Source: a virus. Taken from it: DNA of 64,000 bases. The notes beneath the pieces are model-generated. The model had not been told where the DNA came from, did no database searches, and worked only from the letters and a program-made list of their open reading frames with translations. The DNA is taken from the IMG/VR virus record IMGVR_UViG_3300037205_000062, positions 1 to 64,000 of that record; one strand, 5' to 3'. The position numbers and the translations under genes were made by a program. Shown piece by piece: positions 1 to 64,000 of the stretch (position 1 is its first letter; each line of letters begins with the position of its first letter).

Positions 1-48
1 AAAAAAGACCTTATAATAATTAACTTTAAATTATAACCTTAATGAATT

Positions 49-70
49 GCCCAATTCTATTGGGTTTTTT
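49..70 (+). terminator. Rho-independent terminator
   Basis: GCCCAAT-tct-ATTGGGT hairpin followed by a T-run. Confidence 0.65.
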
Positions 71-436
71 CATTTGGGTCAATTGAGGAGGTGTTAAATT
101 GAAAGTGGTTAAAATGAAGTTTAAATTAGGTTAAAGAAGTAAGAGGGAGAAAGAGGGGGAAAGAATTAAGATAAATTTTATTTGGTAATTTGTGTTTCTT
201 GTTTACTGTCGTTTATTTATAATAAAAAATAATAAATAAAACTCCCCCCAATTTTCCTTCACCTCCCTACTCATTTCATGCCCCCATTATCTTCTAATTT
301 TATTTTGTTTTTTCTTGTGTGAATTTGGCGCGAAAATGCTCGACAAAAACTAAATCAAACCAACATAAACACTAATCAAATCAATAGGTTTGTCAACCTT
401 TTTATTTATTAAGAAGTTTTTTTGTTGAGATAGTAT

Positions 437-465
437 TTGACATGTTTTAGACCTTGTGTTATGGT
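437..465 (+). promoter_or_regulatory. sigma70-type early promoter
   Basis: TTGACA(437-442)-17 nt-TATGGT(460-465), with TG extended -10. Confidence 0.65.
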
Positions 466-640
466 CTTATTGAAACGGTAAAATGAACACGGAACGAGAA
501 AGGTACCATATGAAATATTAGCTTAAAATCAAAAAACCTAAATGTGGTCATACACATTAACTTAAATCAAATAAGTTAGTGTGTTTTTGTTTTGTATGGT
601 CTTTTTTACCCCTATTCGACACGCGATATTTATATTGATA

Positions 641-669
641 TTGTACAAATGTTGTCTTTTAGGTATAAT
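641..669 (+). promoter_or_regulatory. sigma70-type promoter, leaderless transcript
   Basis: TTGTAC-17 nt-TATAAT; ATG at 677 lies 7 nt downstream. Confidence 0.6.
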
Positions 670-676
670 ACAATTA

Positions 677-922
677 ATGAATATCCAAATAAACCTAAAT
701 AAAAAACAAATAGCACAAATAGTTCAAGATTGGTTCAGTTCTTCTGATTTGAATAAACGTCATTTTTGGGAACGTGATGAAATAGCTAAAGTAATTAAAA
801 TGAATTTACAAGCAAATAATCAATGGTATAGAAAAAGACGCGGCCCAAATAAGAAAAAATTAAATCAAAATTTAACCCAAATAACACCAAATAATCCTAA
901 AGCAAAAGAAATGGATTTTTAG
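677..922 (+). CDS. hypothetical basic protein (MNIQINLNKKQ...)
   Basis: ORF track 581..922; start moved to ATG 677, directly after a -10 box. Confidence 0.6.
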   Translation: MNIQINLNKKQIAQIVQDWFSSSDLNKRHFWERDEIAKVIKMNLQANNQWYRKRRGPNKKKLNQNLTQITPNNPKAKEMDF

Positions 923-991
923 CTAAATAAGTACAAAAGAAGCTAAAATAAATCAAAATAACCCAAATAATCACTAAATAATAATAAATAA
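847..991 (+). repeat. AAATAA array, roughly helically phased
   Basis: AAATAA at 847, 879, 889, 925, 946, 956, 965, 976, 986. Confidence 0.5.
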
Positions 992-1132
992 GGATTTTTG
1001 AATTGAAATATATCAATAAAGAGGTAAACCTTAAAAATAATATTTTGCTTATATAAATTTAATTGGTGAATAATTAAAAATCTTAAATTGTTATTTTGTC
1101 AATAAAATCTAATTAGAAAAAGAAAAGGGAAT

Positions 1133-1161
1133 TTGACAGGGCGATGGACCTAGTGTATCTT
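1133..1161 (+). promoter_or_regulatory. sigma70-type promoter, leaderless transcript
   Basis: TTGACA-17 nt-TATCTT; ATG at 1168 lies 6 nt downstream. Confidence 0.65.
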
Positions 1162-1167
1162 GGTAAC

Positions 1168-1374
1168 ATGAAAACATACTATCTATTGAAACTTTATCCT
1201 GCTGGTTCATATTGGTGGGAAAGCCGTAACGAATGTATTGGCGAGACACAAGCGCCAAGCCAACAAAAAGCAATTATATTTTTTCAAAACAATTTTCCTT
1301 TCCTGTTATTAAATAACTATGGCTATTCCGAACTAGGAGATGAAACCTTTTGTATTGCTGAAAAGGCGTTTTAA
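1168..1374 (+). CDS. hypothetical early protein
   Basis: ORF 1144..1374; upstream ATG lies inside the promoter spacer, so start set at 1168. Confidence 0.65.
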   Translation: MKTYYLLKLYPAGSYWWESRNECIGETQAPSQQKAIIFFQNNFPFLLLNNYGYSELGDETFCIAEKAF

Positions 1375-1398
1375 TCAACAACTTAACTTTTAAATAAA

Positions 1399-1572
1399 AT
1401 GAAACATATTTTAAATACTTTAGCTTTTTATGCTGCCAATAGTGGCTTGCACTCGTTTAGTAAGACGCATAGACCAACACGCCGCGCAATTAAAGCTTTG
1501 GAAAAACGTCAAATGTTACATGTGTCATGGGAAACTAGTCAGGCAGAATTTACACACAGACAAATTAAATAA
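1399..1572 (+). CDS. hypothetical early protein, 57 aa (MKHILNTLAFYAANSG...)
   Basis: Read by hand (below the ORF-track cutoff); fills the gap between co-oriented genes. Confidence 0.6.
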   Translation: MKHILNTLAFYAANSGLHSFSKTHRPTRRAIKALEKRQMLHVSWETSQAEFTHRQIK

Positions 1573-1575
1573 CTA

Positions 1576-1604
1576 TTGACGGCAAGCTTATCTAGTGGTA
1601 TTGT
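1576..1604 (+). promoter_or_regulatory. sigma70-type early promoter
   Basis: TTGACG-17 nt-TATTGT with TG extension. Confidence 0.6.
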
Positions 1605-1654
1605 TGGTTTGACATTGCGGACAGCGTAAACAAAGTAAAACAGTAAAAGAATAT

Positions 1655-2089
1655 ATGAAACAAAAACATACAGTTTCAATGGACAAAGCAATCAAACTTG
1701 TCGCCAAAGCCAAATACGAAATTTTAGGCGTATTTGCCGAAGGGGAAAAAAACAGCCATACTCATGATAAAATGTTGGAAAATTTGAATTATAGATTGTA
1801 TGGTATTCGCCAACACAATTTGCCACGTTGGGCGACTTCTGAAATCAATTCTGCTTATAAAATTTTGTTTCAATATTTATATATCTGGCCAAATCCTAAA
1901 GTTGTTTGGCGGCATGTATTTGACGGCGTGCAATACGCCTCATGGAGCGACATGCCCGAAGCAGGCAGAGAATTAGGCCGTCAAGACCAGCTGGTTAGCG
2001 GGCATTTTTGGGCACATAGCAAGCTGCCATTTTCCACACCCGATACGAACTTGGCGCTTGAACAAAGAATTACCGCTAAGAAAAGCTAA
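1655..2089 (+). CDS. hypothetical early protein
   Basis: 144-aa ORF downstream of a promoter, A-rich leader. Confidence 0.75.
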   Translation: MKQKHTVSMDKAIKLVAKAKYEILGVFAEGEKNSHTHDKMLENLNYRLYGIRQHNLPRWATSEINSAYKILFQYLYIWPNPKVVWRHVFDGVQYASWSDMPEAGRELGRQDQLVSGHFWAHSKLPFSTPDTNLALEQRITAKKS

Positions 2090-2186
2090 CCTGCCATGAA
2101 GAGGTGCAAACTCTTCAAGAACAAAAAAAACAATTTAGAAAATATTGGGGCGATAAACTTTCTGTTTAAAAAAAGAAAAATATTAT

Positions 2187-2215
2187 TTGACAAGTTGCCC
2201 CCATTGGGTTAGGTT
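2187..2215 (+). promoter_or_regulatory. sigma70-type early promoter
   Basis: TTGACA-17 nt-TAGGTT with an A-rich UP element. Confidence 0.6.
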
Positions 2216-2248
2216 GAGCGGTAGTAAACAAAACATACAAACAATTTT

Positions 2249-2536
2249 ATGCTAACTGGAAAAAATGATCTTAATGCGGAAGTCGCGAAAATTGACTTTC
2301 AAGAATTGCTTTTGCTGGCAGAACAGGCTGTCGGATTGGCACGCACGGCAGTTGAACGTGACGTGAATCATTTTCAAGAGGCTTGTTTTCGCAACAAAGC
2401 AAATGAAATGAAAAATGAAGCAACACAATTGGTTGAGCATGCGCAAGTCTTGAAGCGTGCCACAGAAACCTTGTTTATGCTGCGGGAGAGTAAAGACAGA
2501 ACAGTATTGACTATTGTAAATCGTTTTTGGAAGTAA
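2249..2536 (+). CDS. hypothetical helical early protein
   Basis: 95-aa ORF, coiled-coil-like composition. Confidence 0.75.
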   Translation: MLTGKNDLNAEVAKIDFQELLLLAEQAVGLARTAVERDVNHFQEACFRNKANEMKNEATQLVEHAQVLKRATETLFMLRESKDRTVLTIVNRFWK

Positions 2537-2558
2537 ATTAATTTAGTTTAAAACCCCT

Positions 2559-2864
2559 ATGTTTAAAATTAATCAAATTGTTTGGGACGCTGAAGCTAAA
2601 GAGTATGTTATGATTACCACTGGCGTCCCCATGGTCGAGGGAAAGCCAGAAGTGAAGCCGACAGAAGCCATAGCATTACGCGTCTGCGGTCTAAAGGACA
2701 CGGGAAAGCCTGTTCTAGCCTTTACCTATCGCCAAGTAAAGCCTGAATGTCTGGCGACTTGTCCTAATTCCGAAGGCGTAAACTGGTTCAGAGATTTTAT
2801 TGGCAAAGACTATACCAATCCCCACTTTCATTTTTTGGGCAAGAGTTTGAAATTTCTTTGTTAG
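2559..2864 (+). CDS. hypothetical early protein
   Basis: 101-aa ORF, co-oriented, followed by a terminator. Confidence 0.75.
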   Translation: MFKINQIVWDAEAKEYVMITTGVPMVEGKPEVKPTEAIALRVCGLKDTGKPVLAFTYRQVKPECLATCPNSEGVNWFRDFIGKDYTNPHFHFLGKSLKFLC

Positions 2865-2971
2865 ACTTATTATTGGACGTTGAAAAATACAGGAACAGTT
2901 TAACAATTTAAAATATCGTCGAAACTTAAACTTTGCGCGTCACGATATAAAATAAGACTGGGAAAGTTAAG

Positions 2972-3008
2972 AAAATCCAAGTAGAAATACTTGGGTTTTT
3001 TCTTTTTT
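2972..3008 (+). terminator. Rho-independent terminator
   Basis: AAAATCCAAGTA-gaaa-TACTTGGGTTTT plus a long T-run. Confidence 0.8.
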
Positions 3009-3023
3009 GTTTTTTTGTAATTA

Positions 3024-3167
3024 AAATAAACTAAATAATATATATCTAATAAATTCTAAATAAATCATAATACGCTGCAAATAAATAAAAGATTGTAATA
3101 AATAATGAAAGAAATAAAGGGTAATACCAAATAATCTAATAAAGTGCGCAAATAATAGATTAAATAA
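3024..3167 (+). repeat. second AAATAA array
   Basis: AAATAA at 3024, 3033, 3058, 3079, 3100, 3112, 3129, 3150, 3162. Confidence 0.5.
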
Positions 3168-3677
3168 AGGCAAATATAATATCTAATTAAAAAAAGCTGC
3201 TAATACCTATCGGCCTGGATAAGTTGGGCTTATGAGTTTTACTGGTCATTAGTTCTACTTATAAAAGAGTGCAGGTTATTAGACTAACTTACTTTCCGAC
3301 ACAAAGTGAACGATCCATAAGAAAGTCTTAAACCTCATTTATTGTGCCAACTTTTACATTTTCCAAAAACGAGACATTTATTTAGTTAAATTTTTTTTGT
3401 TCAATTGGCATACTTTTAACGCCCCATGGTGCCCTTTTGATTGAATTTTCGGCCAGCGTATTTGATACGTTAAACATTGGGGATTTAACGATAAAGTGAA
3501 AATTGCCCGCTATGGCGACATGGTCGAAAACAAAAATGTCTCTATGGTCACGCAGACGCGTTTAAACGCTAGGCAATTTTTGCCTGAATTTTGGGTTTTT
3601 TTGATGGATTTTTGCCCCCATATATATATGGCAGACTAAACCGCGAAAATTTAATTAAAAAAAAATGAAAAAACTAT

Positions 3678-3705
3678 TTGACGTTTTTAAACCTCATGGT
3701 AAATT
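3678..3705 (+). promoter_or_regulatory. sigma70-type promoter of the GC-rich island
   Basis: TTGACG-16 nt-TAAATT with TG extension and upstream A-tracts. Confidence 0.6.
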
Positions 3706-3709
3706 CATT

Positions 3710-3975
3710 GTGTCGGGGGGAGAGAAAACCTCAAAATGTCAGTGTGTTTGTCGGTGTCATAAAACCGACCGCGCGAAAAGGTACGCAAGCAAAACGTGAA
3801 CATTTTCAGTCTGTCGAAAAGTACTAATAAGACAAAAGGGGTCTTAAGAATATAAAAGGGTTTTTCTTGTGTGTGGATTGAAAACACAATTCGACGCAAG
3901 CGCAAAGTTGCCAGTCGTTACTGGCAATTCCTTTTAGCAGATTGATAAAAAAATCAGTCTGTTAAACGGAATTAA
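3710..3975 (+). ncRNA. candidate structured 5' leader or ncRNA
   Basis: No sense ORF; stems GTCGGT/ACCGAC, TTTTCAGTCT/GGATTGAAAA, TTGCCAGT/ACTGGCAA, TAGCAGATTGAT/ATCAGTCTGTTA. Confidence 0.45.
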
Positions 3976-3997
3976 ACAATGAAACAGAAAGGTCTTT

Positions 3998-4147
3998 ATG
4001 ACAAAACAGCAAATTGAATTGTTAGCTAAAATTAAAAATGGGGATAGCATTGTCTGTCTTCATTGGTTGGGGCAGGGTTTGACTGATGAATTGTGCGCAA
4101 TTATTCGCGCATTGTTGGATGCGGAAAAAAAGGGAAAAGGAAAGTGA
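3998..4147 (+). CDS. hypothetical protein, 49 aa (MTKQQIELLAKIKNG...EKKGKGK)
   Basis: Read by hand; GAAAGG ribosome-binding site upstream; flanked by stem-loops. Confidence 0.6.
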   Translation: MTKQQIELLAKIKNGDSIVCLHWLGQGLTDELCAIIRALLDAEKKGKGK

Positions 4148-4254
4148 TTTGGTTTCTTCATTCTGGTTTCAAATTTTTTTGAAACTAGACTGTAGCAACT
4201 AACAAACAAGAAGTGAAAACTTACTTGGCTACGCAAAAACGAAAGAAAAACGTT

Positions 4255-5550
4255 ATGTCTCATTTAATCATAGCTGGAATTGACCGCGTTTACACACCCG
4301 ATACCGACAAGTGGCGCGATACGTGGCATGGATTGCAAACTACCGTCCCCAATGGCATTGCGCTTGACGGGTCAAACATTGGTGACGTGTTTTGCCCTAT
4401 TGTGCAATGCGGAATGAAGGCAGACTTCAACGCGGAACTTTCAACCGTGCCTGATGATTTGAAAGCCGAATTGAATCTGTCGGATTATAAGCTGATTCTG
4501 GCCGATTGCCGCAGCGGCTTATCAAAATCAGTTCACCCCTTGCATGTCCCCAAAGCTGGTTACGTCATCCATCAAAACAAGGCATTGTTTGATTCAATGG
4601 TGAAAGCTGCTGGCGATGTTTTAGGCGCGAATGGCTTTGACATTGTCACCGTCGGCACGCTAGGAGGTTATACACAATTTTTCGTATCCATTGTGGTAAA
4701 GGGGCATGAAAAGTTTTCGATTGGCAAGCTCGCCAATGGCGCGGAAGATTTTTACGAAAACTTCTTTAATCTCAATTCAAGCCATAATGGCTTGGTTGCT
4801 AGTAACTCGATGCTGTCGAGTGTGCGCATTGTTTGCATGAACACCGTCCAAATGGCAATTGCCGATGCCGAAAGCGCGGGAACTGTTCAAGTCATCAAAC
4901 ATACTGTAAACAGCGAAAGTCTAATCACGCCTCAAACTTTCGCCGATAACTTGAAGTCATGGCTTGAACGCGGTGTCAGTTTTAAGGCGCAATTAACCGC
5001 GCTTGCGAGAACACCAATGACTGTTGAACAGTTTCAATCTTTTGCCGCTGGAGTCTTCACCAATGACGGTAGCGACAAGCTTTCTACGGTGTCGTTTAAT
5101 CGCATTAAAGATATGACGCCTTTATTCCAACGTGGACTTGGCAACTATGGGAAGACCGTCTTGGACGGGATAAACGCATTTACTCAGTATTTCACAAGCG
5201 GAAACGGTGTCGGCAATCCCCGCAATGTGAATGCTAACAAGCGCCTTGCAACTGCCAATTTTGGACAGGGCAATGCATGGAAGTTAACAGCTTTGACACT
5301 GGCCAGCAGTGAAGAAACTTTGCGCGATACAATGAAACGTGGTGATATTCTATACGCCGACAAGCTTCTGTCTGATAGCTTGCCAAAAGGGACGGTGAAT
5401 GCTCCGATCATTGCCGCGCCGAAACCGCAACTGACATTACCGCCTGCCATTGAAATCCAAGCGGAAGTCGTCACGGAAACGGTATCCAGTGCGCCACAAG
5501 CCAAGCCAAGCGCGGCAAAGGGCAAGGGCAAAGGCAAGGGCAAGAAGTAA
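4255..5550 (+). CDS. DUF932-family (phage/plasmid-like TIGR03299-type) protein with a Pro/Ala/Lys-rich tail
   Basis: Motifs WHGL, LNSSHNG, VRIVCMNT, IKHT; ORF track starts at GTG 4213, ATG 4255 preferred. Confidence 0.75.
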   Translation: MSHLIIAGIDRVYTPDTDKWRDTWHGLQTTVPNGIALDGSNIGDVFCPIVQCGMKADFNAELSTVPDDLKAELNLSDYKLILADCRSGLSKSVHPLHVPKAGYVIHQNKALFDSMVKAAGDVLGANGFDIVTVGTLGGYTQFFVSIVVKGHEKFSIGKLANGAEDFYENFFNLNSSHNGLVASNSMLSSVRIVCMNTVQMAIADAESAGTVQVIKHTVNSESLITPQTFADNLKSWLERGVSFKAQLTALARTPMTVEQFQSFAAGVFTNDGSDKLSTVSFNRIKDMTPLFQRGLGNYGKTVLDGINAFTQYFTSGNGVGNPRNVNANKRLATANFGQGNAWKLTALTLASSEETLRDTMKRGDILYADKLLSDSLPKGTVNAPIIAAPKPQLTLPPAIEIQAEVVTETVSSAPQAKPSAAKGKGKGKGKK

Positions 5551-5561
5551 AGATGTTCCAA

Positions 5562-5640
5562 GATAGGTTAGGGCGTACCCTAACCTATCCTTTTAATTCA
5601 GTCCATCTTGTTAGGTGGATTGAATGAAGAGAGAAAAGGA
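5562..5640 (+). other. tandem intergenic stem-loops (terminator/attenuator plus RNase III-like stem)
   Basis: GATAGGTTAGGG-cgta-CCCTAACCTATC, then ATTCAGTCCATCT-tgtt-AGGTGGATTGAAT closed by TCCTTTT/AAAAGGA. Confidence 0.6.
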
Positions 5641-5663
5641 AACACCAACAAAAAAGGAAAAAA

Positions 5664-5936
5664 ATGAAAGCAAGTAAGAAGTTGAAATTGGCGATGAACG
5701 GAAACAAAAACGCCAATCGTATCGCCAATGAAACGAAAGCGGAACGGTTGGCGAGGATTGAATTCGCCAAGTCGCATCCTGTCAGTGCGGGAGTTATCCC
5801 AATGGTGGACTATGTTGCGCCAAGCGGGAGTTATGCGCCATCGGCGCGAGCAAGCGAGCCGACAGGCAACCAAGCGCGCTTCGTCGTCAAAGCAATTCGC
5901 GCCATCCAAGCCAACATGGAAGCCAACAAAGTCTAG
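5664..5936 (+). CDS. hypothetical basic protein
   Basis: 90-aa ORF with AAGGA ribosome-binding site. Confidence 0.7.
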   Translation: MKASKKLKLAMNGNKNANRIANETKAERLARIEFAKSHPVSAGVIPMVDYVAPSGSYAPSARASEPTGNQARFVVKAIRAIQANMEANKV

Positions 5937-5941
5937 ATGTT

Positions 5942-6268
5942 ATGAGTAACCAGCATGATTTACTTAATCCACAAAACGCAACCTTTCGCCTAGCAGTAGT
6001 TGGATGCTGCGAACTGGCTTTTGCGTTTGACGTAGCCGTCCAGTGCAAGCCAGTTGCGCAAGTGCGCCACGCTACAGTGCGGCGGGAAGACATGGGGTCA
6101 AAAGACAATCCACTTGACGTGTTCCGCGTAACCATAGACGGGTTACGTGACACAATTTTTTCGGCGCGTGGCAATGCTCGCTTCGGAACAAGCAAGATTG
6201 ACGACACAAGGCGCGCCATCATCCAACATTATTCCGACAGAGGCTTTCAAGTGGAATATATCTCCTAA
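5942..6268 (+). CDS. hypothetical protein
   Basis: 108-aa ORF starting 5 nt after the previous stop. Confidence 0.7.
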   Translation: MSNQHDLLNPQNATFRLAVVGCCELAFAFDVAVQCKPVAQVRHATVRREDMGSKDNPLDVFRVTIDGLRDTIFSARGNARFGTSKIDDTRRAIIQHYSDRGFQVEYIS

Positions 6269-6590
6269 AGTCAATAATTATTTTAAAGTATTTTCTACCA
6301 AGTTGGCATGACTCCTGATGGCAGGTTTCATGCCAACATTTTTTGTGCCAAGTGCCCAGTAGCTCGTCTAATTCATGAAAAAATTTGGATTAAAAAATCT
6401 TATGGCGCGGCGGGGGGCATATTTTTCTCTCTTCGCACTTTCAAAAAACCAAAACCACAAAAAAACCAAAGTAGAAAAAATCCCGAAAGACTAAAAATGG
6501 GCGGGGGGGTCTTTTTTTAAAACTTTTTTTAGATTTTAGTCTTACCTATATAAAGCAAAGTCAAAAAAATCGGACGAGGTATTTTTTTCT

Positions 6591-6659
6591 AAACTTCAAC
6601 CTTTATGGGCAAAAGATAATTTAACAAAAAGTGATAAAATTCTTGAAAAGTCTATTTAA
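6591..6659 (+). pseudogene. C-terminal remnant of an HNH/EndoVII-like endonuclease
   Basis: Reads KLQPLWAKDNLTKSDKIL, has no start codon, and resembles the end of ORF 14535..14858. Confidence 0.6.
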
Positions 6660-6695
6660 GTGTATATTATAATGTATAATCTCATACATATTATT

Positions 6696-6869
6696 ATGAA
6701 TAACAACGCTCCTACTACTCAAATTAACATTAAAGAGTTATCTCTGGTAGAATTAAAAGCTTTATGCTTTGATTTACAAAATGCCATTGGGCAACATCAA
6801 AGAAATTTAAAAATGTTAGTTGATGAATTAGAAATACGTTCCAAAAATAACGACTCCTCTACTCCTTAA
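6696..6869 (+). CDS. small coiled-coil hypothetical protein
   Basis: ORF 6660..6869; ATG 6696 follows TATAAT. Confidence 0.6.
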   Translation: MNNNAPTTQINIKELSLVELKALCFDLQNAIGQHQRNLKMLVDELEIRSKNNDSSTP

Positions 6870-6890
6870 GACTTTTGTTATACTAGTCAC

Positions 6891-7610
6891 ATGAAAAATA
6901 AACATAATAGTACGAAGGATAATTCCTTGCGTATTGAACAGCGCGATAAAATTGCGCAACCATTTGAAATTCGCCCGTTTAAATGGACAGAAAAACAACA
7001 AAAACTTATTGATGTTGTTTTGGATAAAACCTCTCAAGTAATTTTTATTAAATCTCCTCCTGGGACTGGTAAGACACTGCTTTCAGTTTATTGTTCCTTA
7101 GTTCTTCTTAATAAGAAGTCCTTAAGTGAAGTTTTGTTCGTGAGAAACCCTATTGAAAGTTGCTCAAAAAGCATAGGTTTTTTACCAGCCGAAAAAGAAT
7201 CTAAACTTGATGTATATGCCACCCCTTTATATGATCATTTAATAGAACTACTGGACAAACCCACTCAAGAAAAACTATTAAAAGATGAACGTATTAAAAT
7301 TGATAGTGTAGGCTTTCTTAAGGGAGTTACCTTTCATAATAAAGCTATTATTTGCGACGAAGCTGAAGACCTAAACCTAAATGAACTAAGACTTATTTTG
7401 GGACGCTTGGGAAGGTTTTCCAAGCTTTTTATTATCGGCGACGAACATCAATCAAATATTAAGGATAGTGCCTTCTTAAAAATCTTTAATCTTTTTAGTA
7501 CGGAAAGAGCTAAAGAACAAGGAATTTATACCTTTGAATTTACTTCGGATGATTGTATGAGAAATAATATAATGAAGTTTATCTTGGGAGAATTAGATAA
7601 GCTAAAATAA
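6891..7610 (+). CDS. phoH: PhoH-family ATPase
   Basis: Walker A PPGTGKT, IGFLP, Walker B IICDEAED, IIGDxxQ; typical size. Confidence 0.9.
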   Translation: MKNKHNSTKDNSLRIEQRDKIAQPFEIRPFKWTEKQQKLIDVVLDKTSQVIFIKSPPGTGKTLLSVYCSLVLLNKKSLSEVLFVRNPIESCSKSIGFLPAEKESKLDVYATPLYDHLIELLDKPTQEKLLKDERIKIDSVGFLKGVTFHNKAIICDEAEDLNLNELRLILGRLGRFSKLFIIGDEHQSNIKDSAFLKIFNLFSTERAKEQGIYTFEFTSDDCMRNNIMKFILGELDKLK

Positions 7611-7615
7611 AAAAA

Positions 7616-7840
7616 ATGAACATATTAAAAGTAAAAATTTATGATTGTGATCATCCAAAATACTATTTTTGGATATTTGGAAATATAAAACCGCAAGGTA
7701 TCGTAGATATGAATGAAGATGTATATCTAAAACGTCCTTATGCCAATGTTCCTGATTACGCAAAACACTATCTTACTAAGACACAAATGAACAAATTAAA
7801 ATTTAATGATGATACTTTAATTTGGATGGAATCAGTTTAA
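7616..7840 (+). CDS. hypothetical protein
   Basis: 74-aa ORF coupled to phoH. Confidence 0.6.
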   Translation: MNILKVKIYDCDHPKYYFWIFGNIKPQGIVDMNEDVYLKRPYANVPDYAKHYLTKTQMNKLKFNDDTLIWMESV

Positions 7841-8298
7841 ACCATTTTAACATTTAATATTTTCGTAATGTAATCAAGTGCTCTATAAATAGTCGGTTTA
7901 CCCTTGTGTATAAATACGACCCATTGAATATTCGAGTTATATACTTTGCGGCAAAAATCTAAATAATCTTTTAAGTTTTTACTAACGGCAAAATCTATTA
8001 CAATAGCATTATAGTCTGGCGCGGGAGATTGGAAGCTATATTTTTTAATTGATTCTATGGGATTTTTCTCATCTTCCATTTTTATATAATTAAATAAAAT
8101 GGACGCATTTTCATCACTATATGAAAACCCATTATATTTATGAAATAGGTCGCCGCAATATTGAAGTCTTTCTTTTAAGTTATTTTTATTAAAAATAAAT
8201 GGGCTATTGGGATGATTAATAATTAGCATCTTTTGTATTTTTATAAAAAAGTCTATCTTTTCTTGCTTTGATAATTTTTGGAATGGCTGTAACAACAT
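7837..8298 (-). CDS. hypothetical protein
   Basis: 153-aa ORF, convergent 4-nt overlap, TATAAT just upstream on the minus strand. Confidence 0.75.
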   Translation of the reverse strand: MLLQPFQKLSKQEKIDFFIKIQKMLIINHPNSPFIFNKNNLKERLQYCGDLFHKYNGFSYSDENASILFNYIKMEDEKNPIESIKKYSFQSPAPDYNAIVIDFAVSKNLKDYLDFCRKVYNSNIQWVVFIHKGKPTIYRALDYITKILNVKMV

Positions 8299-8315
8299 AT
8301 TATTATAATGATTAC

Positions 8316-8340
8316 TATTATTATTATTATTATTATTATT
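8316..8340. repeat. (TAT)8 microsatellite
   Basis: Perfect trinucleotide run in a divergent intergenic region. Confidence 0.85.
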
Positions 8341-8360
8341 AATTTATTATAGAAAAAAGA

Positions 8361-8366
8361 GTGTAA
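8361..8366 (+). promoter_or_regulatory. GTGTAA putative late promoter (sigma/terminase operon)
   Basis: Same motif found upstream of 12 other late genes. Confidence 0.55.
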
Positions 8367-8388
8367 GACACATAATATATATTTACAT

Positions 8389-8799
8389 ATGCCCTCATAT
8401 TGTCATAACTGTGGAAAAAAAATGGAACCGATTTGGCGCACATGCCCATTCTGTTCAACTTCATTAGCCTCCCTAAATGAAAGTCCTAAAAACCATAGGA
8501 CACATAATAATAGTCATCAAGAAGCAACTATTGTTGCCGTAGGAGAAGATGATGAAGATTCTAACTATTTAGATCATATTAATAAATTTACGCCTCGCAT
8601 AGATGGTTTACTAGTTGAATTTCAAAAACCTCAATTAAAAGAATCCCTTAGTAATCTCATTAATAATCCTATGGCACCCCCTCCTCCCATTATTCCCAAC
8701 CCTAACGTTCCTCAAAGATCAAAAGAGGAAATATTAAGAGAATTTAAACAAGAAGCTGGGACTCCAGCCCAAAGACTTAATAATGAAGTAAACGGGTAA
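8389..8799 (+). CDS. zinc-ribbon protein
   Basis: N-terminal CHNCG...CPFC; acidic and Pro-rich remainder. Confidence 0.8.
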   Translation: MPSYCHNCGKKMEPIWRTCPFCSTSLASLNESPKNHRTHNNSHQEATIVAVGEDDEDSNYLDHINKFTPRIDGLLVEFQKPQLKESLSNLINNPMAPPPPIIPNPNVPQRSKEEILREFKQEAGTPAQRLNNEVNG

Positions 8800-8828
8800 T
8801 AGTAGTAGTAGCATTAAAGTATAGCAGT

Positions 8829-9512
8829 ATGTCTAAAGACCTAAAAACTTTTCAAGATTATTATCCAATTATCTTAGAAGAAGTACAAAAAAGAAAAAAT
8901 AAATGGACATTGACTAGCGTTCAATCTATGTCCTATGAAGACGTACAACAAATAATTTTATTACATATTTGGCGCAAATTCCATTTGTTTGATCAAACTA
9001 AACCTATACAACCTTGGCTCAATATTATTATTTCCCATCAAATAAAGAATATTATTAGAAATGTATATAGTAATTTTTCAAGACCTTGCCTTAAATGTTA
9101 CGCGGCTATAGATAATAATGGATGTAAAATTTATGGAGAACAATGTTCTACGTGCCCTTTGTACGCCTATTGGAAGAAAAGAAAAGAACCCGCGACTAAT
9201 ATTAAAATGCCTGTTTCTATTGAAAATCATGTTGATGAAGTAAGAAGTATTTTTGATAATGGTTCTAATTTATTTAATGATATTGAAAAGGCTCATGTGG
9301 CTATGAAAAAAATTTTAAAACCAATTGAATACAAAATTTATGAAGGGTTATTTATAAGACAAGAAGATGAGGCTACAGTAGCTAAAAAACTCGGTTATAT
9401 AAGTAACGAGCGTGGACGTGCCCCTGGATATAAACAGGTGAAAAATATTCGCAAAAGCATACTAATAAAATTTAAAAAAGCACTTAAGGAAGGCCTAATT
9501 GATATTTTTTGA
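8829..9512 (+). CDS. phage sigma70/ECF-like sigma factor with a Cys-rich insertion
   Basis: Region 2-like YEDVQQIILLHIWRK..FD....PWLNII...IKNIIR; region 4-like HTH ATVAKKLGY; CxxC-x8-C-x6-CxxC between them. Confidence 0.75.
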   Translation: MSKDLKTFQDYYPIILEEVQKRKNKWTLTSVQSMSYEDVQQIILLHIWRKFHLFDQTKPIQPWLNIIISHQIKNIIRNVYSNFSRPCLKCYAAIDNNGCKIYGEQCSTCPLYAYWKKRKEPATNIKMPVSIENHVDEVRSIFDNGSNLFNDIEKAHVAMKKILKPIEYKIYEGLFIRQEDEATVAKKLGYISNERGRAPGYKQVKNIRKSILIKFKKALKEGLIDIF

Positions 9513-10603
9513 CAAATATGCCGCTAACTCAAGAACAACAAGATTTAATTATTAGTACATGGAATAAAAGCGAAACCCCATCATTAAAAGAATTAGTATT
9601 ATTAATTTGTGGAGAGGGGATAGATGGTCGTTCGGAATGTGGTCGAGAAATAAAGGCGTTTTTAGCTACTAGAAATCTTCGCGCAAAAGCGTCTTCCGAC
9701 AAAGAAAGTAAAATTGAACAAATTACCTTAACGGATGAACATAAATTATACATCGTCAATAATATTGCTAATAATTCTTCATTAGAAATTGCGCGCACAC
9801 TTTTTAATAATAAAAATCTCACTAATCTTAATGCGGAAACTAGAGTCGTAAGTGAATATGTAAAATCTCTTAATACCAAAGTAATTTATGGTGGCAAAGA
9901 AGCCGCAGAAGAAATTCCTAGCGGCGAATATGAACCACCCAAAAGTTTAGATAAAGCTCTTAAAAAAATTAATGAATATGTTAATTTTGTTAATGGCACC
10001 CAAAACTTAAATGCCCAACAAAAAAAGAATGTAGAAAAACTTATTGAATACCTACATACTTATAGATTTATTAGATTGATGAATACTTTTGAATCTCAAT
10101 ATGATAGAAAAAGCTGCGAAGATGCTTTTATACGTTATACTTATGATAAGCCAGATTTGACGCAAGAAGAAATTGATCAATATATTGAATTAGCTAGTGA
10201 AATTGTTCATGGTATTAGCGTAAAAAGAAGAATGGAGAAGTTAGGCAAACAACAAGATAATATCACGGCTAATGACGCGGATTCACAAAAATATTCTATG
10301 GGGCTTGTTGAAGCTATTGGTAAAGCAAGTACAGAATATCATCAGTGTAGAGATAGACAAAAAAAATTATTAGAAGCTTTGATACAAAAAAGAAGCGCCC
10401 GATTAGATTCTCAAATACAAGAAAGTGCGAGTATTTTAAATTTAGTTCAGATGTGGCGCAATGAAGAAGAGAGGAAAGAGTTATTAAAAATTGCCGAACT
10501 TGAACAAAAAAGTATTGAGGATGAAGTAGAGAGAATTAGTTCTGTATCGGAAATTAAATTACGTCTCCTCGGTTTAAGTAAACAACAAATATTAAATGGA
10601 TAA
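9509..10603 (+). CDS. helical protein, possible terminase small subunit
   Basis: HTH-like N-terminus, coiled-coil C-terminus, two genes upstream of TerL; ATG 9518 is an alternative start; function is positional only. Confidence 0.45.
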   Translation: MTNMPLTQEQQDLIISTWNKSETPSLKELVLLICGEGIDGRSECGREIKAFLATRNLRAKASSDKESKIEQITLTDEHKLYIVNNIANNSSLEIARTLFNNKNLTNLNAETRVVSEYVKSLNTKVIYGGKEAAEEIPSGEYEPPKSLDKALKKINEYVNFVNGTQNLNAQQKKNVEKLIEYLHTYRFIRLMNTFESQYDRKSCEDAFIRYTYDKPDLTQEEIDQYIELASEIVHGISVKRRMEKLGKQQDNITANDADSQKYSMGLVEAIGKASTEYHQCRDRQKKLLEALIQKRSARLDSQIQESASILNLVQMWRNEEERKELLKIAELEQKSIEDEVERISSVSEIKLRLLGLSKQQILNG

Positions 10604-11360
10604 TAACGATAATAAAGAAAATTTTTTAGATTGGATGAAAAAGGTTTCTAAAGATGAAATTAAAACATCATTTATGGAATGGTTAATAGCTCGTCAAGAA
10701 GATAAAAGACTAGTTTATTCTTTAGGACAAGTTGAGCTACGTTCACTTAAAATGCCAGGAATTAATTATTTAAATAATTTATTTGGAAATTATTATGAAG
10801 AATGTAAAGGGTTACAATTTATTAATAAGTATGAGGATTTTAATAAGTGGGGAAAACAAATAGAATTAGATAAAAGAAGAGTAATATATTGTGATAGTCG
10901 AGAACAGAATACTTTGTGTTTTAAAAATACAAAAAGCTTAAGAAAAAAATTAGATTTTGGTGACTACGCTTTCAGTGACGCTCTTTGGAGCGGCAATGTA
11001 GTGATAGAAAGGAAAAGTTTAAATGATCTAATTGGAACTTTATTTTCTGGTTATGATAGGTTTATTAGAGAAATAGAACGCGCGAAAAATGACGACGCTT
11101 GCCTTGTCATTTTAGTAGAATGTAATTTGTCAGATTCTATTGATTATAGAAATAGAAAAACCTTGAATTATCATATAACTATTCCCCCAGAGGTAATTTT
11201 TCATAAAGTCAGAAATCTAATACAACAGTACTCTCATATACAATTTCTTTTCGTTCATTCGCATAATAAAGCGGCAGAAATAGTAGAAAAACTATTTAGT
11301 TTGGGTAGTCAAATTAAAAAATACGATTTACAATTGTTGTATGACTTAAATAAGATATAA
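10596..11360 (+). CDS. ERCC4/XPF-domain nuclease
   Basis: DSREQ...LDFGDY...VIERKSLNDL catalytic signature. Confidence 0.85.
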   Translation: MDNNDNKENFLDWMKKVSKDEIKTSFMEWLIARQEDKRLVYSLGQVELRSLKMPGINYLNNLFGNYYEECKGLQFINKYEDFNKWGKQIELDKRRVIYCDSREQNTLCFKNTKSLRKKLDFGDYAFSDALWSGNVVIERKSLNDLIGTLFSGYDRFIREIERAKNDDACLVILVECNLSDSIDYRNRKTLNYHITIPPEVIFHKVRNLIQQYSHIQFLFVHSHNKAAEIVEKLFSLGSQIKKYDLQLLYDLNKI

Positions 11361-11363
11361 TTT

Positions 11364-14300
11364 ATGTGGCACGATCCTTTTGAGAAAAGCAATATTATAA
11401 TTCCTAACGTAAATGATGAACTTGCGAAGTTAGTGGGAGAATTATCTGATGATGAAGCTAGAATTACTTTAGCTAAATTTTTATACAAAAATTTAGGCTT
11501 CACTGTGGAGTTGTTAACGGGAATGAAGTTATATCCAGATCAAATTATTAATATAAAAGGTATATTAGAAAGTAACTATTCTCTTTGCGTTTGGGGACGT
11601 GGTATGGGAAAATGCGAATTATATCACAGCGATACACAATTAGTTACTAAAAGATTTGGCTTAATCTCTTTGACCAAATTATTTCCAAATGTAGATTTTT
11701 CCAAACATGATGAATGGGTTGAGATTCCAGAAACAGAACTTTGGAATGGAACAAAATGGGTAAAAATAAATAAAATTTTAATTCAGCAAAAAATACCATC
11801 AACTAGAATAACTACTTCTAATGGATATTCATTGGCTGGTTCTAATAAACATTTAGTTAAGGTATGGGATAAACAAAAATGTGAAGTAGTATGGAAAAGA
11901 TATTATGAATTAAATACTGATGATTATATATGTATAAGTAGAAACAAAAATTCTCTTGATATATTAAACATTCCTACATCTTCACAAGATGTTAAGGAGG
12001 CATATTTAATTGGTTTGTTATTAGGAGATGGTTGTCTTAGAAAAAATAGTTTTTCTATCGTTTCTGCTGATGAGGAAATATTAACTTTTATAGAGACTTT
12101 TAAAGTTGGGAAAAGAATTAAAGACAAACGCAGCAAGGCGATAAATATTAATTTGAGTAATGAATTAAAAGAATATTTATTGAATAAATATAATATAAAA
12201 ATTTGTTTATCCCATGACAAGGAAATCCCTCAATATATTCTTGAGAGTAAATCTTTAATAAAATCGTGTTTACAGGGATTGTTTGACACCGATGGATGTT
12301 CGTATAATAACTGTCTTGGAATTCAATATAGTTCGACATCAATACATTTAATTAAACAAATTCATAATTTACTTAGTTTATTTGGTATTATTGGTGCTAT
12401 TAAAGAAAAGAAGACAAAATCTATTTTTGGCAAAGCGTGGGTTATAAACATCTTTGGAGATAATGTTATTAAATTTTATAATGAAATAGGTTTTAAATTA
12501 ACTAGGAAAACAAATAATATAAAAGAAAATTTATCTAATATTACTAATACAAATAAAGATATTGTGCCAGGAATAAAAGAATACTGCCAAAAGTATATCA
12601 AATCTAATATTCGTTTACCAAAAATTCTATCTGATGAATGGAGAAATAAAATAAGAAGAAAAAATAATCAAATAAACATTTCGTATAATACTCTTAAAAA
12701 ATATAAAGATTTTTTTGTAAAGGCGGGATTGAATCAAACAGAAATACAAAAAATCGACAATATTATTGAGGAAAATTTCTTTTTTGATAAAGTAAAATCT
12801 ATTGAAGAACTTGGACAACAAGATTGTATTGATTTTAACGTGCCAGATGGTCAACATTATTGGTCTAATTGTTTTATTTCCCACAATACTTCTATAGCGG
12901 CTTTAGTAGCAGTTTTGCTATGTATATTTAAACCTAAAACAAATATTTTGATTTGTGGTCCCACTTTTAGAACTAGTAGATTTATATTCAATTATATAGA
13001 AAAAATAGTTGAAAGTAGAGAGGGCAAAATGCTTGCAGCGTGCTTGGGTACAAAAAGTAAAAGAAACGATCAATTTGAATGGAAGATAAATGATGGTAGT
13101 ATTGTAGCCATCCCATTGAATGGTGAAAAAATTCGTGGTTTTCGTGCTAATGTTTTAATTATTGATGAATTCCTTTTAATGCAGCAAGACTTAGTAGAAA
13201 GAGTTTTAATGCCTTATCTTATTGTGCCACAAGATTTAAAAAAGAGACAAAAAATTAGAGCCATAGAAGATAATTTAATTAAAAAGGGTATTATAACCGA
13301 AGAACAGAGAACTAAACCAGTTAATAACGCTAAATTAATAGGATTATCTTCCGCTAGTTTTACGTGTGAATATCTTTATAGAACTTACCAAGATTATATC
13401 AATCAAATTTATAATCCATCTCAATCAGAAGACGCTGGTAAATATTTTGTAAGTCAAATGTCGTGGGATAGTATAAAAGACATTAGCGACCGAATAGATA
13501 AAACAGTTATTGAACAAGCTCAAAGTAATCAAGCGAATCTTGCTAGTTTTAAAAGAGAATACGGGGCCACATTTGTAGATGGTTCAGATGGATATTTCTC
13601 AATGAATAAAATGTTAGCGTGTTCAATTAAAGATGGGGAAGAACCAACCCAACTTCTTAAAGGGGCAAAAAATAAAAAATATCTATTATCAATTGATCCA
13701 AATCTCTCTGGTTCAGAAACTTCTGATCATTTTGCTATGTGTGTTTTAGAGTTAGATGAAACAAAGGAAAAGAAATGTACTGGTACCGTAGTTCATCAAT
13801 ATGCTAAGGCGGGTAAAGACCTAAAAGATCATATTGCTTACTTTTTTTATATTTTTACACATTTTAATATTGAAATAATTATTATAGATAATGCTGGTTA
13901 TCAATTTATTGAATCCGCAAATGAAAGCGAAGCATTTAGAAGCTCAAATATTAATATAAAAATTTTTGAATTTGCCGCCGAAAAGGATGGAGAAGAATAT
14001 GTTCAACAATTAAGAGAGGCGAGAAAAGGTTATAATAAACAAATACAAAGAATTGCTTTTACACAAGTTTTTACTACCGATTTTATAACTAAATCTAATG
14101 AATGGTTACAAGGATGTATAGATTTTAAGAGAGTTTGGTTCAGTAGTCCTATTAAAGCTAATCAAGATTCATTTGATAAAGCTATTCAAGTTAAACTTAA
14201 TGATAATTTAATAGATGATAAATTAGATACTGGCGAAAGTGCTATTGGATATTTTATTGATAATCAAGATACATTGATGAAGCAACTTAGATACGAATGT

Positions 14301-14504
14301 AGCGCAATTGAAGTCACTGTCAATTCTAAAGGAGTACAAACATTTGATTTACCGCAAGTTATAAAACGCGACCAAAGCGCCTCCAGAATGCGCCGTGATA
14401 GTTATACCGCGCTTCTTTTAGCTGCTTGGGGTATGAAAGCTTATAATGATTTATTAAACACTTCAGTAGAACAGTATGAAACATTTGAACCCTTTGTTGT
14501 ATAA
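11364..14504 (+). CDS. terL: terminase large subunit (intein-containing; ~621 aa after splicing)
   Basis: Walker A GRGMGK/T split by the intein, IRGFRANVLIIDE Walker B, LSSA motif III, RNase H-like SIDP...DHFA and RRDSY. Confidence 0.9.
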   Translation: MWHDPFEKSNIIIPNVNDELAKLVGELSDDEARITLAKFLYKNLGFTVELLTGMKLYPDQIINIKGILESNYSLCVWGRGMGKCELYHSDTQLVTKRFGLISLTKLFPNVDFSKHDEWVEIPETELWNGTKWVKINKILIQQKIPSTRITTSNGYSLAGSNKHLVKVWDKQKCEVVWKRYYELNTDDYICISRNKNSLDILNIPTSSQDVKEAYLIGLLLGDGCLRKNSFSIVSADEEILTFIETFKVGKRIKDKRSKAININLSNELKEYLLNKYNIKICLSHDKEIPQYILESKSLIKSCLQGLFDTDGCSYNNCLGIQYSSTSIHLIKQIHNLLSLFGIIGAIKEKKTKSIFGKAWVINIFGDNVIKFYNEIGFKLTRKTNNIKENLSNITNTNKDIVPGIKEYCQKYIKSNIRLPKILSDEWRNKIRRKNNQINISYNTLKKYKDFFVKAGLNQTEIQKIDNIIEENFFFDKVKSIEELGQQDCIDFNVPDGQHYWSNCFISHNTSIAALVAVLLCIFKPKTNILICGPTFRTSRFIFNYIEKIVESREGKMLAACLGTKSKRNDQFEWKINDGSIVAIPLNGEKIRGFRANVLIIDEFLLMQQDLVERVLMPYLIVPQDLKKRQKIRAIEDNLIKKGIITEEQRTKPVNNAKLIGLSSASFTCEYLYRTYQDYINQIYNPSQSEDAGKYFVSQMSWDSIKDISDRIDKTVIEQAQSNQANLASFKREYGATFVDGSDGYFSMNKMLACSIKDGEEPTQLLKGAKNKKYLLSIDPNLSGSETSDHFAMCVLELDETKEKKCTGTVVHQYAKAGKDLKDHIAYFFYIFTHFNIEIIIIDNAGYQFIESANESEAFRSSNINIKIFEFAAEKDGEEYVQQLREARKGYNKQIQRIAFTQVFTTDFITKSNEWLQGCIDFKRVWFSSPIKANQDSFDKAIQVKLNDNLIDDKLDTGESAIGYFIDNQDTLMKQLRYECSAIEVTVNSKGVQTFDLPQVIKRDQSASRMRRDSYTALLLAAWGMKAYNDLLNTSVEQYETFEPFVV
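11613..12887 (+). mobile_element. intein with LAGLIDADG homing endonuclease (425 aa)
   Basis: Begins with Cys (K/CELY), block B SNKH, YLIGLLLGDG and LQGLFDTDG motifs, ends ISHN/T. Confidence 0.93.
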
Positions 14505-14507
14505 AAA

Positions 14508-14514
14508 GTGTAAT
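14508..14514 (+). promoter_or_regulatory. GTGTAAT putative late promoter
   Basis: Recurrent intergenic motif. Confidence 0.6.
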
Positions 14515-14534
14515 TAATTTTATTAATAAGGTAT

Positions 14535-14858
14535 ATGGCATATCATAAATGGACACAAGAAGAACAGGATTTTTTAATTAAATATTATCCTACTTATAGA
14601 GGAAAATATTGTTCTCAAAAATTAAATATGTCTTGGAGACAAATCAATTCCAAAGCAGCTCTAATGAATTTAAAAATACAAGACGAGGAAGGTTATATAA
14701 TTTGCTCTAAATGTTATAATAAAAAACTAAATTCTGAATTTTATATAGATAAAAGATATGATATATCATTTAGGATTTGTAAGGAATGTTTTCATTACAC
14801 AAATCTTCAACCCTTATGGGCACAAGATAATTTAAAGAAAAGGGATAAAATAATATGA
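14535..14858 (+). pseudogene. internally deleted HNH/EndoVII-like homing endonuclease (ORF still open)
   Basis: WTQEE motif and Zn finger CSKC..CKEC joined directly to FHYTNLQPLWAQDN; no HIDH-type catalytic segment. Confidence 0.6.
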
Positions 14859-17062
14859 GTTTATTATCCCAAATAAAAGTCCGTCAAATTTCACAATCAG
14901 AATTAAGTGGTTTTGTAAGTGGCATGATTCCTGCCGTTTTATCAGGAACAGGATTACAAATAGGTGGCAATATTTCACCTACAATATCTAATGCTTATAG
15001 TTTAGGTTCCACTGGCTTATATTTTTCTAATCTTTACACGGATCAAATATCTATACCATCTGGCAGTGGAATTTATTTTGGTAATGTTCCATTTACAGCA
15101 TATATGTCAGGTGGAAATGGTATTGTAAGTATAAATGGTTTAACTATTTCTACTAATAGTTCGTTAGTGGGAATTGTGGGTCCGATTGGCCCATCTGGCT
15201 CAAAAGGAGCTACTGGAATTCAAGGAAATTCTGGTATTAGTATAACTGGTTATTCTAATTATAATAATTTATTAACTTTCTATTATTCTAATGGGACTTC
15301 TGGGAGCGGAATTCAATTACCTTCTGGTGCTACTGGAGCTACTGGAGCTTATACTACGGGATTTTTTCAAAGTGGAAATTATTTAAGTCCAACTTTTTCT
15401 AATGGTTCTACTGGTTCTTCTTTTTTTATTCCCAGTGGTGGAATTGGTCCCCAAGGTCCAGTTGGGAATATTTACATTAATATGCAAACCTTAACAGGTT
15501 TTGCTTCTGGTGATGTCACTCCCCAAGTTTATATACCAAATCTTTATCCGACTATTACAGAAAATCCTCCAATGAATTTAGTAAGAGGTATGGCCTATGG
15601 AATTGGTTATAGCGGCTTAGATACTTTAACTATTAGTGGAACAGGTACAAATTATTTTGTTGATGTTTATGGTTTAACAGGTTATTTACAATTAGTATTT
15701 TTTAATAGCGCCGCAACTCCTGGAAGATACCTTTCTGGAGAAAGTTTGTCGTCATATAGTACAATTTATGGTTTAATAGATAGTTCTATCTCAACTAATT
15801 TAACTACTAGTAATTACCTTAATTCCGTTTCTTTTAATACAGCATTTACTAGTAGCAATTCTTACTATTATGGTTTTCAAAGATATTCCTTATCAACTTT
15901 ATCTCCTATTGATGGAGTAACAATTCCTGGACAATGGGGATTCTATATTTTGGGGCCAGTTAGTTGTAATTTTTTCGGTCCTACTGGCGCACCTGGCTCT
16001 CAAGGTATAGCTGGAGTTCCTGGCCCTCAAGGTGAAATTGGCCCACAAGGAATAAATGGAAGCCAAGGAGTAGGTATAACTGGTGTATTAACTAACGGAA
16101 CTACTATTCAATTTCAATTTTCAGACGGAAGCGAAAGTCAAACTATAGTATTACCATCTGGTGGCCCAAGTGGCGCAATGGGATTAACTGGTCCTCAAGG
16201 ACCAAGTGGTTTACAAGGTATACAAGGACCAAGCGGTAATCAAGGATTTGCAGATACCTATGCTGCTCAATTTTATCCAAATACGATGACTATTTCAGGT
16301 TTTACTGGTTTTTATAAACAAATAAGTGGTATTGGTTCTTGGATTCAATGTACTGGTACTGGTGTAGTTATGCAGGTTGGTGACGCTATATGGTTTTCAG
16401 ACAATTCATTAGTTGGTAAAGCTTATACTCCTTGGCAAAGTGTTATTTTTGCAGATAATAATTATTATAATTCAAGATATTTTTATGCCAATGTTATTAC
16501 TTTTAATAATAATAATGGAACTATACAATGTGTAGTAAACAGCTCCCCAGCCCCAGCAGGTTTAGTTGGTGGTTATATTCAATTATATAATTATTCAATT
16601 GTGTCTGTTAATTTGGGTGGATTAGGTTCTTCTGGTGCGGTTGGACCACAAGGAATTCAGGGGGTTCCTGGAAACACAGGACATTCCATTTTTGTTGGTA
16701 CAGGATTTAATGTAGGAGGATATTCTACCACAAATATTTCAGGTAATAATTTTGATTCTTGGAATATAGGAATAGGTTATCCAGATAATACAATAAATAT
16801 AATAAGTTCCACTATTTCCACTGGACAAACAATAATAATTAGAGTACAAAATTCAGGAACTTATAGCGACTATTCAGATGGCATTAATCCTCTTTTATAC
16901 TGGTCGGTGGATAATGTAGGTTCTGTCAAATTCCCTAACAATGTTCCAGCCCCAGGGCCAAATCCAAACACAACCAGTATATATACTTTAGTTAGATTAT
17001 TAAATTTTACTGGTACGAATCCACTAATATATTGTACCTATAGTGTTAATTATCCTTTGTAA
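14855..17062 (+). CDS. collagen-repeat virion fibre protein
   Basis: Several (Gly-X-Y)n tracts such as GPTGAPGSQGIAGVPGPQG. Confidence 0.8.
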   Translation: MSLLSQIKVRQISQSELSGFVSGMIPAVLSGTGLQIGGNISPTISNAYSLGSTGLYFSNLYTDQISIPSGSGIYFGNVPFTAYMSGGNGIVSINGLTISTNSSLVGIVGPIGPSGSKGATGIQGNSGISITGYSNYNNLLTFYYSNGTSGSGIQLPSGATGATGAYTTGFFQSGNYLSPTFSNGSTGSSFFIPSGGIGPQGPVGNIYINMQTLTGFASGDVTPQVYIPNLYPTITENPPMNLVRGMAYGIGYSGLDTLTISGTGTNYFVDVYGLTGYLQLVFFNSAATPGRYLSGESLSSYSTIYGLIDSSISTNLTTSNYLNSVSFNTAFTSSNSYYYGFQRYSLSTLSPIDGVTIPGQWGFYILGPVSCNFFGPTGAPGSQGIAGVPGPQGEIGPQGINGSQGVGITGVLTNGTTIQFQFSDGSESQTIVLPSGGPSGAMGLTGPQGPSGLQGIQGPSGNQGFADTYAAQFYPNTMTISGFTGFYKQISGIGSWIQCTGTGVVMQVGDAIWFSDNSLVGKAYTPWQSVIFADNNYYNSRYFYANVITFNNNNGTIQCVVNSSPAPAGLVGGYIQLYNYSIVSVNLGGLGSSGAVGPQGIQGVPGNTGHSIFVGTGFNVGGYSTTNISGNNFDSWNIGIGYPDNTINIISSTISTGQTIIIRVQNSGTYSDYSDGINPLLYWSVDNVGSVKFPNNVPAPGPNPNTTSIYTLVRLLNFTGTNPLIYCTYSVNYPL

Positions 17063-17615
17063 GATGATTAAAAATTTTAAAAATATGTTCTTCAAAATCT
17101 TTTACCGATAAAACATTTTTCATCAAATTACATTTTTTACAACAAGGAACACAATTTTCTTTAGTATATCCGATATTTGAATTTATTCTATCTATTCCAT
17201 TACATTTAATAGTTGTATTACTTTTAATTTTTATTGAGTTATTTAAATCATTATCTAATAATTCTCTATCATAAATGGTTCCGCAATAAAAACAAGGTAA
17301 CAAACATAATTTTTTAAAATCTAATAATTCTAAAGTATGTATTAAATTTTTTCTTTTATCTCTTGGTTTATTTTTGGTGAATCCTTGGTAAAAATATCTT
17401 TTCCAAATTATATCTTCTCTATTATTTTTTGATAATCTTAAACAACCACAAGATTTACAATCTCCAGATATTAAACTTGTTAAGTAAGTGGAGTGCTCTT
17501 TTCCGCAATCACAAATACATTTTGCTGATTTATGATAATATTTATCTTTTCTAAAAATTTCTAATATAGTTAATTTACCAAATTTTTGGCCCACAAGATT
17601 TAATGTTTTATTCAT
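17046..17615 (-). CDS. free-standing HNH homing endonuclease
   Basis: GQKFGKL...CICDCG...KSCGC N-terminus; CFYCG...GIDRINS..GY...NCVPCCKKCNLMK. Confidence 0.85.
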   Translation of the reverse strand: MNKTLNLVGQKFGKLTILEIFRKDKYYHKSAKCICDCGKEHSTYLTSLISGDCKSCGCLRLSKNNREDIIWKRYFYQGFTKNKPRDKRKNLIHTLELLDFKKLCLLPCFYCGTIYDRELLDNDLNNSIKIKSNTTIKCNGIDRINSNIGYTKENCVPCCKKCNLMKNVLSVKDFEEHIFKIFNHLTKDN

Positions 17616-17672
17616 AATATTATTATTGTGGGAAAAATAGAATATTTCTAATATTTTTTATTTTAATATATA

Positions 17673-17679
17673 GTGTAAT
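17673..17679 (+). promoter_or_regulatory. GTGTAAT putative late promoter (portal)
   Basis: Recurrent motif, 22 nt before ATG. Confidence 0.6.
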
Positions 17680-17694
17680 TACTATAATAAATAT

Positions 17695-19770
17695 ATGTCA
17701 AAGAAAAAGCAAGAAATAAAAGGTATATTAGGTATAACTCAAGAAAGTGATTTAGCTAATAAAATAGAATATAAGAAAAAAACTAATTCAGCATCTAAGA
17801 GTGATGATATTTCTTTTGCTACAGCTAGTGATAATGGATACGGTGGAACAACTTCTGTTAGGCGCGACATAGCAGGTTCAATTACTCGTACAGATCGTTA
17901 TAAAAATATTGAGGAAGGAATTGTCCCCTTCCGTTACTCAGCTACTATATATGGTTCTAATAATAGAGCAATGATTGATGTTAGGGACGCTGTTATTTTG
18001 TGTCAAAAATGTTATTATAATTTCGCTATCTTTAGAAATATTATTGATTTAATGACCGAATTTTCTATTGGCGATTTATATTTTAGAGGGGGTAGCCAAA
18101 AAAATAGAGATTTCTTTAGGGCATTATTTAATAAGATAAATATGTGGGATTTTCAAGATAAATTTTATAGAGAATATTATCGTGGGGGAAATGTATTTAC
18201 TTATAGATTTGATGCTACTTTGGAACCAGAAGACGTTAAAAGAATTACTCAAGTTTTTGGTTCTGAATCTGATGATATACAAAATCTTAATAATATTGAA
18301 AAAATGCAAATACCTTCTAGGTATGTAATATTAAATCCTGCTGATATTCATATGGTAGGAACTGCTAATTTTGGATTCGGTATTTATTATAAATTATTAA
18401 CAGCATTTGAATTAGCTCGTCTAAAAAATCCCCAAACCGAAGAAGATAAATTGGTTTTCCAAACTTTTAGTCCAGAAATTCAAAGACAAATTATGTCTGG
18501 AATTCAATCAGTTTTAGTTCCTTTGGATATTAAAAAAGTTTTGATGGTATTTTATAAAAAACAAGACTATGAACCTTTTTCTATTCCAATGGGTTTTCCC
18601 GTTTTAGAAGATATTAATTTTAAGGCTGAACTTAAAAAAATAGATATGGCTATTTGCCGTACTATGCAGCAAATTATTTTATTAGTCACTACTGGTACGG
18701 AACCAGAAAAAGGAGGCATTAATCCTAAAAATATTAAAGGTATTCGTGATTTGTTTCAAAATCTTTCTGTAGGTAGAGTATTAGTTGCCGATTATACAAC
18801 GAAAGCTGAATTTATTATTCCTGATATTGGTGAACTTCTTAATCCACAAAAATATGAAATTGTTGAAAGAGACATTAATACTGGTTTGAATAATGTATTT
18901 GCGGGTGATGAAAAATTTGCTAATCAACAACAAAAGGTCGAAATTTTTATGTCTCGCCTTGATCAAGCAAAACAAGCATTTTTGAATAACTTTTTAATTC
19001 CAGAAATTAAAAGAATATCTCAATCACTTGGTTTCAAGAATTATCCAACACCATATTTTAAAACTGGAAGATTACAACAGGATATAAATATGGCAAGATT
19101 ATATGAAAGGCTAATTGAAATGGGTATTCTTACAGCAGAAGAAGGATTAGAAGCGATGCAAACTAACACATTACCTGATCCTGAATTAATGCAACAACAT
19201 CAGCAAGATTATAAGAAACAAAGAGATGACGGTTTTTATACTCCTCTTGTTGTTGGTGTTCAATCTCAAACAGCTAAAGATACTACTCAAATGGGAATAG
19301 ATAATCCAACGCCAACTACTTCTGGTTCTGGAAGTGGTAGTGCTGGTAGACCATCGGGTACTAAATCAGCGCAAACAACCAAAACAGTTTCCCCAATTGG
19401 TACTTCAAAAGCAAGCGAGCAATTTGAACAAAAATTTAGTCTTAAACAGGTTGTTTCAAATATGAAGTTGGCAGAAGATTTAGAAAAAGAGATATGTACT
19501 TCCCTAAAAGAAATTCACAATATTAAACGTTTTTCTAAAATTCAAAAAGCTATTGCTTCTGATCTTACTAATTTAGTTATTGCCAATGAAACTCCAGAAA
19601 ATTGGAAATTAAAAGCAAAAGAATATTGTCATAATCCTATTGACAAAAATTTAGAACAAGTATCTCAAGTAAATAAGATAGCTATTACACATTCTCTTGA
19701 TCCTTATTTAGCTGGAATTCTTTTTCATTCTCCAAAAGAAATAGAAAATCAAGAAGAAAAAGCTATTTAA
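17695..19770 (+). CDS. portal protein
   Basis: 691 aa, helical, between TerL and the protease; portal-like pattern (NIIDLMTEF, YYRGGNVF, LNP, YEPFSIP) and acidic/Gly GRP tail. Confidence 0.8.
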   Translation: MSKKKQEIKGILGITQESDLANKIEYKKKTNSASKSDDISFATASDNGYGGTTSVRRDIAGSITRTDRYKNIEEGIVPFRYSATIYGSNNRAMIDVRDAVILCQKCYYNFAIFRNIIDLMTEFSIGDLYFRGGSQKNRDFFRALFNKINMWDFQDKFYREYYRGGNVFTYRFDATLEPEDVKRITQVFGSESDDIQNLNNIEKMQIPSRYVILNPADIHMVGTANFGFGIYYKLLTAFELARLKNPQTEEDKLVFQTFSPEIQRQIMSGIQSVLVPLDIKKVLMVFYKKQDYEPFSIPMGFPVLEDINFKAELKKIDMAICRTMQQIILLVTTGTEPEKGGINPKNIKGIRDLFQNLSVGRVLVADYTTKAEFIIPDIGELLNPQKYEIVERDINTGLNNVFAGDEKFANQQQKVEIFMSRLDQAKQAFLNNFLIPEIKRISQSLGFKNYPTPYFKTGRLQQDINMARLYERLIEMGILTAEEGLEAMQTNTLPDPELMQQHQQDYKKQRDDGFYTPLVVGVQSQTAKDTTQMGIDNPTPTTSGSGSGSAGRPSGTKSAQTTKTVSPIGTSKASEQFEQKFSLKQVVSNMKLAEDLEKEICTSLKEIHNIKRFSKIQKAIASDLTNLVIANETPENWKLKAKEYCHNPIDKNLEQVSQVNKIAITHSLDPYLAGILFHSPKEIENQEEKAI

Positions 19771-19773
19771 ATA

Positions 19774-20460
19774 ATGCAAGGTGGACCATTTAATTTTTAT
19801 GGTGAAGTTAGTGGAATTGTATATTCAGAAGGGGCGGCAACGCCTTTTGGATTATTCTATGTTAATCAAAGTGGTATTTATGGGGTATATTTTCCTCAAA
19901 ACATTGCTTTGGGGGCACCCTTACATTTATTAAATGACGGAGATACATCGCCAACTAAATACGCTATAAAACAATCAGGAAATGTTGATAAAGAACTTAA
20001 AGATATTCCTAATTATTTAATCAAAATATCAGGAGATTCATTTCCATCAACTCCAGATTTGACTAATACATTTATAGTAATCAATGGTAATATTACTGGT
20101 AATACACCCGACAAAGTTTTATTTAATATAGGATGTCAAGGTGATTTTCAAGCATGTTTAATAGATGTTCCTAATTTATCCGTAACTGAATATGGAAATG
20201 TAGCATTATGTCCGAAGGATAATTATTCTATATTTTTAACTACTAGCGGTAATATATCTACATTTAAAACAGATATTAATAATTATAGTTTAAATTTTAA
20301 TGGTAATTTAAGAGGTGGGCAAAAGGATAACGGTAATATAAACTTTCAAATGTATAATATGTCTTTTGAACCAGGATTACAAGAAATTATACAAAATACT
20401 AGTGATTTATTTGATTTTTCGTTTGTTATTAATACAATTAGTTTTAATAGAGCGGAGTAG
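19774..20460 (+). CDS. hypothetical virion protein
   Basis: 228-aa beta-rich ORF in the head module. Confidence 0.7.
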   Translation: MQGGPFNFYGEVSGIVYSEGAATPFGLFYVNQSGIYGVYFPQNIALGAPLHLLNDGDTSPTKYAIKQSGNVDKELKDIPNYLIKISGDSFPSTPDLTNTFIVINGNITGNTPDKVLFNIGCQGDFQACLIDVPNLSVTEYGNVALCPKDNYSIFLTTSGNISTFKTDINNYSLNFNGNLRGGQKDNGNINFQMYNMSFEPGLQEIIQNTSDLFDFSFVINTISFNRAE

Positions 20461-20467
20461 GTGTAAT
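20461..20467 (+). promoter_or_regulatory. GTGTAAT putative late promoter
   Basis: Recurrent motif, 15 nt before ATG. Confidence 0.6.
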
Positions 20468-20475
20468 AAAATAAT

Positions 20476-22812
20476 ATGAAGGTAAATGTAAATAATAGTT
20501 TAGAGGGACAATTTAGAGTACAAATTTATAGTGGCAAAACTCTAGTAGAAGATACAGATTTTTTTAATAATTTCATAACCCCAACAGGTTTGTATTATCC
20601 AACTATTTATCCATTTGTAGATTGTTTTAGATTTTTATCATTGGGTACTGATACTTCAACACCAAATAGTGGAGCGGTATTAACTGGAGTGGGCGGTGTT
20701 ATAACTGGAAGTGGTATTGGAACTACTGGATTAGCTTCACCCATTGTTTCGTATGGTACTAACTATGGTCCGCAGTATGGGAATTATCTTGGATGGCAGG
20801 CATATGAAAATGGTTCTGATAATTCTCAATCCGCTTGTGGAACTTTATTAACCGAACAAGGACCAAGGTTTTATAGAGCATGGACAATCCCTACTGGCGG
20901 TGTACAATGTACTATTCAAAATGGAACTAATGGATTAGTCATTAATGAATTTATGGTATCTCCTTCTAGCGGAAGTGATCCTACTGGATGTTTTGCTTTT
21001 AGCCGTGTTAGAAGAACGGTAACGATTCCTAATGGTTATTCAGCAATTATTAGTTATCAACTTTCTATTAATAATCAAAATACTGGATTAACTTTTTTTA
21101 ATTCTGGAACTTTTACTACTGGAAATGCTGATGTAACAAGTAGTCCAGATGATTTGGGATTAGTTAGTGGATGGGGTATTTTATCAGGATATTATCGCCA
21201 AGTTTATCATGGCTTAAATGTTATTGACTCATTGGGAGCACATTTTACTCCTAGTTATGGATGTGGCATGGAACCATATTTAACAGATTTAAGTGATTAT
21301 TGTTTTTATCTTTCTCCAGATAATTCAGCTTTCGATGTTTCACAAACAGGAAATGTACAAGGAAGTTGGAGTGGCGCTTATCAAGCTGATGGTTTAATGA
21401 GTACAATTTTTGGTATTCCAATGACTTATCAAAATACTAGTTCGCCTTCTGATATGTTATTTTATGGACCAATTCCACCAGCTCAAAGCATATTAAATAT
21501 TGGGCAATCGAGTAATACTCCACAAAACATTAGAATTGGTAACGCTAATACTTTTCAAATACCAAGTGTAACTAACTATTCAACTGGAGAAAATTTTTCC
21601 CCATTTAATTATCAATCTGCTTATGATGCTACTCAAGAAGATATTTCTTTCGCTACTCCTGGAATTTTAGGATTTAATTCAAATAAAGTAAATTATTTAC
21701 AAGAAGCTGTATTCTCTACGAGAATATTTAGACAACCAATGGATTTAACTGGAGGCGTCCCTTTAAATCTTATTACTGGTAGAACCAAAACTATTACTCG
21801 TAAAACATTATTTTCTCCAGTGTCAAGTTTGGGTTATAATACAAGATTTGGTTCATTAGTTTTTGCTTCTAATTTAGCTCCTGGAAGTAATGATTCAAGT
21901 CAATATTGGCCAATGGTAGATACTTTATTTTATGATACTAGTGGTAGATCAACCATGCAACATTATAGACAAATAAAAGTAATTATGGATAATAGAGGAA
22001 CTGGTATTGCTGACTCTTATATTTGTATTACTCCAAGCGGACAAAATATTAGCAGATTTGCAAGTCGTAAAACTTATCAAGGCCCATATTCTACGGTAGA
22101 TGGTAATCCATTAGGATTTGATATTGATTCTACTTTAATGTCTGGAGCATCAAATGGATATACTGCTGCTTTGACTGCATCTACTTTTAATTATGTTGAT
22201 TTTCCTCTTAGTGGATATTCAGACCCCAACAATATAAGTGGTTCTGGGGTAGGAGATTTATTTTTTAATTTTAGTCCATTAACTGGATATAATTGTTCTG
22301 GTTTTGGAATGGTATATGGAGTTATAGCTGATGATAATACTTTTTATAATACTCCTTATGATTGTGGATTAGTTGATCATAATGTTACTGGCGGCCCGCA
22401 AGGTTTAAAAGTTACTCCAGTCCCTAATGCTACTGGTACGACTATCTATTGGCCAAATAAAAATTTTCCATTATCTTTACAAATAACAGGGATAAAATAT
22501 TTTTCTAATGGAACTTGTTTTGGTGGAGTAACTGTTCCAGTAGTTAGTGGGCAAACTGGATATAACTGGAGTACGAATCCTTGTCATTTTTGTCCGCCAA
22601 CTGGTCACATAGAACATTGGGAAGTTATTAATGGTAGTGGATATAGACTTTTACCCAACTCACAATATCCAAATAATGTAGGAAATAATTATTATAGTGC
22701 TAATTTAACAAGTGGAGGAAGTTTGCCAGGATTGTCGTTTGATAATGGATTAGAATTACTTATGCAAATTTCTTGGGGAGCGGGCTGCTCGGATGCGATA
22801 AATTGCTTATAA
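20476..22812 (+). CDS. virion structural protein (paralog of 22827..24362)
   Basis: Shares NFITxTGL..P..Y.F.DCFRF.SLG and other blocks with the next gene. Confidence 0.75.
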   Translation: MKVNVNNSLEGQFRVQIYSGKTLVEDTDFFNNFITPTGLYYPTIYPFVDCFRFLSLGTDTSTPNSGAVLTGVGGVITGSGIGTTGLASPIVSYGTNYGPQYGNYLGWQAYENGSDNSQSACGTLLTEQGPRFYRAWTIPTGGVQCTIQNGTNGLVINEFMVSPSSGSDPTGCFAFSRVRRTVTIPNGYSAIISYQLSINNQNTGLTFFNSGTFTTGNADVTSSPDDLGLVSGWGILSGYYRQVYHGLNVIDSLGAHFTPSYGCGMEPYLTDLSDYCFYLSPDNSAFDVSQTGNVQGSWSGAYQADGLMSTIFGIPMTYQNTSSPSDMLFYGPIPPAQSILNIGQSSNTPQNIRIGNANTFQIPSVTNYSTGENFSPFNYQSAYDATQEDISFATPGILGFNSNKVNYLQEAVFSTRIFRQPMDLTGGVPLNLITGRTKTITRKTLFSPVSSLGYNTRFGSLVFASNLAPGSNDSSQYWPMVDTLFYDTSGRSTMQHYRQIKVIMDNRGTGIADSYICITPSGQNISRFASRKTYQGPYSTVDGNPLGFDIDSTLMSGASNGYTAALTASTFNYVDFPLSGYSDPNNISGSGVGDLFFNFSPLTGYNCSGFGMVYGVIADDNTFYNTPYDCGLVDHNVTGGPQGLKVTPVPNATGTTIYWPNKNFPLSLQITGIKYFSNGTCFGGVTVPVVSGQTGYNWSTNPCHFCPPTGHIEHWEVINGSGYRLLPNSQYPNNVGNNYYSANLTSGGSLPGLSFDNGLELLMQISWGAGCSDAINCL

Positions 22813-22826
22813 TTAATTATTTATAA

Positions 22827-24362
22827 ATGATTACTAGACATAATATAGCTTTACAAGGTTATTTTGATTATAAAATATATGATCAATTTGGAAATCTTAA
22901 AGAAGTCAAAACTGGTATTAAGAATTTTATTACTTCGACAGGTTTAACTTTTCCTTTTACATACGCTTTTGCTGATTGTTTCAGATTTATTTCATTAGGT
23001 TCAGGATTTAATCAAAATACTATATTAGGTTCTTATGGTGGAACTACTGGATTATCATCAGGTATTCAAGAATTTACTTATATTGGAAGTCGAACTTCTT
23101 TTAGTGATCCTACTACTTCTAATTATGAAAATCCTGGGTGTGGTTACACAGAAAGTTTGGGGCAACTTACTTTAAGTAGAAGTTTTAAAATTCCAAGTGG
23201 ATCGGGTACATTTGATAATAATTATATTTTTAATGAATTAATGTTAAGTCCAGGTCGTCCCACTGGTATGATGGGTACTTGTGGTTGTGGTGGCCAAGAT
23301 ACAAGTAATGGAGGAGTTGACGCTTCTATTATAGCTGATTATTACGATAGTATCTCTAGCCCATCTATTTGTAGTGCTCATCAAGCATTTACAAGAATTA
23401 TTTTATCTCCATCAATATCAGTAAATACAAGGGATTATTTAGTTGTTAATTACAATTTAAATATTATATATGATAGTGGAGTAGATTTATTCGCAACATT
23501 AATAAATAATAATTTTTCATCTTATTGGACTGGTTATATATCTGGGCGTTCAAATATTATTCATCACGGATTAAAATTAATCAATGATGGAGGTATTATA
23601 GATCAATCTTCATATAGAAATCAAGCATCACCATTTGGAGAAAACTACGATTGGATTGATGAATATGGTGAATCATATATTCCATTATGGGGTGCGCCAC
23701 TTGAGCCTTCTTGTCCCGCTATGAATTTAGTTTCTTATTTATCTACTGATAATGTTCAATTTTTAGTAAATCAAGTGAGTGGCGGTGCAATAGATATTGG
23801 AAATTGGCAGCCTTATAATCCAACTGGTTATCCTGCATCAAGCGGATTAAAAGCATTTGTTCCAAAACCATCAGATACTACTGATGCTAGTAATTTTAAT
23901 ATTAGAACAACATTAACTGGTCCATTATGGCCAGCGCAAACAGGTGTTTTCGCACAAGCTATATCTTATCCAGATGGAACTAATTATATTTTACATAGTT
24001 CTTTTGGCAAACAAAAAATTAGTTTTATACCTAGTGGGCGTAGTAGAAGTTCTCTTTATTCATGCGTATTTACAAATCTTAACGCATTTAATTGGTTGAA
24101 TGGTACTTCGCCAACTCCATTAGTAAGATCAATGATTTATAATTATGCAGATGCTAATGCTATTAGTAATAATACTTATTATCCATTTTTAGATTTATTA
24201 TTTTCTGGTACTCAAGGAGAAGGATTAGTTCCAACTGGTTCTGATACTTCGTATTCTAATCCTACTAATAATTATTATCCATTAGGAAATGGCGGAGATT
24301 TATCCATTGCGATGTCTTTAACTTGGTCATCTATTTGTAATTCTGGAGTGATAGGATGTTAA
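22827..24362 (+). CDS. virion structural protein (paralog of 20476..22812)
   Basis: Same conserved blocks, Cys-rich. Confidence 0.75.
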   Translation: MITRHNIALQGYFDYKIYDQFGNLKEVKTGIKNFITSTGLTFPFTYAFADCFRFISLGSGFNQNTILGSYGGTTGLSSGIQEFTYIGSRTSFSDPTTSNYENPGCGYTESLGQLTLSRSFKIPSGSGTFDNNYIFNELMLSPGRPTGMMGTCGCGGQDTSNGGVDASIIADYYDSISSPSICSAHQAFTRIILSPSISVNTRDYLVVNYNLNIIYDSGVDLFATLINNNFSSYWTGYISGRSNIIHHGLKLINDGGIIDQSSYRNQASPFGENYDWIDEYGESYIPLWGAPLEPSCPAMNLVSYLSTDNVQFLVNQVSGGAIDIGNWQPYNPTGYPASSGLKAFVPKPSDTTDASNFNIRTTLTGPLWPAQTGVFAQAISYPDGTNYILHSSFGKQKISFIPSGRSRSSLYSCVFTNLNAFNWLNGTSPTPLVRSMIYNYADANAISNNTYYPFLDLLFSGTQGEGLVPTGSDTSYSNPTNNYYPLGNGGDLSIAMSLTWSSICNSGVIGC

Positions 24363-24367
24363 TTTGT

Positions 24368-24374
24368 GTGTAAT
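24368..24374 (+). promoter_or_regulatory. GTGTAAT putative late promoter (head operon)
   Basis: Recurrent motif, 16 nt before ATG. Confidence 0.6.
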
Positions 24375-24383
24375 TAAAACGTA

Positions 24384-26234
24384 ATGCAAGATTTTAAATA
24401 TAAATCAATATTTGCTTCGGCTGTTAAATGTACAGTTAGCGAAGAGAAAGATTTAATTTTAGCTAAAGCATCTTTAGAAGAATTAAGAAAATCTATTCCC
24501 AACCTTCCTAAAGATAATGAAGCTTTTATGTATGTTGCCTTTCCAGCTTTCGTAGCTAATAGAGTTAACAAAAACGATGATGTTATAGATACAAAAACCG
24601 CATTGGCTATTTATAATAAATTTATACATAATCCTACGAATATAGAACATAAAAGACATAATGTTGTCGGTGTTATTGTATCGGCTGGATTCACTGAATT
24701 TGGAACAGATAAACCTTTAGATTATGAGCATATTAAAAATTCTAATTCACCTTTCAATATTACTTTGGGGGCTATCGTTTGGAAAATTATTAATCCTGAA
24801 TTTGCCAGCTTACTAGAAGAATCAAATGATCCTACTTCAGAAGATTTTATGTCTATTAGTGCGAGTTGGGAATTAGGTTTTCAAGAATATAATATAGTTG
24901 AACTTAACAAGACACAAAAAAATATTTTTGGAGGTAAAATTATTTCTGACGCATCTGAAATTGAAAAACTTTCTAAAACTTTAAGAATTAATGGAGGAAC
25001 TGGAGAAATAGATGGTAAAAGAATTTATAGAATGCCAAAAGACGATGTATTTCCTTTGGGTATTGGTTTTACCCAAAAACCAGCAGCCGATGTTAAAGGA
25101 GTTGCTACTATTACAACTGATAAAAAAAATAATGAAAATAGCGAGGCGGCTTTAACTGGCACTCCAGCTTATGATTTTTATTTTTGTCCTAATTGCCAAA
25201 AGGATATTCCTAAAGGGTCTAAATCTTTAGTTATTAATCCTTATGGTCATATAGAATGTCCTCAATGTCATACAACTAGTCCCACAGCTCAATGGAGTAA
25301 TAAACCTAGTAAAACAAATCCTAAATTAAAAGATGATAATAACAAAAAGGGTAATGTATCTCCTAATGAGTTAATTAAAGATGTAAGTGAAAAAAATGCT
25401 ATTATGAAAGCAGATGAACAAAAAAATTTAAAAAATATTTCACAATCTAATATTTCAAATGTAAAAATAGAAAGAAAACAATACGTTATGTTCAACACTA
25501 TCAAAGATATTACGGAAGAAAAAATTAAGCAAGCTGTAGCAGCCGAACAAGCAATTGCCACTCCTATTGCCGAATTACTTTCTGCTGAAATTAAAAAGGG
25601 TAATGAAGTTTGGTTGGCCGAAAAAAATCAACTAGTAGCTCAAAAACAAGAAATTGATAATAAGTTGGCGGCGGCTTCTCAAGAGAGCGAAAAAACAAAA
25701 GAAACTCTAAAACAGTTACAAGCTGAAATTACTAAACTTAATCAAGAAAAAACTGATAGAGAAGCGGTAGAAAATTTTAATGTTCGTATGGAAAAAGTAT
25801 CTCAAGCGTTTAGTTTTGACGAAGAACAAATGTCTGAAATAGTATCTGAAATTAAAGCTATTAAATCAGATGAAGAATTTACTAAGTGGGAAACTAAAGC
25901 TAAAAAACTTTTCAAACCTTTTAAGAAGAAAGACGGTAAAGACGGTAAAGATGGTAAAGACGGAGATGATAAAGACGATTCTTCTGATAAGTCAGATGCT
26001 TCTAAGAAGTCTAAAGCGGATGATGACATGGAAGCTAAAAAGAAAAAAATGAAAGATGGAGAAGCTGATCCACTTGGAAAAGAAGCTAAAGCAGCTATAG
26101 TTGATAATGCTTTGGATAATGCTAAGAAAGAAGCTGGTATTCCAAATTCACAAACAGCTCAAGAACAAACTTTTGTACAAAAATATGCAGCAGCATTTGC
26201 GATGGATCAAATGATAGTTAATACTCGTAGATAA
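24384..26234 (+). CDS. prohead protease-scaffold fusion
   Basis: NKNDD..., NIEH (His), SASWE (Ser) protease-like motifs; charged coiled-coil C-terminal half; upstream of decoration protein and MCP. Confidence 0.75.
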   Translation: MQDFKYKSIFASAVKCTVSEEKDLILAKASLEELRKSIPNLPKDNEAFMYVAFPAFVANRVNKNDDVIDTKTALAIYNKFIHNPTNIEHKRHNVVGVIVSAGFTEFGTDKPLDYEHIKNSNSPFNITLGAIVWKIINPEFASLLEESNDPTSEDFMSISASWELGFQEYNIVELNKTQKNIFGGKIISDASEIEKLSKTLRINGGTGEIDGKRIYRMPKDDVFPLGIGFTQKPAADVKGVATITTDKKNNENSEAALTGTPAYDFYFCPNCQKDIPKGSKSLVINPYGHIECPQCHTTSPTAQWSNKPSKTNPKLKDDNNKKGNVSPNELIKDVSEKNAIMKADEQKNLKNISQSNISNVKIERKQYVMFNTIKDITEEKIKQAVAAEQAIATPIAELLSAEIKKGNEVWLAEKNQLVAQKQEIDNKLAAASQESEKTKETLKQLQAEITKLNQEKTDREAVENFNVRMEKVSQAFSFDEEQMSEIVSEIKAIKSDEEFTKWETKAKKLFKPFKKKDGKDGKDGKDGDDKDDSSDKSDASKKSKADDDMEAKKKKMKDGEADPLGKEAKAAIVDNALDNAKKEAGIPNSQTAQEQTFVQKYAAAFAMDQMIVNTRR

Positions 26235-26257
26235 TAATTAAATAATAAAACAAATTT

Positions 26258-26923
26258 ATGGCAACACAACAAACATTAAGACCGTTTAGAGATTATAATG
26301 AAAAAGATGTTATTAATCTTTTCACTGTCTCTGGCGCACCAATTGATACAACCTATAATATTATAGCTACCAAAGGTTCAATTGTTAAAATCGTAGGTAG
26401 CGGTTTCGTTAATGATATTAACGACCCAGAAGGAATGATCGGAAACATGGGTCTATATAACGTGAACAACTTCGTTGGTCAACGTTATGGCGCTAATGCA
26501 TTTGTCGCTCTAGCTAACTCTGGAGATACAGCTATTGGTATGACTCTTTTTGATGTCCGTGAATTAGACGAAAACGGTGAATTCCTAAAGTATCGTCCAC
26601 AGAAGGCTGCCGAAATGGAAGCCGTATTATCTGGACAAGTAGTTCCTATCGTTACTCGTGGCCGTTTTATTATTAGCGGTATCCAAACTGGTAATGGATT
26701 CGGTGGAGTTGGTACTGCAATTACTGCTGGTTCCCCAATTTATGTGGGAACTAATGGCGCTATCGCAACATCATATAACACTGGAGTTTTAACTAATCCA
26801 CCTGTTATTGGACATTTTCTTGGTACTGCTGGTTGGCCTTACGGTACTGGTGGTTCAACTGCTTCTCAAAATAGTTATGGTGATAGTACAACCACAGCAT
26901 TAGTACAATTAAGTATCGCCTAA
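26258..26923 (+). CDS. capsid decoration/cement protein
   Basis: Position between scaffold and MCP; Gly-rich beta content; highly expressed codon style. Confidence 0.6.
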   Translation: MATQQTLRPFRDYNEKDVINLFTVSGAPIDTTYNIIATKGSIVKIVGSGFVNDINDPEGMIGNMGLYNVNNFVGQRYGANAFVALANSGDTAIGMTLFDVRELDENGEFLKYRPQKAAEMEAVLSGQVVPIVTRGRFIISGIQTGNGFGGVGTAITAGSPIYVGTNGAIATSYNTGVLTNPPVIGHFLGTAGWPYGTGGSTASQNSYGDSTTTALVQLSIA

Positions 26924-26950
26924 TCATAAAAATAATAAGGAAAATTTAAT

Positions 26951-28096
26951 ATGCAAATTAAACTAAAAAATACACCAGAACAGATAGAGCTTATTAAGGC
27001 CATGGGGTCTAAGAATGCTACTGTTGCCCGTGAAGCCACTGAGGCTGTAGCAACATTTCTTGGTCCAGTAATCCGCCAAGTTCTTGAAACCGCTGGTACT
27101 GCCGCCCAGATTTATCGTGACATTGAATTTGATGAAGATTCTGATCCATCAATTCCATTAGATTTGTTCTTTGATCAAGGTACTGGTTATGTTACTGTGT
27201 GGTCACAACATATGGCTGGTGGTCTTCCTACTTCTCAAACTGAAGGTGTTAAGGAATTAAAGTTTAGTACTTATCGTCTTGATTCTGCTGTTTCTTTTAA
27301 TAAGAAATATGCTCGTAAAAGTCGTTTGGATGTAGTAAGCAAATCTATTGAACGTATGGTTCAAGAAGTCTTGATCAAACAAGAAAAGAATGCTTGGGCT
27401 GTTGTCCTTAAGGCGCTTGCTGAAGCTTGGACTCGTACAGTTAATACTGGTCTTCTACAACACGTTATTGCTGGCGGTAATGCTGGTCAATTCGTATTAA
27501 ATGACTTAAACAACTTAATGATTCGTATCAAGAGGATTAATGAATCATTCTCTGGTAACACAGCTACTCAACCTTTCTCAACTGGTATTACTGATTTGTA
27601 TGTTTCACCTGAAGTAAAGGCTTTGATCCGTGCATTTGCTTACAATCCAATTAATACTACCGCTAGTGCTTCTGGAAACCGTGCTGGTCAAGATCAATGG
27701 ATTACTGAAAATCTTCGTAATGAAATTTATCAGAATGGTGGTATGCAATCTATCTTCGGTATTAATATTGTTGAAATGATCGAATTTGGTCTAAATCAAA
27801 AGTATAATACTTTGTTCGGTTCTTTTGCTGGTGGTAACTCACAAGGTAACTTACCTGCTCCAGGTGGTAGCTGGTCAACAACTGTTAATCAAATTTTGGT
27901 TGGTATTGATAATACTCGCGGTTCTTTCTTACGTCCTGTAGCTCGTCAAGCTGAATCTGGTGGTACATTTAATGTTCTCCCCGACGGTCAATTTGACATG
28001 TACGGTAGCAGAGTTGAGAAGATTGGATTCTATGGCTTCCTTGAGGAAGGCAGAGTATGTCTCGATGCCCGCGCAATTGCAGGTATTGCTATCTAA
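26951..28096 (+). CDS. major capsid protein
   Basis: 381 aa, AAGGA RBS, strongly biased codons (CGT, GCT, GGT), LYVSPE-type HK97-fold motif, followed by a terminator. Confidence 0.85.
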   Translation: MQIKLKNTPEQIELIKAMGSKNATVAREATEAVATFLGPVIRQVLETAGTAAQIYRDIEFDEDSDPSIPLDLFFDQGTGYVTVWSQHMAGGLPTSQTEGVKELKFSTYRLDSAVSFNKKYARKSRLDVVSKSIERMVQEVLIKQEKNAWAVVLKALAEAWTRTVNTGLLQHVIAGGNAGQFVLNDLNNLMIRIKRINESFSGNTATQPFSTGITDLYVSPEVKALIRAFAYNPINTTASASGNRAGQDQWITENLRNEIYQNGGMQSIFGINIVEMIEFGLNQKYNTLFGSFAGGNSQGNLPAPGGSWSTTVNQILVGIDNTRGSFLRPVARQAESGGTFNVLPDGQFDMYGSRVEKIGFYGFLEEGRVCLDARAIAGIAI

Positions 28097-28116
28097 TTAG
28101 TTTCAAAATTAAAATT

Positions 28117-28145
28117 AGAGAGATAAGAAATTATCTCTCTTTTTT
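28117..28145 (+). terminator. Rho-independent terminator after MCP
   Basis: AGAGAGATAA-gaaa-TTATCTCTCT plus T-run. Confidence 0.85.
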
Positions 28146-28204
28146 ATTTGACAAATTTCCCCATCTTTTTATTGAAAATTAAGGTATAATTATTATTATA
28201 TAAT

Positions 28205-28537
28205 ATGTCAAAGAAAAAAATTATTGAAATAACTGGTAAGGAAGAAACTTTTGAGCCTACTACTTTAGATGAAATTATGGGTTTTAATCAAATGTCACGT
28301 TACAACACTCTAAGTTTAGAAGATTATCAAAAAAAATTAGATGAAATGAATCGTGCTGATTTAGAACAAGAAGCTCGTTACGTTGGAGCTATAATTGTTG
28401 AAAGTACGGAACGTTTGCGCGCAAATTTAGTTAAAGAATTTAACTCTTATATTAATTCTCTTCGCAGGCCAAAACACATTTCAAAACCAATTACTATTTC
28501 TAAAGAAGTAGAAAAAATTCTCAAAGAAGGTCGATAA
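28205..28537 (+). CDS. hypothetical helical protein
   Basis: 110-aa ORF after MCP. Confidence 0.75.
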   Translation: MSKKKIIEITGKEETFEPTTLDEIMGFNQMSRYNTLSLEDYQKKLDEMNRADLEQEARYVGAIIVESTERLRANLVKEFNSYINSLRRPKHISKPITISKEVEKILKEGR

Positions 28538-28564
28538 TATTTCGGTTTTCATATTTATTAAATT

Positions 28565-28600
28565 AAAGGCACCTAATCACTAGGTGTCTTTATTGTTTTT
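28565..28600 (+). terminator. Rho-independent terminator
   Basis: AAAGGCACCTA-atcac-TAGGTGTCTTT plus T-rich tail. Confidence 0.75.
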
Positions 28601-28607
28601 GTGTAAT
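28601..28607 (+). promoter_or_regulatory. GTGTAAT putative late promoter
   Basis: Recurrent motif immediately after a terminator. Confidence 0.6.
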
Positions 28608-28658
28608 CTAATGTATAAATATTAAATTTTTTTATTTTAGGTCAAAGCAATAATATCT

Positions 28659-30650
28659 ATGTTCGATAACCTTATTAAGTTATACCAGTTAGAAACTTCT
28701 GAACTTTCAGGATTTATAGTTGAATTAATAGATGATTTTATTTTAACTACTGGAGTTACATATAATACATATATTAATTCTGGCGCTGTTTTAACTGGAC
28801 AAACTGGTAATTTCATTGATATAAACCACTTAAATTCTACAGTTGCTTCAATTAATTTACAAAATAGTTTTACTTATTATCCTCTAACTAATCCAAGTGG
28901 ATTTATCACAACTGGTTATCTTTCTGGGGCATTAGCTAATTTTAGTGGAGGAAGTGGTGGAAACATTAACACAGGAAATTTTGTTACCACAGGGCAAACT
29001 GGAGTTTTTATTACTACGGGAAAGTTTCCAGATTTAATAGATGTCAGTCAAAAAATAGGAATAAATACACTTACCCCTCAATATCAATTAGATATATATG
29101 GAACACCCAATGCTGTTATCGGTAATAGTAATGGGGATATATGTCTTGTAGGTTCTAATAATGGAGTAGGCATTAATCAAATAAATCCTCAATATACATT
29201 AGATGTTGGTGGGGAAGGTAATTTTGGAACTAATATTTTAATTAGCGGAATATCTATTTACGATATATTTTATCCATATTCTTCGAATCCATCTGGATAC
29301 ATTAAATCATTAAATACTGTTTCAGTTACAAGCGGTATAGTTTTTATAACTGGTTCTCCATATCCCTTTGGATTATTTAGTGTTAATATCCCTGAACAAT
29401 CTGTATTATTAGGAGATTCTATAGGCTCGGTAAACGAAACTTATCTTGATATAAGTGATTATAGTCAAAATATTCAAATTAATGCTAACAATGGTGTTCA
29501 AATACAAGTTGGTTCTCCTGGGGTAACTATTAATGGTTCTAAAATAATTGTCGCTAATCAAACTGGGGCATTTTATCCTAACATAGGAAATCCAAGCGGA
29601 TTTATATTACCAAGTCAAACTGGAAGATTTGTAACTACTGGACAAACTGGCGCTTTTTCTTCAGTAGCATCTTTACAAAGTTTATCGGGATATATATTTA
29701 ATTTTAATCCATGGTTGGTTTATACTACTGGCGCGCAAACTATTTCGGGTGCTAAAACTTTTGTTTCTCCATTTAATGTTCATCTATCTGGCGGACATTT
29801 ACAATTAGATAATTCTAATTTTGCACTATTAGATCAAAATAATGTATCGTCAGTAAATATTAATACTAGAAATTCAATAGACGCAAACGGTGTACCTTCT
29901 ATAGATTGGACTAATAGATATTTACGAGATTATACTTCTTTAGCTTCTTTAGATTGGAATAACAGATTGTTATTAGACAATAATTTAATTAGTTCTATAA
30001 ATTGGGATAACAGATTGTTATTAGATAATTTTGGAAATATTTCTATAGATTGGAAAAATAAAATTTTATCAGGTAATTGGTTAATTCAGTCAGCTACAAT
30101 TCTTTCTGGAGTAAATGGTGGTGGCACAGGATCATTTGGTTTTATAACTGGATTATTTAATATAAGTGGTGCCAGTGGCATTTCTGTTTATAATACTGGT
30201 AATACTATTGTTATTAATTATACTGGTAATAATAGTGTATTTGGAAATTTTAATATTACTGGTATTCAAGGAATTACTGTAGCAGCTTCGGGTCAAAATA
30301 TTATTATCGGAAATACGGGTGGTGGAGTATTTGGAAATTTTTCAGTTATAGGAAATGATAATTTATATGTGTCTGGTTCTGGTCAAAATATTTATATAGG
30401 AGAAAATATAGGAACTCGTTCTACTGGATTTTATACTATTTTACCTAGTGGAATTAATAATACTGGTATAATATTTAGTCATAACATTCCTAGTCAACCA
30501 GTTTGTTGTATATGCGATATAGAAAATAATATAGATAATTCTACATACCAACACTTCATAAATAGTGTAAGTACAAGTGGATTTAATATATATTTTTCTG
30601 ACCTTTTGTTTGTGTCTGGATACAGATTACATACGATGGTTATGTGGTAA
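28659..30650 (+). CDS. virion fibre/spike protein
   Basis: IGIN..PQY.LD repeats, NPSGFI/TGQTG repeats, 16-aa SIDWxNRLL repeats, lectin-like C-terminal domain. Confidence 0.75.
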   Translation: MFDNLIKLYQLETSELSGFIVELIDDFILTTGVTYNTYINSGAVLTGQTGNFIDINHLNSTVASINLQNSFTYYPLTNPSGFITTGYLSGALANFSGGSGGNINTGNFVTTGQTGVFITTGKFPDLIDVSQKIGINTLTPQYQLDIYGTPNAVIGNSNGDICLVGSNNGVGINQINPQYTLDVGGEGNFGTNILISGISIYDIFYPYSSNPSGYIKSLNTVSVTSGIVFITGSPYPFGLFSVNIPEQSVLLGDSIGSVNETYLDISDYSQNIQINANNGVQIQVGSPGVTINGSKIIVANQTGAFYPNIGNPSGFILPSQTGRFVTTGQTGAFSSVASLQSLSGYIFNFNPWLVYTTGAQTISGAKTFVSPFNVHLSGGHLQLDNSNFALLDQNNVSSVNINTRNSIDANGVPSIDWTNRYLRDYTSLASLDWNNRLLLDNNLISSINWDNRLLLDNFGNISIDWKNKILSGNWLIQSATILSGVNGGGTGSFGFITGLFNISGASGISVYNTGNTIVINYTGNNSVFGNFNITGIQGITVAASGQNIIIGNTGGGVFGNFSVIGNDNLYVSGSGQNIYIGENIGTRSTGFYTILPSGINNTGIIFSHNIPSQPVCCICDIENNIDNSTYQHFINSVSTSGFNIYFSDLLFVSGYRLHTMVMW

Positions 30651-30656
30651 ATTTTT

Positions 30657-32258
30657 ATGATAGCATCATTTAATCAAATTTCATTAACAAATAATTTAGT
30701 ATCGGCATCAGGGGGAATTCTTACCGTTGGCCCTAATACTGTTGTAAATACAAATCAAACTGGTTTATTTTCTCCAAGTATTTTAAAGTCTGGATTTGTA
30801 GCAACACGCGGACTTTTTAACGAAGCATTTACCGCTGGCAATAATCAAATGATGTCAAGAACAAGCCATACCGCTAAAGATAATATTAATCAGGCATCTA
30901 TTGCGTTTGGAAATTTTGTTTTAGATTCAAGTTCTCCTCTTAATGCAAATTCTGGTCAAATTTGCGCTTCATTTGAATATCCAAGTGGCACTTATACTCA
31001 AGTACTTTTTAATGGGCAACAAACTGGTGTTATACAAAATGGAGGTATGATTATTTCTGATCCAATAACATTAGTAACTGGCATTCCTAATAATGAACAA
31101 TTTTGGATTCGTTCGTGGTTTTCATCTTCTGGTGGGATTTGGTATTCCAATTATGGTTGGGCTAGTGGTGGAGAAGGTTCTAATTTTGGAGCTACTACTC
31201 CAAATCTTGTAACTGGTGGTGGTATTACTCCTCAAAGTATTACATTTTTTCCATTAGCAATTATCGGGCCAACAACTAAAACTTCCGTATTATTATTAGG
31301 TGATAGTAGATTAAGGGGATTATACGATTCAATAGATGCGCAAATGGCTATGGGGTATAGCAGAGTAATAGATAGATATTATGGTAGTTGTAATTGTTCT
31401 CAACCAGGCGCATATTTATCTAATTTTCCAACTAATCATACTAATCAATTAACTTTAGCGCCATATGCCACTCATATTATTACTAATCTTGGTATTAATG
31501 ATTTTCTTTTAGGTTCTAGTACCTTTAACCAGTTTATGGTTAATGTTAATACGTTTATTAACGCTTTTTCTGGAAACATACCTATTTATTGGCAGACGAT
31601 TTATCCTTCCGCAACTAGTAGTGATAATTATACCTCTTATACTGGTCAATCTTTAACCAATGGTAATTCGTATAGAGTACAATTTAATGATTATTTAAGA
31701 AATTATAATTTTTCAGGATTGGCTGGTTATATTGAAATTTCTGATGTAGTTGAACCATATAGAGATGCTGGAATATTTATTGTTAATGGGACACCAAATT
31801 TTTATTCGACAGATGGATTACATTTAAATCAAACTGGTTATTTATTAATTCGTGATGCTTGTGGTAATCCTTTTAGTGAAGGAAAAAACTTTTTACCTGT
31901 TGTTGGGGGCGCAGTAAATGGTCCAGTTACATTTAATAATAATTCAACTTTTTTTAGTGGCATATCAATGATTGGAAATGTTACTTATAGTCCTATTTTA
32001 ATTTCTGGGACTCAATTATTATCAAATAGTTCTTTTTATGTATTTACGGGTGGCAGTGGTATAATTTGGACTTTGCCAGCATTAAATTCTTGTACTGGAA
32101 GACTTTATTATCTAAAAAATAGAGGAAGTGTTACAATTACTTTATCTGGAAATGGAACAGATAAAATTTATTCAAATGTATCATCAAGTACTTTTTCAAT
32201 AAATCCTGGAGAAGCGTATACAATGATAAATGATGGACAATATTGGACAACTAATTAA
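30657..32258 (+). CDS. SGNH/GDSL esterase-domain virion protein
   Basis: Block I LLGDS, block III LGIND, block V DGLH. Confidence 0.85.
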   Translation: MIASFNQISLTNNLVSASGGILTVGPNTVVNTNQTGLFSPSILKSGFVATRGLFNEAFTAGNNQMMSRTSHTAKDNINQASIAFGNFVLDSSSPLNANSGQICASFEYPSGTYTQVLFNGQQTGVIQNGGMIISDPITLVTGIPNNEQFWIRSWFSSSGGIWYSNYGWASGGEGSNFGATTPNLVTGGGITPQSITFFPLAIIGPTTKTSVLLLGDSRLRGLYDSIDAQMAMGYSRVIDRYYGSCNCSQPGAYLSNFPTNHTNQLTLAPYATHIITNLGINDFLLGSSTFNQFMVNVNTFINAFSGNIPIYWQTIYPSATSSDNYTSYTGQSLTNGNSYRVQFNDYLRNYNFSGLAGYIEISDVVEPYRDAGIFIVNGTPNFYSTDGLHLNQTGYLLIRDACGNPFSEGKNFLPVVGGAVNGPVTFNNNSTFFSGISMIGNVTYSPILISGTQLLSNSSFYVFTGGSGIIWTLPALNSCTGRLYYLKNRGSVTITLSGNGTDKIYSNVSSSTFSINPGEAYTMINDGQYWTTN

Positions 32259-32263
32259 TAATA

Positions 32264-34093
32264 ATGTATAATATGAAGATGTTAAAAAATAAAATGTTAA
32301 AGATAATTATTGGATTTTTATTCTTGACTGGGATTTCTCTTTGTCCAGTTTATGCTGCATATATTCCACCAATACCAAATCTTGTTACTAATTTTACCTT
32401 TATTTCACCGATGCAATATGGTGCAGTTGGTAACGGTATAGCAAATGATACTTTGGCTTTGAGCAATTCAGTTACCGCCATGAACGCGGGCAACATCCTG
32501 ATATGGGATGGGCAGGGGCAGACGTATTATATCACATCTGGAGTTGCTTGGACTGGGGGACATATTGAAATTAGGAATGCAACCATAGTAGTCCCTAGTA
32601 ATTTCGTTGGGTCAGTGTTTATACACAGCCAATCAATACAAGGACAGTTAGGCAATGGAGCTTATTATCACGGTCTAACAATTGAGAGACAAGGAACAAA
32701 TGCCCCCGATCCATCCGTTGTAGGTATCCAAAATGGGGTATTAGGATTTAGCTATTTCGAAGATTTAAAAACAGAATTTGTTCACTTTTCAAACCTCTGG
32801 AGGAATGTAGAGATTATTAATACACCGCAATTCGATATTAGACATTGTATGATGGGTAACTGTTGGAGCAACAAGGTTTATGTGGCCCAGTCGGTTGCAC
32901 AATCGCAGACGTCGAGCGAGGGCGGTGACGAGAGCATAATCACGCTGAACGACATGAACACCCTGGATGACAATAATTCTTCACCGACCAGTGTTGTTGA
33001 TTCACAACGTCATAATTGCATCGACATACAATTAGACGCCTACTGCCTCCACCTAGAGGTTTCGTACAACAACGGGGGAAGTGATAAACAGGCGGTGAAA
33101 GTTTCGCCATGGGTAGGTGGTAGTACCTTATTCTTTAGGGGCGGTGAGTATGAAGGTATGTTCGCCAATTATCCCACAAATCTTTGCGAATTTGAGATCT
33201 GGAATAGCGTTGTTCATTTTGAAGATTGTCATATTGCAGGAAATGGAGTATTTGGAACGAGTAATTATCTTGCCGCTATTGGGTTATATGCTACAAATGG
33301 TCAACATATTAGTTTTCGATCAGATACTTTTTATGGGGCATTTCCGAATGAAACTAATGTATTCGACATTTGGACTGCGGATGGATTCCTGGGCAACCTC
33401 GATTTCATCCAGTTTCCTCAATACTTGTCAGCCAATCAGTGCGGTTTTACGTGGCATACAAACTTGAATGATGTAGGGGTAAATTATCCGCTTCAACAGA
33501 CGGTGCCGACAACAATTAGCGGGACAAATACGATAGTTTGGGCACCAGGCCAGGGCACGGTGACAATCGGCACGGCGAATTGCATGGTTGCAGTGAATGA
33601 AAATGGTGTCGGACAATATTGCACGTTCGGTAATGAGGCAAATTTCAACAATGGATTTCTATCGTTGGGGAATGCTTATTTTAATAACGGAGTCACGGAA
33701 AACGGAGGAAGACCAGACATGTCGGTCAATGCTCCTTATTCTCACGTCTTAGACTTTTTTGTGCAATCATCAGGTTTATCAGATTCACACTGGGTTAACG
33801 GGACAAATTGGGTAGCAGATGTTGTTGATTATACCAATCAAGCTAATGTATTTGCTGGTTCAATTGGTATTTACGCTACCAATCAAGCAACTATGACTTC
33901 TACAGGTTATACTAACAATAATACCTATGATGTTAGAGTATTCAATCTTCAAGGTACTACTATTATATTTAGTAATAACGTTAGTACCGCCAATGCTATT
34001 ATCGGTACAATTTCGGTTAATAATGACTTTCTAACATTACATCCTCACGAAATGCTTTATGGTACTGGTATGAGTGGTAGTATCATACAATAA
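32264..34093 (+). CDS. signal-peptide parallel beta-helix (pectate lyase 3-like) protein
   Basis: KIIIGFLFLTGISLCPVYA signal-like N-terminus; SPMQYGAVGNGIANDTLAL motif. Confidence 0.7.
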   Translation: MYNMKMLKNKMLKIIIGFLFLTGISLCPVYAAYIPPIPNLVTNFTFISPMQYGAVGNGIANDTLALSNSVTAMNAGNILIWDGQGQTYYITSGVAWTGGHIEIRNATIVVPSNFVGSVFIHSQSIQGQLGNGAYYHGLTIERQGTNAPDPSVVGIQNGVLGFSYFEDLKTEFVHFSNLWRNVEIINTPQFDIRHCMMGNCWSNKVYVAQSVAQSQTSSEGGDESIITLNDMNTLDDNNSSPTSVVDSQRHNCIDIQLDAYCLHLEVSYNNGGSDKQAVKVSPWVGGSTLFFRGGEYEGMFANYPTNLCEFEIWNSVVHFEDCHIAGNGVFGTSNYLAAIGLYATNGQHISFRSDTFYGAFPNETNVFDIWTADGFLGNLDFIQFPQYLSANQCGFTWHTNLNDVGVNYPLQQTVPTTISGTNTIVWAPGQGTVTIGTANCMVAVNENGVGQYCTFGNEANFNNGFLSLGNAYFNNGVTENGGRPDMSVNAPYSHVLDFFVQSSGLSDSHWVNGTNWVADVVDYTNQANVFAGSIGIYATNQATMTSTGYTNNNTYDVRVFNLQGTTIIFSNNVSTANAIIGTISVNNDFLTLHPHEMLYGTGMSGSIIQ

Positions 34094-34103
34094 TATATAA
34101 TTT

Positions 34104-35864
34104 ATGTTAACAAAAATAATTACTTTATTGTTATTTATTACTTATTCAGTAATAGCATCGACTACAATACCCAATGAGTATTGGATTTCTCCCGTACCAA
34201 CAGGTAATATTGTTCCAATGGGTGGTACGATTGATAATCCATTAGACGGTTCAAATAATACTAATTTCGATTTGAATATGGGTCTAATCCCAGCAAATTC
34301 TACTATTCACTTATTAACAGGTACATTCCAAACTAAAGGATCGTGGCAAGGATATGGATTAAAGTCTGGACAGAAAGTATGCGGTAGTGGCATTGATAAT
34401 ACTATAGTCCAATTAGTAGCACCAACTTTTGTAGGAGGTTCAGGAGTATCAGTAATGGGAAATTTTGGTTCAGTTACTAACAATGAGATACAAGACTTAA
34501 CTATAGATTGTAATGTAAGTAATGTTTTAGATACATATAGTGGAGTTGGATTGATTGGTACAGAAAATAGTATAAGAAGAGTTAAGGTAATTAACTGCGG
34601 TAAATTTGGTGGCAATAGTGAGGCTTGGGGAATAGTGATAGCAAATTATTATTTACCAGATAGTATAGGAAATATTATAGAAGAATGTGAAGTATCTCAA
34701 TTCAGGGGTGGAGGAGGTATAACTAGTATAGCATTAGCAGGTGGTGGAGATAATTTTGGTAGTAATTCAGAACCAGCTCAAACTATATCTGGTATTATAA
34801 GAAATAATAAAGTTATATTAGTTAGTACAAATTATCCTATATATTCAAAAGGTTCATGGTTTGGTATCGGTTTAGGTGGTTGGCAGCATGATGTATTGAT
34901 TGAAGGCAATTATCTAGAAGGTTGTGACGTTGGCATACCTGGAGATACGGGTTGGGCACATAATGTAATAATTCAAAATAATCAAATACTGGATTGTGAT
35001 TACGGAGTAGAAGCTATAGGATTTGATAGAGTTAATATAACTATAGCCAATAATCATGTAAGGATATTAAGTTTCTTTAATAACTCAACTAATGTAGGAG
35101 CTGAACCATTTCCTCCCTGTGCATTCTATTTTTATCCAGGAACTATATATACTTCATTTACGAACATCTGGATAACAGGGAATGTAGTTGAATATGTAGC
35201 AGGTGTATCTAATGCAATCTGGCAAGGATTCGTAGCTGGCGGGGCATTTACTGGATTAAATGTCAGTGGTAATAGTTACGATAGCTCAATGAATTATAAT
35301 ATATTTACTTGGGCACCTTCTATTAATGTATCTAGTCATGATAATACAGATTTATTTGGAAATCCAATGCCAGGAATAGGTAATTATACTTTCAATGATG
35401 GGTCAGTAAGTATAGGAGGTAGTTTAACTGTCGGCGGAGGAATATCAGGTAATGGAATTAATATAACAAATCTTAATGCTAATAATATCATGAATGGTAT
35501 TATCGCATCTTCATTATTATCTGGAACCTATTCTAATATAGTTAATTTTTCAGCAAAAAATAATACTTTTACTGGAACTTATAATGGTATTTATTCTGGA
35601 AATGGATCAAATATAATTAGTTTGAATGCGTCGAATATATCCAAAGGAATATTACCATCTTTTGCTCTTTCAGGAGTGTATTCAAGTTCTGTAACTTTAA
35701 GTAATAATCAAAATTTATTTGTAGGTAAATTTAATGGAAATGGTAGTAATATTTCTAGTATCTCTTATAATTCAATGGTGGGTGGATTAACAACGAATAT
35801 TATTATTTCTTCAAATCAAATGTTGGTTTACACGAATGGTGGTTTATCAAATATTAAAAAATAA
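34104..35864 (+). CDS. signal-peptide right-handed beta-helix protein with GNGS..LNA repeats
   Basis: MLTKIITLLLFITYSVIA signal; IQDLTIDCN, IIRNN, IEGN, IQNN, IANN, ITGN beta-helix rungs. Confidence 0.7.
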   Translation: MLTKIITLLLFITYSVIASTTIPNEYWISPVPTGNIVPMGGTIDNPLDGSNNTNFDLNMGLIPANSTIHLLTGTFQTKGSWQGYGLKSGQKVCGSGIDNTIVQLVAPTFVGGSGVSVMGNFGSVTNNEIQDLTIDCNVSNVLDTYSGVGLIGTENSIRRVKVINCGKFGGNSEAWGIVIANYYLPDSIGNIIEECEVSQFRGGGGITSIALAGGGDNFGSNSEPAQTISGIIRNNKVILVSTNYPIYSKGSWFGIGLGGWQHDVLIEGNYLEGCDVGIPGDTGWAHNVIIQNNQILDCDYGVEAIGFDRVNITIANNHVRILSFFNNSTNVGAEPFPPCAFYFYPGTIYTSFTNIWITGNVVEYVAGVSNAIWQGFVAGGAFTGLNVSGNSYDSSMNYNIFTWAPSINVSSHDNTDLFGNPMPGIGNYTFNDGSVSIGGSLTVGGGISGNGINITNLNANNIMNGIIASSLLSGTYSNIVNFSAKNNTFTGTYNGIYSGNGSNIISLNASNISKGILPSFALSGVYSSSVTLSNNQNLFVGKFNGNGSNISSISYNSMVGGLTTNIIISSNQMLVYTNGGLSNIKK

Positions 35865-35873
35865 ATTATTTTA

Positions 35874-35880
35874 GTGTAAT
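35874..35880 (+). promoter_or_regulatory. GTGTAAT putative late promoter
   Basis: Recurrent motif, 18 nt before ATG. Confidence 0.6.
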
Positions 35881-35891
35881 TTATATTATAT

Positions 35892-36209
35892 ATGTCAAAT
35901 GGAGTTGTTCTAATACCAATTAACAATGGAGTTCAGATAGTTTTGAGTGGTAGTAATAATATTAATAGCAGCCTTCAAAATTATGATTGGACTACTGGAT
36001 TGACTAGTGGACTAAATAGTCAATTTATAACTTATCCAGTTGTTATTAGCTCGATTCCAACTACAATTAATTCATTCTTTCAAAACTCCATAGATAATTT
36101 TACATATTTATATAGTACTTCTGGTATTACCACAAGTGGATTCTATATTAATTTTTCTGATTATTTAAAAAATACTGGATATATACTTAACACCGAAATG
36201 TTCGTTTAA
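35892..36209 (+). CDS. small virion protein (stand-alone lectin-like tip domain)
   Basis: Homologous to the C-termini of 28659..30650 and 36237..36839. Confidence 0.7.
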   Translation: MSNGVVLIPINNGVQIVLSGSNNINSSLQNYDWTTGLTSGLNSQFITYPVVISSIPTTINSFFQNSIDNFTYLYSTSGITTSGFYINFSDYLKNTGYILNTEMFV

Positions 36210-36222
36210 TAATTACATTTTT

Positions 36223-36229
36223 GTGTAAT
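36223..36229 (+). promoter_or_regulatory. GTGTAAT putative late promoter
   Basis: Recurrent motif, 14 nt before ATG. Confidence 0.6.
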
Positions 36230-36236
36230 TATATTT

Positions 36237-36839
36237 ATGGCATTATCATATGATCTTTCAATGGGGCAAGGTTCAGATTTTAGTCTTTCATTAAATTTGA
36301 CTGGTAGTAATGGTGCGCCCATTAATTTAAGTGGATATAATATAAGCGGTTATATAAAAAATTATTTTTCTGATACGGGTTTTTTATTAAATATTTCTCC
36401 AAGTATTGTTAATGCTGCTAGTGGCTTAATCAATATTTATATTCCAGCGGCCCAAACTATTAATTTACCTATTAATATGGGAAGATATAGTATAGGTATT
36501 TCTAATGGTTTTTCTACTTCTAATGTACTTTATGGAAAAGTATTCACTTATCCAAGCGTATTTGCTACTGAAGGTTTACCGTTTACACCAATTTCTATCA
36601 CTGGACAAGATTTCTATTTTTCTACTTCTTTACTAAGTGGAGTTAATACGCAATTTATAACATATCCTAATATTTTACAAAATGCTCCTGCATCCGTCGA
36701 TTGTGATATAGAAAATAATATTGATAATTATAGTTATATATTTAATTTATCGAACATAACAAATAGTGGTTTTCAAATTAATTTTTCTGATTATTTAAAA
36801 AATACTGGATATATATTATTGGTATCATTGGGAACTTAA
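36237..36839 (+). CDS. virion protein with a BppU-like N-terminal domain and lectin-like C-terminal domain
   Basis: YDLSMGQGSDF...PINLSGY...G.Y N-terminal pattern; shared C-terminal domain. Confidence 0.65.
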   Translation: MALSYDLSMGQGSDFSLSLNLTGSNGAPINLSGYNISGYIKNYFSDTGFLLNISPSIVNAASGLINIYIPAAQTINLPINMGRYSIGISNGFSTSNVLYGKVFTYPSVFATEGLPFTPISITGQDFYFSTSLLSGVNTQFITYPNILQNAPASVDCDIENNIDNYSYIFNLSNITNSGFQINFSDYLKNTGYILLVSLGT

Positions 36840-36846
36840 ATAATTT

Positions 36847-39800
36847 ATGCCTCAAAATTTTCGTGTCGCACAACTTATTTTAAGCGGACAAGATGTTAAT
36901 AATTTATTTTATCCATTAACTGGGAATCCAAGTGGATTTATATTACCCTCGCAAACTGGGGCATTTGGTGGATCAGCTAATACTGGACAATTAACAGGTA
37001 TTTTTTATCCTTTAATTAGTAATCCCGCTGGATATTTAACTGGTTTTAATTCTGGGTTATATACCTTAAATTCTCAAACAGGTATTTTTATAACCACAGG
37101 TCAAACAGGACAATTTTATTCTATTAATAATCCATCTGGTTTTATTACTGGATTTAATTCTGGGTTATATGTATTAAATAGTAATACAGGAAACTTCATT
37201 ACTACTGGACAAACTGGTATTTTCGCTACTAGTTCTAACTTAAATTTAACTGGAAGTGGTTTACAAGCTAATATAACTTCTCTTTCTGGATTTTTAACAT
37301 CTAATTATTCTACTACTGTAAGTATTTCTAATACTTATGCGACAATTACTAATTTGGCGTCTACTGGAAGTACTTTAGTTAGTTTAATAAATTCTTTATC
37401 TGGATTTAGCACTGGAACATTTATAACAACAGGACAAACTGGACAATTTGCCTCAACAAATAATTTATTATTAACTGGTTCTGGATTATCAGTTAGTATT
37501 AATTCTTTATCTGGTTATAGTAATAATACTTTTAGTACAATTTCTAATTTAGCAATTACTGGTTCGACTTTGGTTAGTTTAATTAATACACTTTCTGGTT
37601 ATGATTCGGGAGTTTATGTAAATAAAAATTCTACTGGAATTTTTATAACTACAGGGCAAACTGGAGCATTTTATGCCGCCTCAAATCCATTAGGTTTTTC
37701 TTTATTAACGGGTACAAACTATCATAGTGGAAATTCATTTAGTATTGGAAATGATATAATTTCTGGAAATGTATCAGGTTATATTTTTAGTGGAACCAAC
37801 TTTATTATTAATGGAAATTCAGTTATTACTAATAATCAAACTGGACAATTTTATCCAAATATAGGAAATCCATCTGGATTTATTATACCATCGCAAACTG
37901 GAGCATTTTATTCCTCATCAAATCCTAACGCTTATATTACGGCGGCAAGTTTAACCCCATATTATTTAAATACTAATCCTTCAGGTTTTATTACTGGATT
38001 TAATAGTGGTTTATATACCTTAAATTCTAACACAGGAAATTTTATAACAAATTCTCAAACAGGTATTTTTGTTACAACAGGTCAAACTGGTGCTTTTGGT
38101 GGTTCAGTTAATACGGGCCAACTAACAGGAGCATTCTATCCTCTTACTGGAAATCCTTCAGGATTTATTTTATCATCTCAAACTGGAAACTTTATTACTA
38201 ATAACCAAACAGGAATATTTGTAGTAACTGGTGCAACTGGAGCTTTCATTACTACTGGACAAACTGGAGCTTTTTATTCAACTTCAAATCCTAATAATTA
38301 TATTTCGACTGTAAATACTGGTTATTATACTGGTATTTTTTATCCATTAACGGGTAATCCTAGTGGTTTTATTTTACCGTCTCAGACTGGTGCTTTTTAT
38401 CCTAATGTTGGAAACCCAAGCGGATTCATATTACCAAGTCAAACTGGCGCATTTGCTTCAATTATTAATTTAGGTTTAACTGGTAATACTCTTTCTAATT
38501 GGACTGGAAATTCTACAGGATTATATTATCCATTAAATACAAATCCTAGTGGTTATATTACTGGATTTAACAGTGGACTATATACACTTAACAGTAATAC
38601 TGGTAATTTTATAACTACAAATCAAACAGGAGCCTTTCAATCAGCATTGGGATATATACCCTTAAATAAAGCGGGGGATTTTACTACTGGAATTTTTTAT
38701 TTAAGTGGAACACATTATTTTACATATACTGGAATAAATACAGGAATTTCTGGGATATTATTTATAGGCAATAATACTTTAGCAACTACTGGTAATCCAG
38801 TACAAAATTCAGCCTCATTAATATTTAGTGGTCAAGGATGGGTGAGTGGGGCAGGAGGAACTGGAAGTCAGGTATCTACTTGGGCTATATATAATAATCC
38901 AATTTCTGGAGGAACTTTATCTTCTGAATTAATTTTCGCATATTCATTAAATACTGGCATTTCTGGTGTTTTTAATTATATTCCACAAGTTATTTTCAAT
39001 ACATCAAGTGGATTAAATGTTTTTGGAAATATTTATCAAAATAATAATCAAGTAGTTACTATAAATCAAACTGGGCAATTCTATTCTATTAATAATCCAT
39101 CAGGATATATTACTGGGTTAAATACGGGTAATTTTATTACAAATTCTCAAACAGGTGTATTTTATCCTAATTTTGGTAATCCTAGTGGTTTTATATTACC
39201 AAGTCAAACAGGAAACTTTTTAACTTCTGTACCAACTGGAAATTTAACTGGAGCATTTTATCCTTTATCAAGTAATCCTTCTGGATATTTGACTGGTTTT
39301 AACTCTGGACTTTATACATTAAATAGTAATACGGGGAGCTTTATTACTACATCTCAAACAGGAGCTTTCTATCCAAATTTTGGAAACCCAAGTGGATTTA
39401 TTTTGCCTAGTCAAACTGGTGTATTTGTTACCACTAATCAAACTGGGGCATTTGGTGGAGGATCAACTCCTACTGGAAATTTAACTGGTGTTTTTTATCC
39501 ATTAACTGGAAACCCAAGCGGATTCATATTACCGTCACAGACGGGCGCTTTTTATGCCGCTTCAAATCCAAATAATTATATTACATCTTCTCAGATCGGG
39601 GGGGTACAGACTATTAATATAACTGGATTATCTATTTCTGGTAACTTAACTTTTACTGGTATAAATGGTATGTTACTAAGTACTGGAAGTAGCTCTATTA
39701 TAAGATTCGATGGTTCAAATTTTGCATTATCTTCTCAAACAGGTACATTTATTACAAGTAGCCAAACTGGGGCTTTTTATCCAAATGCAGGAAATCCAAG

Positions 39801-40461
39801 CGGATTCATATTACCAAGTCAAACTGGAAATTTTGCATCAGCAGCAAATTTACTTACTACTGGAACTAGTTTGCAGAATGCTGTAAACGCCCTTAATACT
39901 TGGAGTGGAAGCTCTACTGGTATATATTATCCTTACCATTCTAATCCATCAGGATATATTACTGGAGTATCTTTGACATCATCTACTGGTATCATTATTG
40001 GTGGTACGCAACAAAATCCTACAATTAATACATATTTTGGTTCGCAATTTATTACTGGTTTACAATTAAATACCATATTGACTTCTTCTAATACGTATTT
40101 TAATATCCTTTCTGGAAATGTTGGTCCTGGAACTTGGCTAACTTTATCATCATTAACAGCTAGAAGTGTCGGTATTGATTGTATAGTTACTACTAAATTA
40201 TGGAGTGGTTCTGGAGCATTTGTATCTAAAGAAATTGCTTTACCATTTAGCGGAACGACCGCTACAACAACTGGATTGGCATCTATTAGTCTTAATACTA
40301 TTATTACAACTGTCGCAGGGTCTACTCCTATTGTATTATCTTCCGCTACTACTTTTGGTGCATCAGGTAATCCAATTATTGAATCAGCTCCATCTAATAA
40401 TTTGACACCTGGAATACCTTCAGGAACTTCGACTTTTATCAATATGGTAAGATTGTATTAA
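36847..40461 (+). CDS. long repeat-rich fibre protein
   Basis: Many TG(A/Q)FYPxxxNPSG(F/Y)I and FITTGQTG repeats; almost no charged residues. Confidence 0.8.
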   Translation: MPQNFRVAQLILSGQDVNNLFYPLTGNPSGFILPSQTGAFGGSANTGQLTGIFYPLISNPAGYLTGFNSGLYTLNSQTGIFITTGQTGQFYSINNPSGFITGFNSGLYVLNSNTGNFITTGQTGIFATSSNLNLTGSGLQANITSLSGFLTSNYSTTVSISNTYATITNLASTGSTLVSLINSLSGFSTGTFITTGQTGQFASTNNLLLTGSGLSVSINSLSGYSNNTFSTISNLAITGSTLVSLINTLSGYDSGVYVNKNSTGIFITTGQTGAFYAASNPLGFSLLTGTNYHSGNSFSIGNDIISGNVSGYIFSGTNFIINGNSVITNNQTGQFYPNIGNPSGFIIPSQTGAFYSSSNPNAYITAASLTPYYLNTNPSGFITGFNSGLYTLNSNTGNFITNSQTGIFVTTGQTGAFGGSVNTGQLTGAFYPLTGNPSGFILSSQTGNFITNNQTGIFVVTGATGAFITTGQTGAFYSTSNPNNYISTVNTGYYTGIFYPLTGNPSGFILPSQTGAFYPNVGNPSGFILPSQTGAFASIINLGLTGNTLSNWTGNSTGLYYPLNTNPSGYITGFNSGLYTLNSNTGNFITTNQTGAFQSALGYIPLNKAGDFTTGIFYLSGTHYFTYTGINTGISGILFIGNNTLATTGNPVQNSASLIFSGQGWVSGAGGTGSQVSTWAIYNNPISGGTLSSELIFAYSLNTGISGVFNYIPQVIFNTSSGLNVFGNIYQNNNQVVTINQTGQFYSINNPSGYITGLNTGNFITNSQTGVFYPNFGNPSGFILPSQTGNFLTSVPTGNLTGAFYPLSSNPSGYLTGFNSGLYTLNSNTGSFITTSQTGAFYPNFGNPSGFILPSQTGVFVTTNQTGAFGGGSTPTGNLTGVFYPLTGNPSGFILPSQTGAFYAASNPNNYITSSQIGGVQTINITGLSISGNLTFTGINGMLLSTGSSSIIRFDGSNFALSSQTGTFITSSQTGAFYPNAGNPSGFILPSQTGNFASAANLLTTGTSLQNAVNALNTWSGSSTGIYYPYHSNPSGYITGVSLTSSTGIIIGGTQQNPTINTYFGSQFITGLQLNTILTSSNTYFNILSGNVGPGTWLTLSSLTARSVGIDCIVTTKLWSGSGAFVSKEIALPFSGTTATTTGLASISLNTIITTVAGSTPIVLSSATTFGASGNPIIESAPSNNLTPGIPSGTSTFINMVRLY

Positions 40462-40464
40462 AAA

Positions 40465-40471
40465 GTGTAAT
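40465..40471 (+). promoter_or_regulatory. GTGTAAT putative late promoter (neck genes)
   Basis: Recurrent motif, 15 nt before ATG. Confidence 0.6.
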
Positions 40472-40479
40472 ATAAATAT

Positions 40480-40983
40480 ATGAAGATTATAGATATTGCT
40501 AATGAAATATACGAAGAAAGTTTTGAGCCAACTTATACTTCTATTCCTGCAATTTCATTTTGGATTAGAGGAAAAATTGGTACTATTAATAGTCTCCTTT
40601 GTGAAGATTTTCAAATTAATTCAAGTACATTAGAAATTAATTATTGCGATGGAAGCGAAATTAGTATTGACGCTGTAGCCATTATAAAACAATTATATCG
40701 TTTATATGATCTACAACAACAGGTTAATAATCTTATGAATGCTTTGGCTAGTGATTCTCTTTTATCTGTAAAAGATGCTTTTGGTGGCGGAGAATATACA
40801 AGAGTAAATAAAAATTCTATGGCGCAAACTCTTATTTCTTTAAGAAAAGATGAAATGAAAACTTTTGATATACTTGTTGGTGCGTATAAGATTAATAGAG
40901 GTAAACCATTAGCTGTGAATGGCGATGATACTATCTCGGCACCATATTGGAATGAAGGATATACAAGTCTAAGAGACGTTTAA
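40480..40983 (+). CDS. putative head-tail adaptor
   Basis: Size, helical content and position before the neck/tail genes. Confidence 0.5.
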   Translation: MKIIDIANEIYEESFEPTYTSIPAISFWIRGKIGTINSLLCEDFQINSSTLEINYCDGSEISIDAVAIIKQLYRLYDLQQQVNNLMNALASDSLLSVKDAFGGGEYTRVNKNSMAQTLISLRKDEMKTFDILVGAYKINRGKPLAVNGDDTISAPYWNEGYTSLRDV

Positions 40984-40984
40984 T

Positions 40985-41446
40985 ATGTCAAGTTTAATTT
41001 CATCAACAGAAATGTTAAATTCTACAGGAGTATTTCAAAATATATTTGATTCTTGGAGTCGTCAAATTATTATATTTAAAGAACCTATAAAACAACAAAT
41101 ATTACCACAAAATTCTTCTGCTCTTTTTGGATTTGGATCAAGTCAATCAACTGAATTATATAATTATACTCCTATTACTGGTGTATTTCCAGCACTTATT
41201 AGATATAATGATAGATATGCGAGTAAAGATAAAAGTGACCAATTACAATCAGAAATTAATGAATATATATCTGATGGTCCTGTTTCTATTAAAGTTAGAC
41301 AAGATTGTAGAGATTTTATTATTGTTGGTAAAACGCAAAAAATACAGATAGATAATCAAGAATATTTACTTGACGATGTTGATTTTAAAGTTGATTATTT
41401 CTTTCAGTCTATGTATTATATATTTGATTTAGAACGCAAAATGTAG
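40985..41446 (+). CDS. putative head closure (stopper) protein
   Basis: Beta-rich 153 aa following the adaptor. Confidence 0.5.
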   Translation: MSSLISSTEMLNSTGVFQNIFDSWSRQIIIFKEPIKQQILPQNSSALFGFGSSQSTELYNYTPITGVFPALIRYNDRYASKDKSDQLQSEINEYISDGPVSIKVRQDCRDFIIVGKTQKIQIDNQEYLLDDVDFKVDYFFQSMYYIFDLERKM

Positions 41447-41458
41447 TATCATATAAGT

Positions 41459-41642
41459 ATGATAAATTTAAAAATAATTTCAAAAAAATCTGGAATTTAC
41501 AAATTAACTAATAAAATTTTATTCTATTAGAGAGGCTGCTAGTTATTTTAATGTTACCAGTCAGTATATAGGACAAATTTTAAATAATAAAACAAAAAAT
41601 CCAAAAATATTAGAAGATTTTGAAATTAAAAGGATAAATTAA
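41459..41642 (+). pseudogene. deleted/frameshifted GIY-YIG homing endonuclease
   Basis: MINLKIISKKSGIYKLTNKI then a stop; another frame gives the NUMOD1-like YSIREAASYFNV; own TTGATT-17-TATCAT promoter. Confidence 0.7.
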
Positions 41643-41643
41643 T

Positions 41644-42246
41644 ATGGCTACTTTTTCCGCTAAAATTAATGCTAAAAGTTTCGGAAGAAAATTTAACAAG
41701 ATGTTAGATTCTCCTAAATTTAAGAAAGATGCTTATGATATTATGGATGAAACTTATCAGCATGCGAAACAAGAGTTATTTAAAGAATTTAATGATAGTA
41801 AAATTACTCAAGAAATAGAAAGGGGGCCAAATGCTGAAAATGAAAGCGGTTTATTAGATGGATATGGTAATTTATTTTCTTATATTGGTTTTCCAGTTGA
41901 TGAACAACCCATTGAAAATTTAAGAGATTATTTAGATGCTTATTTAGATAATTTTCAACAAACGGTTAGAAAAGAAAATTATTGGTATTTTCGTATTCCT
42001 TGCCCAAGTAAAAAAGAAATTGAGGCGCAAACTCCTATGCCTTGGGAAGAAGGAAATTCATGGGTAAGTGGAATAGAAGAAGAGGGTATCACAAATTTAT
42101 CTCATTATTTATATGGCGAAAGTAATAGATCAAGATCAACTATGGGTTTACAAATTACACCAGAATATAGACCTGGGGCCGCAATGCATACCTCTCCATA
42201 TTTATTAAAAATGTTAGAAGATTTTCGAGAAAGATTTGAGGTATAA
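41644..42246 (+). CDS. putative neck/tail-completion protein (HK97 gp10-like position)
   Basis: Position and C-terminal PYL motif; function positional. Confidence 0.5.
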   Translation: MATFSAKINAKSFGRKFNKMLDSPKFKKDAYDIMDETYQHAKQELFKEFNDSKITQEIERGPNAENESGLLDGYGNLFSYIGFPVDEQPIENLRDYLDAYLDNFQQTVRKENYWYFRIPCPSKKEIEAQTPMPWEEGNSWVSGIEEEGITNLSHYLYGESNRSRSTMGLQITPEYRPGAAMHTSPYLLKMLEDFRERFEV

Positions 42247-42247
42247 C

Positions 42248-43087
42248 ATGGGAATTCAACCACATTATGATAATAAATTAACTAGTTCTTTTATGCTGCT
42301 TATTGATAATAAAATTTTATCACAAGGTCAAGCTTTTACTAATTATTCGAGTTTATTTTATCCTATTAATTCATATATAAGTAATGAATATGCTTATGCG
42401 TGTCCATTTAAGTCATTAGTGAATGATATATCAATTAGTGGGGCCAATGTAATAAGTGGATTATATCTTAATGGAAATTATGTTAATATTGGACAATCTG
42501 GATTAGTTAGTATAAATCATTATAATGGAGCCGCTTTTTTTAATACGAAATTACCAACAAATACAATAATTAGTGGAAATTATTCGGTGAAAGATTTTAA
42601 TATTAAAATATCAGATCAACCAGAATATAAATTACTTTTCGAGACAGATTATACTACAAATGGAAAATATTATCAAAGTCCAACTGGTATTGATTTAGAC
42701 GCCGAAACATCTCCTATTATATTTCTAAGAACTAAAATGGATAATCCTGTTCCATTTTCTTTAGGTGGTATTGAAAATAAAAAGAAAACAATTCGTGCTA
42801 TTATTATAGCTGATTCCGAATATCAAAGGATGGCTGTTTGTGGTATTCTTAAAGATATGATGTATTCTCCTTTTTATATTAAAACGGGTTTGCCATTTGA
42901 TGCCATGGGAAATTATACTGGTATTCCTTATAATTTTAATAGTTTAGGTAATGATAATACATATTTACCTTGGATTATGAAAACTCAAGTCGTTGATGTT
43001 CCAAGACAGGGGGATTTTAAAACTATGCCTAAAAATATGAGTTTTGTAGATTTTCAGGTGCAAACACTGGCGTTACATACGTATTAA
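42248..43087 (+). CDS. putative tail terminator / tail structural protein
   Basis: ORF 42236..43087, ATG 42248 preferred; last sense gene before the tail tube. Confidence 0.55.
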   Translation: MGIQPHYDNKLTSSFMLLIDNKILSQGQAFTNYSSLFYPINSYISNEYAYACPFKSLVNDISISGANVISGLYLNGNYVNIGQSGLVSINHYNGAAFFNTKLPTNTIISGNYSVKDFNIKISDQPEYKLLFETDYTTNGKYYQSPTGIDLDAETSPIIFLRTKMDNPVPFSLGGIENKKKTIRAIIIADSEYQRMAVCGILKDMMYSPFYIKTGLPFDAMGNYTGIPYNFNSLGNDNTYLPWIMKTQVVDVPRQGDFKTMPKNMSFVDFQVQTLALHTY

Positions 43088-43713
43088 ATATATTTAAAAA
43101 AGTATCCATTATAAGATTTATTTTCCTTAATAAGTTTGTTTATATATGCTCTACTAATATTAAATTCTTTAGCTGCATGAGTCATACAATCAAATTTTTT
43201 ATTATTATTTTGATTGAATGCTAATATGGGTTTTCTATGAACAGGTATTCTACCCTTAGATTTTTCTCCTATAAGTTTCTTACTTTCTTCTGAATGGTTT
43301 TTGCCATAAGAAGCATTATTTTCTCCAATACGTCCCTCTGGAAAATTTTTATTTAATGTTTGTATAATTTTATCTTTAACTTCTTGTGTCCTAGGTAATC
43401 GTTTAGCTTTTTCTCCCTCCCATATATTATAACCATTATTAGTATCAGTTGTTTTATAAAATTTAATCCAATATTCTTCTCTTTCCTTTAAATTTTCTAA
43501 CGTACATTCTTCTAAAATAGAAAATTCAAAATTATCAAAACCATATTCTTGTATAGCATTAGTAAATCTTGGAGCATTACTATGTCCATTTTTATGGGAG
43601 ATATATCTTTGATAAAGAACTTTTGTACCCCCTATATATTTTTTATTATTTTTTTTATTAGTAAAACAATAAACTACAATTTTTTTTAAATTACTTTTTT
43701 TATCTAACAACAT
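43084..43713 (-). CDS. free-standing GIY-YIG homing endonuclease with NUMOD3/NUMOD1 modules
   Basis: VVYCFTN...KYIGGT...QRY..H, EREEYWI, GYNI, YGKNHSEESK; minus-strand promoter TTGACA(43756-43751)-17-TACTAT. Confidence 0.88.
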   Translation of the reverse strand: MLLDKKSNLKKIVVYCFTNKKNNKKYIGGTKVLYQRYISHKNGHSNAPRFTNAIQEYGFDNFEFSILEECTLENLKEREEYWIKFYKTTDTNNGYNIWEGEKAKRLPRTQEVKDKIIQTLNKNFPEGRIGENNASYGKNHSEESKKLIGEKSKGRIPVHRKPILAFNQNNNKKFDCMTHAAKEFNISRAYINKLIKENKSYNGYFFKYI

Positions 43714-43716
43714 AAC

Positions 43717-43722
43717 GTGTAA
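43717..43722 (+). promoter_or_regulatory. GTGTAA putative late promoter (tail tube)
   Basis: Recurrent motif; a variant CTGTAAT lies at 43789. Confidence 0.45.
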
Positions 43723-43825
43723 ATAATATAGTAAGATAAATTTTAATCTTTGTCAAGTATTAATTACTTTCACAATGAAAAAAAAATACTGTAATAATAA
43801 ATAAGAATAAATAATTTTAAACCAT

Positions 43826-44752
43826 ATGCCTTCAAGAATATTATATGTCGGACAATCTGTGACGATAACTACCTTCGGTGGTTATGTCCGTAATTTGCCA
43901 GTTCAATCAGCTAGTTGTGATGTTACTCAACCAGCAGAAGACGTTCTTTCTTTCGGTCAAATCGGTTCATTGGGCCGTTATCAAACATCAGTAACTACCT
44001 GTAAATCAACAGTTAAATCTTATGTTCCTTTACCTCCTACTGGAACTAGTTTTGCTGGTGACGTAACTGGTGGCGCTTCACCTGATAAAAATTATATTGA
44101 TGCTACTTTCATTCAAGCTCTTACTGGTGATGCTTTAGCTGGTAACATTGCTACTATTAACGTTTCTCCTAATGGATTTATACTTTCAGGAATTTTATCA
44201 TCATTTTCAGTTGATATTTCTAATGGTGGATTTGCTATGGCAGATTTCGGGTTTGAAGGTGTAGGACAACCATTTTTCGCCGCACAACCTATTGGAAATA
44301 ACTATGCAGTTCCAGGAAATATGCCTAGTTCATTTACTCCAGTTATTTCATCTCACGTTTCTGGTATTTATAATCCAAATACTCAAGCAATTACTGGTAA
44401 TACAGCTAGTTCTTTGAAATTTACTTTAGATATTCCTACGGATCAATTAAGCTCATTAGGTGGGGCTATTACTGGTTCCCAAGTAACTGTGGCTCCTTAT
44501 TTTCTAAAGGTAGCTAAACCTCCCTTTAAGGCTACTATAGCTGTTGATGGAACTTCAGTAGCTATTCCAGTCGGCACTGGCGCTGCTAATAATACATATA
44601 TTATTGGTGGACTTGGTATTACATTACCAAGTGCTATTGTAACTAGTTATTCGTTCAATAACGCAGTAGGGAATGTTGGTGCTACTTACAATTACACAAT
44701 AGAAGATGTAAACTGCTTATTTACAGACGTAACAAATAATTATCTTTACTAA
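43826..44752 (+). CDS. major tail tube protein
   Basis: 308 aa beta-rich, VQS...DV..FGQ motif, followed by a terminator and upstream of chaperones/TMP. Confidence 0.7.
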   Translation: MPSRILYVGQSVTITTFGGYVRNLPVQSASCDVTQPAEDVLSFGQIGSLGRYQTSVTTCKSTVKSYVPLPPTGTSFAGDVTGGASPDKNYIDATFIQALTGDALAGNIATINVSPNGFILSGILSSFSVDISNGGFAMADFGFEGVGQPFFAAQPIGNNYAVPGNMPSSFTPVISSHVSGIYNPNTQAITGNTASSLKFTLDIPTDQLSSLGGAITGSQVTVAPYFLKVAKPPFKATIAVDGTSVAIPVGTGAANNTYIIGGLGITLPSAIVTSYSFNNAVGNVGATYNYTIEDVNCLFTDVTNNYLY

Positions 44753-44775
44753 TTTTCAGTTTATTCATATATATC

Positions 44776-44801
44776 AAGCCCATCGAAAGATGGGCTTTTT
44801 T
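44776..44801 (+). terminator. Rho-independent terminator
   Basis: AAGCCCATC-gaaa-GATGGGCTT plus T-run. Confidence 0.9.
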
Positions 44802-44811
44802 ATTTATTTAT

Positions 44812-44834
44812 GTGTAAGTATTATTGGTAAAAGG
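44812..44834 (+). promoter_or_regulatory. GTGTAA late promoter plus TTGGTAAAAGG leader
   Basis: Same arrangement as 57296-57318. Confidence 0.6.
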
Positions 44835-44841
44835 CGCAGTT

Positions 44842-45204
44842 ATGAATAATAGTCCAGAAAATAATTTAGTGACGCTACAAACACAAAAAGAAATTACTTC
44901 TCTTTATAAGAACTTTTTAGAAATACTAGAAAATATCAAGCAACAACATGAAACAATGTTAAGGAAAGCTTCTGTTAATGTCGATGAAAATTACTTAAAA
45001 GATATTAATTATTTTACTAAAGAATATCATGATTATATTAGGAAGAAAATACTTGATGAGGGCAATGATACTTCAAGGACATTATTGACTTTTTTAGATT
45101 ATTTTGATTTTCAAATTAACCCACAAAAATTACAACAGGCGACCGAAAAACAAAAGATAATAAAAAGAGTTGTAATAAGTAACCCAATCGAGTATAATAA
45201 GTAA
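44842..45204 (+). CDS. hypothetical protein (tail assembly region)
   Basis: ORF 44824..45204, ATG 44842 after AAGG. Confidence 0.7.
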   Translation: MNNSPENNLVTLQTQKEITSLYKNFLEILENIKQQHETMLRKASVNVDENYLKDINYFTKEYHDYIRKKILDEGNDTSRTLLTFLDYFDFQINPQKLQQATEKQKIIKRVVISNPIEYNK

Positions 45205-45209
45205 TAAAT

Positions 45210-46025
45210 ATGAGCAATATTAAATATTTGTATGAGACTTTAATTAATAAAGAAGTAGAAGAACAAATTATAGAAACACGGGAAGAAAATGGTAAAAGTA
45301 TCACAACTACTTCTCCAATTAAAAAAATAAAAACTGTTAAAGTATCTATTCAACAACCAGATCGTAAATTATCTAAAGGTGCCGAATTATTCTATTCTAA
45401 AAGTTTAGCTCATTATTTGAAAGAAGGGCTTATGCCATATTCTTTAGTTGCCAAAAGATATGCTAATGATGGAGGACCACTTACAGAAGCAGAAATTAAA
45501 AGACTTCAAGAACTTAAAGATAAACTTAAAATACTTGAAAAAGAATTTTTTGAAACGCTAGTTAATAAGCCAGAAACACCAGAAGAAGATCAAATATTAG
45601 CGCAAAAAAAAACTAGCCTTTTATTAGAAATTAATTCTTATAATGCGGAAGCTTCTGGTATTCAGAATTCTTATGTTGATATTTTTGATAATACAGCAGA
45701 AATGAAATCTCATCATGATACTATTGAATGGTTAGCTTTATTTTTAATTAATGTCGATGAAGATGGTAAGGGATATAAACCTCTTTTTGGAGATGGTGAT
45801 CCTACTAAGTCGGATGATTATGCCCAAAAGGTATCTAAACTAGAAGAATTTGAAAATAAAAATAATCCTTTCTATAATGAAATTATTAAAAAACTTTCTT
45901 ATTTAATTAGTTTTTGGTTTACAGCTAGAACTCCTATATCACAAAATGATTTCAAAACTATGGAAAAGCTTTATGATGATACATTAAGTACATATAAAGT
46001 GGCCCCATTAGAACCTGTATCATAA
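45210..46025 (+). CDS. putative tail assembly chaperone
   Basis: Acidic helical protein between tail tube and TMP. Confidence 0.55.
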   Translation: MSNIKYLYETLINKEVEEQIIETREENGKSITTTSPIKKIKTVKVSIQQPDRKLSKGAELFYSKSLAHYLKEGLMPYSLVAKRYANDGGPLTEAEIKRLQELKDKLKILEKEFFETLVNKPETPEEDQILAQKKTSLLLEINSYNAEASGIQNSYVDIFDNTAEMKSHHDTIEWLALFLINVDEDGKGYKPLFGDGDPTKSDDYAQKVSKLEEFENKNNPFYNEIIKKLSYLISFWFTARTPISQNDFKTMEKLYDDTLSTYKVAPLEPVS

Positions 46026-46026
46026 T

Positions 46027-46917
46027 GTGGTTGGTTCATTACAAACAGAAGTAGAAAAGCTTAAAACAATTTATTACGAAATTGTTCGTGGGCATACTTT
46101 TATTCCAGAACTAGATGTTTATATAAAACATTTTAGTGAATTAGAAAATATTGAAATAGCTAATAAAAAACAGCTGTTCTACAATCAATATATTAAAGAA
46201 GGTATTCCATCCTATGAAGAAAGAATGAAAATGCTTAATGAAATAGGGGAATGGACTAAAGCTGATGAAGAAAATATTATTTTCTTAAGAGGCGCCATTA
46301 TTGATAATGAAAAAAATATTCCCACAATGACTATGATGAATAAGGTTATTCCAGAGCAACAAGAATATCTTAAACAAATTATTAAAGACAAAAAAAAAGA
46401 ATTAACCACTGCTCTTTTAAAAAAACGTAGTATTCTTGGGGCAACAGCAGAAGAATTTTCCGAAAGAGATACTATAAACTATATGACTTATAGGGCGCTT
46501 CAATCTAGTAATAATAAACCATTATTTGAATCATTTGATGATTTTCTTGAATTGGATGACGACCTAATGGAAACTTATATTGTAAAAATGGATGAAGCTG
46601 TTGCAAAATTTGATGAACAAAATATACGAAAGATTGCTGTCATGCCATTTTTTATTAATATGTTTTCCTATACTAAAGAAAATGTATTTTTTTTCTTTAA
46701 TAAGGCGATGATAGAACTGACTAATTTTCAATTTATGTTAATAAGTTTGGGCAGTAGAAATCTTGGAGTTCTTCAAAATTGTGATAAAGAACCACCTGAA
46801 ATTTTAGAAGTAAGTGATTTAGATAAACTAGTAAGTTTTTATGATATGGAATTTTCAGTTTTACTAGGGAAACGACATACTACACGCCCAAGTCAAAATA
46901 GAGTAGTTGTTGGATGA
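46027..46917 (+). CDS. putative tail assembly chaperone 2
   Basis: Acidic helical protein immediately before TMP; GTG start. Confidence 0.55.
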   Translation: MVGSLQTEVEKLKTIYYEIVRGHTFIPELDVYIKHFSELENIEIANKKQLFYNQYIKEGIPSYEERMKMLNEIGEWTKADEENIIFLRGAIIDNEKNIPTMTMMNKVIPEQQEYLKQIIKDKKKELTTALLKKRSILGATAEEFSERDTINYMTYRALQSSNNKPLFESFDDFLELDDDLMETYIVKMDEAVAKFDEQNIRKIAVMPFFINMFSYTKENVFFFFNKAMIELTNFQFMLISLGSRNLGVLQNCDKEPPEILEVSDLDKLVSFYDMEFSVLLGKRHTTRPSQNRVVVG

Positions 46918-46952
46918 TAATTATATTAAATTTTATTATAGTAAGTCTTTTG

Positions 46953-46959
46953 GTGTAAT
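46953..46959 (+). promoter_or_regulatory. GTGTAAT putative late promoter (tape measure)
   Basis: Recurrent motif followed by TAGTAAAGG. Confidence 0.6.
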
Positions 46960-46986
46960 TTACATAGTAAAGGTTAAAGATATTAT

Positions 46987-49900
46987 ATGTCACAAGCAGA
47001 TATAATTGCCTCAGTGGGTTTGGTACCAGAACAAAGTAGCTTAAATCAAATTGAAGCTGCTGTAGCAAACGCTGTTTCTAAAGGTAGTCAAAGAGGAACG
47101 CAAAAAGGATTAATACAAGGAATTAATGCTAATGCTTATGTTCAACCATTAGGCAGAATCACAGGTAAAGCTAATGAATTTGAAAAATCAATGGCGGCGG
47201 CTAATGCTCGTGTTATTGCTTTCGGTGCTTCAACAGCTCCAATTTTTGCGATGGGGGCAGCTTTTCATAAACTAGTCGAATCTACTATTGAAGTTCAAAA
47301 AGTAATGACGGGTATTAATGCTATTTTTGGACTAGGAGCAGGAAATCTTAGAACATTTACATCTCAATTATTTCAAGTTGCTAATCAAACTGGTCAATCA
47401 TTTAATATGGCTGCTGATGCCGCAACAGAATTTGCTCGTCAGGGTTTGAATGTAGAAGAAACTCTAAAAAGAACTTCCGCCGCTTTAATTCTTAATAAAA
47501 TTTCTGGTTTAGATATGGGTGAAGCTGTTTCATCTATTACTTCTATCTTAAACGGTTTTTCTAAAGAAGCTCTTAATTCTACAGATATTATTAATAGAAT
47601 GACATCTGTTGATACTCAATTCGCTGTATCTGCTGGTGACTTGGCAGAAGCTTTAAAGCGTGTAGGTGCGTCAGCTAATGATGCTAATGTTTCATTTAAT
47701 CAAACTCTTGGTTTAATTACTGCCGCAAGACAAATTACAGGTCGTGAAGGTTCAGTTATTGGTAACTCATTTAAAACAATGTTTACTCGCTTACAGCGTC
47801 CAGAAGTTTTAAGCGATTTGGAAGAGGCTGGTATTAAAGTTCGTGATCTTAGTGGTAAAACCTTACCTTTAATTGAAGTATTAAAAGATTTAGCTGGTAC
47901 TTATAATAGTTTAGCGGCTTCGCAAAAATCATTTGTATCAGAAGCGGTTGGTGGTGTTTATCAAATTAATATCTTAAAAGGTATTATGCGCGACTTAAGT
48001 TCTGGAGTAAGTATTTATGATAACGCCGTTACTGCCGCTGATAATTCAACAAGCGCCGTGACAAAACGTATGGAAGTTTTGAATTCTACTTTGTCTTCTG
48101 GACTTGTTAGAACTATGAATGATTTGGCATTAGCTTCATCAAATGTTGGTAATGCTTTAATTGGTAATTCAATGAAAAATGGTATTGGATTTTTCGATAA
48201 CATGCTTAAAGGAACTATTGAAAATACTAATCCAGATAATAAGGCTCCAGGAGCACAAGCTATTCAAGCTGGTATTAAAGGATTAGGTAATTTTTTAGCT
48301 GGCCCAGGTGTTCAAGTAGGTGTTAATATTATACTAAAATTATTAGATAGACTTAGAGATTTTAGTATGAAATCAGGAAAAGATTTATTAGGTCTTGATG
48401 CTGGAATAAAAGAAAGAGAAACTCTTGAACAAAAATATTTTGAAATCCTTTCGAGAGAAAAGGAAAAGGTTGATGAAATTATAGCGGGCAAAAGAACTTT
48501 AAATGAACTTATTAGTTCAACTATTTCTGCTTCTGTTCAGGGAGGGCAAAGAGAAAATTTATTAAGAACAATGGCTGCTGGTGCTGCGGCTTCAACCGTT
48601 GGTAAAATTCCAATTAATAATACTTCAGAAATACCTAATTTATTTAATCCAGTTGCGAATGCTCTTTATAAAGAAAATGTTCTTACTGGAGGAAATGCTA
48701 GATTAAGTTATAGTCCATTATTAGTTTCGTCTAATAACCCATTTGGATTAGCAGCTATTGATAGTAGAACACAAAAAAATGCTACCGATGCTGTTATGCA
48801 ACATAAAATTTTGGGGCAAACAACAACACAAATTAAAAATGGAATGTCTGTTCCTCATTTGGCAACTGGTATTGACCTATCGGTTTTATTAAGTACATTT
48901 GGTTTCCTTGCTCAAATGGGACATTCTACTGATAATATTCAAAAATTTATTAATGTGGTTCCTCAATTATTTTCTGCTACTGAAAAAGAAATCTATGCTA
49001 AAAGAAAACTTGTTGATGAATTCGATAAGATGGGAAAAGATTTACTTACTACTGGGAAACCTCAAACTTTCTATGGAAATAAATTTTCTAATTTACAGCA
49101 AGTTTCTCAATCAGAGGTTGTAAAAGAAATTGAAGTTTTTAGACAGCAAGTAAAAGAATTCGGAGGAAAACAAGATACTGATAGAAAAAATATTTGGAAT
49201 ACTGGATTTAAGATTGCTAATTGGTCTGCTTTCGGTGGTGCCGCTTTATCACAAACTTTAGGTAATGTATCACCAACGGCAGGAGCAAGTGCTGAGGTTT
49301 TACAAGCTGGTATAACTGCTGCTGGCCAAGCATTAATAGCTTTTCCTAATAAAATTGGTAAAGCTTTATCTGTTGGTTTAGCGGCTAGTGGTGTACTAAA
49401 TGCTTTGGATACTTTTGGAAAAGGACTTGAAAATCAAAGAGCTGCCGCTGATTTAGAACTAGGAAGACTAAAAAATGTTAATGAAAGTTTACAAACACTT
49501 TCTCAAACATCTAGCAATTTAACTAATCTTTATAATGATGCTGGTAGTTCTGTAGAAACCATTTCTCGCGAAACTAAAAAATATTCTGAAACTTTGGCGG
49601 CGTTAAGTCAACTTTCTGGCGGGGCGGATATGGCAAGAAAAATTGCCTTGGCACCAAGTTCAGACGCACGTCAAGGAGTTATTCAAGATTTATTAGGTCA
49701 ACAAAGTAAACGAGCTGAAACTACAGCTTCTTTAATTAATGCCCAAGAGCTATTCGGAAAAAGAAGTTTTTTTGGGATGAATCATATCCCAGGTCTTCAA
49801 TCAAATGAGGGTTACGTTTATTCTAATGACTATGAAAAAGATTCCGTTAAACAACAATTAGTGGAAAATGCTTCTGTTGCTATAAGTAATATGGGTGATG

Positions 49901-52900
49901 ATTTCAAAACCGCTCTTATTGGAAGCGTCGAAAGTCTATCTCAATTTACTGATATTTTAAGTAAATTTAATGGTGGTGGAGCAGAAGATATTAGAGGTTA
50001 TCTTGGAGAAATAAAAAGTTCTGGAGGAAGTGGGGCTTATAATAAAGTTATTCAAGAAATTAGAAGTCTATTGACCGAAAAACTTGTATTAGAAAGAAAT
50101 CCTCAAGTAACCAATTTATTAGGTTCTTCTCGCGGCAAATTAGAAGCTCAACAATTAAACATTGATAATGCCGTAAAAAATCAACAATATATTCAAAGAT
50201 TGTTTTTGAATCAAGGGGTTTTGGGTATCCAAAATGTATTAGATGTGCGTCAATCAAATGTTAGAGGAGCTTATAATCAGGAAATGGCAAGAGTTTCTGG
50301 ATATGAAATTAATAGTCCATTATTTGCTCAATCTCATGGGGAAAGAACAGTAGCCCAAAGAGAATATGGAATTAATTTACAAAAAAACGCTATTGAAACC
50401 AGAAACGCTTTAACTAATCTTAATATTGAAACTAATAGAAATTTAGTAGGTTCTTTGGCGCAAAATTTTGATGAAAATTTAGCCAAAAGCGCAAAATCTG
50501 GTAATCTTCCAAATATTACTGGAGAAAAGAATTTGGGTATTAGTGAAAATAGAGCAAATTTAATTACAGCTATTAATACTGGATTAACTAGCGTTCTTAA
50601 AGGTAACGCTGGTGATATTATTAATAAATTTACTGGCGCAAATGGACAATTTAATTTTCAAGCATTTTCTAAATCTGCTGCTCAAGGAGGAAGTAATAAT
50701 CCAGTTATACAAGCTCAAGTTGAAAAGTATTTGAATAGTCAACAATCAATTGATATTCTAAAAACTCTTAATCAATCCGCTCTTAAGCAAAATGAAATTT
50801 TACAAGATTTCAAAGTTAAAAGCGTAGAGGAACAACAAAAACTTACTGCCGCTATTCAAGAAGCAGATTTTAAAAGACAAATTTCTTATTTAGGTGGAAT
50901 ACAAAGTTTATTAGATAGAAATAGCCTTCGTGGAACAATGCGAGATGTTCAAAGAGGTATTTATATGATGTCTAATCCTAACGCTTCTGCTATGACTCAA
51001 TCCATGGGAGCTACAACTTTATTAGAAGCATTAAAGAAAATGAATGTTCCAATGGACATGAGCAATCCTTTAATTAACAAAGCGTTTAGTGTGGGTATTT
51101 CTAGTGGAGCTAGTCTTTTTGGTTCATATAGAGATAAAATCCTTAATAATGTAGCTAGTAAAACTGGAGCCGAAAGTGCTGAAACAGTTGGTCTTTCTCA
51201 AGCATTAGGTATCAATTTACAAGAGGCAGTTTCTAAAATGTTCCAAGCTGAATTTAAACCAGAAGGAAGTATTTCTACTAGTGATGGAGGCTTTATTGAT
51301 TCCGCTGCTTACTTAAAACCTTTTGATGATGGATTAATAGCATCTACAAAATCACTATACGATTTTCCAATAGCTATACAATCTACTATTAATGATTTGA
51401 AAAATGCTGCTAGTGGTATACAAGACGCAAAGGCATCTTATGATACTACCATGAAACAAGTTGATAAACAACTTGAAAATTTAATGCAGTCTATTCAAGA
51501 CAAATATAAAGAAGCTTCACAAAGTCCAGAGCCAGGAAAACAACAAAATATTTTAGGATATGTTAAAGATGTTTTACCAAGTATTATATCTGGGGTAGGA
51601 ATGGCTTTAGCTACAGCTTTTATTAATAGAGGAGGAGGGTTATTTAAAACTGGTTTTAATCTTCTTACTGGTAAACTTTCTAAGAGTACAGTAACCGAAG
51701 GAGAGCAACAGATAGTTAATGCTATTCAATCTAGTGGTAATGGAATTTCTAGTGTTTTAAGAGGAGGTGGGGGCGGTTCTTATTCAATTGGTGGAGAGGG
51801 GACATCTGCTGATTTTGCTTCAGCAAGTGGGGCTTGGAAAAATACTCTCGCTTCTGGTAGAATGAGAATTCATATTCCAACAAATTTACCATCCACTATA
51901 TTAAGCGATTTGGGACAACCAATAAATTCAGGATCAGCGGGTGAATTACCAAAAATTTTTAAATTAAGTTCTATTAATCCACCAAAACTTACTATTCCAA
52001 AATTATTAAGAGTAGGAAATTTACAAAAAGCTTTAGATTTAATACAAAATGATATAGTAAAATCTCAAGGAGAAATTGAAATTTTAACTAAACAATATCA
52101 ATTGAATTTAGAAAAAATAGCCCAAGATATACATTTGGGTAGAAATACTTTAATTAAAATTAATGGAGAAGATGTTAATTTTTCTGGTTGGAAAGGGATT
52201 GGTAAATCAAATATTTTACAAAGACTTTCGGATATGGGAATGTCTTCTGACTCTTTCAAAGAAAATGCTACGAAAAATATTTTAGAGCATGCAAAACAAA
52301 GATTAAATAAACTAGCCGCATTTGAACAAAATATTAAAAATATAAATTTTGATAAAATATCAACAGCTAATTCAGCTAATAGAGCGTCTTTCTTTAGTTA
52401 TCAACAAGGTTCTGTTATTCACGCAAGAGAACAACAATATATAGAACAATTACATAATGATTTTAGAGGACCAGCCATTGCTAATTCTATGGCAGAAAAA
52501 GCCAGAACACCCGCTAATTTATTAAGACAAGATTTACTTCGTAAGAGTATAGAAAATAAACAATTTGAAGCTTGGAAAAGGATGATAGCGAACAATAATT
52601 CTGGTATTCCAGAATATAGTATTAAAGGAAATAATATAAATGATAATATGATTTCTGTTAGAAATACTTCTGGTTTCTCTCAATTACCTTCGAGGTCTAT
52701 TAATGGAATATCTGAATTTATAAAAGATACTAAAGGTATATTATCTAATACTGGTAAATCCATGAATATTCTTCCAACATTATCTGGTGTATTAATGGAA
52801 CAGGCTTGGAAAGGAATCAAATCTTCTTCATTTAATAATAGTTTATTTAACCCATTAAGTTTATCTGGTTTCAAAAATGCTGGAATATTAGGAAAAGGTA

Positions 52901-53889
52901 TACATGGATTAGGTGCCCTTGGTTTAGCTGCTTCTGGATACCAAGCCATTGGAGATTATAAAAATGCTGCTAATGGTGGAAGTTATACACAAGCTACAGG
53001 TAATTTAGCTAATAATTTATTGGGATTTGCTGGACCACTTGGTATGGTTGGTTCTATAGGTAATAGAGTAATTAGTAGTGGAGTTAATAAATTAATTGAT
53101 TATCATTTACAAAGTGTAGAAGGACAAGGATATGGGGGCGTATTAGATATGCAGAGAAAATTAGTAGATGCTCAAAAAAGATGGAAACAAAGAGATGCTG
53201 GTAAAAATCTTATAGCAGCTAATAAGGCTCAAGAATTAGATCAACAAGGAATTTATGAATCATTAGCTAATGATCCTACTCACGCCCAAGGAAGAGCTAG
53301 ACAAGTGTTATCTTCAATTATAGCGCCAGTAAGAGCGGGGTTTAATTTAGATAGAACTCAGTTAAGTACTTTACATGGGATAAGAAATGCTATTTTTAGT
53401 AAAGGTTTTAAGGGGACCGATAAAGATTTTGAAAGTTGGATTGCTAATAATACTGGCGAAGCAGAAAGTAAGCTTACTGGATATTATGGTAAAACATTGC
53501 CCACTTATTTAAATGATAGAAAATATACTGATGGTAATGGTCAAACACATCAAAGATTATTAGCTAGTTCTAATATTTATCCTAATACAACAGTAGCTAA
53601 TGCTCAACAAACAGAACAAAATGGGCAACTTAGTCAAATGATTGATTTATTAAAAGAATTGACTAATTCATCAATTAATGCAGAAGGAGGTAAAACTCTT
53701 GAGCAACATGTAGATTTTGCCACTTTACCTATTAATATAAACGTTAATTCTAATCTTAAGAATTTACCACAAGATACACAAAATTCTATTAATATGGTGG
53801 TAGAAACATTAAAGCAGTCAATTAAAGATTTGAAAGATAGAGTTGCTAAATTGGATGGAACAGTCATCCCAGCTAAAGTAAATAGTTAA
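46987..53889 (+). CDS. tail tape measure protein (TP901-type core)
   Basis: 2300 aa, Ala/Gly-rich helical; EFARQG, LAEAL.R.G..A, IGNSFKTMFTRL motifs. Confidence 0.92.
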   Translation: MSQADIIASVGLVPEQSSLNQIEAAVANAVSKGSQRGTQKGLIQGINANAYVQPLGRITGKANEFEKSMAAANARVIAFGASTAPIFAMGAAFHKLVESTIEVQKVMTGINAIFGLGAGNLRTFTSQLFQVANQTGQSFNMAADAATEFARQGLNVEETLKRTSAALILNKISGLDMGEAVSSITSILNGFSKEALNSTDIINRMTSVDTQFAVSAGDLAEALKRVGASANDANVSFNQTLGLITAARQITGREGSVIGNSFKTMFTRLQRPEVLSDLEEAGIKVRDLSGKTLPLIEVLKDLAGTYNSLAASQKSFVSEAVGGVYQINILKGIMRDLSSGVSIYDNAVTAADNSTSAVTKRMEVLNSTLSSGLVRTMNDLALASSNVGNALIGNSMKNGIGFFDNMLKGTIENTNPDNKAPGAQAIQAGIKGLGNFLAGPGVQVGVNIILKLLDRLRDFSMKSGKDLLGLDAGIKERETLEQKYFEILSREKEKVDEIIAGKRTLNELISSTISASVQGGQRENLLRTMAAGAAASTVGKIPINNTSEIPNLFNPVANALYKENVLTGGNARLSYSPLLVSSNNPFGLAAIDSRTQKNATDAVMQHKILGQTTTQIKNGMSVPHLATGIDLSVLLSTFGFLAQMGHSTDNIQKFINVVPQLFSATEKEIYAKRKLVDEFDKMGKDLLTTGKPQTFYGNKFSNLQQVSQSEVVKEIEVFRQQVKEFGGKQDTDRKNIWNTGFKIANWSAFGGAALSQTLGNVSPTAGASAEVLQAGITAAGQALIAFPNKIGKALSVGLAASGVLNALDTFGKGLENQRAAADLELGRLKNVNESLQTLSQTSSNLTNLYNDAGSSVETISRETKKYSETLAALSQLSGGADMARKIALAPSSDARQGVIQDLLGQQSKRAETTASLINAQELFGKRSFFGMNHIPGLQSNEGYVYSNDYEKDSVKQQLVENASVAISNMGDDFKTALIGSVESLSQFTDILSKFNGGGAEDIRGYLGEIKSSGGSGAYNKVIQEIRSLLTEKLVLERNPQVTNLLGSSRGKLEAQQLNIDNAVKNQQYIQRLFLNQGVLGIQNVLDVRQSNVRGAYNQEMARVSGYEINSPLFAQSHGERTVAQREYGINLQKNAIETRNALTNLNIETNRNLVGSLAQNFDENLAKSAKSGNLPNITGEKNLGISENRANLITAINTGLTSVLKGNAGDIINKFTGANGQFNFQAFSKSAAQGGSNNPVIQAQVEKYLNSQQSIDILKTLNQSALKQNEILQDFKVKSVEEQQKLTAAIQEADFKRQISYLGGIQSLLDRNSLRGTMRDVQRGIYMMSNPNASAMTQSMGATTLLEALKKMNVPMDMSNPLINKAFSVGISSGASLFGSYRDKILNNVASKTGAESAETVGLSQALGINLQEAVSKMFQAEFKPEGSISTSDGGFIDSAAYLKPFDDGLIASTKSLYDFPIAIQSTINDLKNAASGIQDAKASYDTTMKQVDKQLENLMQSIQDKYKEASQSPEPGKQQNILGYVKDVLPSIISGVGMALATAFINRGGGLFKTGFNLLTGKLSKSTVTEGEQQIVNAIQSSGNGISSVLRGGGGGSYSIGGEGTSADFASASGAWKNTLASGRMRIHIPTNLPSTILSDLGQPINSGSAGELPKIFKLSSINPPKLTIPKLLRVGNLQKALDLIQNDIVKSQGEIEILTKQYQLNLEKIAQDIHLGRNTLIKINGEDVNFSGWKGIGKSNILQRLSDMGMSSDSFKENATKNILEHAKQRLNKLAAFEQNIKNINFDKISTANSANRASFFSYQQGSVIHAREQQYIEQLHNDFRGPAIANSMAEKARTPANLLRQDLLRKSIENKQFEAWKRMIANNNSGIPEYSIKGNNINDNMISVRNTSGFSQLPSRSINGISEFIKDTKGILSNTGKSMNILPTLSGVLMEQAWKGIKSSSFNNSLFNPLSLSGFKNAGILGKGIHGLGALGLAASGYQAIGDYKNAANGGSYTQATGNLANNLLGFAGPLGMVGSIGNRVISSGVNKLIDYHLQSVEGQGYGGVLDMQRKLVDAQKRWKQRDAGKNLIAANKAQELDQQGIYESLANDPTHAQGRARQVLSSIIAPVRAGFNLDRTQLSTLHGIRNAIFSKGFKGTDKDFESWIANNTGEAESKLTGYYGKTLPTYLNDRKYTDGNGQTHQRLLASSNIYPNTTVANAQQTEQNGQLSQMIDLLKELTNSSINAEGGKTLEQHVDFATLPININVNSNLKNLPQDTQNSINMVVETLKQSIKDLKDRVAKLDGTVIPAKVNS

Positions 53890-53895
53890 AATTTT

Positions 53896-55584
53896 ATGTC
53901 ATTTAACTTAGAAGGTATAAGTACAGGATTATTGGGTTATTCATTAAGGAAGGAATTTTTTAGTGATTCTATTCCTTATAGAGAGGTAGAAACATTCAAT
54001 TTTGAATTTTATTCGACTGATATTTCTGGGTTAAGTCCATATAATATTCAAACAAATATCTACAATTATTTTACTGGTATTTATAGCGGAAATATTGATT
54101 GTAAAATTTTTGGAATCCCTACGGAATTTCAGTTTCCATCTGATAATATTAGAACAACTAAATTTGATGTTTCCGTAGAAGTTAGACGTGTACCATCTAA
54201 TCTAACTGGATATACTGAACTTAACACTTCAACTTATTCAGGATTAAATTATAGTTTTTTTTCAGGATATTCTACTTACTTATTAGATTTCAAGGAAGAT
54301 TTTACTTTTGATCAAAATGAAAATGGACATCAATCATTTAATCATACAGTATCATTTGGTTTAATTACGGGTGGGAAAACGGCAGCAATGCAAATTATTT
54401 CTGGTATTTTTGGAAATGATTTTCGTACTCCATTTGGTTTATCGGTGTTTATTAGTGGCATTAGTGGAGCAAATCCAGCAAATGTACAAAATTATTATAC
54501 TGAAAGTTATGATTTAATAAAAAATAGTTATTCATTTAATAAAAAAAGAGATTTTTATCCCAGTGACGCAACTACATTTACATATAATCTTATTCATTCC
54601 ATGAGTTTACAAGCAAATGGAGTATTTGATATTACTGAAAAATGCGATTTACAAGGTAAAGTAAGTTTTTTACAAGCAACTCAAGGATTAAATTTATTAT
54701 ATAATAATTCAATATCAAGATGTACTGATTTTTATAATATGTATAATTCTGCTATAGCCCAACCTGGAGAACCAAATTCCATTGCTCCATTATCTATTAC
54801 TCCCAGAAAATATGTTCAAACTTATAATATACCAAGTTTATCGGCTTCTTATGAAATTACATATACTAATGATCCAGAATTTCAGAATGGAGGTGATAGT
54901 GAAGAAGAAATTATTGAATTAAATGTAGATGAAAAAAATATTGTTACAATTACGGATAAATACACATTTACTTTTAATAAAAGAAATCTTAATTTCCAAG
55001 GCGCTTATGCATTATTAACTGGAGCATTTACTACATCTCCTTCGGCTATATCTGGATATTATGCACAAAGTTGTTTTTATCAACCCTCTTGGCCAATTAA
55101 TATGATAAAAATGGATATAACATGGCCATATAATAAACATCAATCAACTATTGATTTATCTTATTCTAATAATCCTCGTTTTGATGTAACCATTAATAAT
55201 GTCTTATTCAAGTCTTTGGATTATACTATTACTAATTTAGTACCAGTTGATATTGTTCAAGAATATAAGATAATAAATAGGCCAAATAAGTTAAGTGTAT
55301 TAAATTATGCGTATCAAAGCGAAAAAGGAGCCATAACTGTTAATATAAACGCTGGTATTGGTCGTCAAACTAATGAATTTGTGACTGGTTTTAGAACTGA
55401 TATTGCTACATATTTATTAGCCCTGTATCAATATTCAATTACTTTATTTTGGCAACAATTTAGTAATGTATTACCGATTAGTTTTACATATTTTCTATCA
55501 GATATTAAGTATAATATGAATAATGATGGGTCATTAAATATGAATGTACAATTTACATATACATACAAAAAATATCTTGCTTAA
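53896..55584 (+). CDS. baseplate/distal tail protein
   Basis: Follows TMP; F.FDQNENG..S..H.VS block shared with the next gene. Confidence 0.65.
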   Translation: MSFNLEGISTGLLGYSLRKEFFSDSIPYREVETFNFEFYSTDISGLSPYNIQTNIYNYFTGIYSGNIDCKIFGIPTEFQFPSDNIRTTKFDVSVEVRRVPSNLTGYTELNTSTYSGLNYSFFSGYSTYLLDFKEDFTFDQNENGHQSFNHTVSFGLITGGKTAAMQIISGIFGNDFRTPFGLSVFISGISGANPANVQNYYTESYDLIKNSYSFNKKRDFYPSDATTFTYNLIHSMSLQANGVFDITEKCDLQGKVSFLQATQGLNLLYNNSISRCTDFYNMYNSAIAQPGEPNSIAPLSITPRKYVQTYNIPSLSASYEITYTNDPEFQNGGDSEEEIIELNVDEKNIVTITDKYTFTFNKRNLNFQGAYALLTGAFTTSPSAISGYYAQSCFYQPSWPINMIKMDITWPYNKHQSTIDLSYSNNPRFDVTINNVLFKSLDYTITNLVPVDIVQEYKIINRPNKLSVLNYAYQSEKGAITVNINAGIGRQTNEFVTGFRTDIATYLLALYQYSITLFWQQFSNVLPISFTYFLSDIKYNMNNDGSLNMNVQFTYTYKKYLA

Positions 55585-55586
55585 TT

Positions 55587-57227
55587 ATGAGTAATCAAAT
55601 TTCAGTAGTATATAACGGAAATGTTCTTTATCCAGTTCCATTTGTAACGCAAGACTATAAATTTATTGATTATAATGGTAATCGCTGGGGTAACGTATTA
55701 GAAATTACCCTTAATGGTATTTTAAGTGGAATTAATTCTACTGGAAATGTCGCCCAAATTACCAATATTTTTGCCACACAATTTGGTAATCTTCAGGTTT
55801 ATCAAGGTAATCCTTTAAGCGGGGCATCTGGAACTTTAATTTATAATTGGCCAAATGTTATTATTAATGAAATTTCATTTCCTCAATCTCATTATTATGG
55901 AACAACTGCTATTCCATATGTTATAAAGGCTCATAGTTTTAATGTTCCAAGTGGTGTAACCGATCCCTCAAATCAATATTCGTTTACACAAAATGAAGAT
56001 GGAACAGTAGATGTTTCTCATCAAATATCAGCCAAAGGAATAAGAAATTCTACAAGCGCATTAAATAATGCTGTTAATTTTGTACAACAATTTACGGGAA
56101 AACAACCCTTTCAAAATTGTGCTACACAATTTGTTCCAAGTGGGAGCGGTCTTCTTATTAGTTTAAATGAAAAAATTGATAGGGCAAATGGAGCTTATAT
56201 GGTTACTGAACAATATAAGTATTCAACTGGTTTTTCTACTCCATATACTCAAATATCAGATTTAACTATTAATGACTCATTAGATCAAACTTATCTTTTA
56301 ATTGATTATAATGTTAAATTTAAGGGTTCGCCTGTTTATAATAATATTTCAGCTTTGAATCTAGCTATTGCTAGTGGTTTTAATGAAATGAATGATATTT
56401 CTGGATTTGGAGTGGCAAGTGGATTATTGGTTCAAATTACATCGGAAATTATAAGAAATAGTGGAGATGCTTCGATTGAAGTTAAATACTCTTATTATTC
56501 AGGTTATACGTTAGCAGATTTAACTGGATTTTTTGATTATAATGTAACATTGAAAAAGGATTTAATTATACCAAAAGAAACTTGGGAAGTTAAGGGTGAA
56601 TATACTTGTCGTGGGCCAATTATTTATAGACTTCAACAATTAAATGCTTTCAAACAAACTTGTAGTGGAAATTATAGAAATATGTTATTAGGTTTAATTA
56701 GTGGCGCTCCAATTTGGACTGGTTTTCATACAAGTGGGAATTTATTATCTAACAATGCAATAGTCTCAATTAATGAAAATACTGGTATGGCAACTTTTGA
56801 AGCTTCTTTAACAGTTGATGATGGAGCTGATCCTACGAGTTTAGCTAATTCAAGATATGAAATACAAATGCAACCTGGAAAATGGGAATTTGAATTGATG
56901 CCCGCCGCAAATATTGAAGGGCATTATATAGTTCAAGATTTACAGATGCAAAGTCAAAGTAAAATAAATATATCTTTATCTGCTGTATCTCAATTTCCAG
57001 CTAGTGGATTACCAATTTTATCTGGATATTTAAGTCAATTATCAGGTATATATCTTAAAAGTGGTTTTATGATTGAATCGCAATATCAAACAGGCATTAA
57101 TGATTTGTCTTGCGAATCTCATTTTATAGGTCAAGATAATTTTAATACAGGATTATTAAATATTAAGATGGTTGGTAGCAATAACTTTAACTTTGTAAGA
57201 TCATCGGGTTTTTCATTCGGATACTAA
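55587..57227 (+). CDS. baseplate/distal tail protein
   Basis: YSFTQNEDGTVDVSHQISA block; beta-rich. Confidence 0.65.
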   Translation: MSNQISVVYNGNVLYPVPFVTQDYKFIDYNGNRWGNVLEITLNGILSGINSTGNVAQITNIFATQFGNLQVYQGNPLSGASGTLIYNWPNVIINEISFPQSHYYGTTAIPYVIKAHSFNVPSGVTDPSNQYSFTQNEDGTVDVSHQISAKGIRNSTSALNNAVNFVQQFTGKQPFQNCATQFVPSGSGLLISLNEKIDRANGAYMVTEQYKYSTGFSTPYTQISDLTINDSLDQTYLLIDYNVKFKGSPVYNNISALNLAIASGFNEMNDISGFGVASGLLVQITSEIIRNSGDASIEVKYSYYSGYTLADLTGFFDYNVTLKKDLIIPKETWEVKGEYTCRGPIIYRLQQLNAFKQTCSGNYRNMLLGLISGAPIWTGFHTSGNLLSNNAIVSINENTGMATFEASLTVDDGADPTSLANSRYEIQMQPGKWEFELMPAANIEGHYIVQDLQMQSQSKINISLSAVSQFPASGLPILSGYLSQLSGIYLKSGFMIESQYQTGINDLSCESHFIGQDNFNTGLLNIKMVGSNNFNFVRSSGFSFGY

Positions 57228-57295
57228 GTCCCAATTTATATTCGCCTTTATATCTATTTACATGTATAATAAGTTATGGTTTTAAGTGGGAATAT

Positions 57296-57318
57296 GTGTA
57301 ATCTATCTTGGTAAAAGG
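57296..57318 (+). promoter_or_regulatory. GTGTAAT late promoter plus TTGGTAAAAGG leader
   Basis: Same arrangement as 44812-44834. Confidence 0.6.
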
Positions 57319-57319
57319 T

Positions 57320-59362
57320 ATGAATTTAAACAGTTTTCTTACTTGCCTGAATGTTAATGGAATTGTTAGTGGAAATTCCATTCAAGGCGTTTATACCTTC
57401 TCTAGCGGAGATTCTAATCTTATTTATAATAATTTGTATCCTACTGGAAATATGTATTATAGTGGTTTGGTATCTACTATTAGTTACCCACTAATAAATG
57501 TAGGTCAACCAATATCAAATTCATATTTTAGTGGTACTCAACTTTTTAGAATAGGATATACTTCTTCAGGAGACTTTGGTTTATTGTTAGATATTCAATA
57601 TGATAGTTGTTCTAAACAAAATTTAGTTGATTATTGTTTATTATCCTCAAATACTCTTAATAATTCTGGTAAAAATTTTACACTGACCATTAATGATGCT
57701 AATAGATTAACTTTAAAAACAAGTGGCGGATATTATTCAACAGTATCTCAAGAATTGACGGAGCATGATTTAGTTTATTTTAGCATGGCTCAACATCAAT
57801 ATTTAACTTTTGGTGTATTTAATGTTGCTAATAATTATTTTTATAGTAATCAAATTAATTTAGGTGGGCCAATTCTTAATTCGGATATAGTTTATATAGG
57901 TGGCGAATTTAATAATTTTACTTCTACAGGATTCTTTGGTACTATTAATAATGCGGTATTATTTTGTCAGGCTCCATCTAATCTTAATATATGTGTTAAT
58001 TGTTATTTAACTACTGGTTATATTATCAATAGTAATACCCAAACTGTAAATGTGCCACAAATTACTGGATTTTTTTATTCTGGTATTCAAACTAGTTATC
58101 AAACTACTGGAATCGCTTCTGGTATTATTTCAAAAGTAAATGGTGGAACTATTAATTTGGAATTTGGAACAGCATCTACTTCTGGAATAACAAGTGGTTT
58201 ATTAGTTTCGGCATTATATGGAACTACGGGTTTGAACATTAGTCAACCTTCTTATCAATTTTTTCAAGATACTGGTATTGTTAATACTTATAATAAATTT
58301 GAATTAGCATTTGGAACTTCTTTACAATCAGGAGACGCTCTTGAAATTTATACATATTATTATCCAATACCTAATATTGGAACACAATTAATTGGTTTTG
58401 AAGTACCAGCTAATAGTGGCATAATGCAGTTAATAGTAAATGGTGTTGATGAAACTCTTAATGTTGATTATACCATTGTTAGAAATCAAGTAAGTGGTTT
58501 TTATTCTAACGATGTTTTAGCTTTTGACAGTTTAAATTCTCAATCAGTAATAGTTAATTTTAGCGGTGTTTTTAACAATATTTTTACTGGAAGTTCTGGG
58601 GTAAATTCAATATTAAATGTAACTGGTTTAAGTGGTGTTTGTTATAGTAATACTTATTATCCTAGTTTTGGATATGATATTTTCTTAAATGGGCAAAAAC
58701 TTATTTCAGGATATGAATATGGTATACAAACAACTGGAGTTTCTGGATTTAGTGTTAATATTTCGGGTGTAGAAATTTTAAATCCTACTAATAATGGTAT
58801 TGATAATGCTGAATTGGGATTTATACCTCAATTTAATAATATTATTTATTTTTTGAGTGGAGTCACTCAAACTACTCAAACGGTAACTGGAATAGCTGGA
58901 TTTTCTGAACAAGTATGGGTTAATGGTGTTAGGCAAATAAGAAATATTGATTATTTTATTTATAATCCGTGTTCGACGGTAAGTGGATTAAATAATATAA
59001 ATTTACCATTTAAATTTTATAATAATGATCAAGTGGCATGGAACTTTAACTATCCTCCAATAATTTTAAATTATTCTGGATATTTACAGACTGGTAATGG
59101 AAATTTAAGTGGATTTTATTCTTGGTCAAACATAAACAGTGGTATTTTTATTAGTGGAATTTATCCTTCTGGATCATTTATAGAAATTTGGGCTAACTAT
59201 AATAGTGGATTATTTAATTTAATAAATAATATTGATGTGTTATCAACTGGATTTTCTTATAATATAGGTGTGCCAATTCACGGAGTTTATGGTATTCAGA
59301 CACGTTATCATAGTGGAAATTTAATTGGAGATTTTAGTAGTGGATATTATATAAGTTATTAA
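57320..59362 (+). CDS. tail/baseplate structural protein (LamG-like N-terminal part, NGV...DY repeats)
   Basis: YIGG...FFGTIN motif and three (V/L)NG....(D/E)Y units; ATG 57320 after AAGG. Confidence 0.65.
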   Translation: MNLNSFLTCLNVNGIVSGNSIQGVYTFSSGDSNLIYNNLYPTGNMYYSGLVSTISYPLINVGQPISNSYFSGTQLFRIGYTSSGDFGLLLDIQYDSCSKQNLVDYCLLSSNTLNNSGKNFTLTINDANRLTLKTSGGYYSTVSQELTEHDLVYFSMAQHQYLTFGVFNVANNYFYSNQINLGGPILNSDIVYIGGEFNNFTSTGFFGTINNAVLFCQAPSNLNICVNCYLTTGYIINSNTQTVNVPQITGFFYSGIQTSYQTTGIASGIISKVNGGTINLEFGTASTSGITSGLLVSALYGTTGLNISQPSYQFFQDTGIVNTYNKFELAFGTSLQSGDALEIYTYYYPIPNIGTQLIGFEVPANSGIMQLIVNGVDETLNVDYTIVRNQVSGFYSNDVLAFDSLNSQSVIVNFSGVFNNIFTGSSGVNSILNVTGLSGVCYSNTYYPSFGYDIFLNGQKLISGYEYGIQTTGVSGFSVNISGVEILNPTNNGIDNAELGFIPQFNNIIYFLSGVTQTTQTVTGIAGFSEQVWVNGVRQIRNIDYFIYNPCSTVSGLNNINLPFKFYNNDQVAWNFNYPPIILNYSGYLQTGNGNLSGFYSWSNINSGIFISGIYPSGSFIEIWANYNSGLFNLINNIDVLSTGFSYNIGVPIHGVYGIQTRYHSGNLIGDFSSGYYISY

Positions 59363-59392
59363 TATGAAAAGATTTTGTATAAAAAAGCGTAA

Positions 59393-62300
59393 TTGGAAAG
59401 GAGAAGTATAATTATCGGATACCAACTTTTACAAGGAATAGTAGTAACACCTTTAGGTTCTCGTAACCAATCAAGATTTAGTTCGTCATTAGTAAATGGG
59501 TCTTGGCCAACAAGTTTTGCATTTGGAGGTTGGATATATTCATCTTCTGTAGAAATAGGATTTAGTGAAAAACCCACAGAAATTAAATTAGGTATAGTTC
59601 TTGAAGTTGTAAATAAATCTCAACAATATGCCTTCTTTAATATTACAGATGATGATCTTCGGGCTGATGCTGGTAATGGAGGTCAAGAAAGTTTATATAA
59701 TTTAAATATTAATGGGGTTTTATTTAACAATTTTATTTTATATGAATATGAAATTTCTATCGAAAATAATGCGAAAATTTTAACCGTTATTTTCAAAGAT
59801 TATTCGGTGATTTTAGATAAAATTTATATTGGGCTTCTAAAAAGACAGGGTAATACATTTACTCATACAGCCAATTCTCAATTAGTTTTTAACATAAAAT
59901 GTTCTGATTGCGTACTAGCTGGTGATACATTTACTCAATTAGGTTATGCTAACAGAGATATAGCTTTTTGTTCCTATGTTGGTATAAACGGACAGGTATA
60001 TGATAATTTTATTAATTCAAATCCTAATTTAGATATATTTTCTCAATGGAGTAATCTTTTTGCTCAACAAACAAAACCATTTTCTAATACTTTTGATTTA
60101 AATGGTGGTTATTTAATTATAGGAACAGAAGAGGCTACAGATGAACGTTGTGGTAATTTTGCTCAAGTGGGGTATAATTTTAATGAATTATTAGCTTCTT
60201 TAAGATTAAGAGGATTTAATTTTATCGGCGCTTTTCCTTATGGTCAAACTGATTCTGATTTTGTTTACAAACAAAACTATAATGGTACTTTAAGAGAAGT
60301 ATTACAACAATGGTGTTCGGACTTAGGTTATTCATATTATTGTGATGGAAAAAATTTTGTAGGTATAAGTTTAATATATCCATTAGATATTTCGGCTGTT
60401 ACCTCAATTGCTGATCCAACTACAACATTAGGTTCACAATTTTCGCTTGGAACTAATACAGCTATTCTTTCCTATAAATCTAATTCAACGTTAGATAATA
60501 CTTTTACTCAATCGGTTATTTGTGAAAATAATCGTGTTAGAAATGCTACAACTGATAGCAAAACACCAAAAAGATATGTTGGTATTCTTCCATTACATCC
60601 TATTGATTTTAATATTCGTAACCAATCGCCTGTATTAAGAGTTAATGCTTTAGGCGCTCCCTTTATTGATATTGGATGGTCTTATTCTTTTGAACCAAAT
60701 AGTCCTACACTTAATAACACTTTTTTCTTATTGGACAATAGAACATTTGATCACGTAGATACGGCCATTGCTCTTGGTAAATATAATGCTGATTTAAGAG
60801 ATATTTTTTGTCAAGATCAAGCTATATATGGAGCTACTCAAGAAATTAGATCATCTAATTTTAGAGCATTGGGTATGGTGCCATTAATTGAAGTCACTGG
60901 CGAAGAAATGTCATTTGCTATTGAGTCACTCATTCCAACAGCTAAGGATGAAATTTCTAATATTTGTGTGGATAAAAGATTTTATAGAGTTTATATTGGT
61001 TATTATTATCCAGAACTTAAACAGGATACTATCCAATGGGAACAAACAGCAGCAGAGACAATGTATCAATATGGTATAGTTTCGGAAGGTTTATTAGATT
61101 ATTTTCCATATATGCCTCAAAGTTCTTTAACTGATGAAAGTCCTACTGGTGGTTTTTATGGAGAAAGTGGGACTTCATTATTGAGAATTCAACATTCGTA
61201 TGAACCTTCATGTCAACAATATTATCAATTAAGAGATGCTCCATTTAAAGACGTAATTCTTTTTTCTGGTTTAGAAGTATCAACAAATAATGTCACTGTT
61301 AATGCTATTACTGATCCTAATGGAAATCAATTAACACAAAATAATTTAGGTGTTAATATTCCAGTATTTTTACCTACGGGTGATGTATTTCCTGGTGGAT
61401 TATTTTTTGGAGAAATAACTAATTCATGGGGTACTGATCCTTCTGAATTCAATAGAGTTATGTCATTAAATTTAACTGATCCTTGTGTATCTGAATTCTC
61501 ACAAGATCAAAGTTATACAAATATTGTTAATGGAAATACTTATAACAGATTTCAAGATTGGAGATTAGAATTATTTCGTCCACAAGTTACTTCTGATATT
61601 GATTCATTTTATGCTTATTACGAGCCTCAATTAAAGCAAATTCAACCAGTATATAATACAAATGGTGGTAATGTAACTGGTAGCATTATTGATAGAACTG
61701 TTGGTACTTATTATAATTTTAAATACAAACAAAATGCTTTTTGTTCTAAACTTCATATTATGGTATTAACTGATACTAGAAATCATCCTAATATTCAAGT
61801 GAATTTTAATAAATATGGCACTGAATTTGTTAATCCTATTGTATTAACTCAATGGGTAGATAAAGAAAGACAAGCTATTTTAAGAAGAGATCAAACTGAA
61901 ACATTAAGTATTTGCGCTATATCTTTATTACAAGAAATGTGCGATAATATTATTTCTGGTATATACCACGCTGGAACAGGTGATCCAAGGTATCGTTGTA
62001 TTATTGATGAAAATAAATATAATTTCTTAGAAGAAGGTTATCCACTTACTGATTTACTCATTCCTAATTCTAGGGGTCTTAACGTAAATATTATAAAAAA
62101 TCCTTTAAGAAATAATAATATTGATGCTTTACAAGCTACATTCCAAAATGCTGATATTAATGGAGATTTTTATTATTCAGATGTATCTTCAAATTTATTA
62201 ACCTCAACTCAGGCCCAAGCTAGTATGAATATTATTTATCCAGTTTCATTTGGTTCACAAGCTAACTATAGAGGAATTTTGACTTCTCAAGTAGATGTTG

Positions 62301-62755
62301 AAAATCGTATCCCAGAAATTATTAATATTCTTGGAACCCCTACTAATATTACTAATAATAGAGCTGCCACTATTAAAGTTATTAATGAGGTTATTGATCC
62401 TGATCTACAACCACAACTTGATCCATATTTACAAAGATTTGTACCATATTTTACTGTAATTACTGGAACTGGAAATGTGATTACTACACCCGATCAATAT
62501 TATAATTTTATTTCACAACTTAATAGTTATCAATTAACTGGAGCATTTAAGTCAGTCGAATTAAGTTTGGCTGGAACGCCTGATACATTTGGTAATTTTA
62601 GCCAATATTTATCTCCTAATTATGGATTAAATAAAATGAGTATTAATGTAGGCGATAATGGAGTAACTACTTCTTTGTCGTTTAGTGATAGACCACGTAT
62701 CCTACCTAAACAAGAAAGTATACTTAATAAAATTATTACAAGAATAGCACCATAA
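59393..62755 (+). CDS. baseplate hub / tail tip protein
   Basis: 1120-aa ORF with GTLREVLQQWCSDLGYSYY hub-like motif; start codon uncertain (no early ATG). Confidence 0.7.
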   Translation: MERRSIIIGYQLLQGIVVTPLGSRNQSRFSSSLVNGSWPTSFAFGGWIYSSSVEIGFSEKPTEIKLGIVLEVVNKSQQYAFFNITDDDLRADAGNGGQESLYNLNINGVLFNNFILYEYEISIENNAKILTVIFKDYSVILDKIYIGLLKRQGNTFTHTANSQLVFNIKCSDCVLAGDTFTQLGYANRDIAFCSYVGINGQVYDNFINSNPNLDIFSQWSNLFAQQTKPFSNTFDLNGGYLIIGTEEATDERCGNFAQVGYNFNELLASLRLRGFNFIGAFPYGQTDSDFVYKQNYNGTLREVLQQWCSDLGYSYYCDGKNFVGISLIYPLDISAVTSIADPTTTLGSQFSLGTNTAILSYKSNSTLDNTFTQSVICENNRVRNATTDSKTPKRYVGILPLHPIDFNIRNQSPVLRVNALGAPFIDIGWSYSFEPNSPTLNNTFFLLDNRTFDHVDTAIALGKYNADLRDIFCQDQAIYGATQEIRSSNFRALGMVPLIEVTGEEMSFAIESLIPTAKDEISNICVDKRFYRVYIGYYYPELKQDTIQWEQTAAETMYQYGIVSEGLLDYFPYMPQSSLTDESPTGGFYGESGTSLLRIQHSYEPSCQQYYQLRDAPFKDVILFSGLEVSTNNVTVNAITDPNGNQLTQNNLGVNIPVFLPTGDVFPGGLFFGEITNSWGTDPSEFNRVMSLNLTDPCVSEFSQDQSYTNIVNGNTYNRFQDWRLELFRPQVTSDIDSFYAYYEPQLKQIQPVYNTNGGNVTGSIIDRTVGTYYNFKYKQNAFCSKLHIMVLTDTRNHPNIQVNFNKYGTEFVNPIVLTQWVDKERQAILRRDQTETLSICAISLLQEMCDNIISGIYHAGTGDPRYRCIIDENKYNFLEEGYPLTDLLIPNSRGLNVNIIKNPLRNNNIDALQATFQNADINGDFYYSDVSSNLLTSTQAQASMNIIYPVSFGSQANYRGILTSQVDVENRIPEIINILGTPTNITNNRAATIKVINEVIDPDLQPQLDPYLQRFVPYFTVITGTGNVITTPDQYYNFISQLNSYQLTGAFKSVELSLAGTPDTFGNFSQYLSPNYGLNKMSINVGDNGVTTSLSFSDRPRILPKQESILNKIITRIAP

Positions 62756-64000
62756 TGTTACAATTATCAGGAAATAATCAATTAAAGATTCCAGAAGCAA
62801 ATCCATTTGGTTTTGTTTTTAATTCTATATCTGTATTAACTACTGGAGTTTCATCTATTTCATTTGCTAACGCTTCTGGTACTAGTATATCATTTATTTT
62901 ATCTGGTCAAAATATTTATCTAAAAAGTTCTGGAATTAATAAATGTATATCGTCTTATAATACTGGACAAAGTTTTAGTTTAAGTGGTACTTATTTATCT
63001 GGTAATAGTGGATATTATTTTATGGATTTTTATGTTAGAGATTTGCATATAAATTCTTGGCAAGAGTTATTACCTTCAAATCTTTTTTTATTAAATATTA
63101 ATGTAGCTAGTGGAGACTTATTAAATATAGATGCTCAAATGTATTGTAATACAATAAATTCATCTTTAAATTTACCATTTTCTTATGAAGCTTTTTCTAA
63201 TTTTACTGGGAATATAATTACTAATACAAATTATTGGATTTTAGGTTCTAATACTACTTATATAAATTCATATCAATCTTTATTAAGTATAGATAATATA
63301 ATCGCCCCAGTAAAAACAACATTGCCATTAATCTTAAACATAAATGATTTAGACAATAGTTATCAAGATTATCAAGTAAAATCGCAATCTTATCTTACTA
63401 CTAATATTGGAAGTTCAGTCTTAACTGGTAATATTTATAGAAGTGGTAATGAAGAAAATATTTTAGATACATTTGAATTACTAAATACCACTAGTAATAT
63501 ATCAGGATTATTTAACGGAATTTGGAGTGGGGAAACTTTTATTTATAGTGATTTTCCTGAGTATTTAACTTTAAATTTTGAATTTAGCGAAATGAATATT
63601 AGCGGTATTTATTCAACTAATCAAAATATATTTATTAATTTTCAACCATATTTACCATTAAATAATCAAACTTATTATAGTGAATATATTACAGGATTTG
63701 TTTTAACTAATTCGGGTAATTATGTTAATCCTCCAACAGTAATGTTTAATAATTATTATTTTACTACTGGAATGACTCAACAATGGGCCACAATGCTTTT
63801 TAGTAGTGGGTGTAGCGGGAATATTCCATTTTATACTACTGGAGGTGGTGGAACTGGCGCTTCTGGTATAATCCAAGTTTTACCAGTAACCTTATCAAAT
63901 CTTTATGTGGTAGGAAATGCTATATATAATATAGTTACAGGAACATCAATGTACAGTTCTGGAACTAATTATACTGGAATTCCTAATATCATTATACAAA
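62755..64000 (+). CDS. tail structural protein, partial (runs off the window)
   Basis: ATG overlaps the previous TAA; open in the segments read by hand, including the window end; GGGGTGASG...SGTNYT..P motifs. Confidence 0.75.
   Translation, partial: MLQLSGNNQLKIPEANPFGFVFNSISVLTTGVSSISFANASGTSISFILSGQNIYLKSSGINKCISSYNTGQSFSLSGTYLSGNSGYYFMDFYVRDLHINSWQELLPSNLFLLNINVASGDLLNIDAQMYCNTINSSLNLPFSYEAFSNFTGNIITNTNYWILGSNTTYINSYQSLLSIDNIIAPVKTTLPLILNINDLDNSYQDYQVKSQSYLTTNIGSSVLTGNIYRSGNEENILDTFELLNTTSNISGLFNGIWSGETFIYSDFPEYLTLNFEFSEMNISGIYSTNQNIFINFQPYLPLNNQTYYSEYITGFVLTNSGNYVNPPTVMFNNYYFTTGMTQQWATMLFSSGCSGNIPFYTTGGGGTGASGIIQVLPVTLSNLYVVGNAIYNIVTGTSMYSSGTNYTGIPNIIIQ

Follow-up and report, generated by a model that had tools for sequence, protein, structure and literature searches.

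The window analysed here is a 64,000-nucleotide stretch (positions 1 to 64,000 of IMG/VR record IMGVR_UViG_3300037205_000062) of an uncultured phage with a genome of 163 kb, and about 14 mostly unrelated, nearly charge-free outer virion proteins of this phage carry an excess of Ser or Thr directly followed by Gly ([S/T]-G). The relevant genes are given below, named hereafter by their start positions, with [S/T]-G counts observed and expected; z values and expected counts were derived from shuffles of each ORF, and 'reverse' denotes G-[S/T].

14855..17062, plus strand: 735-aa low-charge protein; 47 against 25.4 expected, z 5.4, reverse 22, K+E+R 2%
20476..22812, plus strand: 778-aa low-charge protein; 37 against 18.5 expected, z 5.1
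22827..24362, plus strand: 511-aa low-charge protein; 20 against 11.0 expected, z 3.4
28659..30650, plus strand: 663-aa low-charge protein with strong excess; 45 against 15.9, z 9.0, reverse 12
30657..32258, plus strand: 533-aa low-charge protein with modest excess; 20 against 12.5, z 2.5
32264..35864, plus strand: two low-charge proteins (609 and 586 aa), an internal control without excess; 8 against 9.7 (z -0.6) and 16 against 14.5 (z 0.5)
35892..36839, plus strand: two small low-charge proteins (105 and 200 aa), enriched; 6 against 2.1 and 9 against 3.7, z 3.3 each
36847..40461, plus strand: 1204-aa fibre-like protein with the strongest excess; 131 against 46.3, z 16.2, reverse 27
42236..43087, plus strand: 283-aa protein, enriched; 7 against 2.9, z 2.8, reverse 0
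53896..55584, plus strand: 562-aa protein, enriched; 14 against 6.2, z 3.5, reverse 1
55587..57227, plus strand: 546-aa low-charge protein with strong excess; 27 against 8.3, z 7.5, reverse 6
57308..59362, plus strand: 684-aa all-beta protein, the reference case; 43 against 14.5, z 8.8, reverse 9
59393..62755, plus strand: 1120-aa virion-module protein, a control without excess; 11 against 11.9, z -0.3
62755..64000 (ORF to 64680), plus strand: start of a 641-aa low-charge protein with strong excess; 27 against 7.7 in the window part, z 8.4

Counted over its complete ORF, the 62755 protein has 45 pairs against 13.2 (z 9.7). The 14855 protein contains a collagen-like stretch at residues 375-405 (Pfam Collagen, 7.6e-8), 30657 has a weak GDSL-lipase-like match under the cut-off (PF13472, 2.5e-4), and 53896 lies directly downstream of the tape-measure gene (46987-53889; PF10145, 5.7e-33). 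The 36847 protein reiterates NPSGF and SQTGAF motifs and has about 18 ionisable residues in 1204 (~1.5%), and fold matches of the predicted 57308 model (pLDDT 69) suggest an N-terminal LamG/ConA-like jelly roll. BLASTP relates the N-terminal part of 20476 to 22827 (8e-13) and 35892 to 36237 (2.5e-23), and finds short modules common to 28659, 36847, 36237 and 35892. Among the 26 low-charge proteins there are only five such pairs, so common descent was rejected as the cause, and convergence over mostly non-homologous proteins, as the original prediction from the letters had it, stands. The hand counts behind that prediction were exact for 57308-59362 (43 SG/TG, 76 Gly, 9 GS/GT), and the low counts elsewhere were likewise as claimed (TerL 4, gp9509 1, putative portal 8). 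The proteins it listed as enriched reach z 2.5-16.2 on shuffling, with the exception of 43826, which has no excess (8 against 6.9 expected, z 0.5). The per-protein shuffle shows no excess for 26951, the candidate capsid protein.

The 14 virion-module proteins contain 502 [S/T]-G and 146 G-[S/T] pairs (binomial p 1.3e-46), so the claimed directional bias is real; Ser or Thr precedes 52% of the Gly in the enriched set, and the excess has a z of 24.6 when residues are shuffled inside 15-residue blocks. Over the 26 low-charge ORFs the ratio is 2.00 for SG (z 12.5) and 2.17 for TG (z 13.3), with GS at 0.75, GT at 0.92 and no other dipeptide close to SG/TG, and over 125 normal-charge ORFs it is 1.07 for SG and 0.99 for TG. 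The poverty in Lys, Glu and Arg was also correctly noticed, K+E+R amounting to 1-8% in enriched proteins versus 14-29% in others. DG+NG is depleted in the enriched proteins (ratio 0.64).

It is very improbable that these figures arise from composition, from repeats that went unnoticed, from pressure on codons or DNA motifs, or from wrongly called frames. The internally repetitive 36847 does contribute 131 sites; it is, however, the only repetitive protein, and its removal leaves 371 forward versus 119 reverse pairs (z 18.9), so hidden repeats were rejected. Composition, which had been named at the outset as an explanation that would undo the idea, was discarded together with local patches rich in Ser, Thr and Gly on the reverse dipeptides, which are not enriched, and on the block shuffles. 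NNT codons are preferred before GGN, which would suit a cause in the DNA, but both Ser codon families are used before Gly (AGY 50%, TCN 50%) and a DNA-level cause was rejected. The sole strong DNA constraint found, total avoidance of CCGG, excludes TCC-GGN and ACC-GGN and thus acts against the pair. The proteins moreover have conserved homologues and a folded model. Sortase motifs of the LPXTG or NPXTG-like kind and N-to-O acyl-shift cleavage sites were dropped because spacing and direction do not fit. The sites show no regular spacing except a mild peak at 5-6 residues.

Nor is the excess a by-product of low charge. Seven low-charge proteins have 76 forward versus 83 reverse pairs, which shows that low charge and richness in Ser, Thr and Gly do not produce it, and the distribution is two-peaked, with 14 proteins carrying the excess and these seven lacking it. 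A general property of fibres was rejected on T4 gp34-37, gp12, gp10 and wac (z -1.7 to +0.7), and a general property of beta-helix adhesins on the E. coli K-12 Ag43 passenger, which has 9 SG against 5.9 expected and uses D/N-G instead. We regard the excess, its direction, its protein-level origin and its limitation to one protein class as established.

The pairs are found at strand edges in the one model of 57308, where Gly stands just before a strand in 14 of 37 cases after Ser/Thr versus 8 of 29 for other Gly, a slight difference. In the alignment Asn takes over most often at either column, replacing lost Ser/Thr 3.4-fold, and where Gly is lost it gives way to Asn, Ser or Gln. Pro precedes the pair 1.9-2.1 times as often as expected, and an alternation of hydrophobic residues follows, giving the pattern phi/P-[S/T]-G-phi-x-phi-x-phi. 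Asp and Glu are scarcer than background at the majority of positions between -4 and +5, Asp standing at 0.4-0.7 of background at most of these and not being among the most depleted residues at -1. The type I beta-turn with Gly at i+3 (G1 bulge) has, from turn statistics, the consensus N-P-D-G. To judge from one model and alignment statistics, the phage sites resemble this strand cap in their position at a strand edge, with Pro at i+1, a side-chain hydrogen-bond former (Ser/Thr) at i+2, Gly or Asn at i+3, a strand thereafter and Asn as substitute at both residues, and the phage motif NPSG mirrors the ideal NPDG. They depart from it in the depletion of Asp/Asn (0.64) and in having Ser/Thr before half of the Gly, in only one protein class. 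[S/T]-G thus appears to form the last two residues of tight turns into beta-strands in these beta-rich, nearly charge-free outer proteins.

Such sites could be a structural habit and nothing else, a serious possibility that we place somewhat below an even chance. Ser-Gly and Thr-Gly would then replace Asp-Gly and Asn-Gly as turn formers in nearly charge-free proteins, the hydroxyl capping the backbone (an ST-turn for an Asx-turn) and Gly turning left-handed before the next strand; avoidance of Asn-Gly and Asp-Gly would spare a long-lived particle the bonds that deamidate and isomerise most readily, and any glycosyltransferases would serve another purpose. The strand-edge location, the substitution by Asn, the preceding Pro and the alternating hydrophobic residues all agree with this, as does the low DG+NG value, set against the enrichment of these dipeptides in Ag43 and, mildly, in T4 gp34 and gp37. 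At many of the best-conserved sites of the 57308 family (11 sites), in addition, only Ser or only Thr is found, a strictness that hints at a structural reason. The seven low-charge controls nevertheless lack the habit and do not avoid DG/NG (0.93), and the two encoded at 32264..35864, whose N-termini look signal-peptide-like in the sequence, would face the same environment. Asp, Asn, Ser and Thr together precede Gly in 57308 at no less than 1.7 times expectation (with its DG and NG left out), versus ~1.2 in T4 gp37, which indicates more than a redistribution among turn formers, and a purely structural reading does not account for the same habit in fourteen proteins that are mostly unrelated. 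Beta-turn preference had been foreseen as fatal to a glycan reading; the sites do behave as classical turn or strand-cap positions, and the objection retains its force. Ser-Gly is also the xylosylation sequon of proteoglycans, which needs acidic neighbours. Although the phage sites share its order, Ser then Gly, a sequon of this type was rejected, and with it the analogy originally drawn, as acidic neighbours are depleted rather than enriched (K+E+R 1-8%); no xylosyltransferase-type family was found among the matches listed in Pfam scans of ~135 ORFs.

The excess is held across relatives. All 30 aligned 57308 homologues are enriched about 3-fold (32-50 sites versus 9-17 expected); about half of the sites in this family are conserved and the rest turn over, at 1.9 times expectation. 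Sites private to a single homologue total 407 versus 211 expected, a surplus which shows that site density is maintained through turnover. At 18 of 20 related IMG/VR loci the low-charge ORFs have ratios of 1.9-3.5, the other two loci having no such ORF.

Among the ORFs scanned and the matches listed, the window holds no glycosyltransferase, as had been stated. The rest of the genome holds both glycosyltransferase and sugar-nucleotide genes, so that the objection of missing modifying enzymes, raised with the original prediction, falls away. The glycosyltransferase genes begin 3.6 kb past the window end, inside the fibre module. One is a GT9-like ORF (67632-68819; PF01075, 32.6 bits versus a cut-off of 22, and 33.8 bits in a six-frame search), the model of which (pLDDT 91.8) superposes over residues 1-188 on the GT9 C-lobes 3TOV and 1PSW (Z 17.1, rmsd 3.0-3.2, 171-176 residues) and on TibC (Z 15.2), so that LPS heptosyltransferases and TibC are its nearest solved folds. 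The G-x-D-S-x-x-x-H-x-A signature is kept in the consensus of 14 sequences. Sequence searches of the glycosyltransferase proteins against the PDB gave nothing but a weak match of the GT9-like family profile to 1PSW (1.7e-4), and 50,697 GenBank phage records contain nothing that matches the GT9-like protein. Its ORF starts at the C-lobe, the acceptor N-lobe with the catalytic Asp not being in the same chain, and its C-terminal 200 residues form an alpha/beta domain without assignment. The 673-aa protein encoded by the adjacent upstream gene ends in an N-lobe-like stretch, R-V-L-x-V-x-P-E-S-A-G-D, with an invariant D564; a PDB sequence search with this stretch gave no clear match. This partner is putatively of GT4 type (PF00534, 16.5 bits, below the cut-off of 26.4), its nearest Atlas clusters being viral with PF00534 on 27-100% of members and its structural TM to GT4 clusters 0.50-0.54; its profile has no match in the PDB. 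The two genes are each present in 16 of 17 related contigs and lie 7-8 kb from the 57308 homologue in the relatives checked. For the pair we regard presence, fold and a gene order kept among relatives as shown. Further downstream lies a sugar-nucleotide and methyltransferase island, and profile matches to sugar genes include an NDP-sugar 4,6-dehydratase (2e-65), an NTP-transferase, a C-methyltransferase, GT17 and O-methyltransferases, with three FkbM methyltransferases among the matches listed. Accessory sugar genes are not maintained throughout the clade, GT17 for one occurring in two of 17 relatives.

The closest known system is that of TibC and Aah, which act in the cytoplasm on TibA, AIDA-I and Ag43 and modify Ser only; TibC adds heptose to Ser residues in TibA beta-helix loops, one of two mapped sites being N-S-G-G (Yao et al. 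2014, PMC4358343). The phage protein has a TibC-like GT9-type donor lobe, its gene adjoins those for large beta-rich surface proteins, and the candidate substrates have many Ser sites in short loops between strands. Unlike TibC and Aah, it consists of a donor lobe and an unrelated 200-residue domain and has a GT4-type protein as partner; a Cys4 iron finger is absent (no Cys quartet is conserved in the family consensus), and in the model the Rossmann lobe is not preceded by a beta-barrel. A CxxC...CxxC quartet occurs instead in the GT4-type partner (C289, C292, C307, C310). In the phage Thr is as enriched as Ser and activity is predicted only, and Ag43 (K-12 passenger), a substrate of the known system, has no Ser-Gly excess.

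We tentatively propose, as a reading only slightly likelier than the structural habit and likewise somewhat below an even chance, that the [S/T]-G turn loops are also acceptor sites for this pair. Protruding hydroxyl-Gly loops would be the sugar acceptors; virion proteins, already folded or still folding, would be modified in the cytoplasm by the GT4-type protein and, following it, the protein with an N-terminal GT9 donor lobe (heptosyltransferase type), just as autotransporter adhesins are by TibC/Aah; GT17 and the NDP-6-deoxy-sugar/methyltransferase island may extend the first sugar; and the outcome would be a coat of densely set neutral glycans. We infer action of the pair on virion proteins, and at these residues, from an excess that is directional, not DNA-level, two-peaked, absent from T4 fibres and Ag43 and held across the clade, together with an enzyme pair in the fibre module, the TibC precedent and sugar supply genes in the genome. 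The high conservation of the enzyme pair in that module is a further point that a structural habit leaves unexplained. The glycan coat of the original prediction is to this extent favoured by the class-restricted bias and the enzyme genes, with turn-like sites against it and attachment of sugar a matter of inference. Counted against glycosylation are the ordinary turn-like substitutions by Asn, the Pro before the pair and the likeness of NPSG to NPDG, the strictly Ser or strictly Thr sites, the slight pre-strand bias in one model, the equal enrichment of Thr where TibC/Aah modify Ser only, the lack of an iron finger and of an acceptor lobe in the same chain, the accessory sugar genes that are not kept, and the want of an enzyme-free relative as control. 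The sole relative without the pair is a 34%-complete fragment in which the excess is still present, none of the 17 related contigs is fit as a natural negative control, and a TerL-based search for further relatives gave mostly short contigs of no use for enzyme presence or absence. Alternatively, the target of the enzymes could be the capsid, host LPS or Ser/Thr residues elsewhere.

The pairs might instead be read in trans by something else, either other enzymes that attach phosphate, acyl groups or a methylated sugar to the hydroxyl, or a chaperone or assembly factor for fibres that recognises such loops. A distribution with two peaks that follows protein class speaks for a common factor, near the module there are many methyltransferases and genes without assignment, and the GT9-like protein has the unassigned C-terminal domain described above; among the matches listed in the Pfam scans of ~135 ORFs there is, however, no kinase, acyltransferase or dedicated chaperone family. 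We know of no precedent for such a factor and consider it improbable.

We know of no dipeptide rule for mycobacteriophage glycosylation either. Mycobacteriophage Che8 and relatives are described in PMC11256854 as carrying glycans on their major capsid proteins (Freeman et al. 2023, cited there and in PMC12582341). Measured against that description, the present phage has in common its phage-encoded glycosyltransferases and a proposed glycan shield, and differs in that the candidates are about a dozen fibre, baseplate and decoration proteins and not the capsid candidate. The broader view, that a widespread clade of uncultured phages of ~100-220 kb hyperglycosylates nearly non-ionic beta-proteins of its fibres, baseplate periphery and head decorations at hundreds of [S/T]-G loops via a two-chain GT4 and split-GT9 system from the fibre module, is a more doubtful one, for which perhaps a third of our belief can be claimed; if true, a bacterial virus would wear a proteoglycan-like neutral sugar coat whose rule is readable from genomes. 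Were sugars attached at the loops, glycosylated virions would be a design widespread among large environmental phages and not a mycobacteriophage curiosity, the dipeptide signature would predict targets from sequence alone, and the pair would be a new two-chain relative of autotransporter heptosyltransferases. Were they structural only, they would represent an unusual way to build stable beta-proteins nearly without charge. Under either reading, the signature splits the virion proteins into two sharp classes.

The phage is uncultured and is represented by a single viral contig of 162,911 bp (31% G+C), classed as linear in IMG/VR, with a CheckV completeness estimate of 79%; the window forms its first 64 kb. 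The window encodes a large terminase that contains a LAGLIDADG intein, a tape-measure protein and a long series of big ORFs, almost none of which has a match in Pfam or PHROGs. The terminase and the other proteins tried had no close match among 50,697 GenBank phage records, and the 'helicase' tblastn matches of the terminase in Listeria and Bacillus phages are probably related inteins. Two features open the series:

Window 11364-14504: large terminase, 1046 aa, with an intein containing a LAGLIDADG homing endonuclease at approximately residues 136-508 (Pfam Intein_splicing, LAGLIDADG_3).
Window 14855-17062: low-charge protein with a collagen-like Gly-X-Y stretch at residues 375-405 (Pfam Collagen, 7.6e-8).

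The terminase of relatives, at about 606 aa, spans query residues 1-1043. The ORF at 14855-17062 sits between the genes for the terminase and the putative portal; it begins (14855-14950) with a motif, Q/E-x-S-E-L-S-G-F, also found at the start of ORF 28659 (28659-28750). The two have no other BLASTP relation, and from its sequence this motif may be a shared attachment segment.

The original prediction held that Ser or Thr followed by Gly ([S/T]-G) recurs throughout the outer virion proteins as a candidate glycosylation sequon. Its hand counts for the 684-aa ORF 57308 (ORFs are named by their start in the window) proved exact, at 43 SG/TG, 76 Gly and 9 GS/GT. Per-protein shuffles gave z scores of 2.5 to 16.2 in thirteen window ORFs and of 8.2 in ORF 76624-81453, beyond the window; ORF 43826, named in the same prediction, showed no enrichment. 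Across the 26 low-charge ORFs (K+E+R of 12% or less) the observed-to-expected ratio was 2.00 for SG (z 12.5) and 2.17 for TG (z 13.3), values unmatched among the 400 dipeptides, with GS at 0.75 and GT at 0.92, whereas the 125 normal-charge ORFs used for comparison gave 1.07 for SG and 0.99 for TG. The fourteen enriched proteins hold 502 forward pairs and 146 in the reverse order (binomial p 1.3e-46); shuffling within 15-residue blocks gives z 24.6, Ser or Thr precedes 52% of all Gly, and DG and NG together fall to 0.64 of expectation. Removal of the repetitive 36847 leaves 371 against 119 (z 18.9). This 1204-aa protein (window 36847-40461), made of repeated NPSGF(I/L) and (S)QTG(A/I/N)F motifs, is nearly non-ionic, with approximately 1.5% ionisable residues (D 0.5, E 0.2, K 0.3, R 0.3 and H 0.2%), compared with 14-29% K+E+R in ordinary proteins of the same genome.

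The cause of the excess lies at the protein level. Ser codons before Gly are half AGY and half TCN, and Gly codons are unchanged. CCGG is absent from the whole genome (0 against 123 expected), which bars TCC-GGN and ACC-GGN, so that the constraint on the DNA opposes the pair. GATC (0.43), CCNGG (0.36) and GGNCC (0.57) are also depleted genome-wide, a pattern that suggests restriction avoidance; GCGC is 2.5-fold over-represented. Avoidance of these sites explains both the scarcity of Pro-Gly and Gly-Pro in all proteins (ratios 0.29-0.51) and the lack of TCC or ACC codons before Gly. BLASTP among the 26 low-charge proteins found only five related pairs; the excess therefore arose in many unrelated proteins, and we consider an artefact a most improbable source of it.

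The position of the sites directly supports a purely structural origin, in which the pair is a habit of turns. The predicted model of 57308 (pLDDT 69) is nearly all beta, with an N-terminal LamG/ConA-like jelly roll, a fold known from structural proteins of phages, among them baseplate and minor tail proteins. Most pairs in the model lie 1-4 residues from the start or end of a strand, and Gly after Ser/Thr is only slightly more often near strand ends than other Gly. The flanking sequence shows a consistent though weak preference: Pro, Leu, Ile or Val precede the pair, a hydrophobic residue follows the Gly, and Ile or Leu occupies alternate positions downstream. The substitution pattern lends further direct support, since in site columns that retain Gly the chief substitute for Ser/Thr is Asn (3.4-fold), and in those that retain Ser/Thr, Gly gives way to Asn, Ser or Gln. 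Context, substitutions and strand-edge position fit a tight turn with a left-handed Gly; the NPSG repeats of 36847 are a charge-free counterpart of the classical NPDG turn. As the whole explanation, such a habit is a serious possibility, ranked only just below glycosylation of the loops.

Structure alone does not account for the presence of the habit in fourteen mostly unrelated proteins and its absence from seven proteins of the same phage, two of them apparently exported, that carry just as little charge (76 forward against 83 reverse pairs). Low charge is common to many virion-module proteins and to these two; the [S/T]-G excess is confined to a subset, and its distribution across low-charge proteins has two peaks. 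No excess was seen in the long and short fibres, whiskers and baseplate proteins of T4 (gp34-37, gp12, gp10 and wac; z -1.7 to +0.7), and the passenger of Ag43, a beta-helix adhesin of E. coli K-12, has 9 SG against 5.9 expected, with D/N-G in excess instead. The two export-looking controls, 32264 and 34104, have signal-peptide-like starts; within window 32264-35864, in the structural module, both N-termini show a basic start, a hydrophobic core and VYA-A or VIA-S type ends. One of them weakly matches an endosialidase N-terminal extension, and judged by sequence the two may be depolymerase-like proteins that are exported, not components of the particle.

Relatives of 57308 bear further on the structural habit, which by itself gives no account of site density kept through turnover. 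There are 32 metagenome homologues. Each of the 30 sequences in the alignment, the query among them, has a K+E+R content of 4-12% and contains 32-50 [S/T]-G pairs where 9-17 would be expected. A mean of 57% of the query sites is retained, and conservation is 0.64 for Ser/Thr before Gly against 0.43 for other Ser/Thr. At approximately 35% identity, half of the sites stand in other columns, and private sites number 407 against 211 expected; density is therefore kept while positions turn over. Twenty IMG/VR loci of 29-48% G+C contain relatives, and 18 of these loci have low-charge ORFs, with ratios of 1.9-3.5.

The original prediction, having noted no glycosyltransferase in the window, proposed searching the rest of the genome for such genes and for sugar-nucleotide genes. 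Approximately 135 ORFs outside the structural run were scanned in three batches and matches examined further, which disclosed GT9-like, GT4-type and GT17 proteins and a sugar island. Two of these genes belong to the fibre module, where they run on the opposite strand in the interval that separates enriched ORF 62755-64680 from enriched ORF 76624-81453 (coordinates of the whole genome, G000):

67632-68819, minus: GT9-like protein, 395 aa (PF01075, 32.6 bits against a cut-off of 22).
68810-70831, minus: GT4-type protein, 673 aa, overlapping the GT9-like ORF and upstream of it, among viral GT4-type clusters.
67632-70831 (L001:3635-6831), minus: the conserved GT4-type and GT9-like gene pair.

In the predicted GT9-like model (pLDDT 91.8), residues 1-188 form a heptosyltransferase donor-binding lobe (Z 17.1 to 3TOV and 1PSW, approximately 16 to WaaC and 15.2 to TibC); the G-x-D-S-x-x-x-H-x-A signature is kept. 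A second alpha/beta domain occupies the C-terminal 200 residues. The 673-aa protein has four invariant Cys (CxxC...CxxC), a DUF4214 match, and a C-terminal stretch that resembles the beginning of a GT9 acceptor lobe and contains an invariant Asp. Together they look like a split two-chain glycosyltransferase. Both genes are present and adjacent in 16 of 17 related contigs, at 33-55% identity, the exception being a 34%-complete fragment, and in the five relatives checked the GT9-like gene is 7-8 kb from the 57308 homologue. Structural habit alone gives no account of a pair conserved like the best virion genes and placed among them. Metagenomes contain at least 805 members of the GT9-like family, on contigs up to 221 kb, and their source gives them no functional name except the GT9 family label.

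Two readings survive, structural and glycosylation, and they are mutually compatible. That the turn loops are glycosylated, the pairs being candidate acceptors, we regard as a serious possibility; it accounts for the habit shared by fourteen proteins, for density through turnover and for conservation of the gene pair, and it has precedent. In the cytoplasm TibC, an enzyme with the GT9 fold, attaches heptose to Ser residues that lie in short loops of a folded adhesin of the beta-helix type, and one of two mapped sites in TibA is N-S-G-G (PMC4358343). Against a close parallel, the phage GT9-like protein lacks the iron finger and beta-barrel of the TibC family and the enzyme is split; moreover, Thr is as enriched as Ser in the phage proteins, and many conserved sites are strictly Ser or strictly Thr. 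Another factor acting in trans is unlikely. Virion glycosylation as such is known in mycobacteriophages (PMC11256854, PMC12582341); our literature search found no paper that describes a rule of Ser/Thr-Gly usage for phage proteins, and none on modification of phage fibres by a heptosyltransferase-type enzyme.

The sugar island lies farther along the genome:

G000 95-106 kb: NDP-sugar 4,6-dehydratase (2e-65), nucleotidyltransferase and sugar C-methyltransferase.
Same island: three FkbM methyltransferases and one Methyltransf_24 (weak rhamnosyl O-methyltransferase-like match).
Same island: GT17 enzyme.
G000 97514-98719 (L002:13517-14719), minus: RuBisCO large-subunit-like protein (PF00016, 2e-33).

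GT17 occurs in just two of 17 relatives. The RuBisCO-like ORF is flanked by an FkbM methyltransferase and the nucleotidyltransferase.
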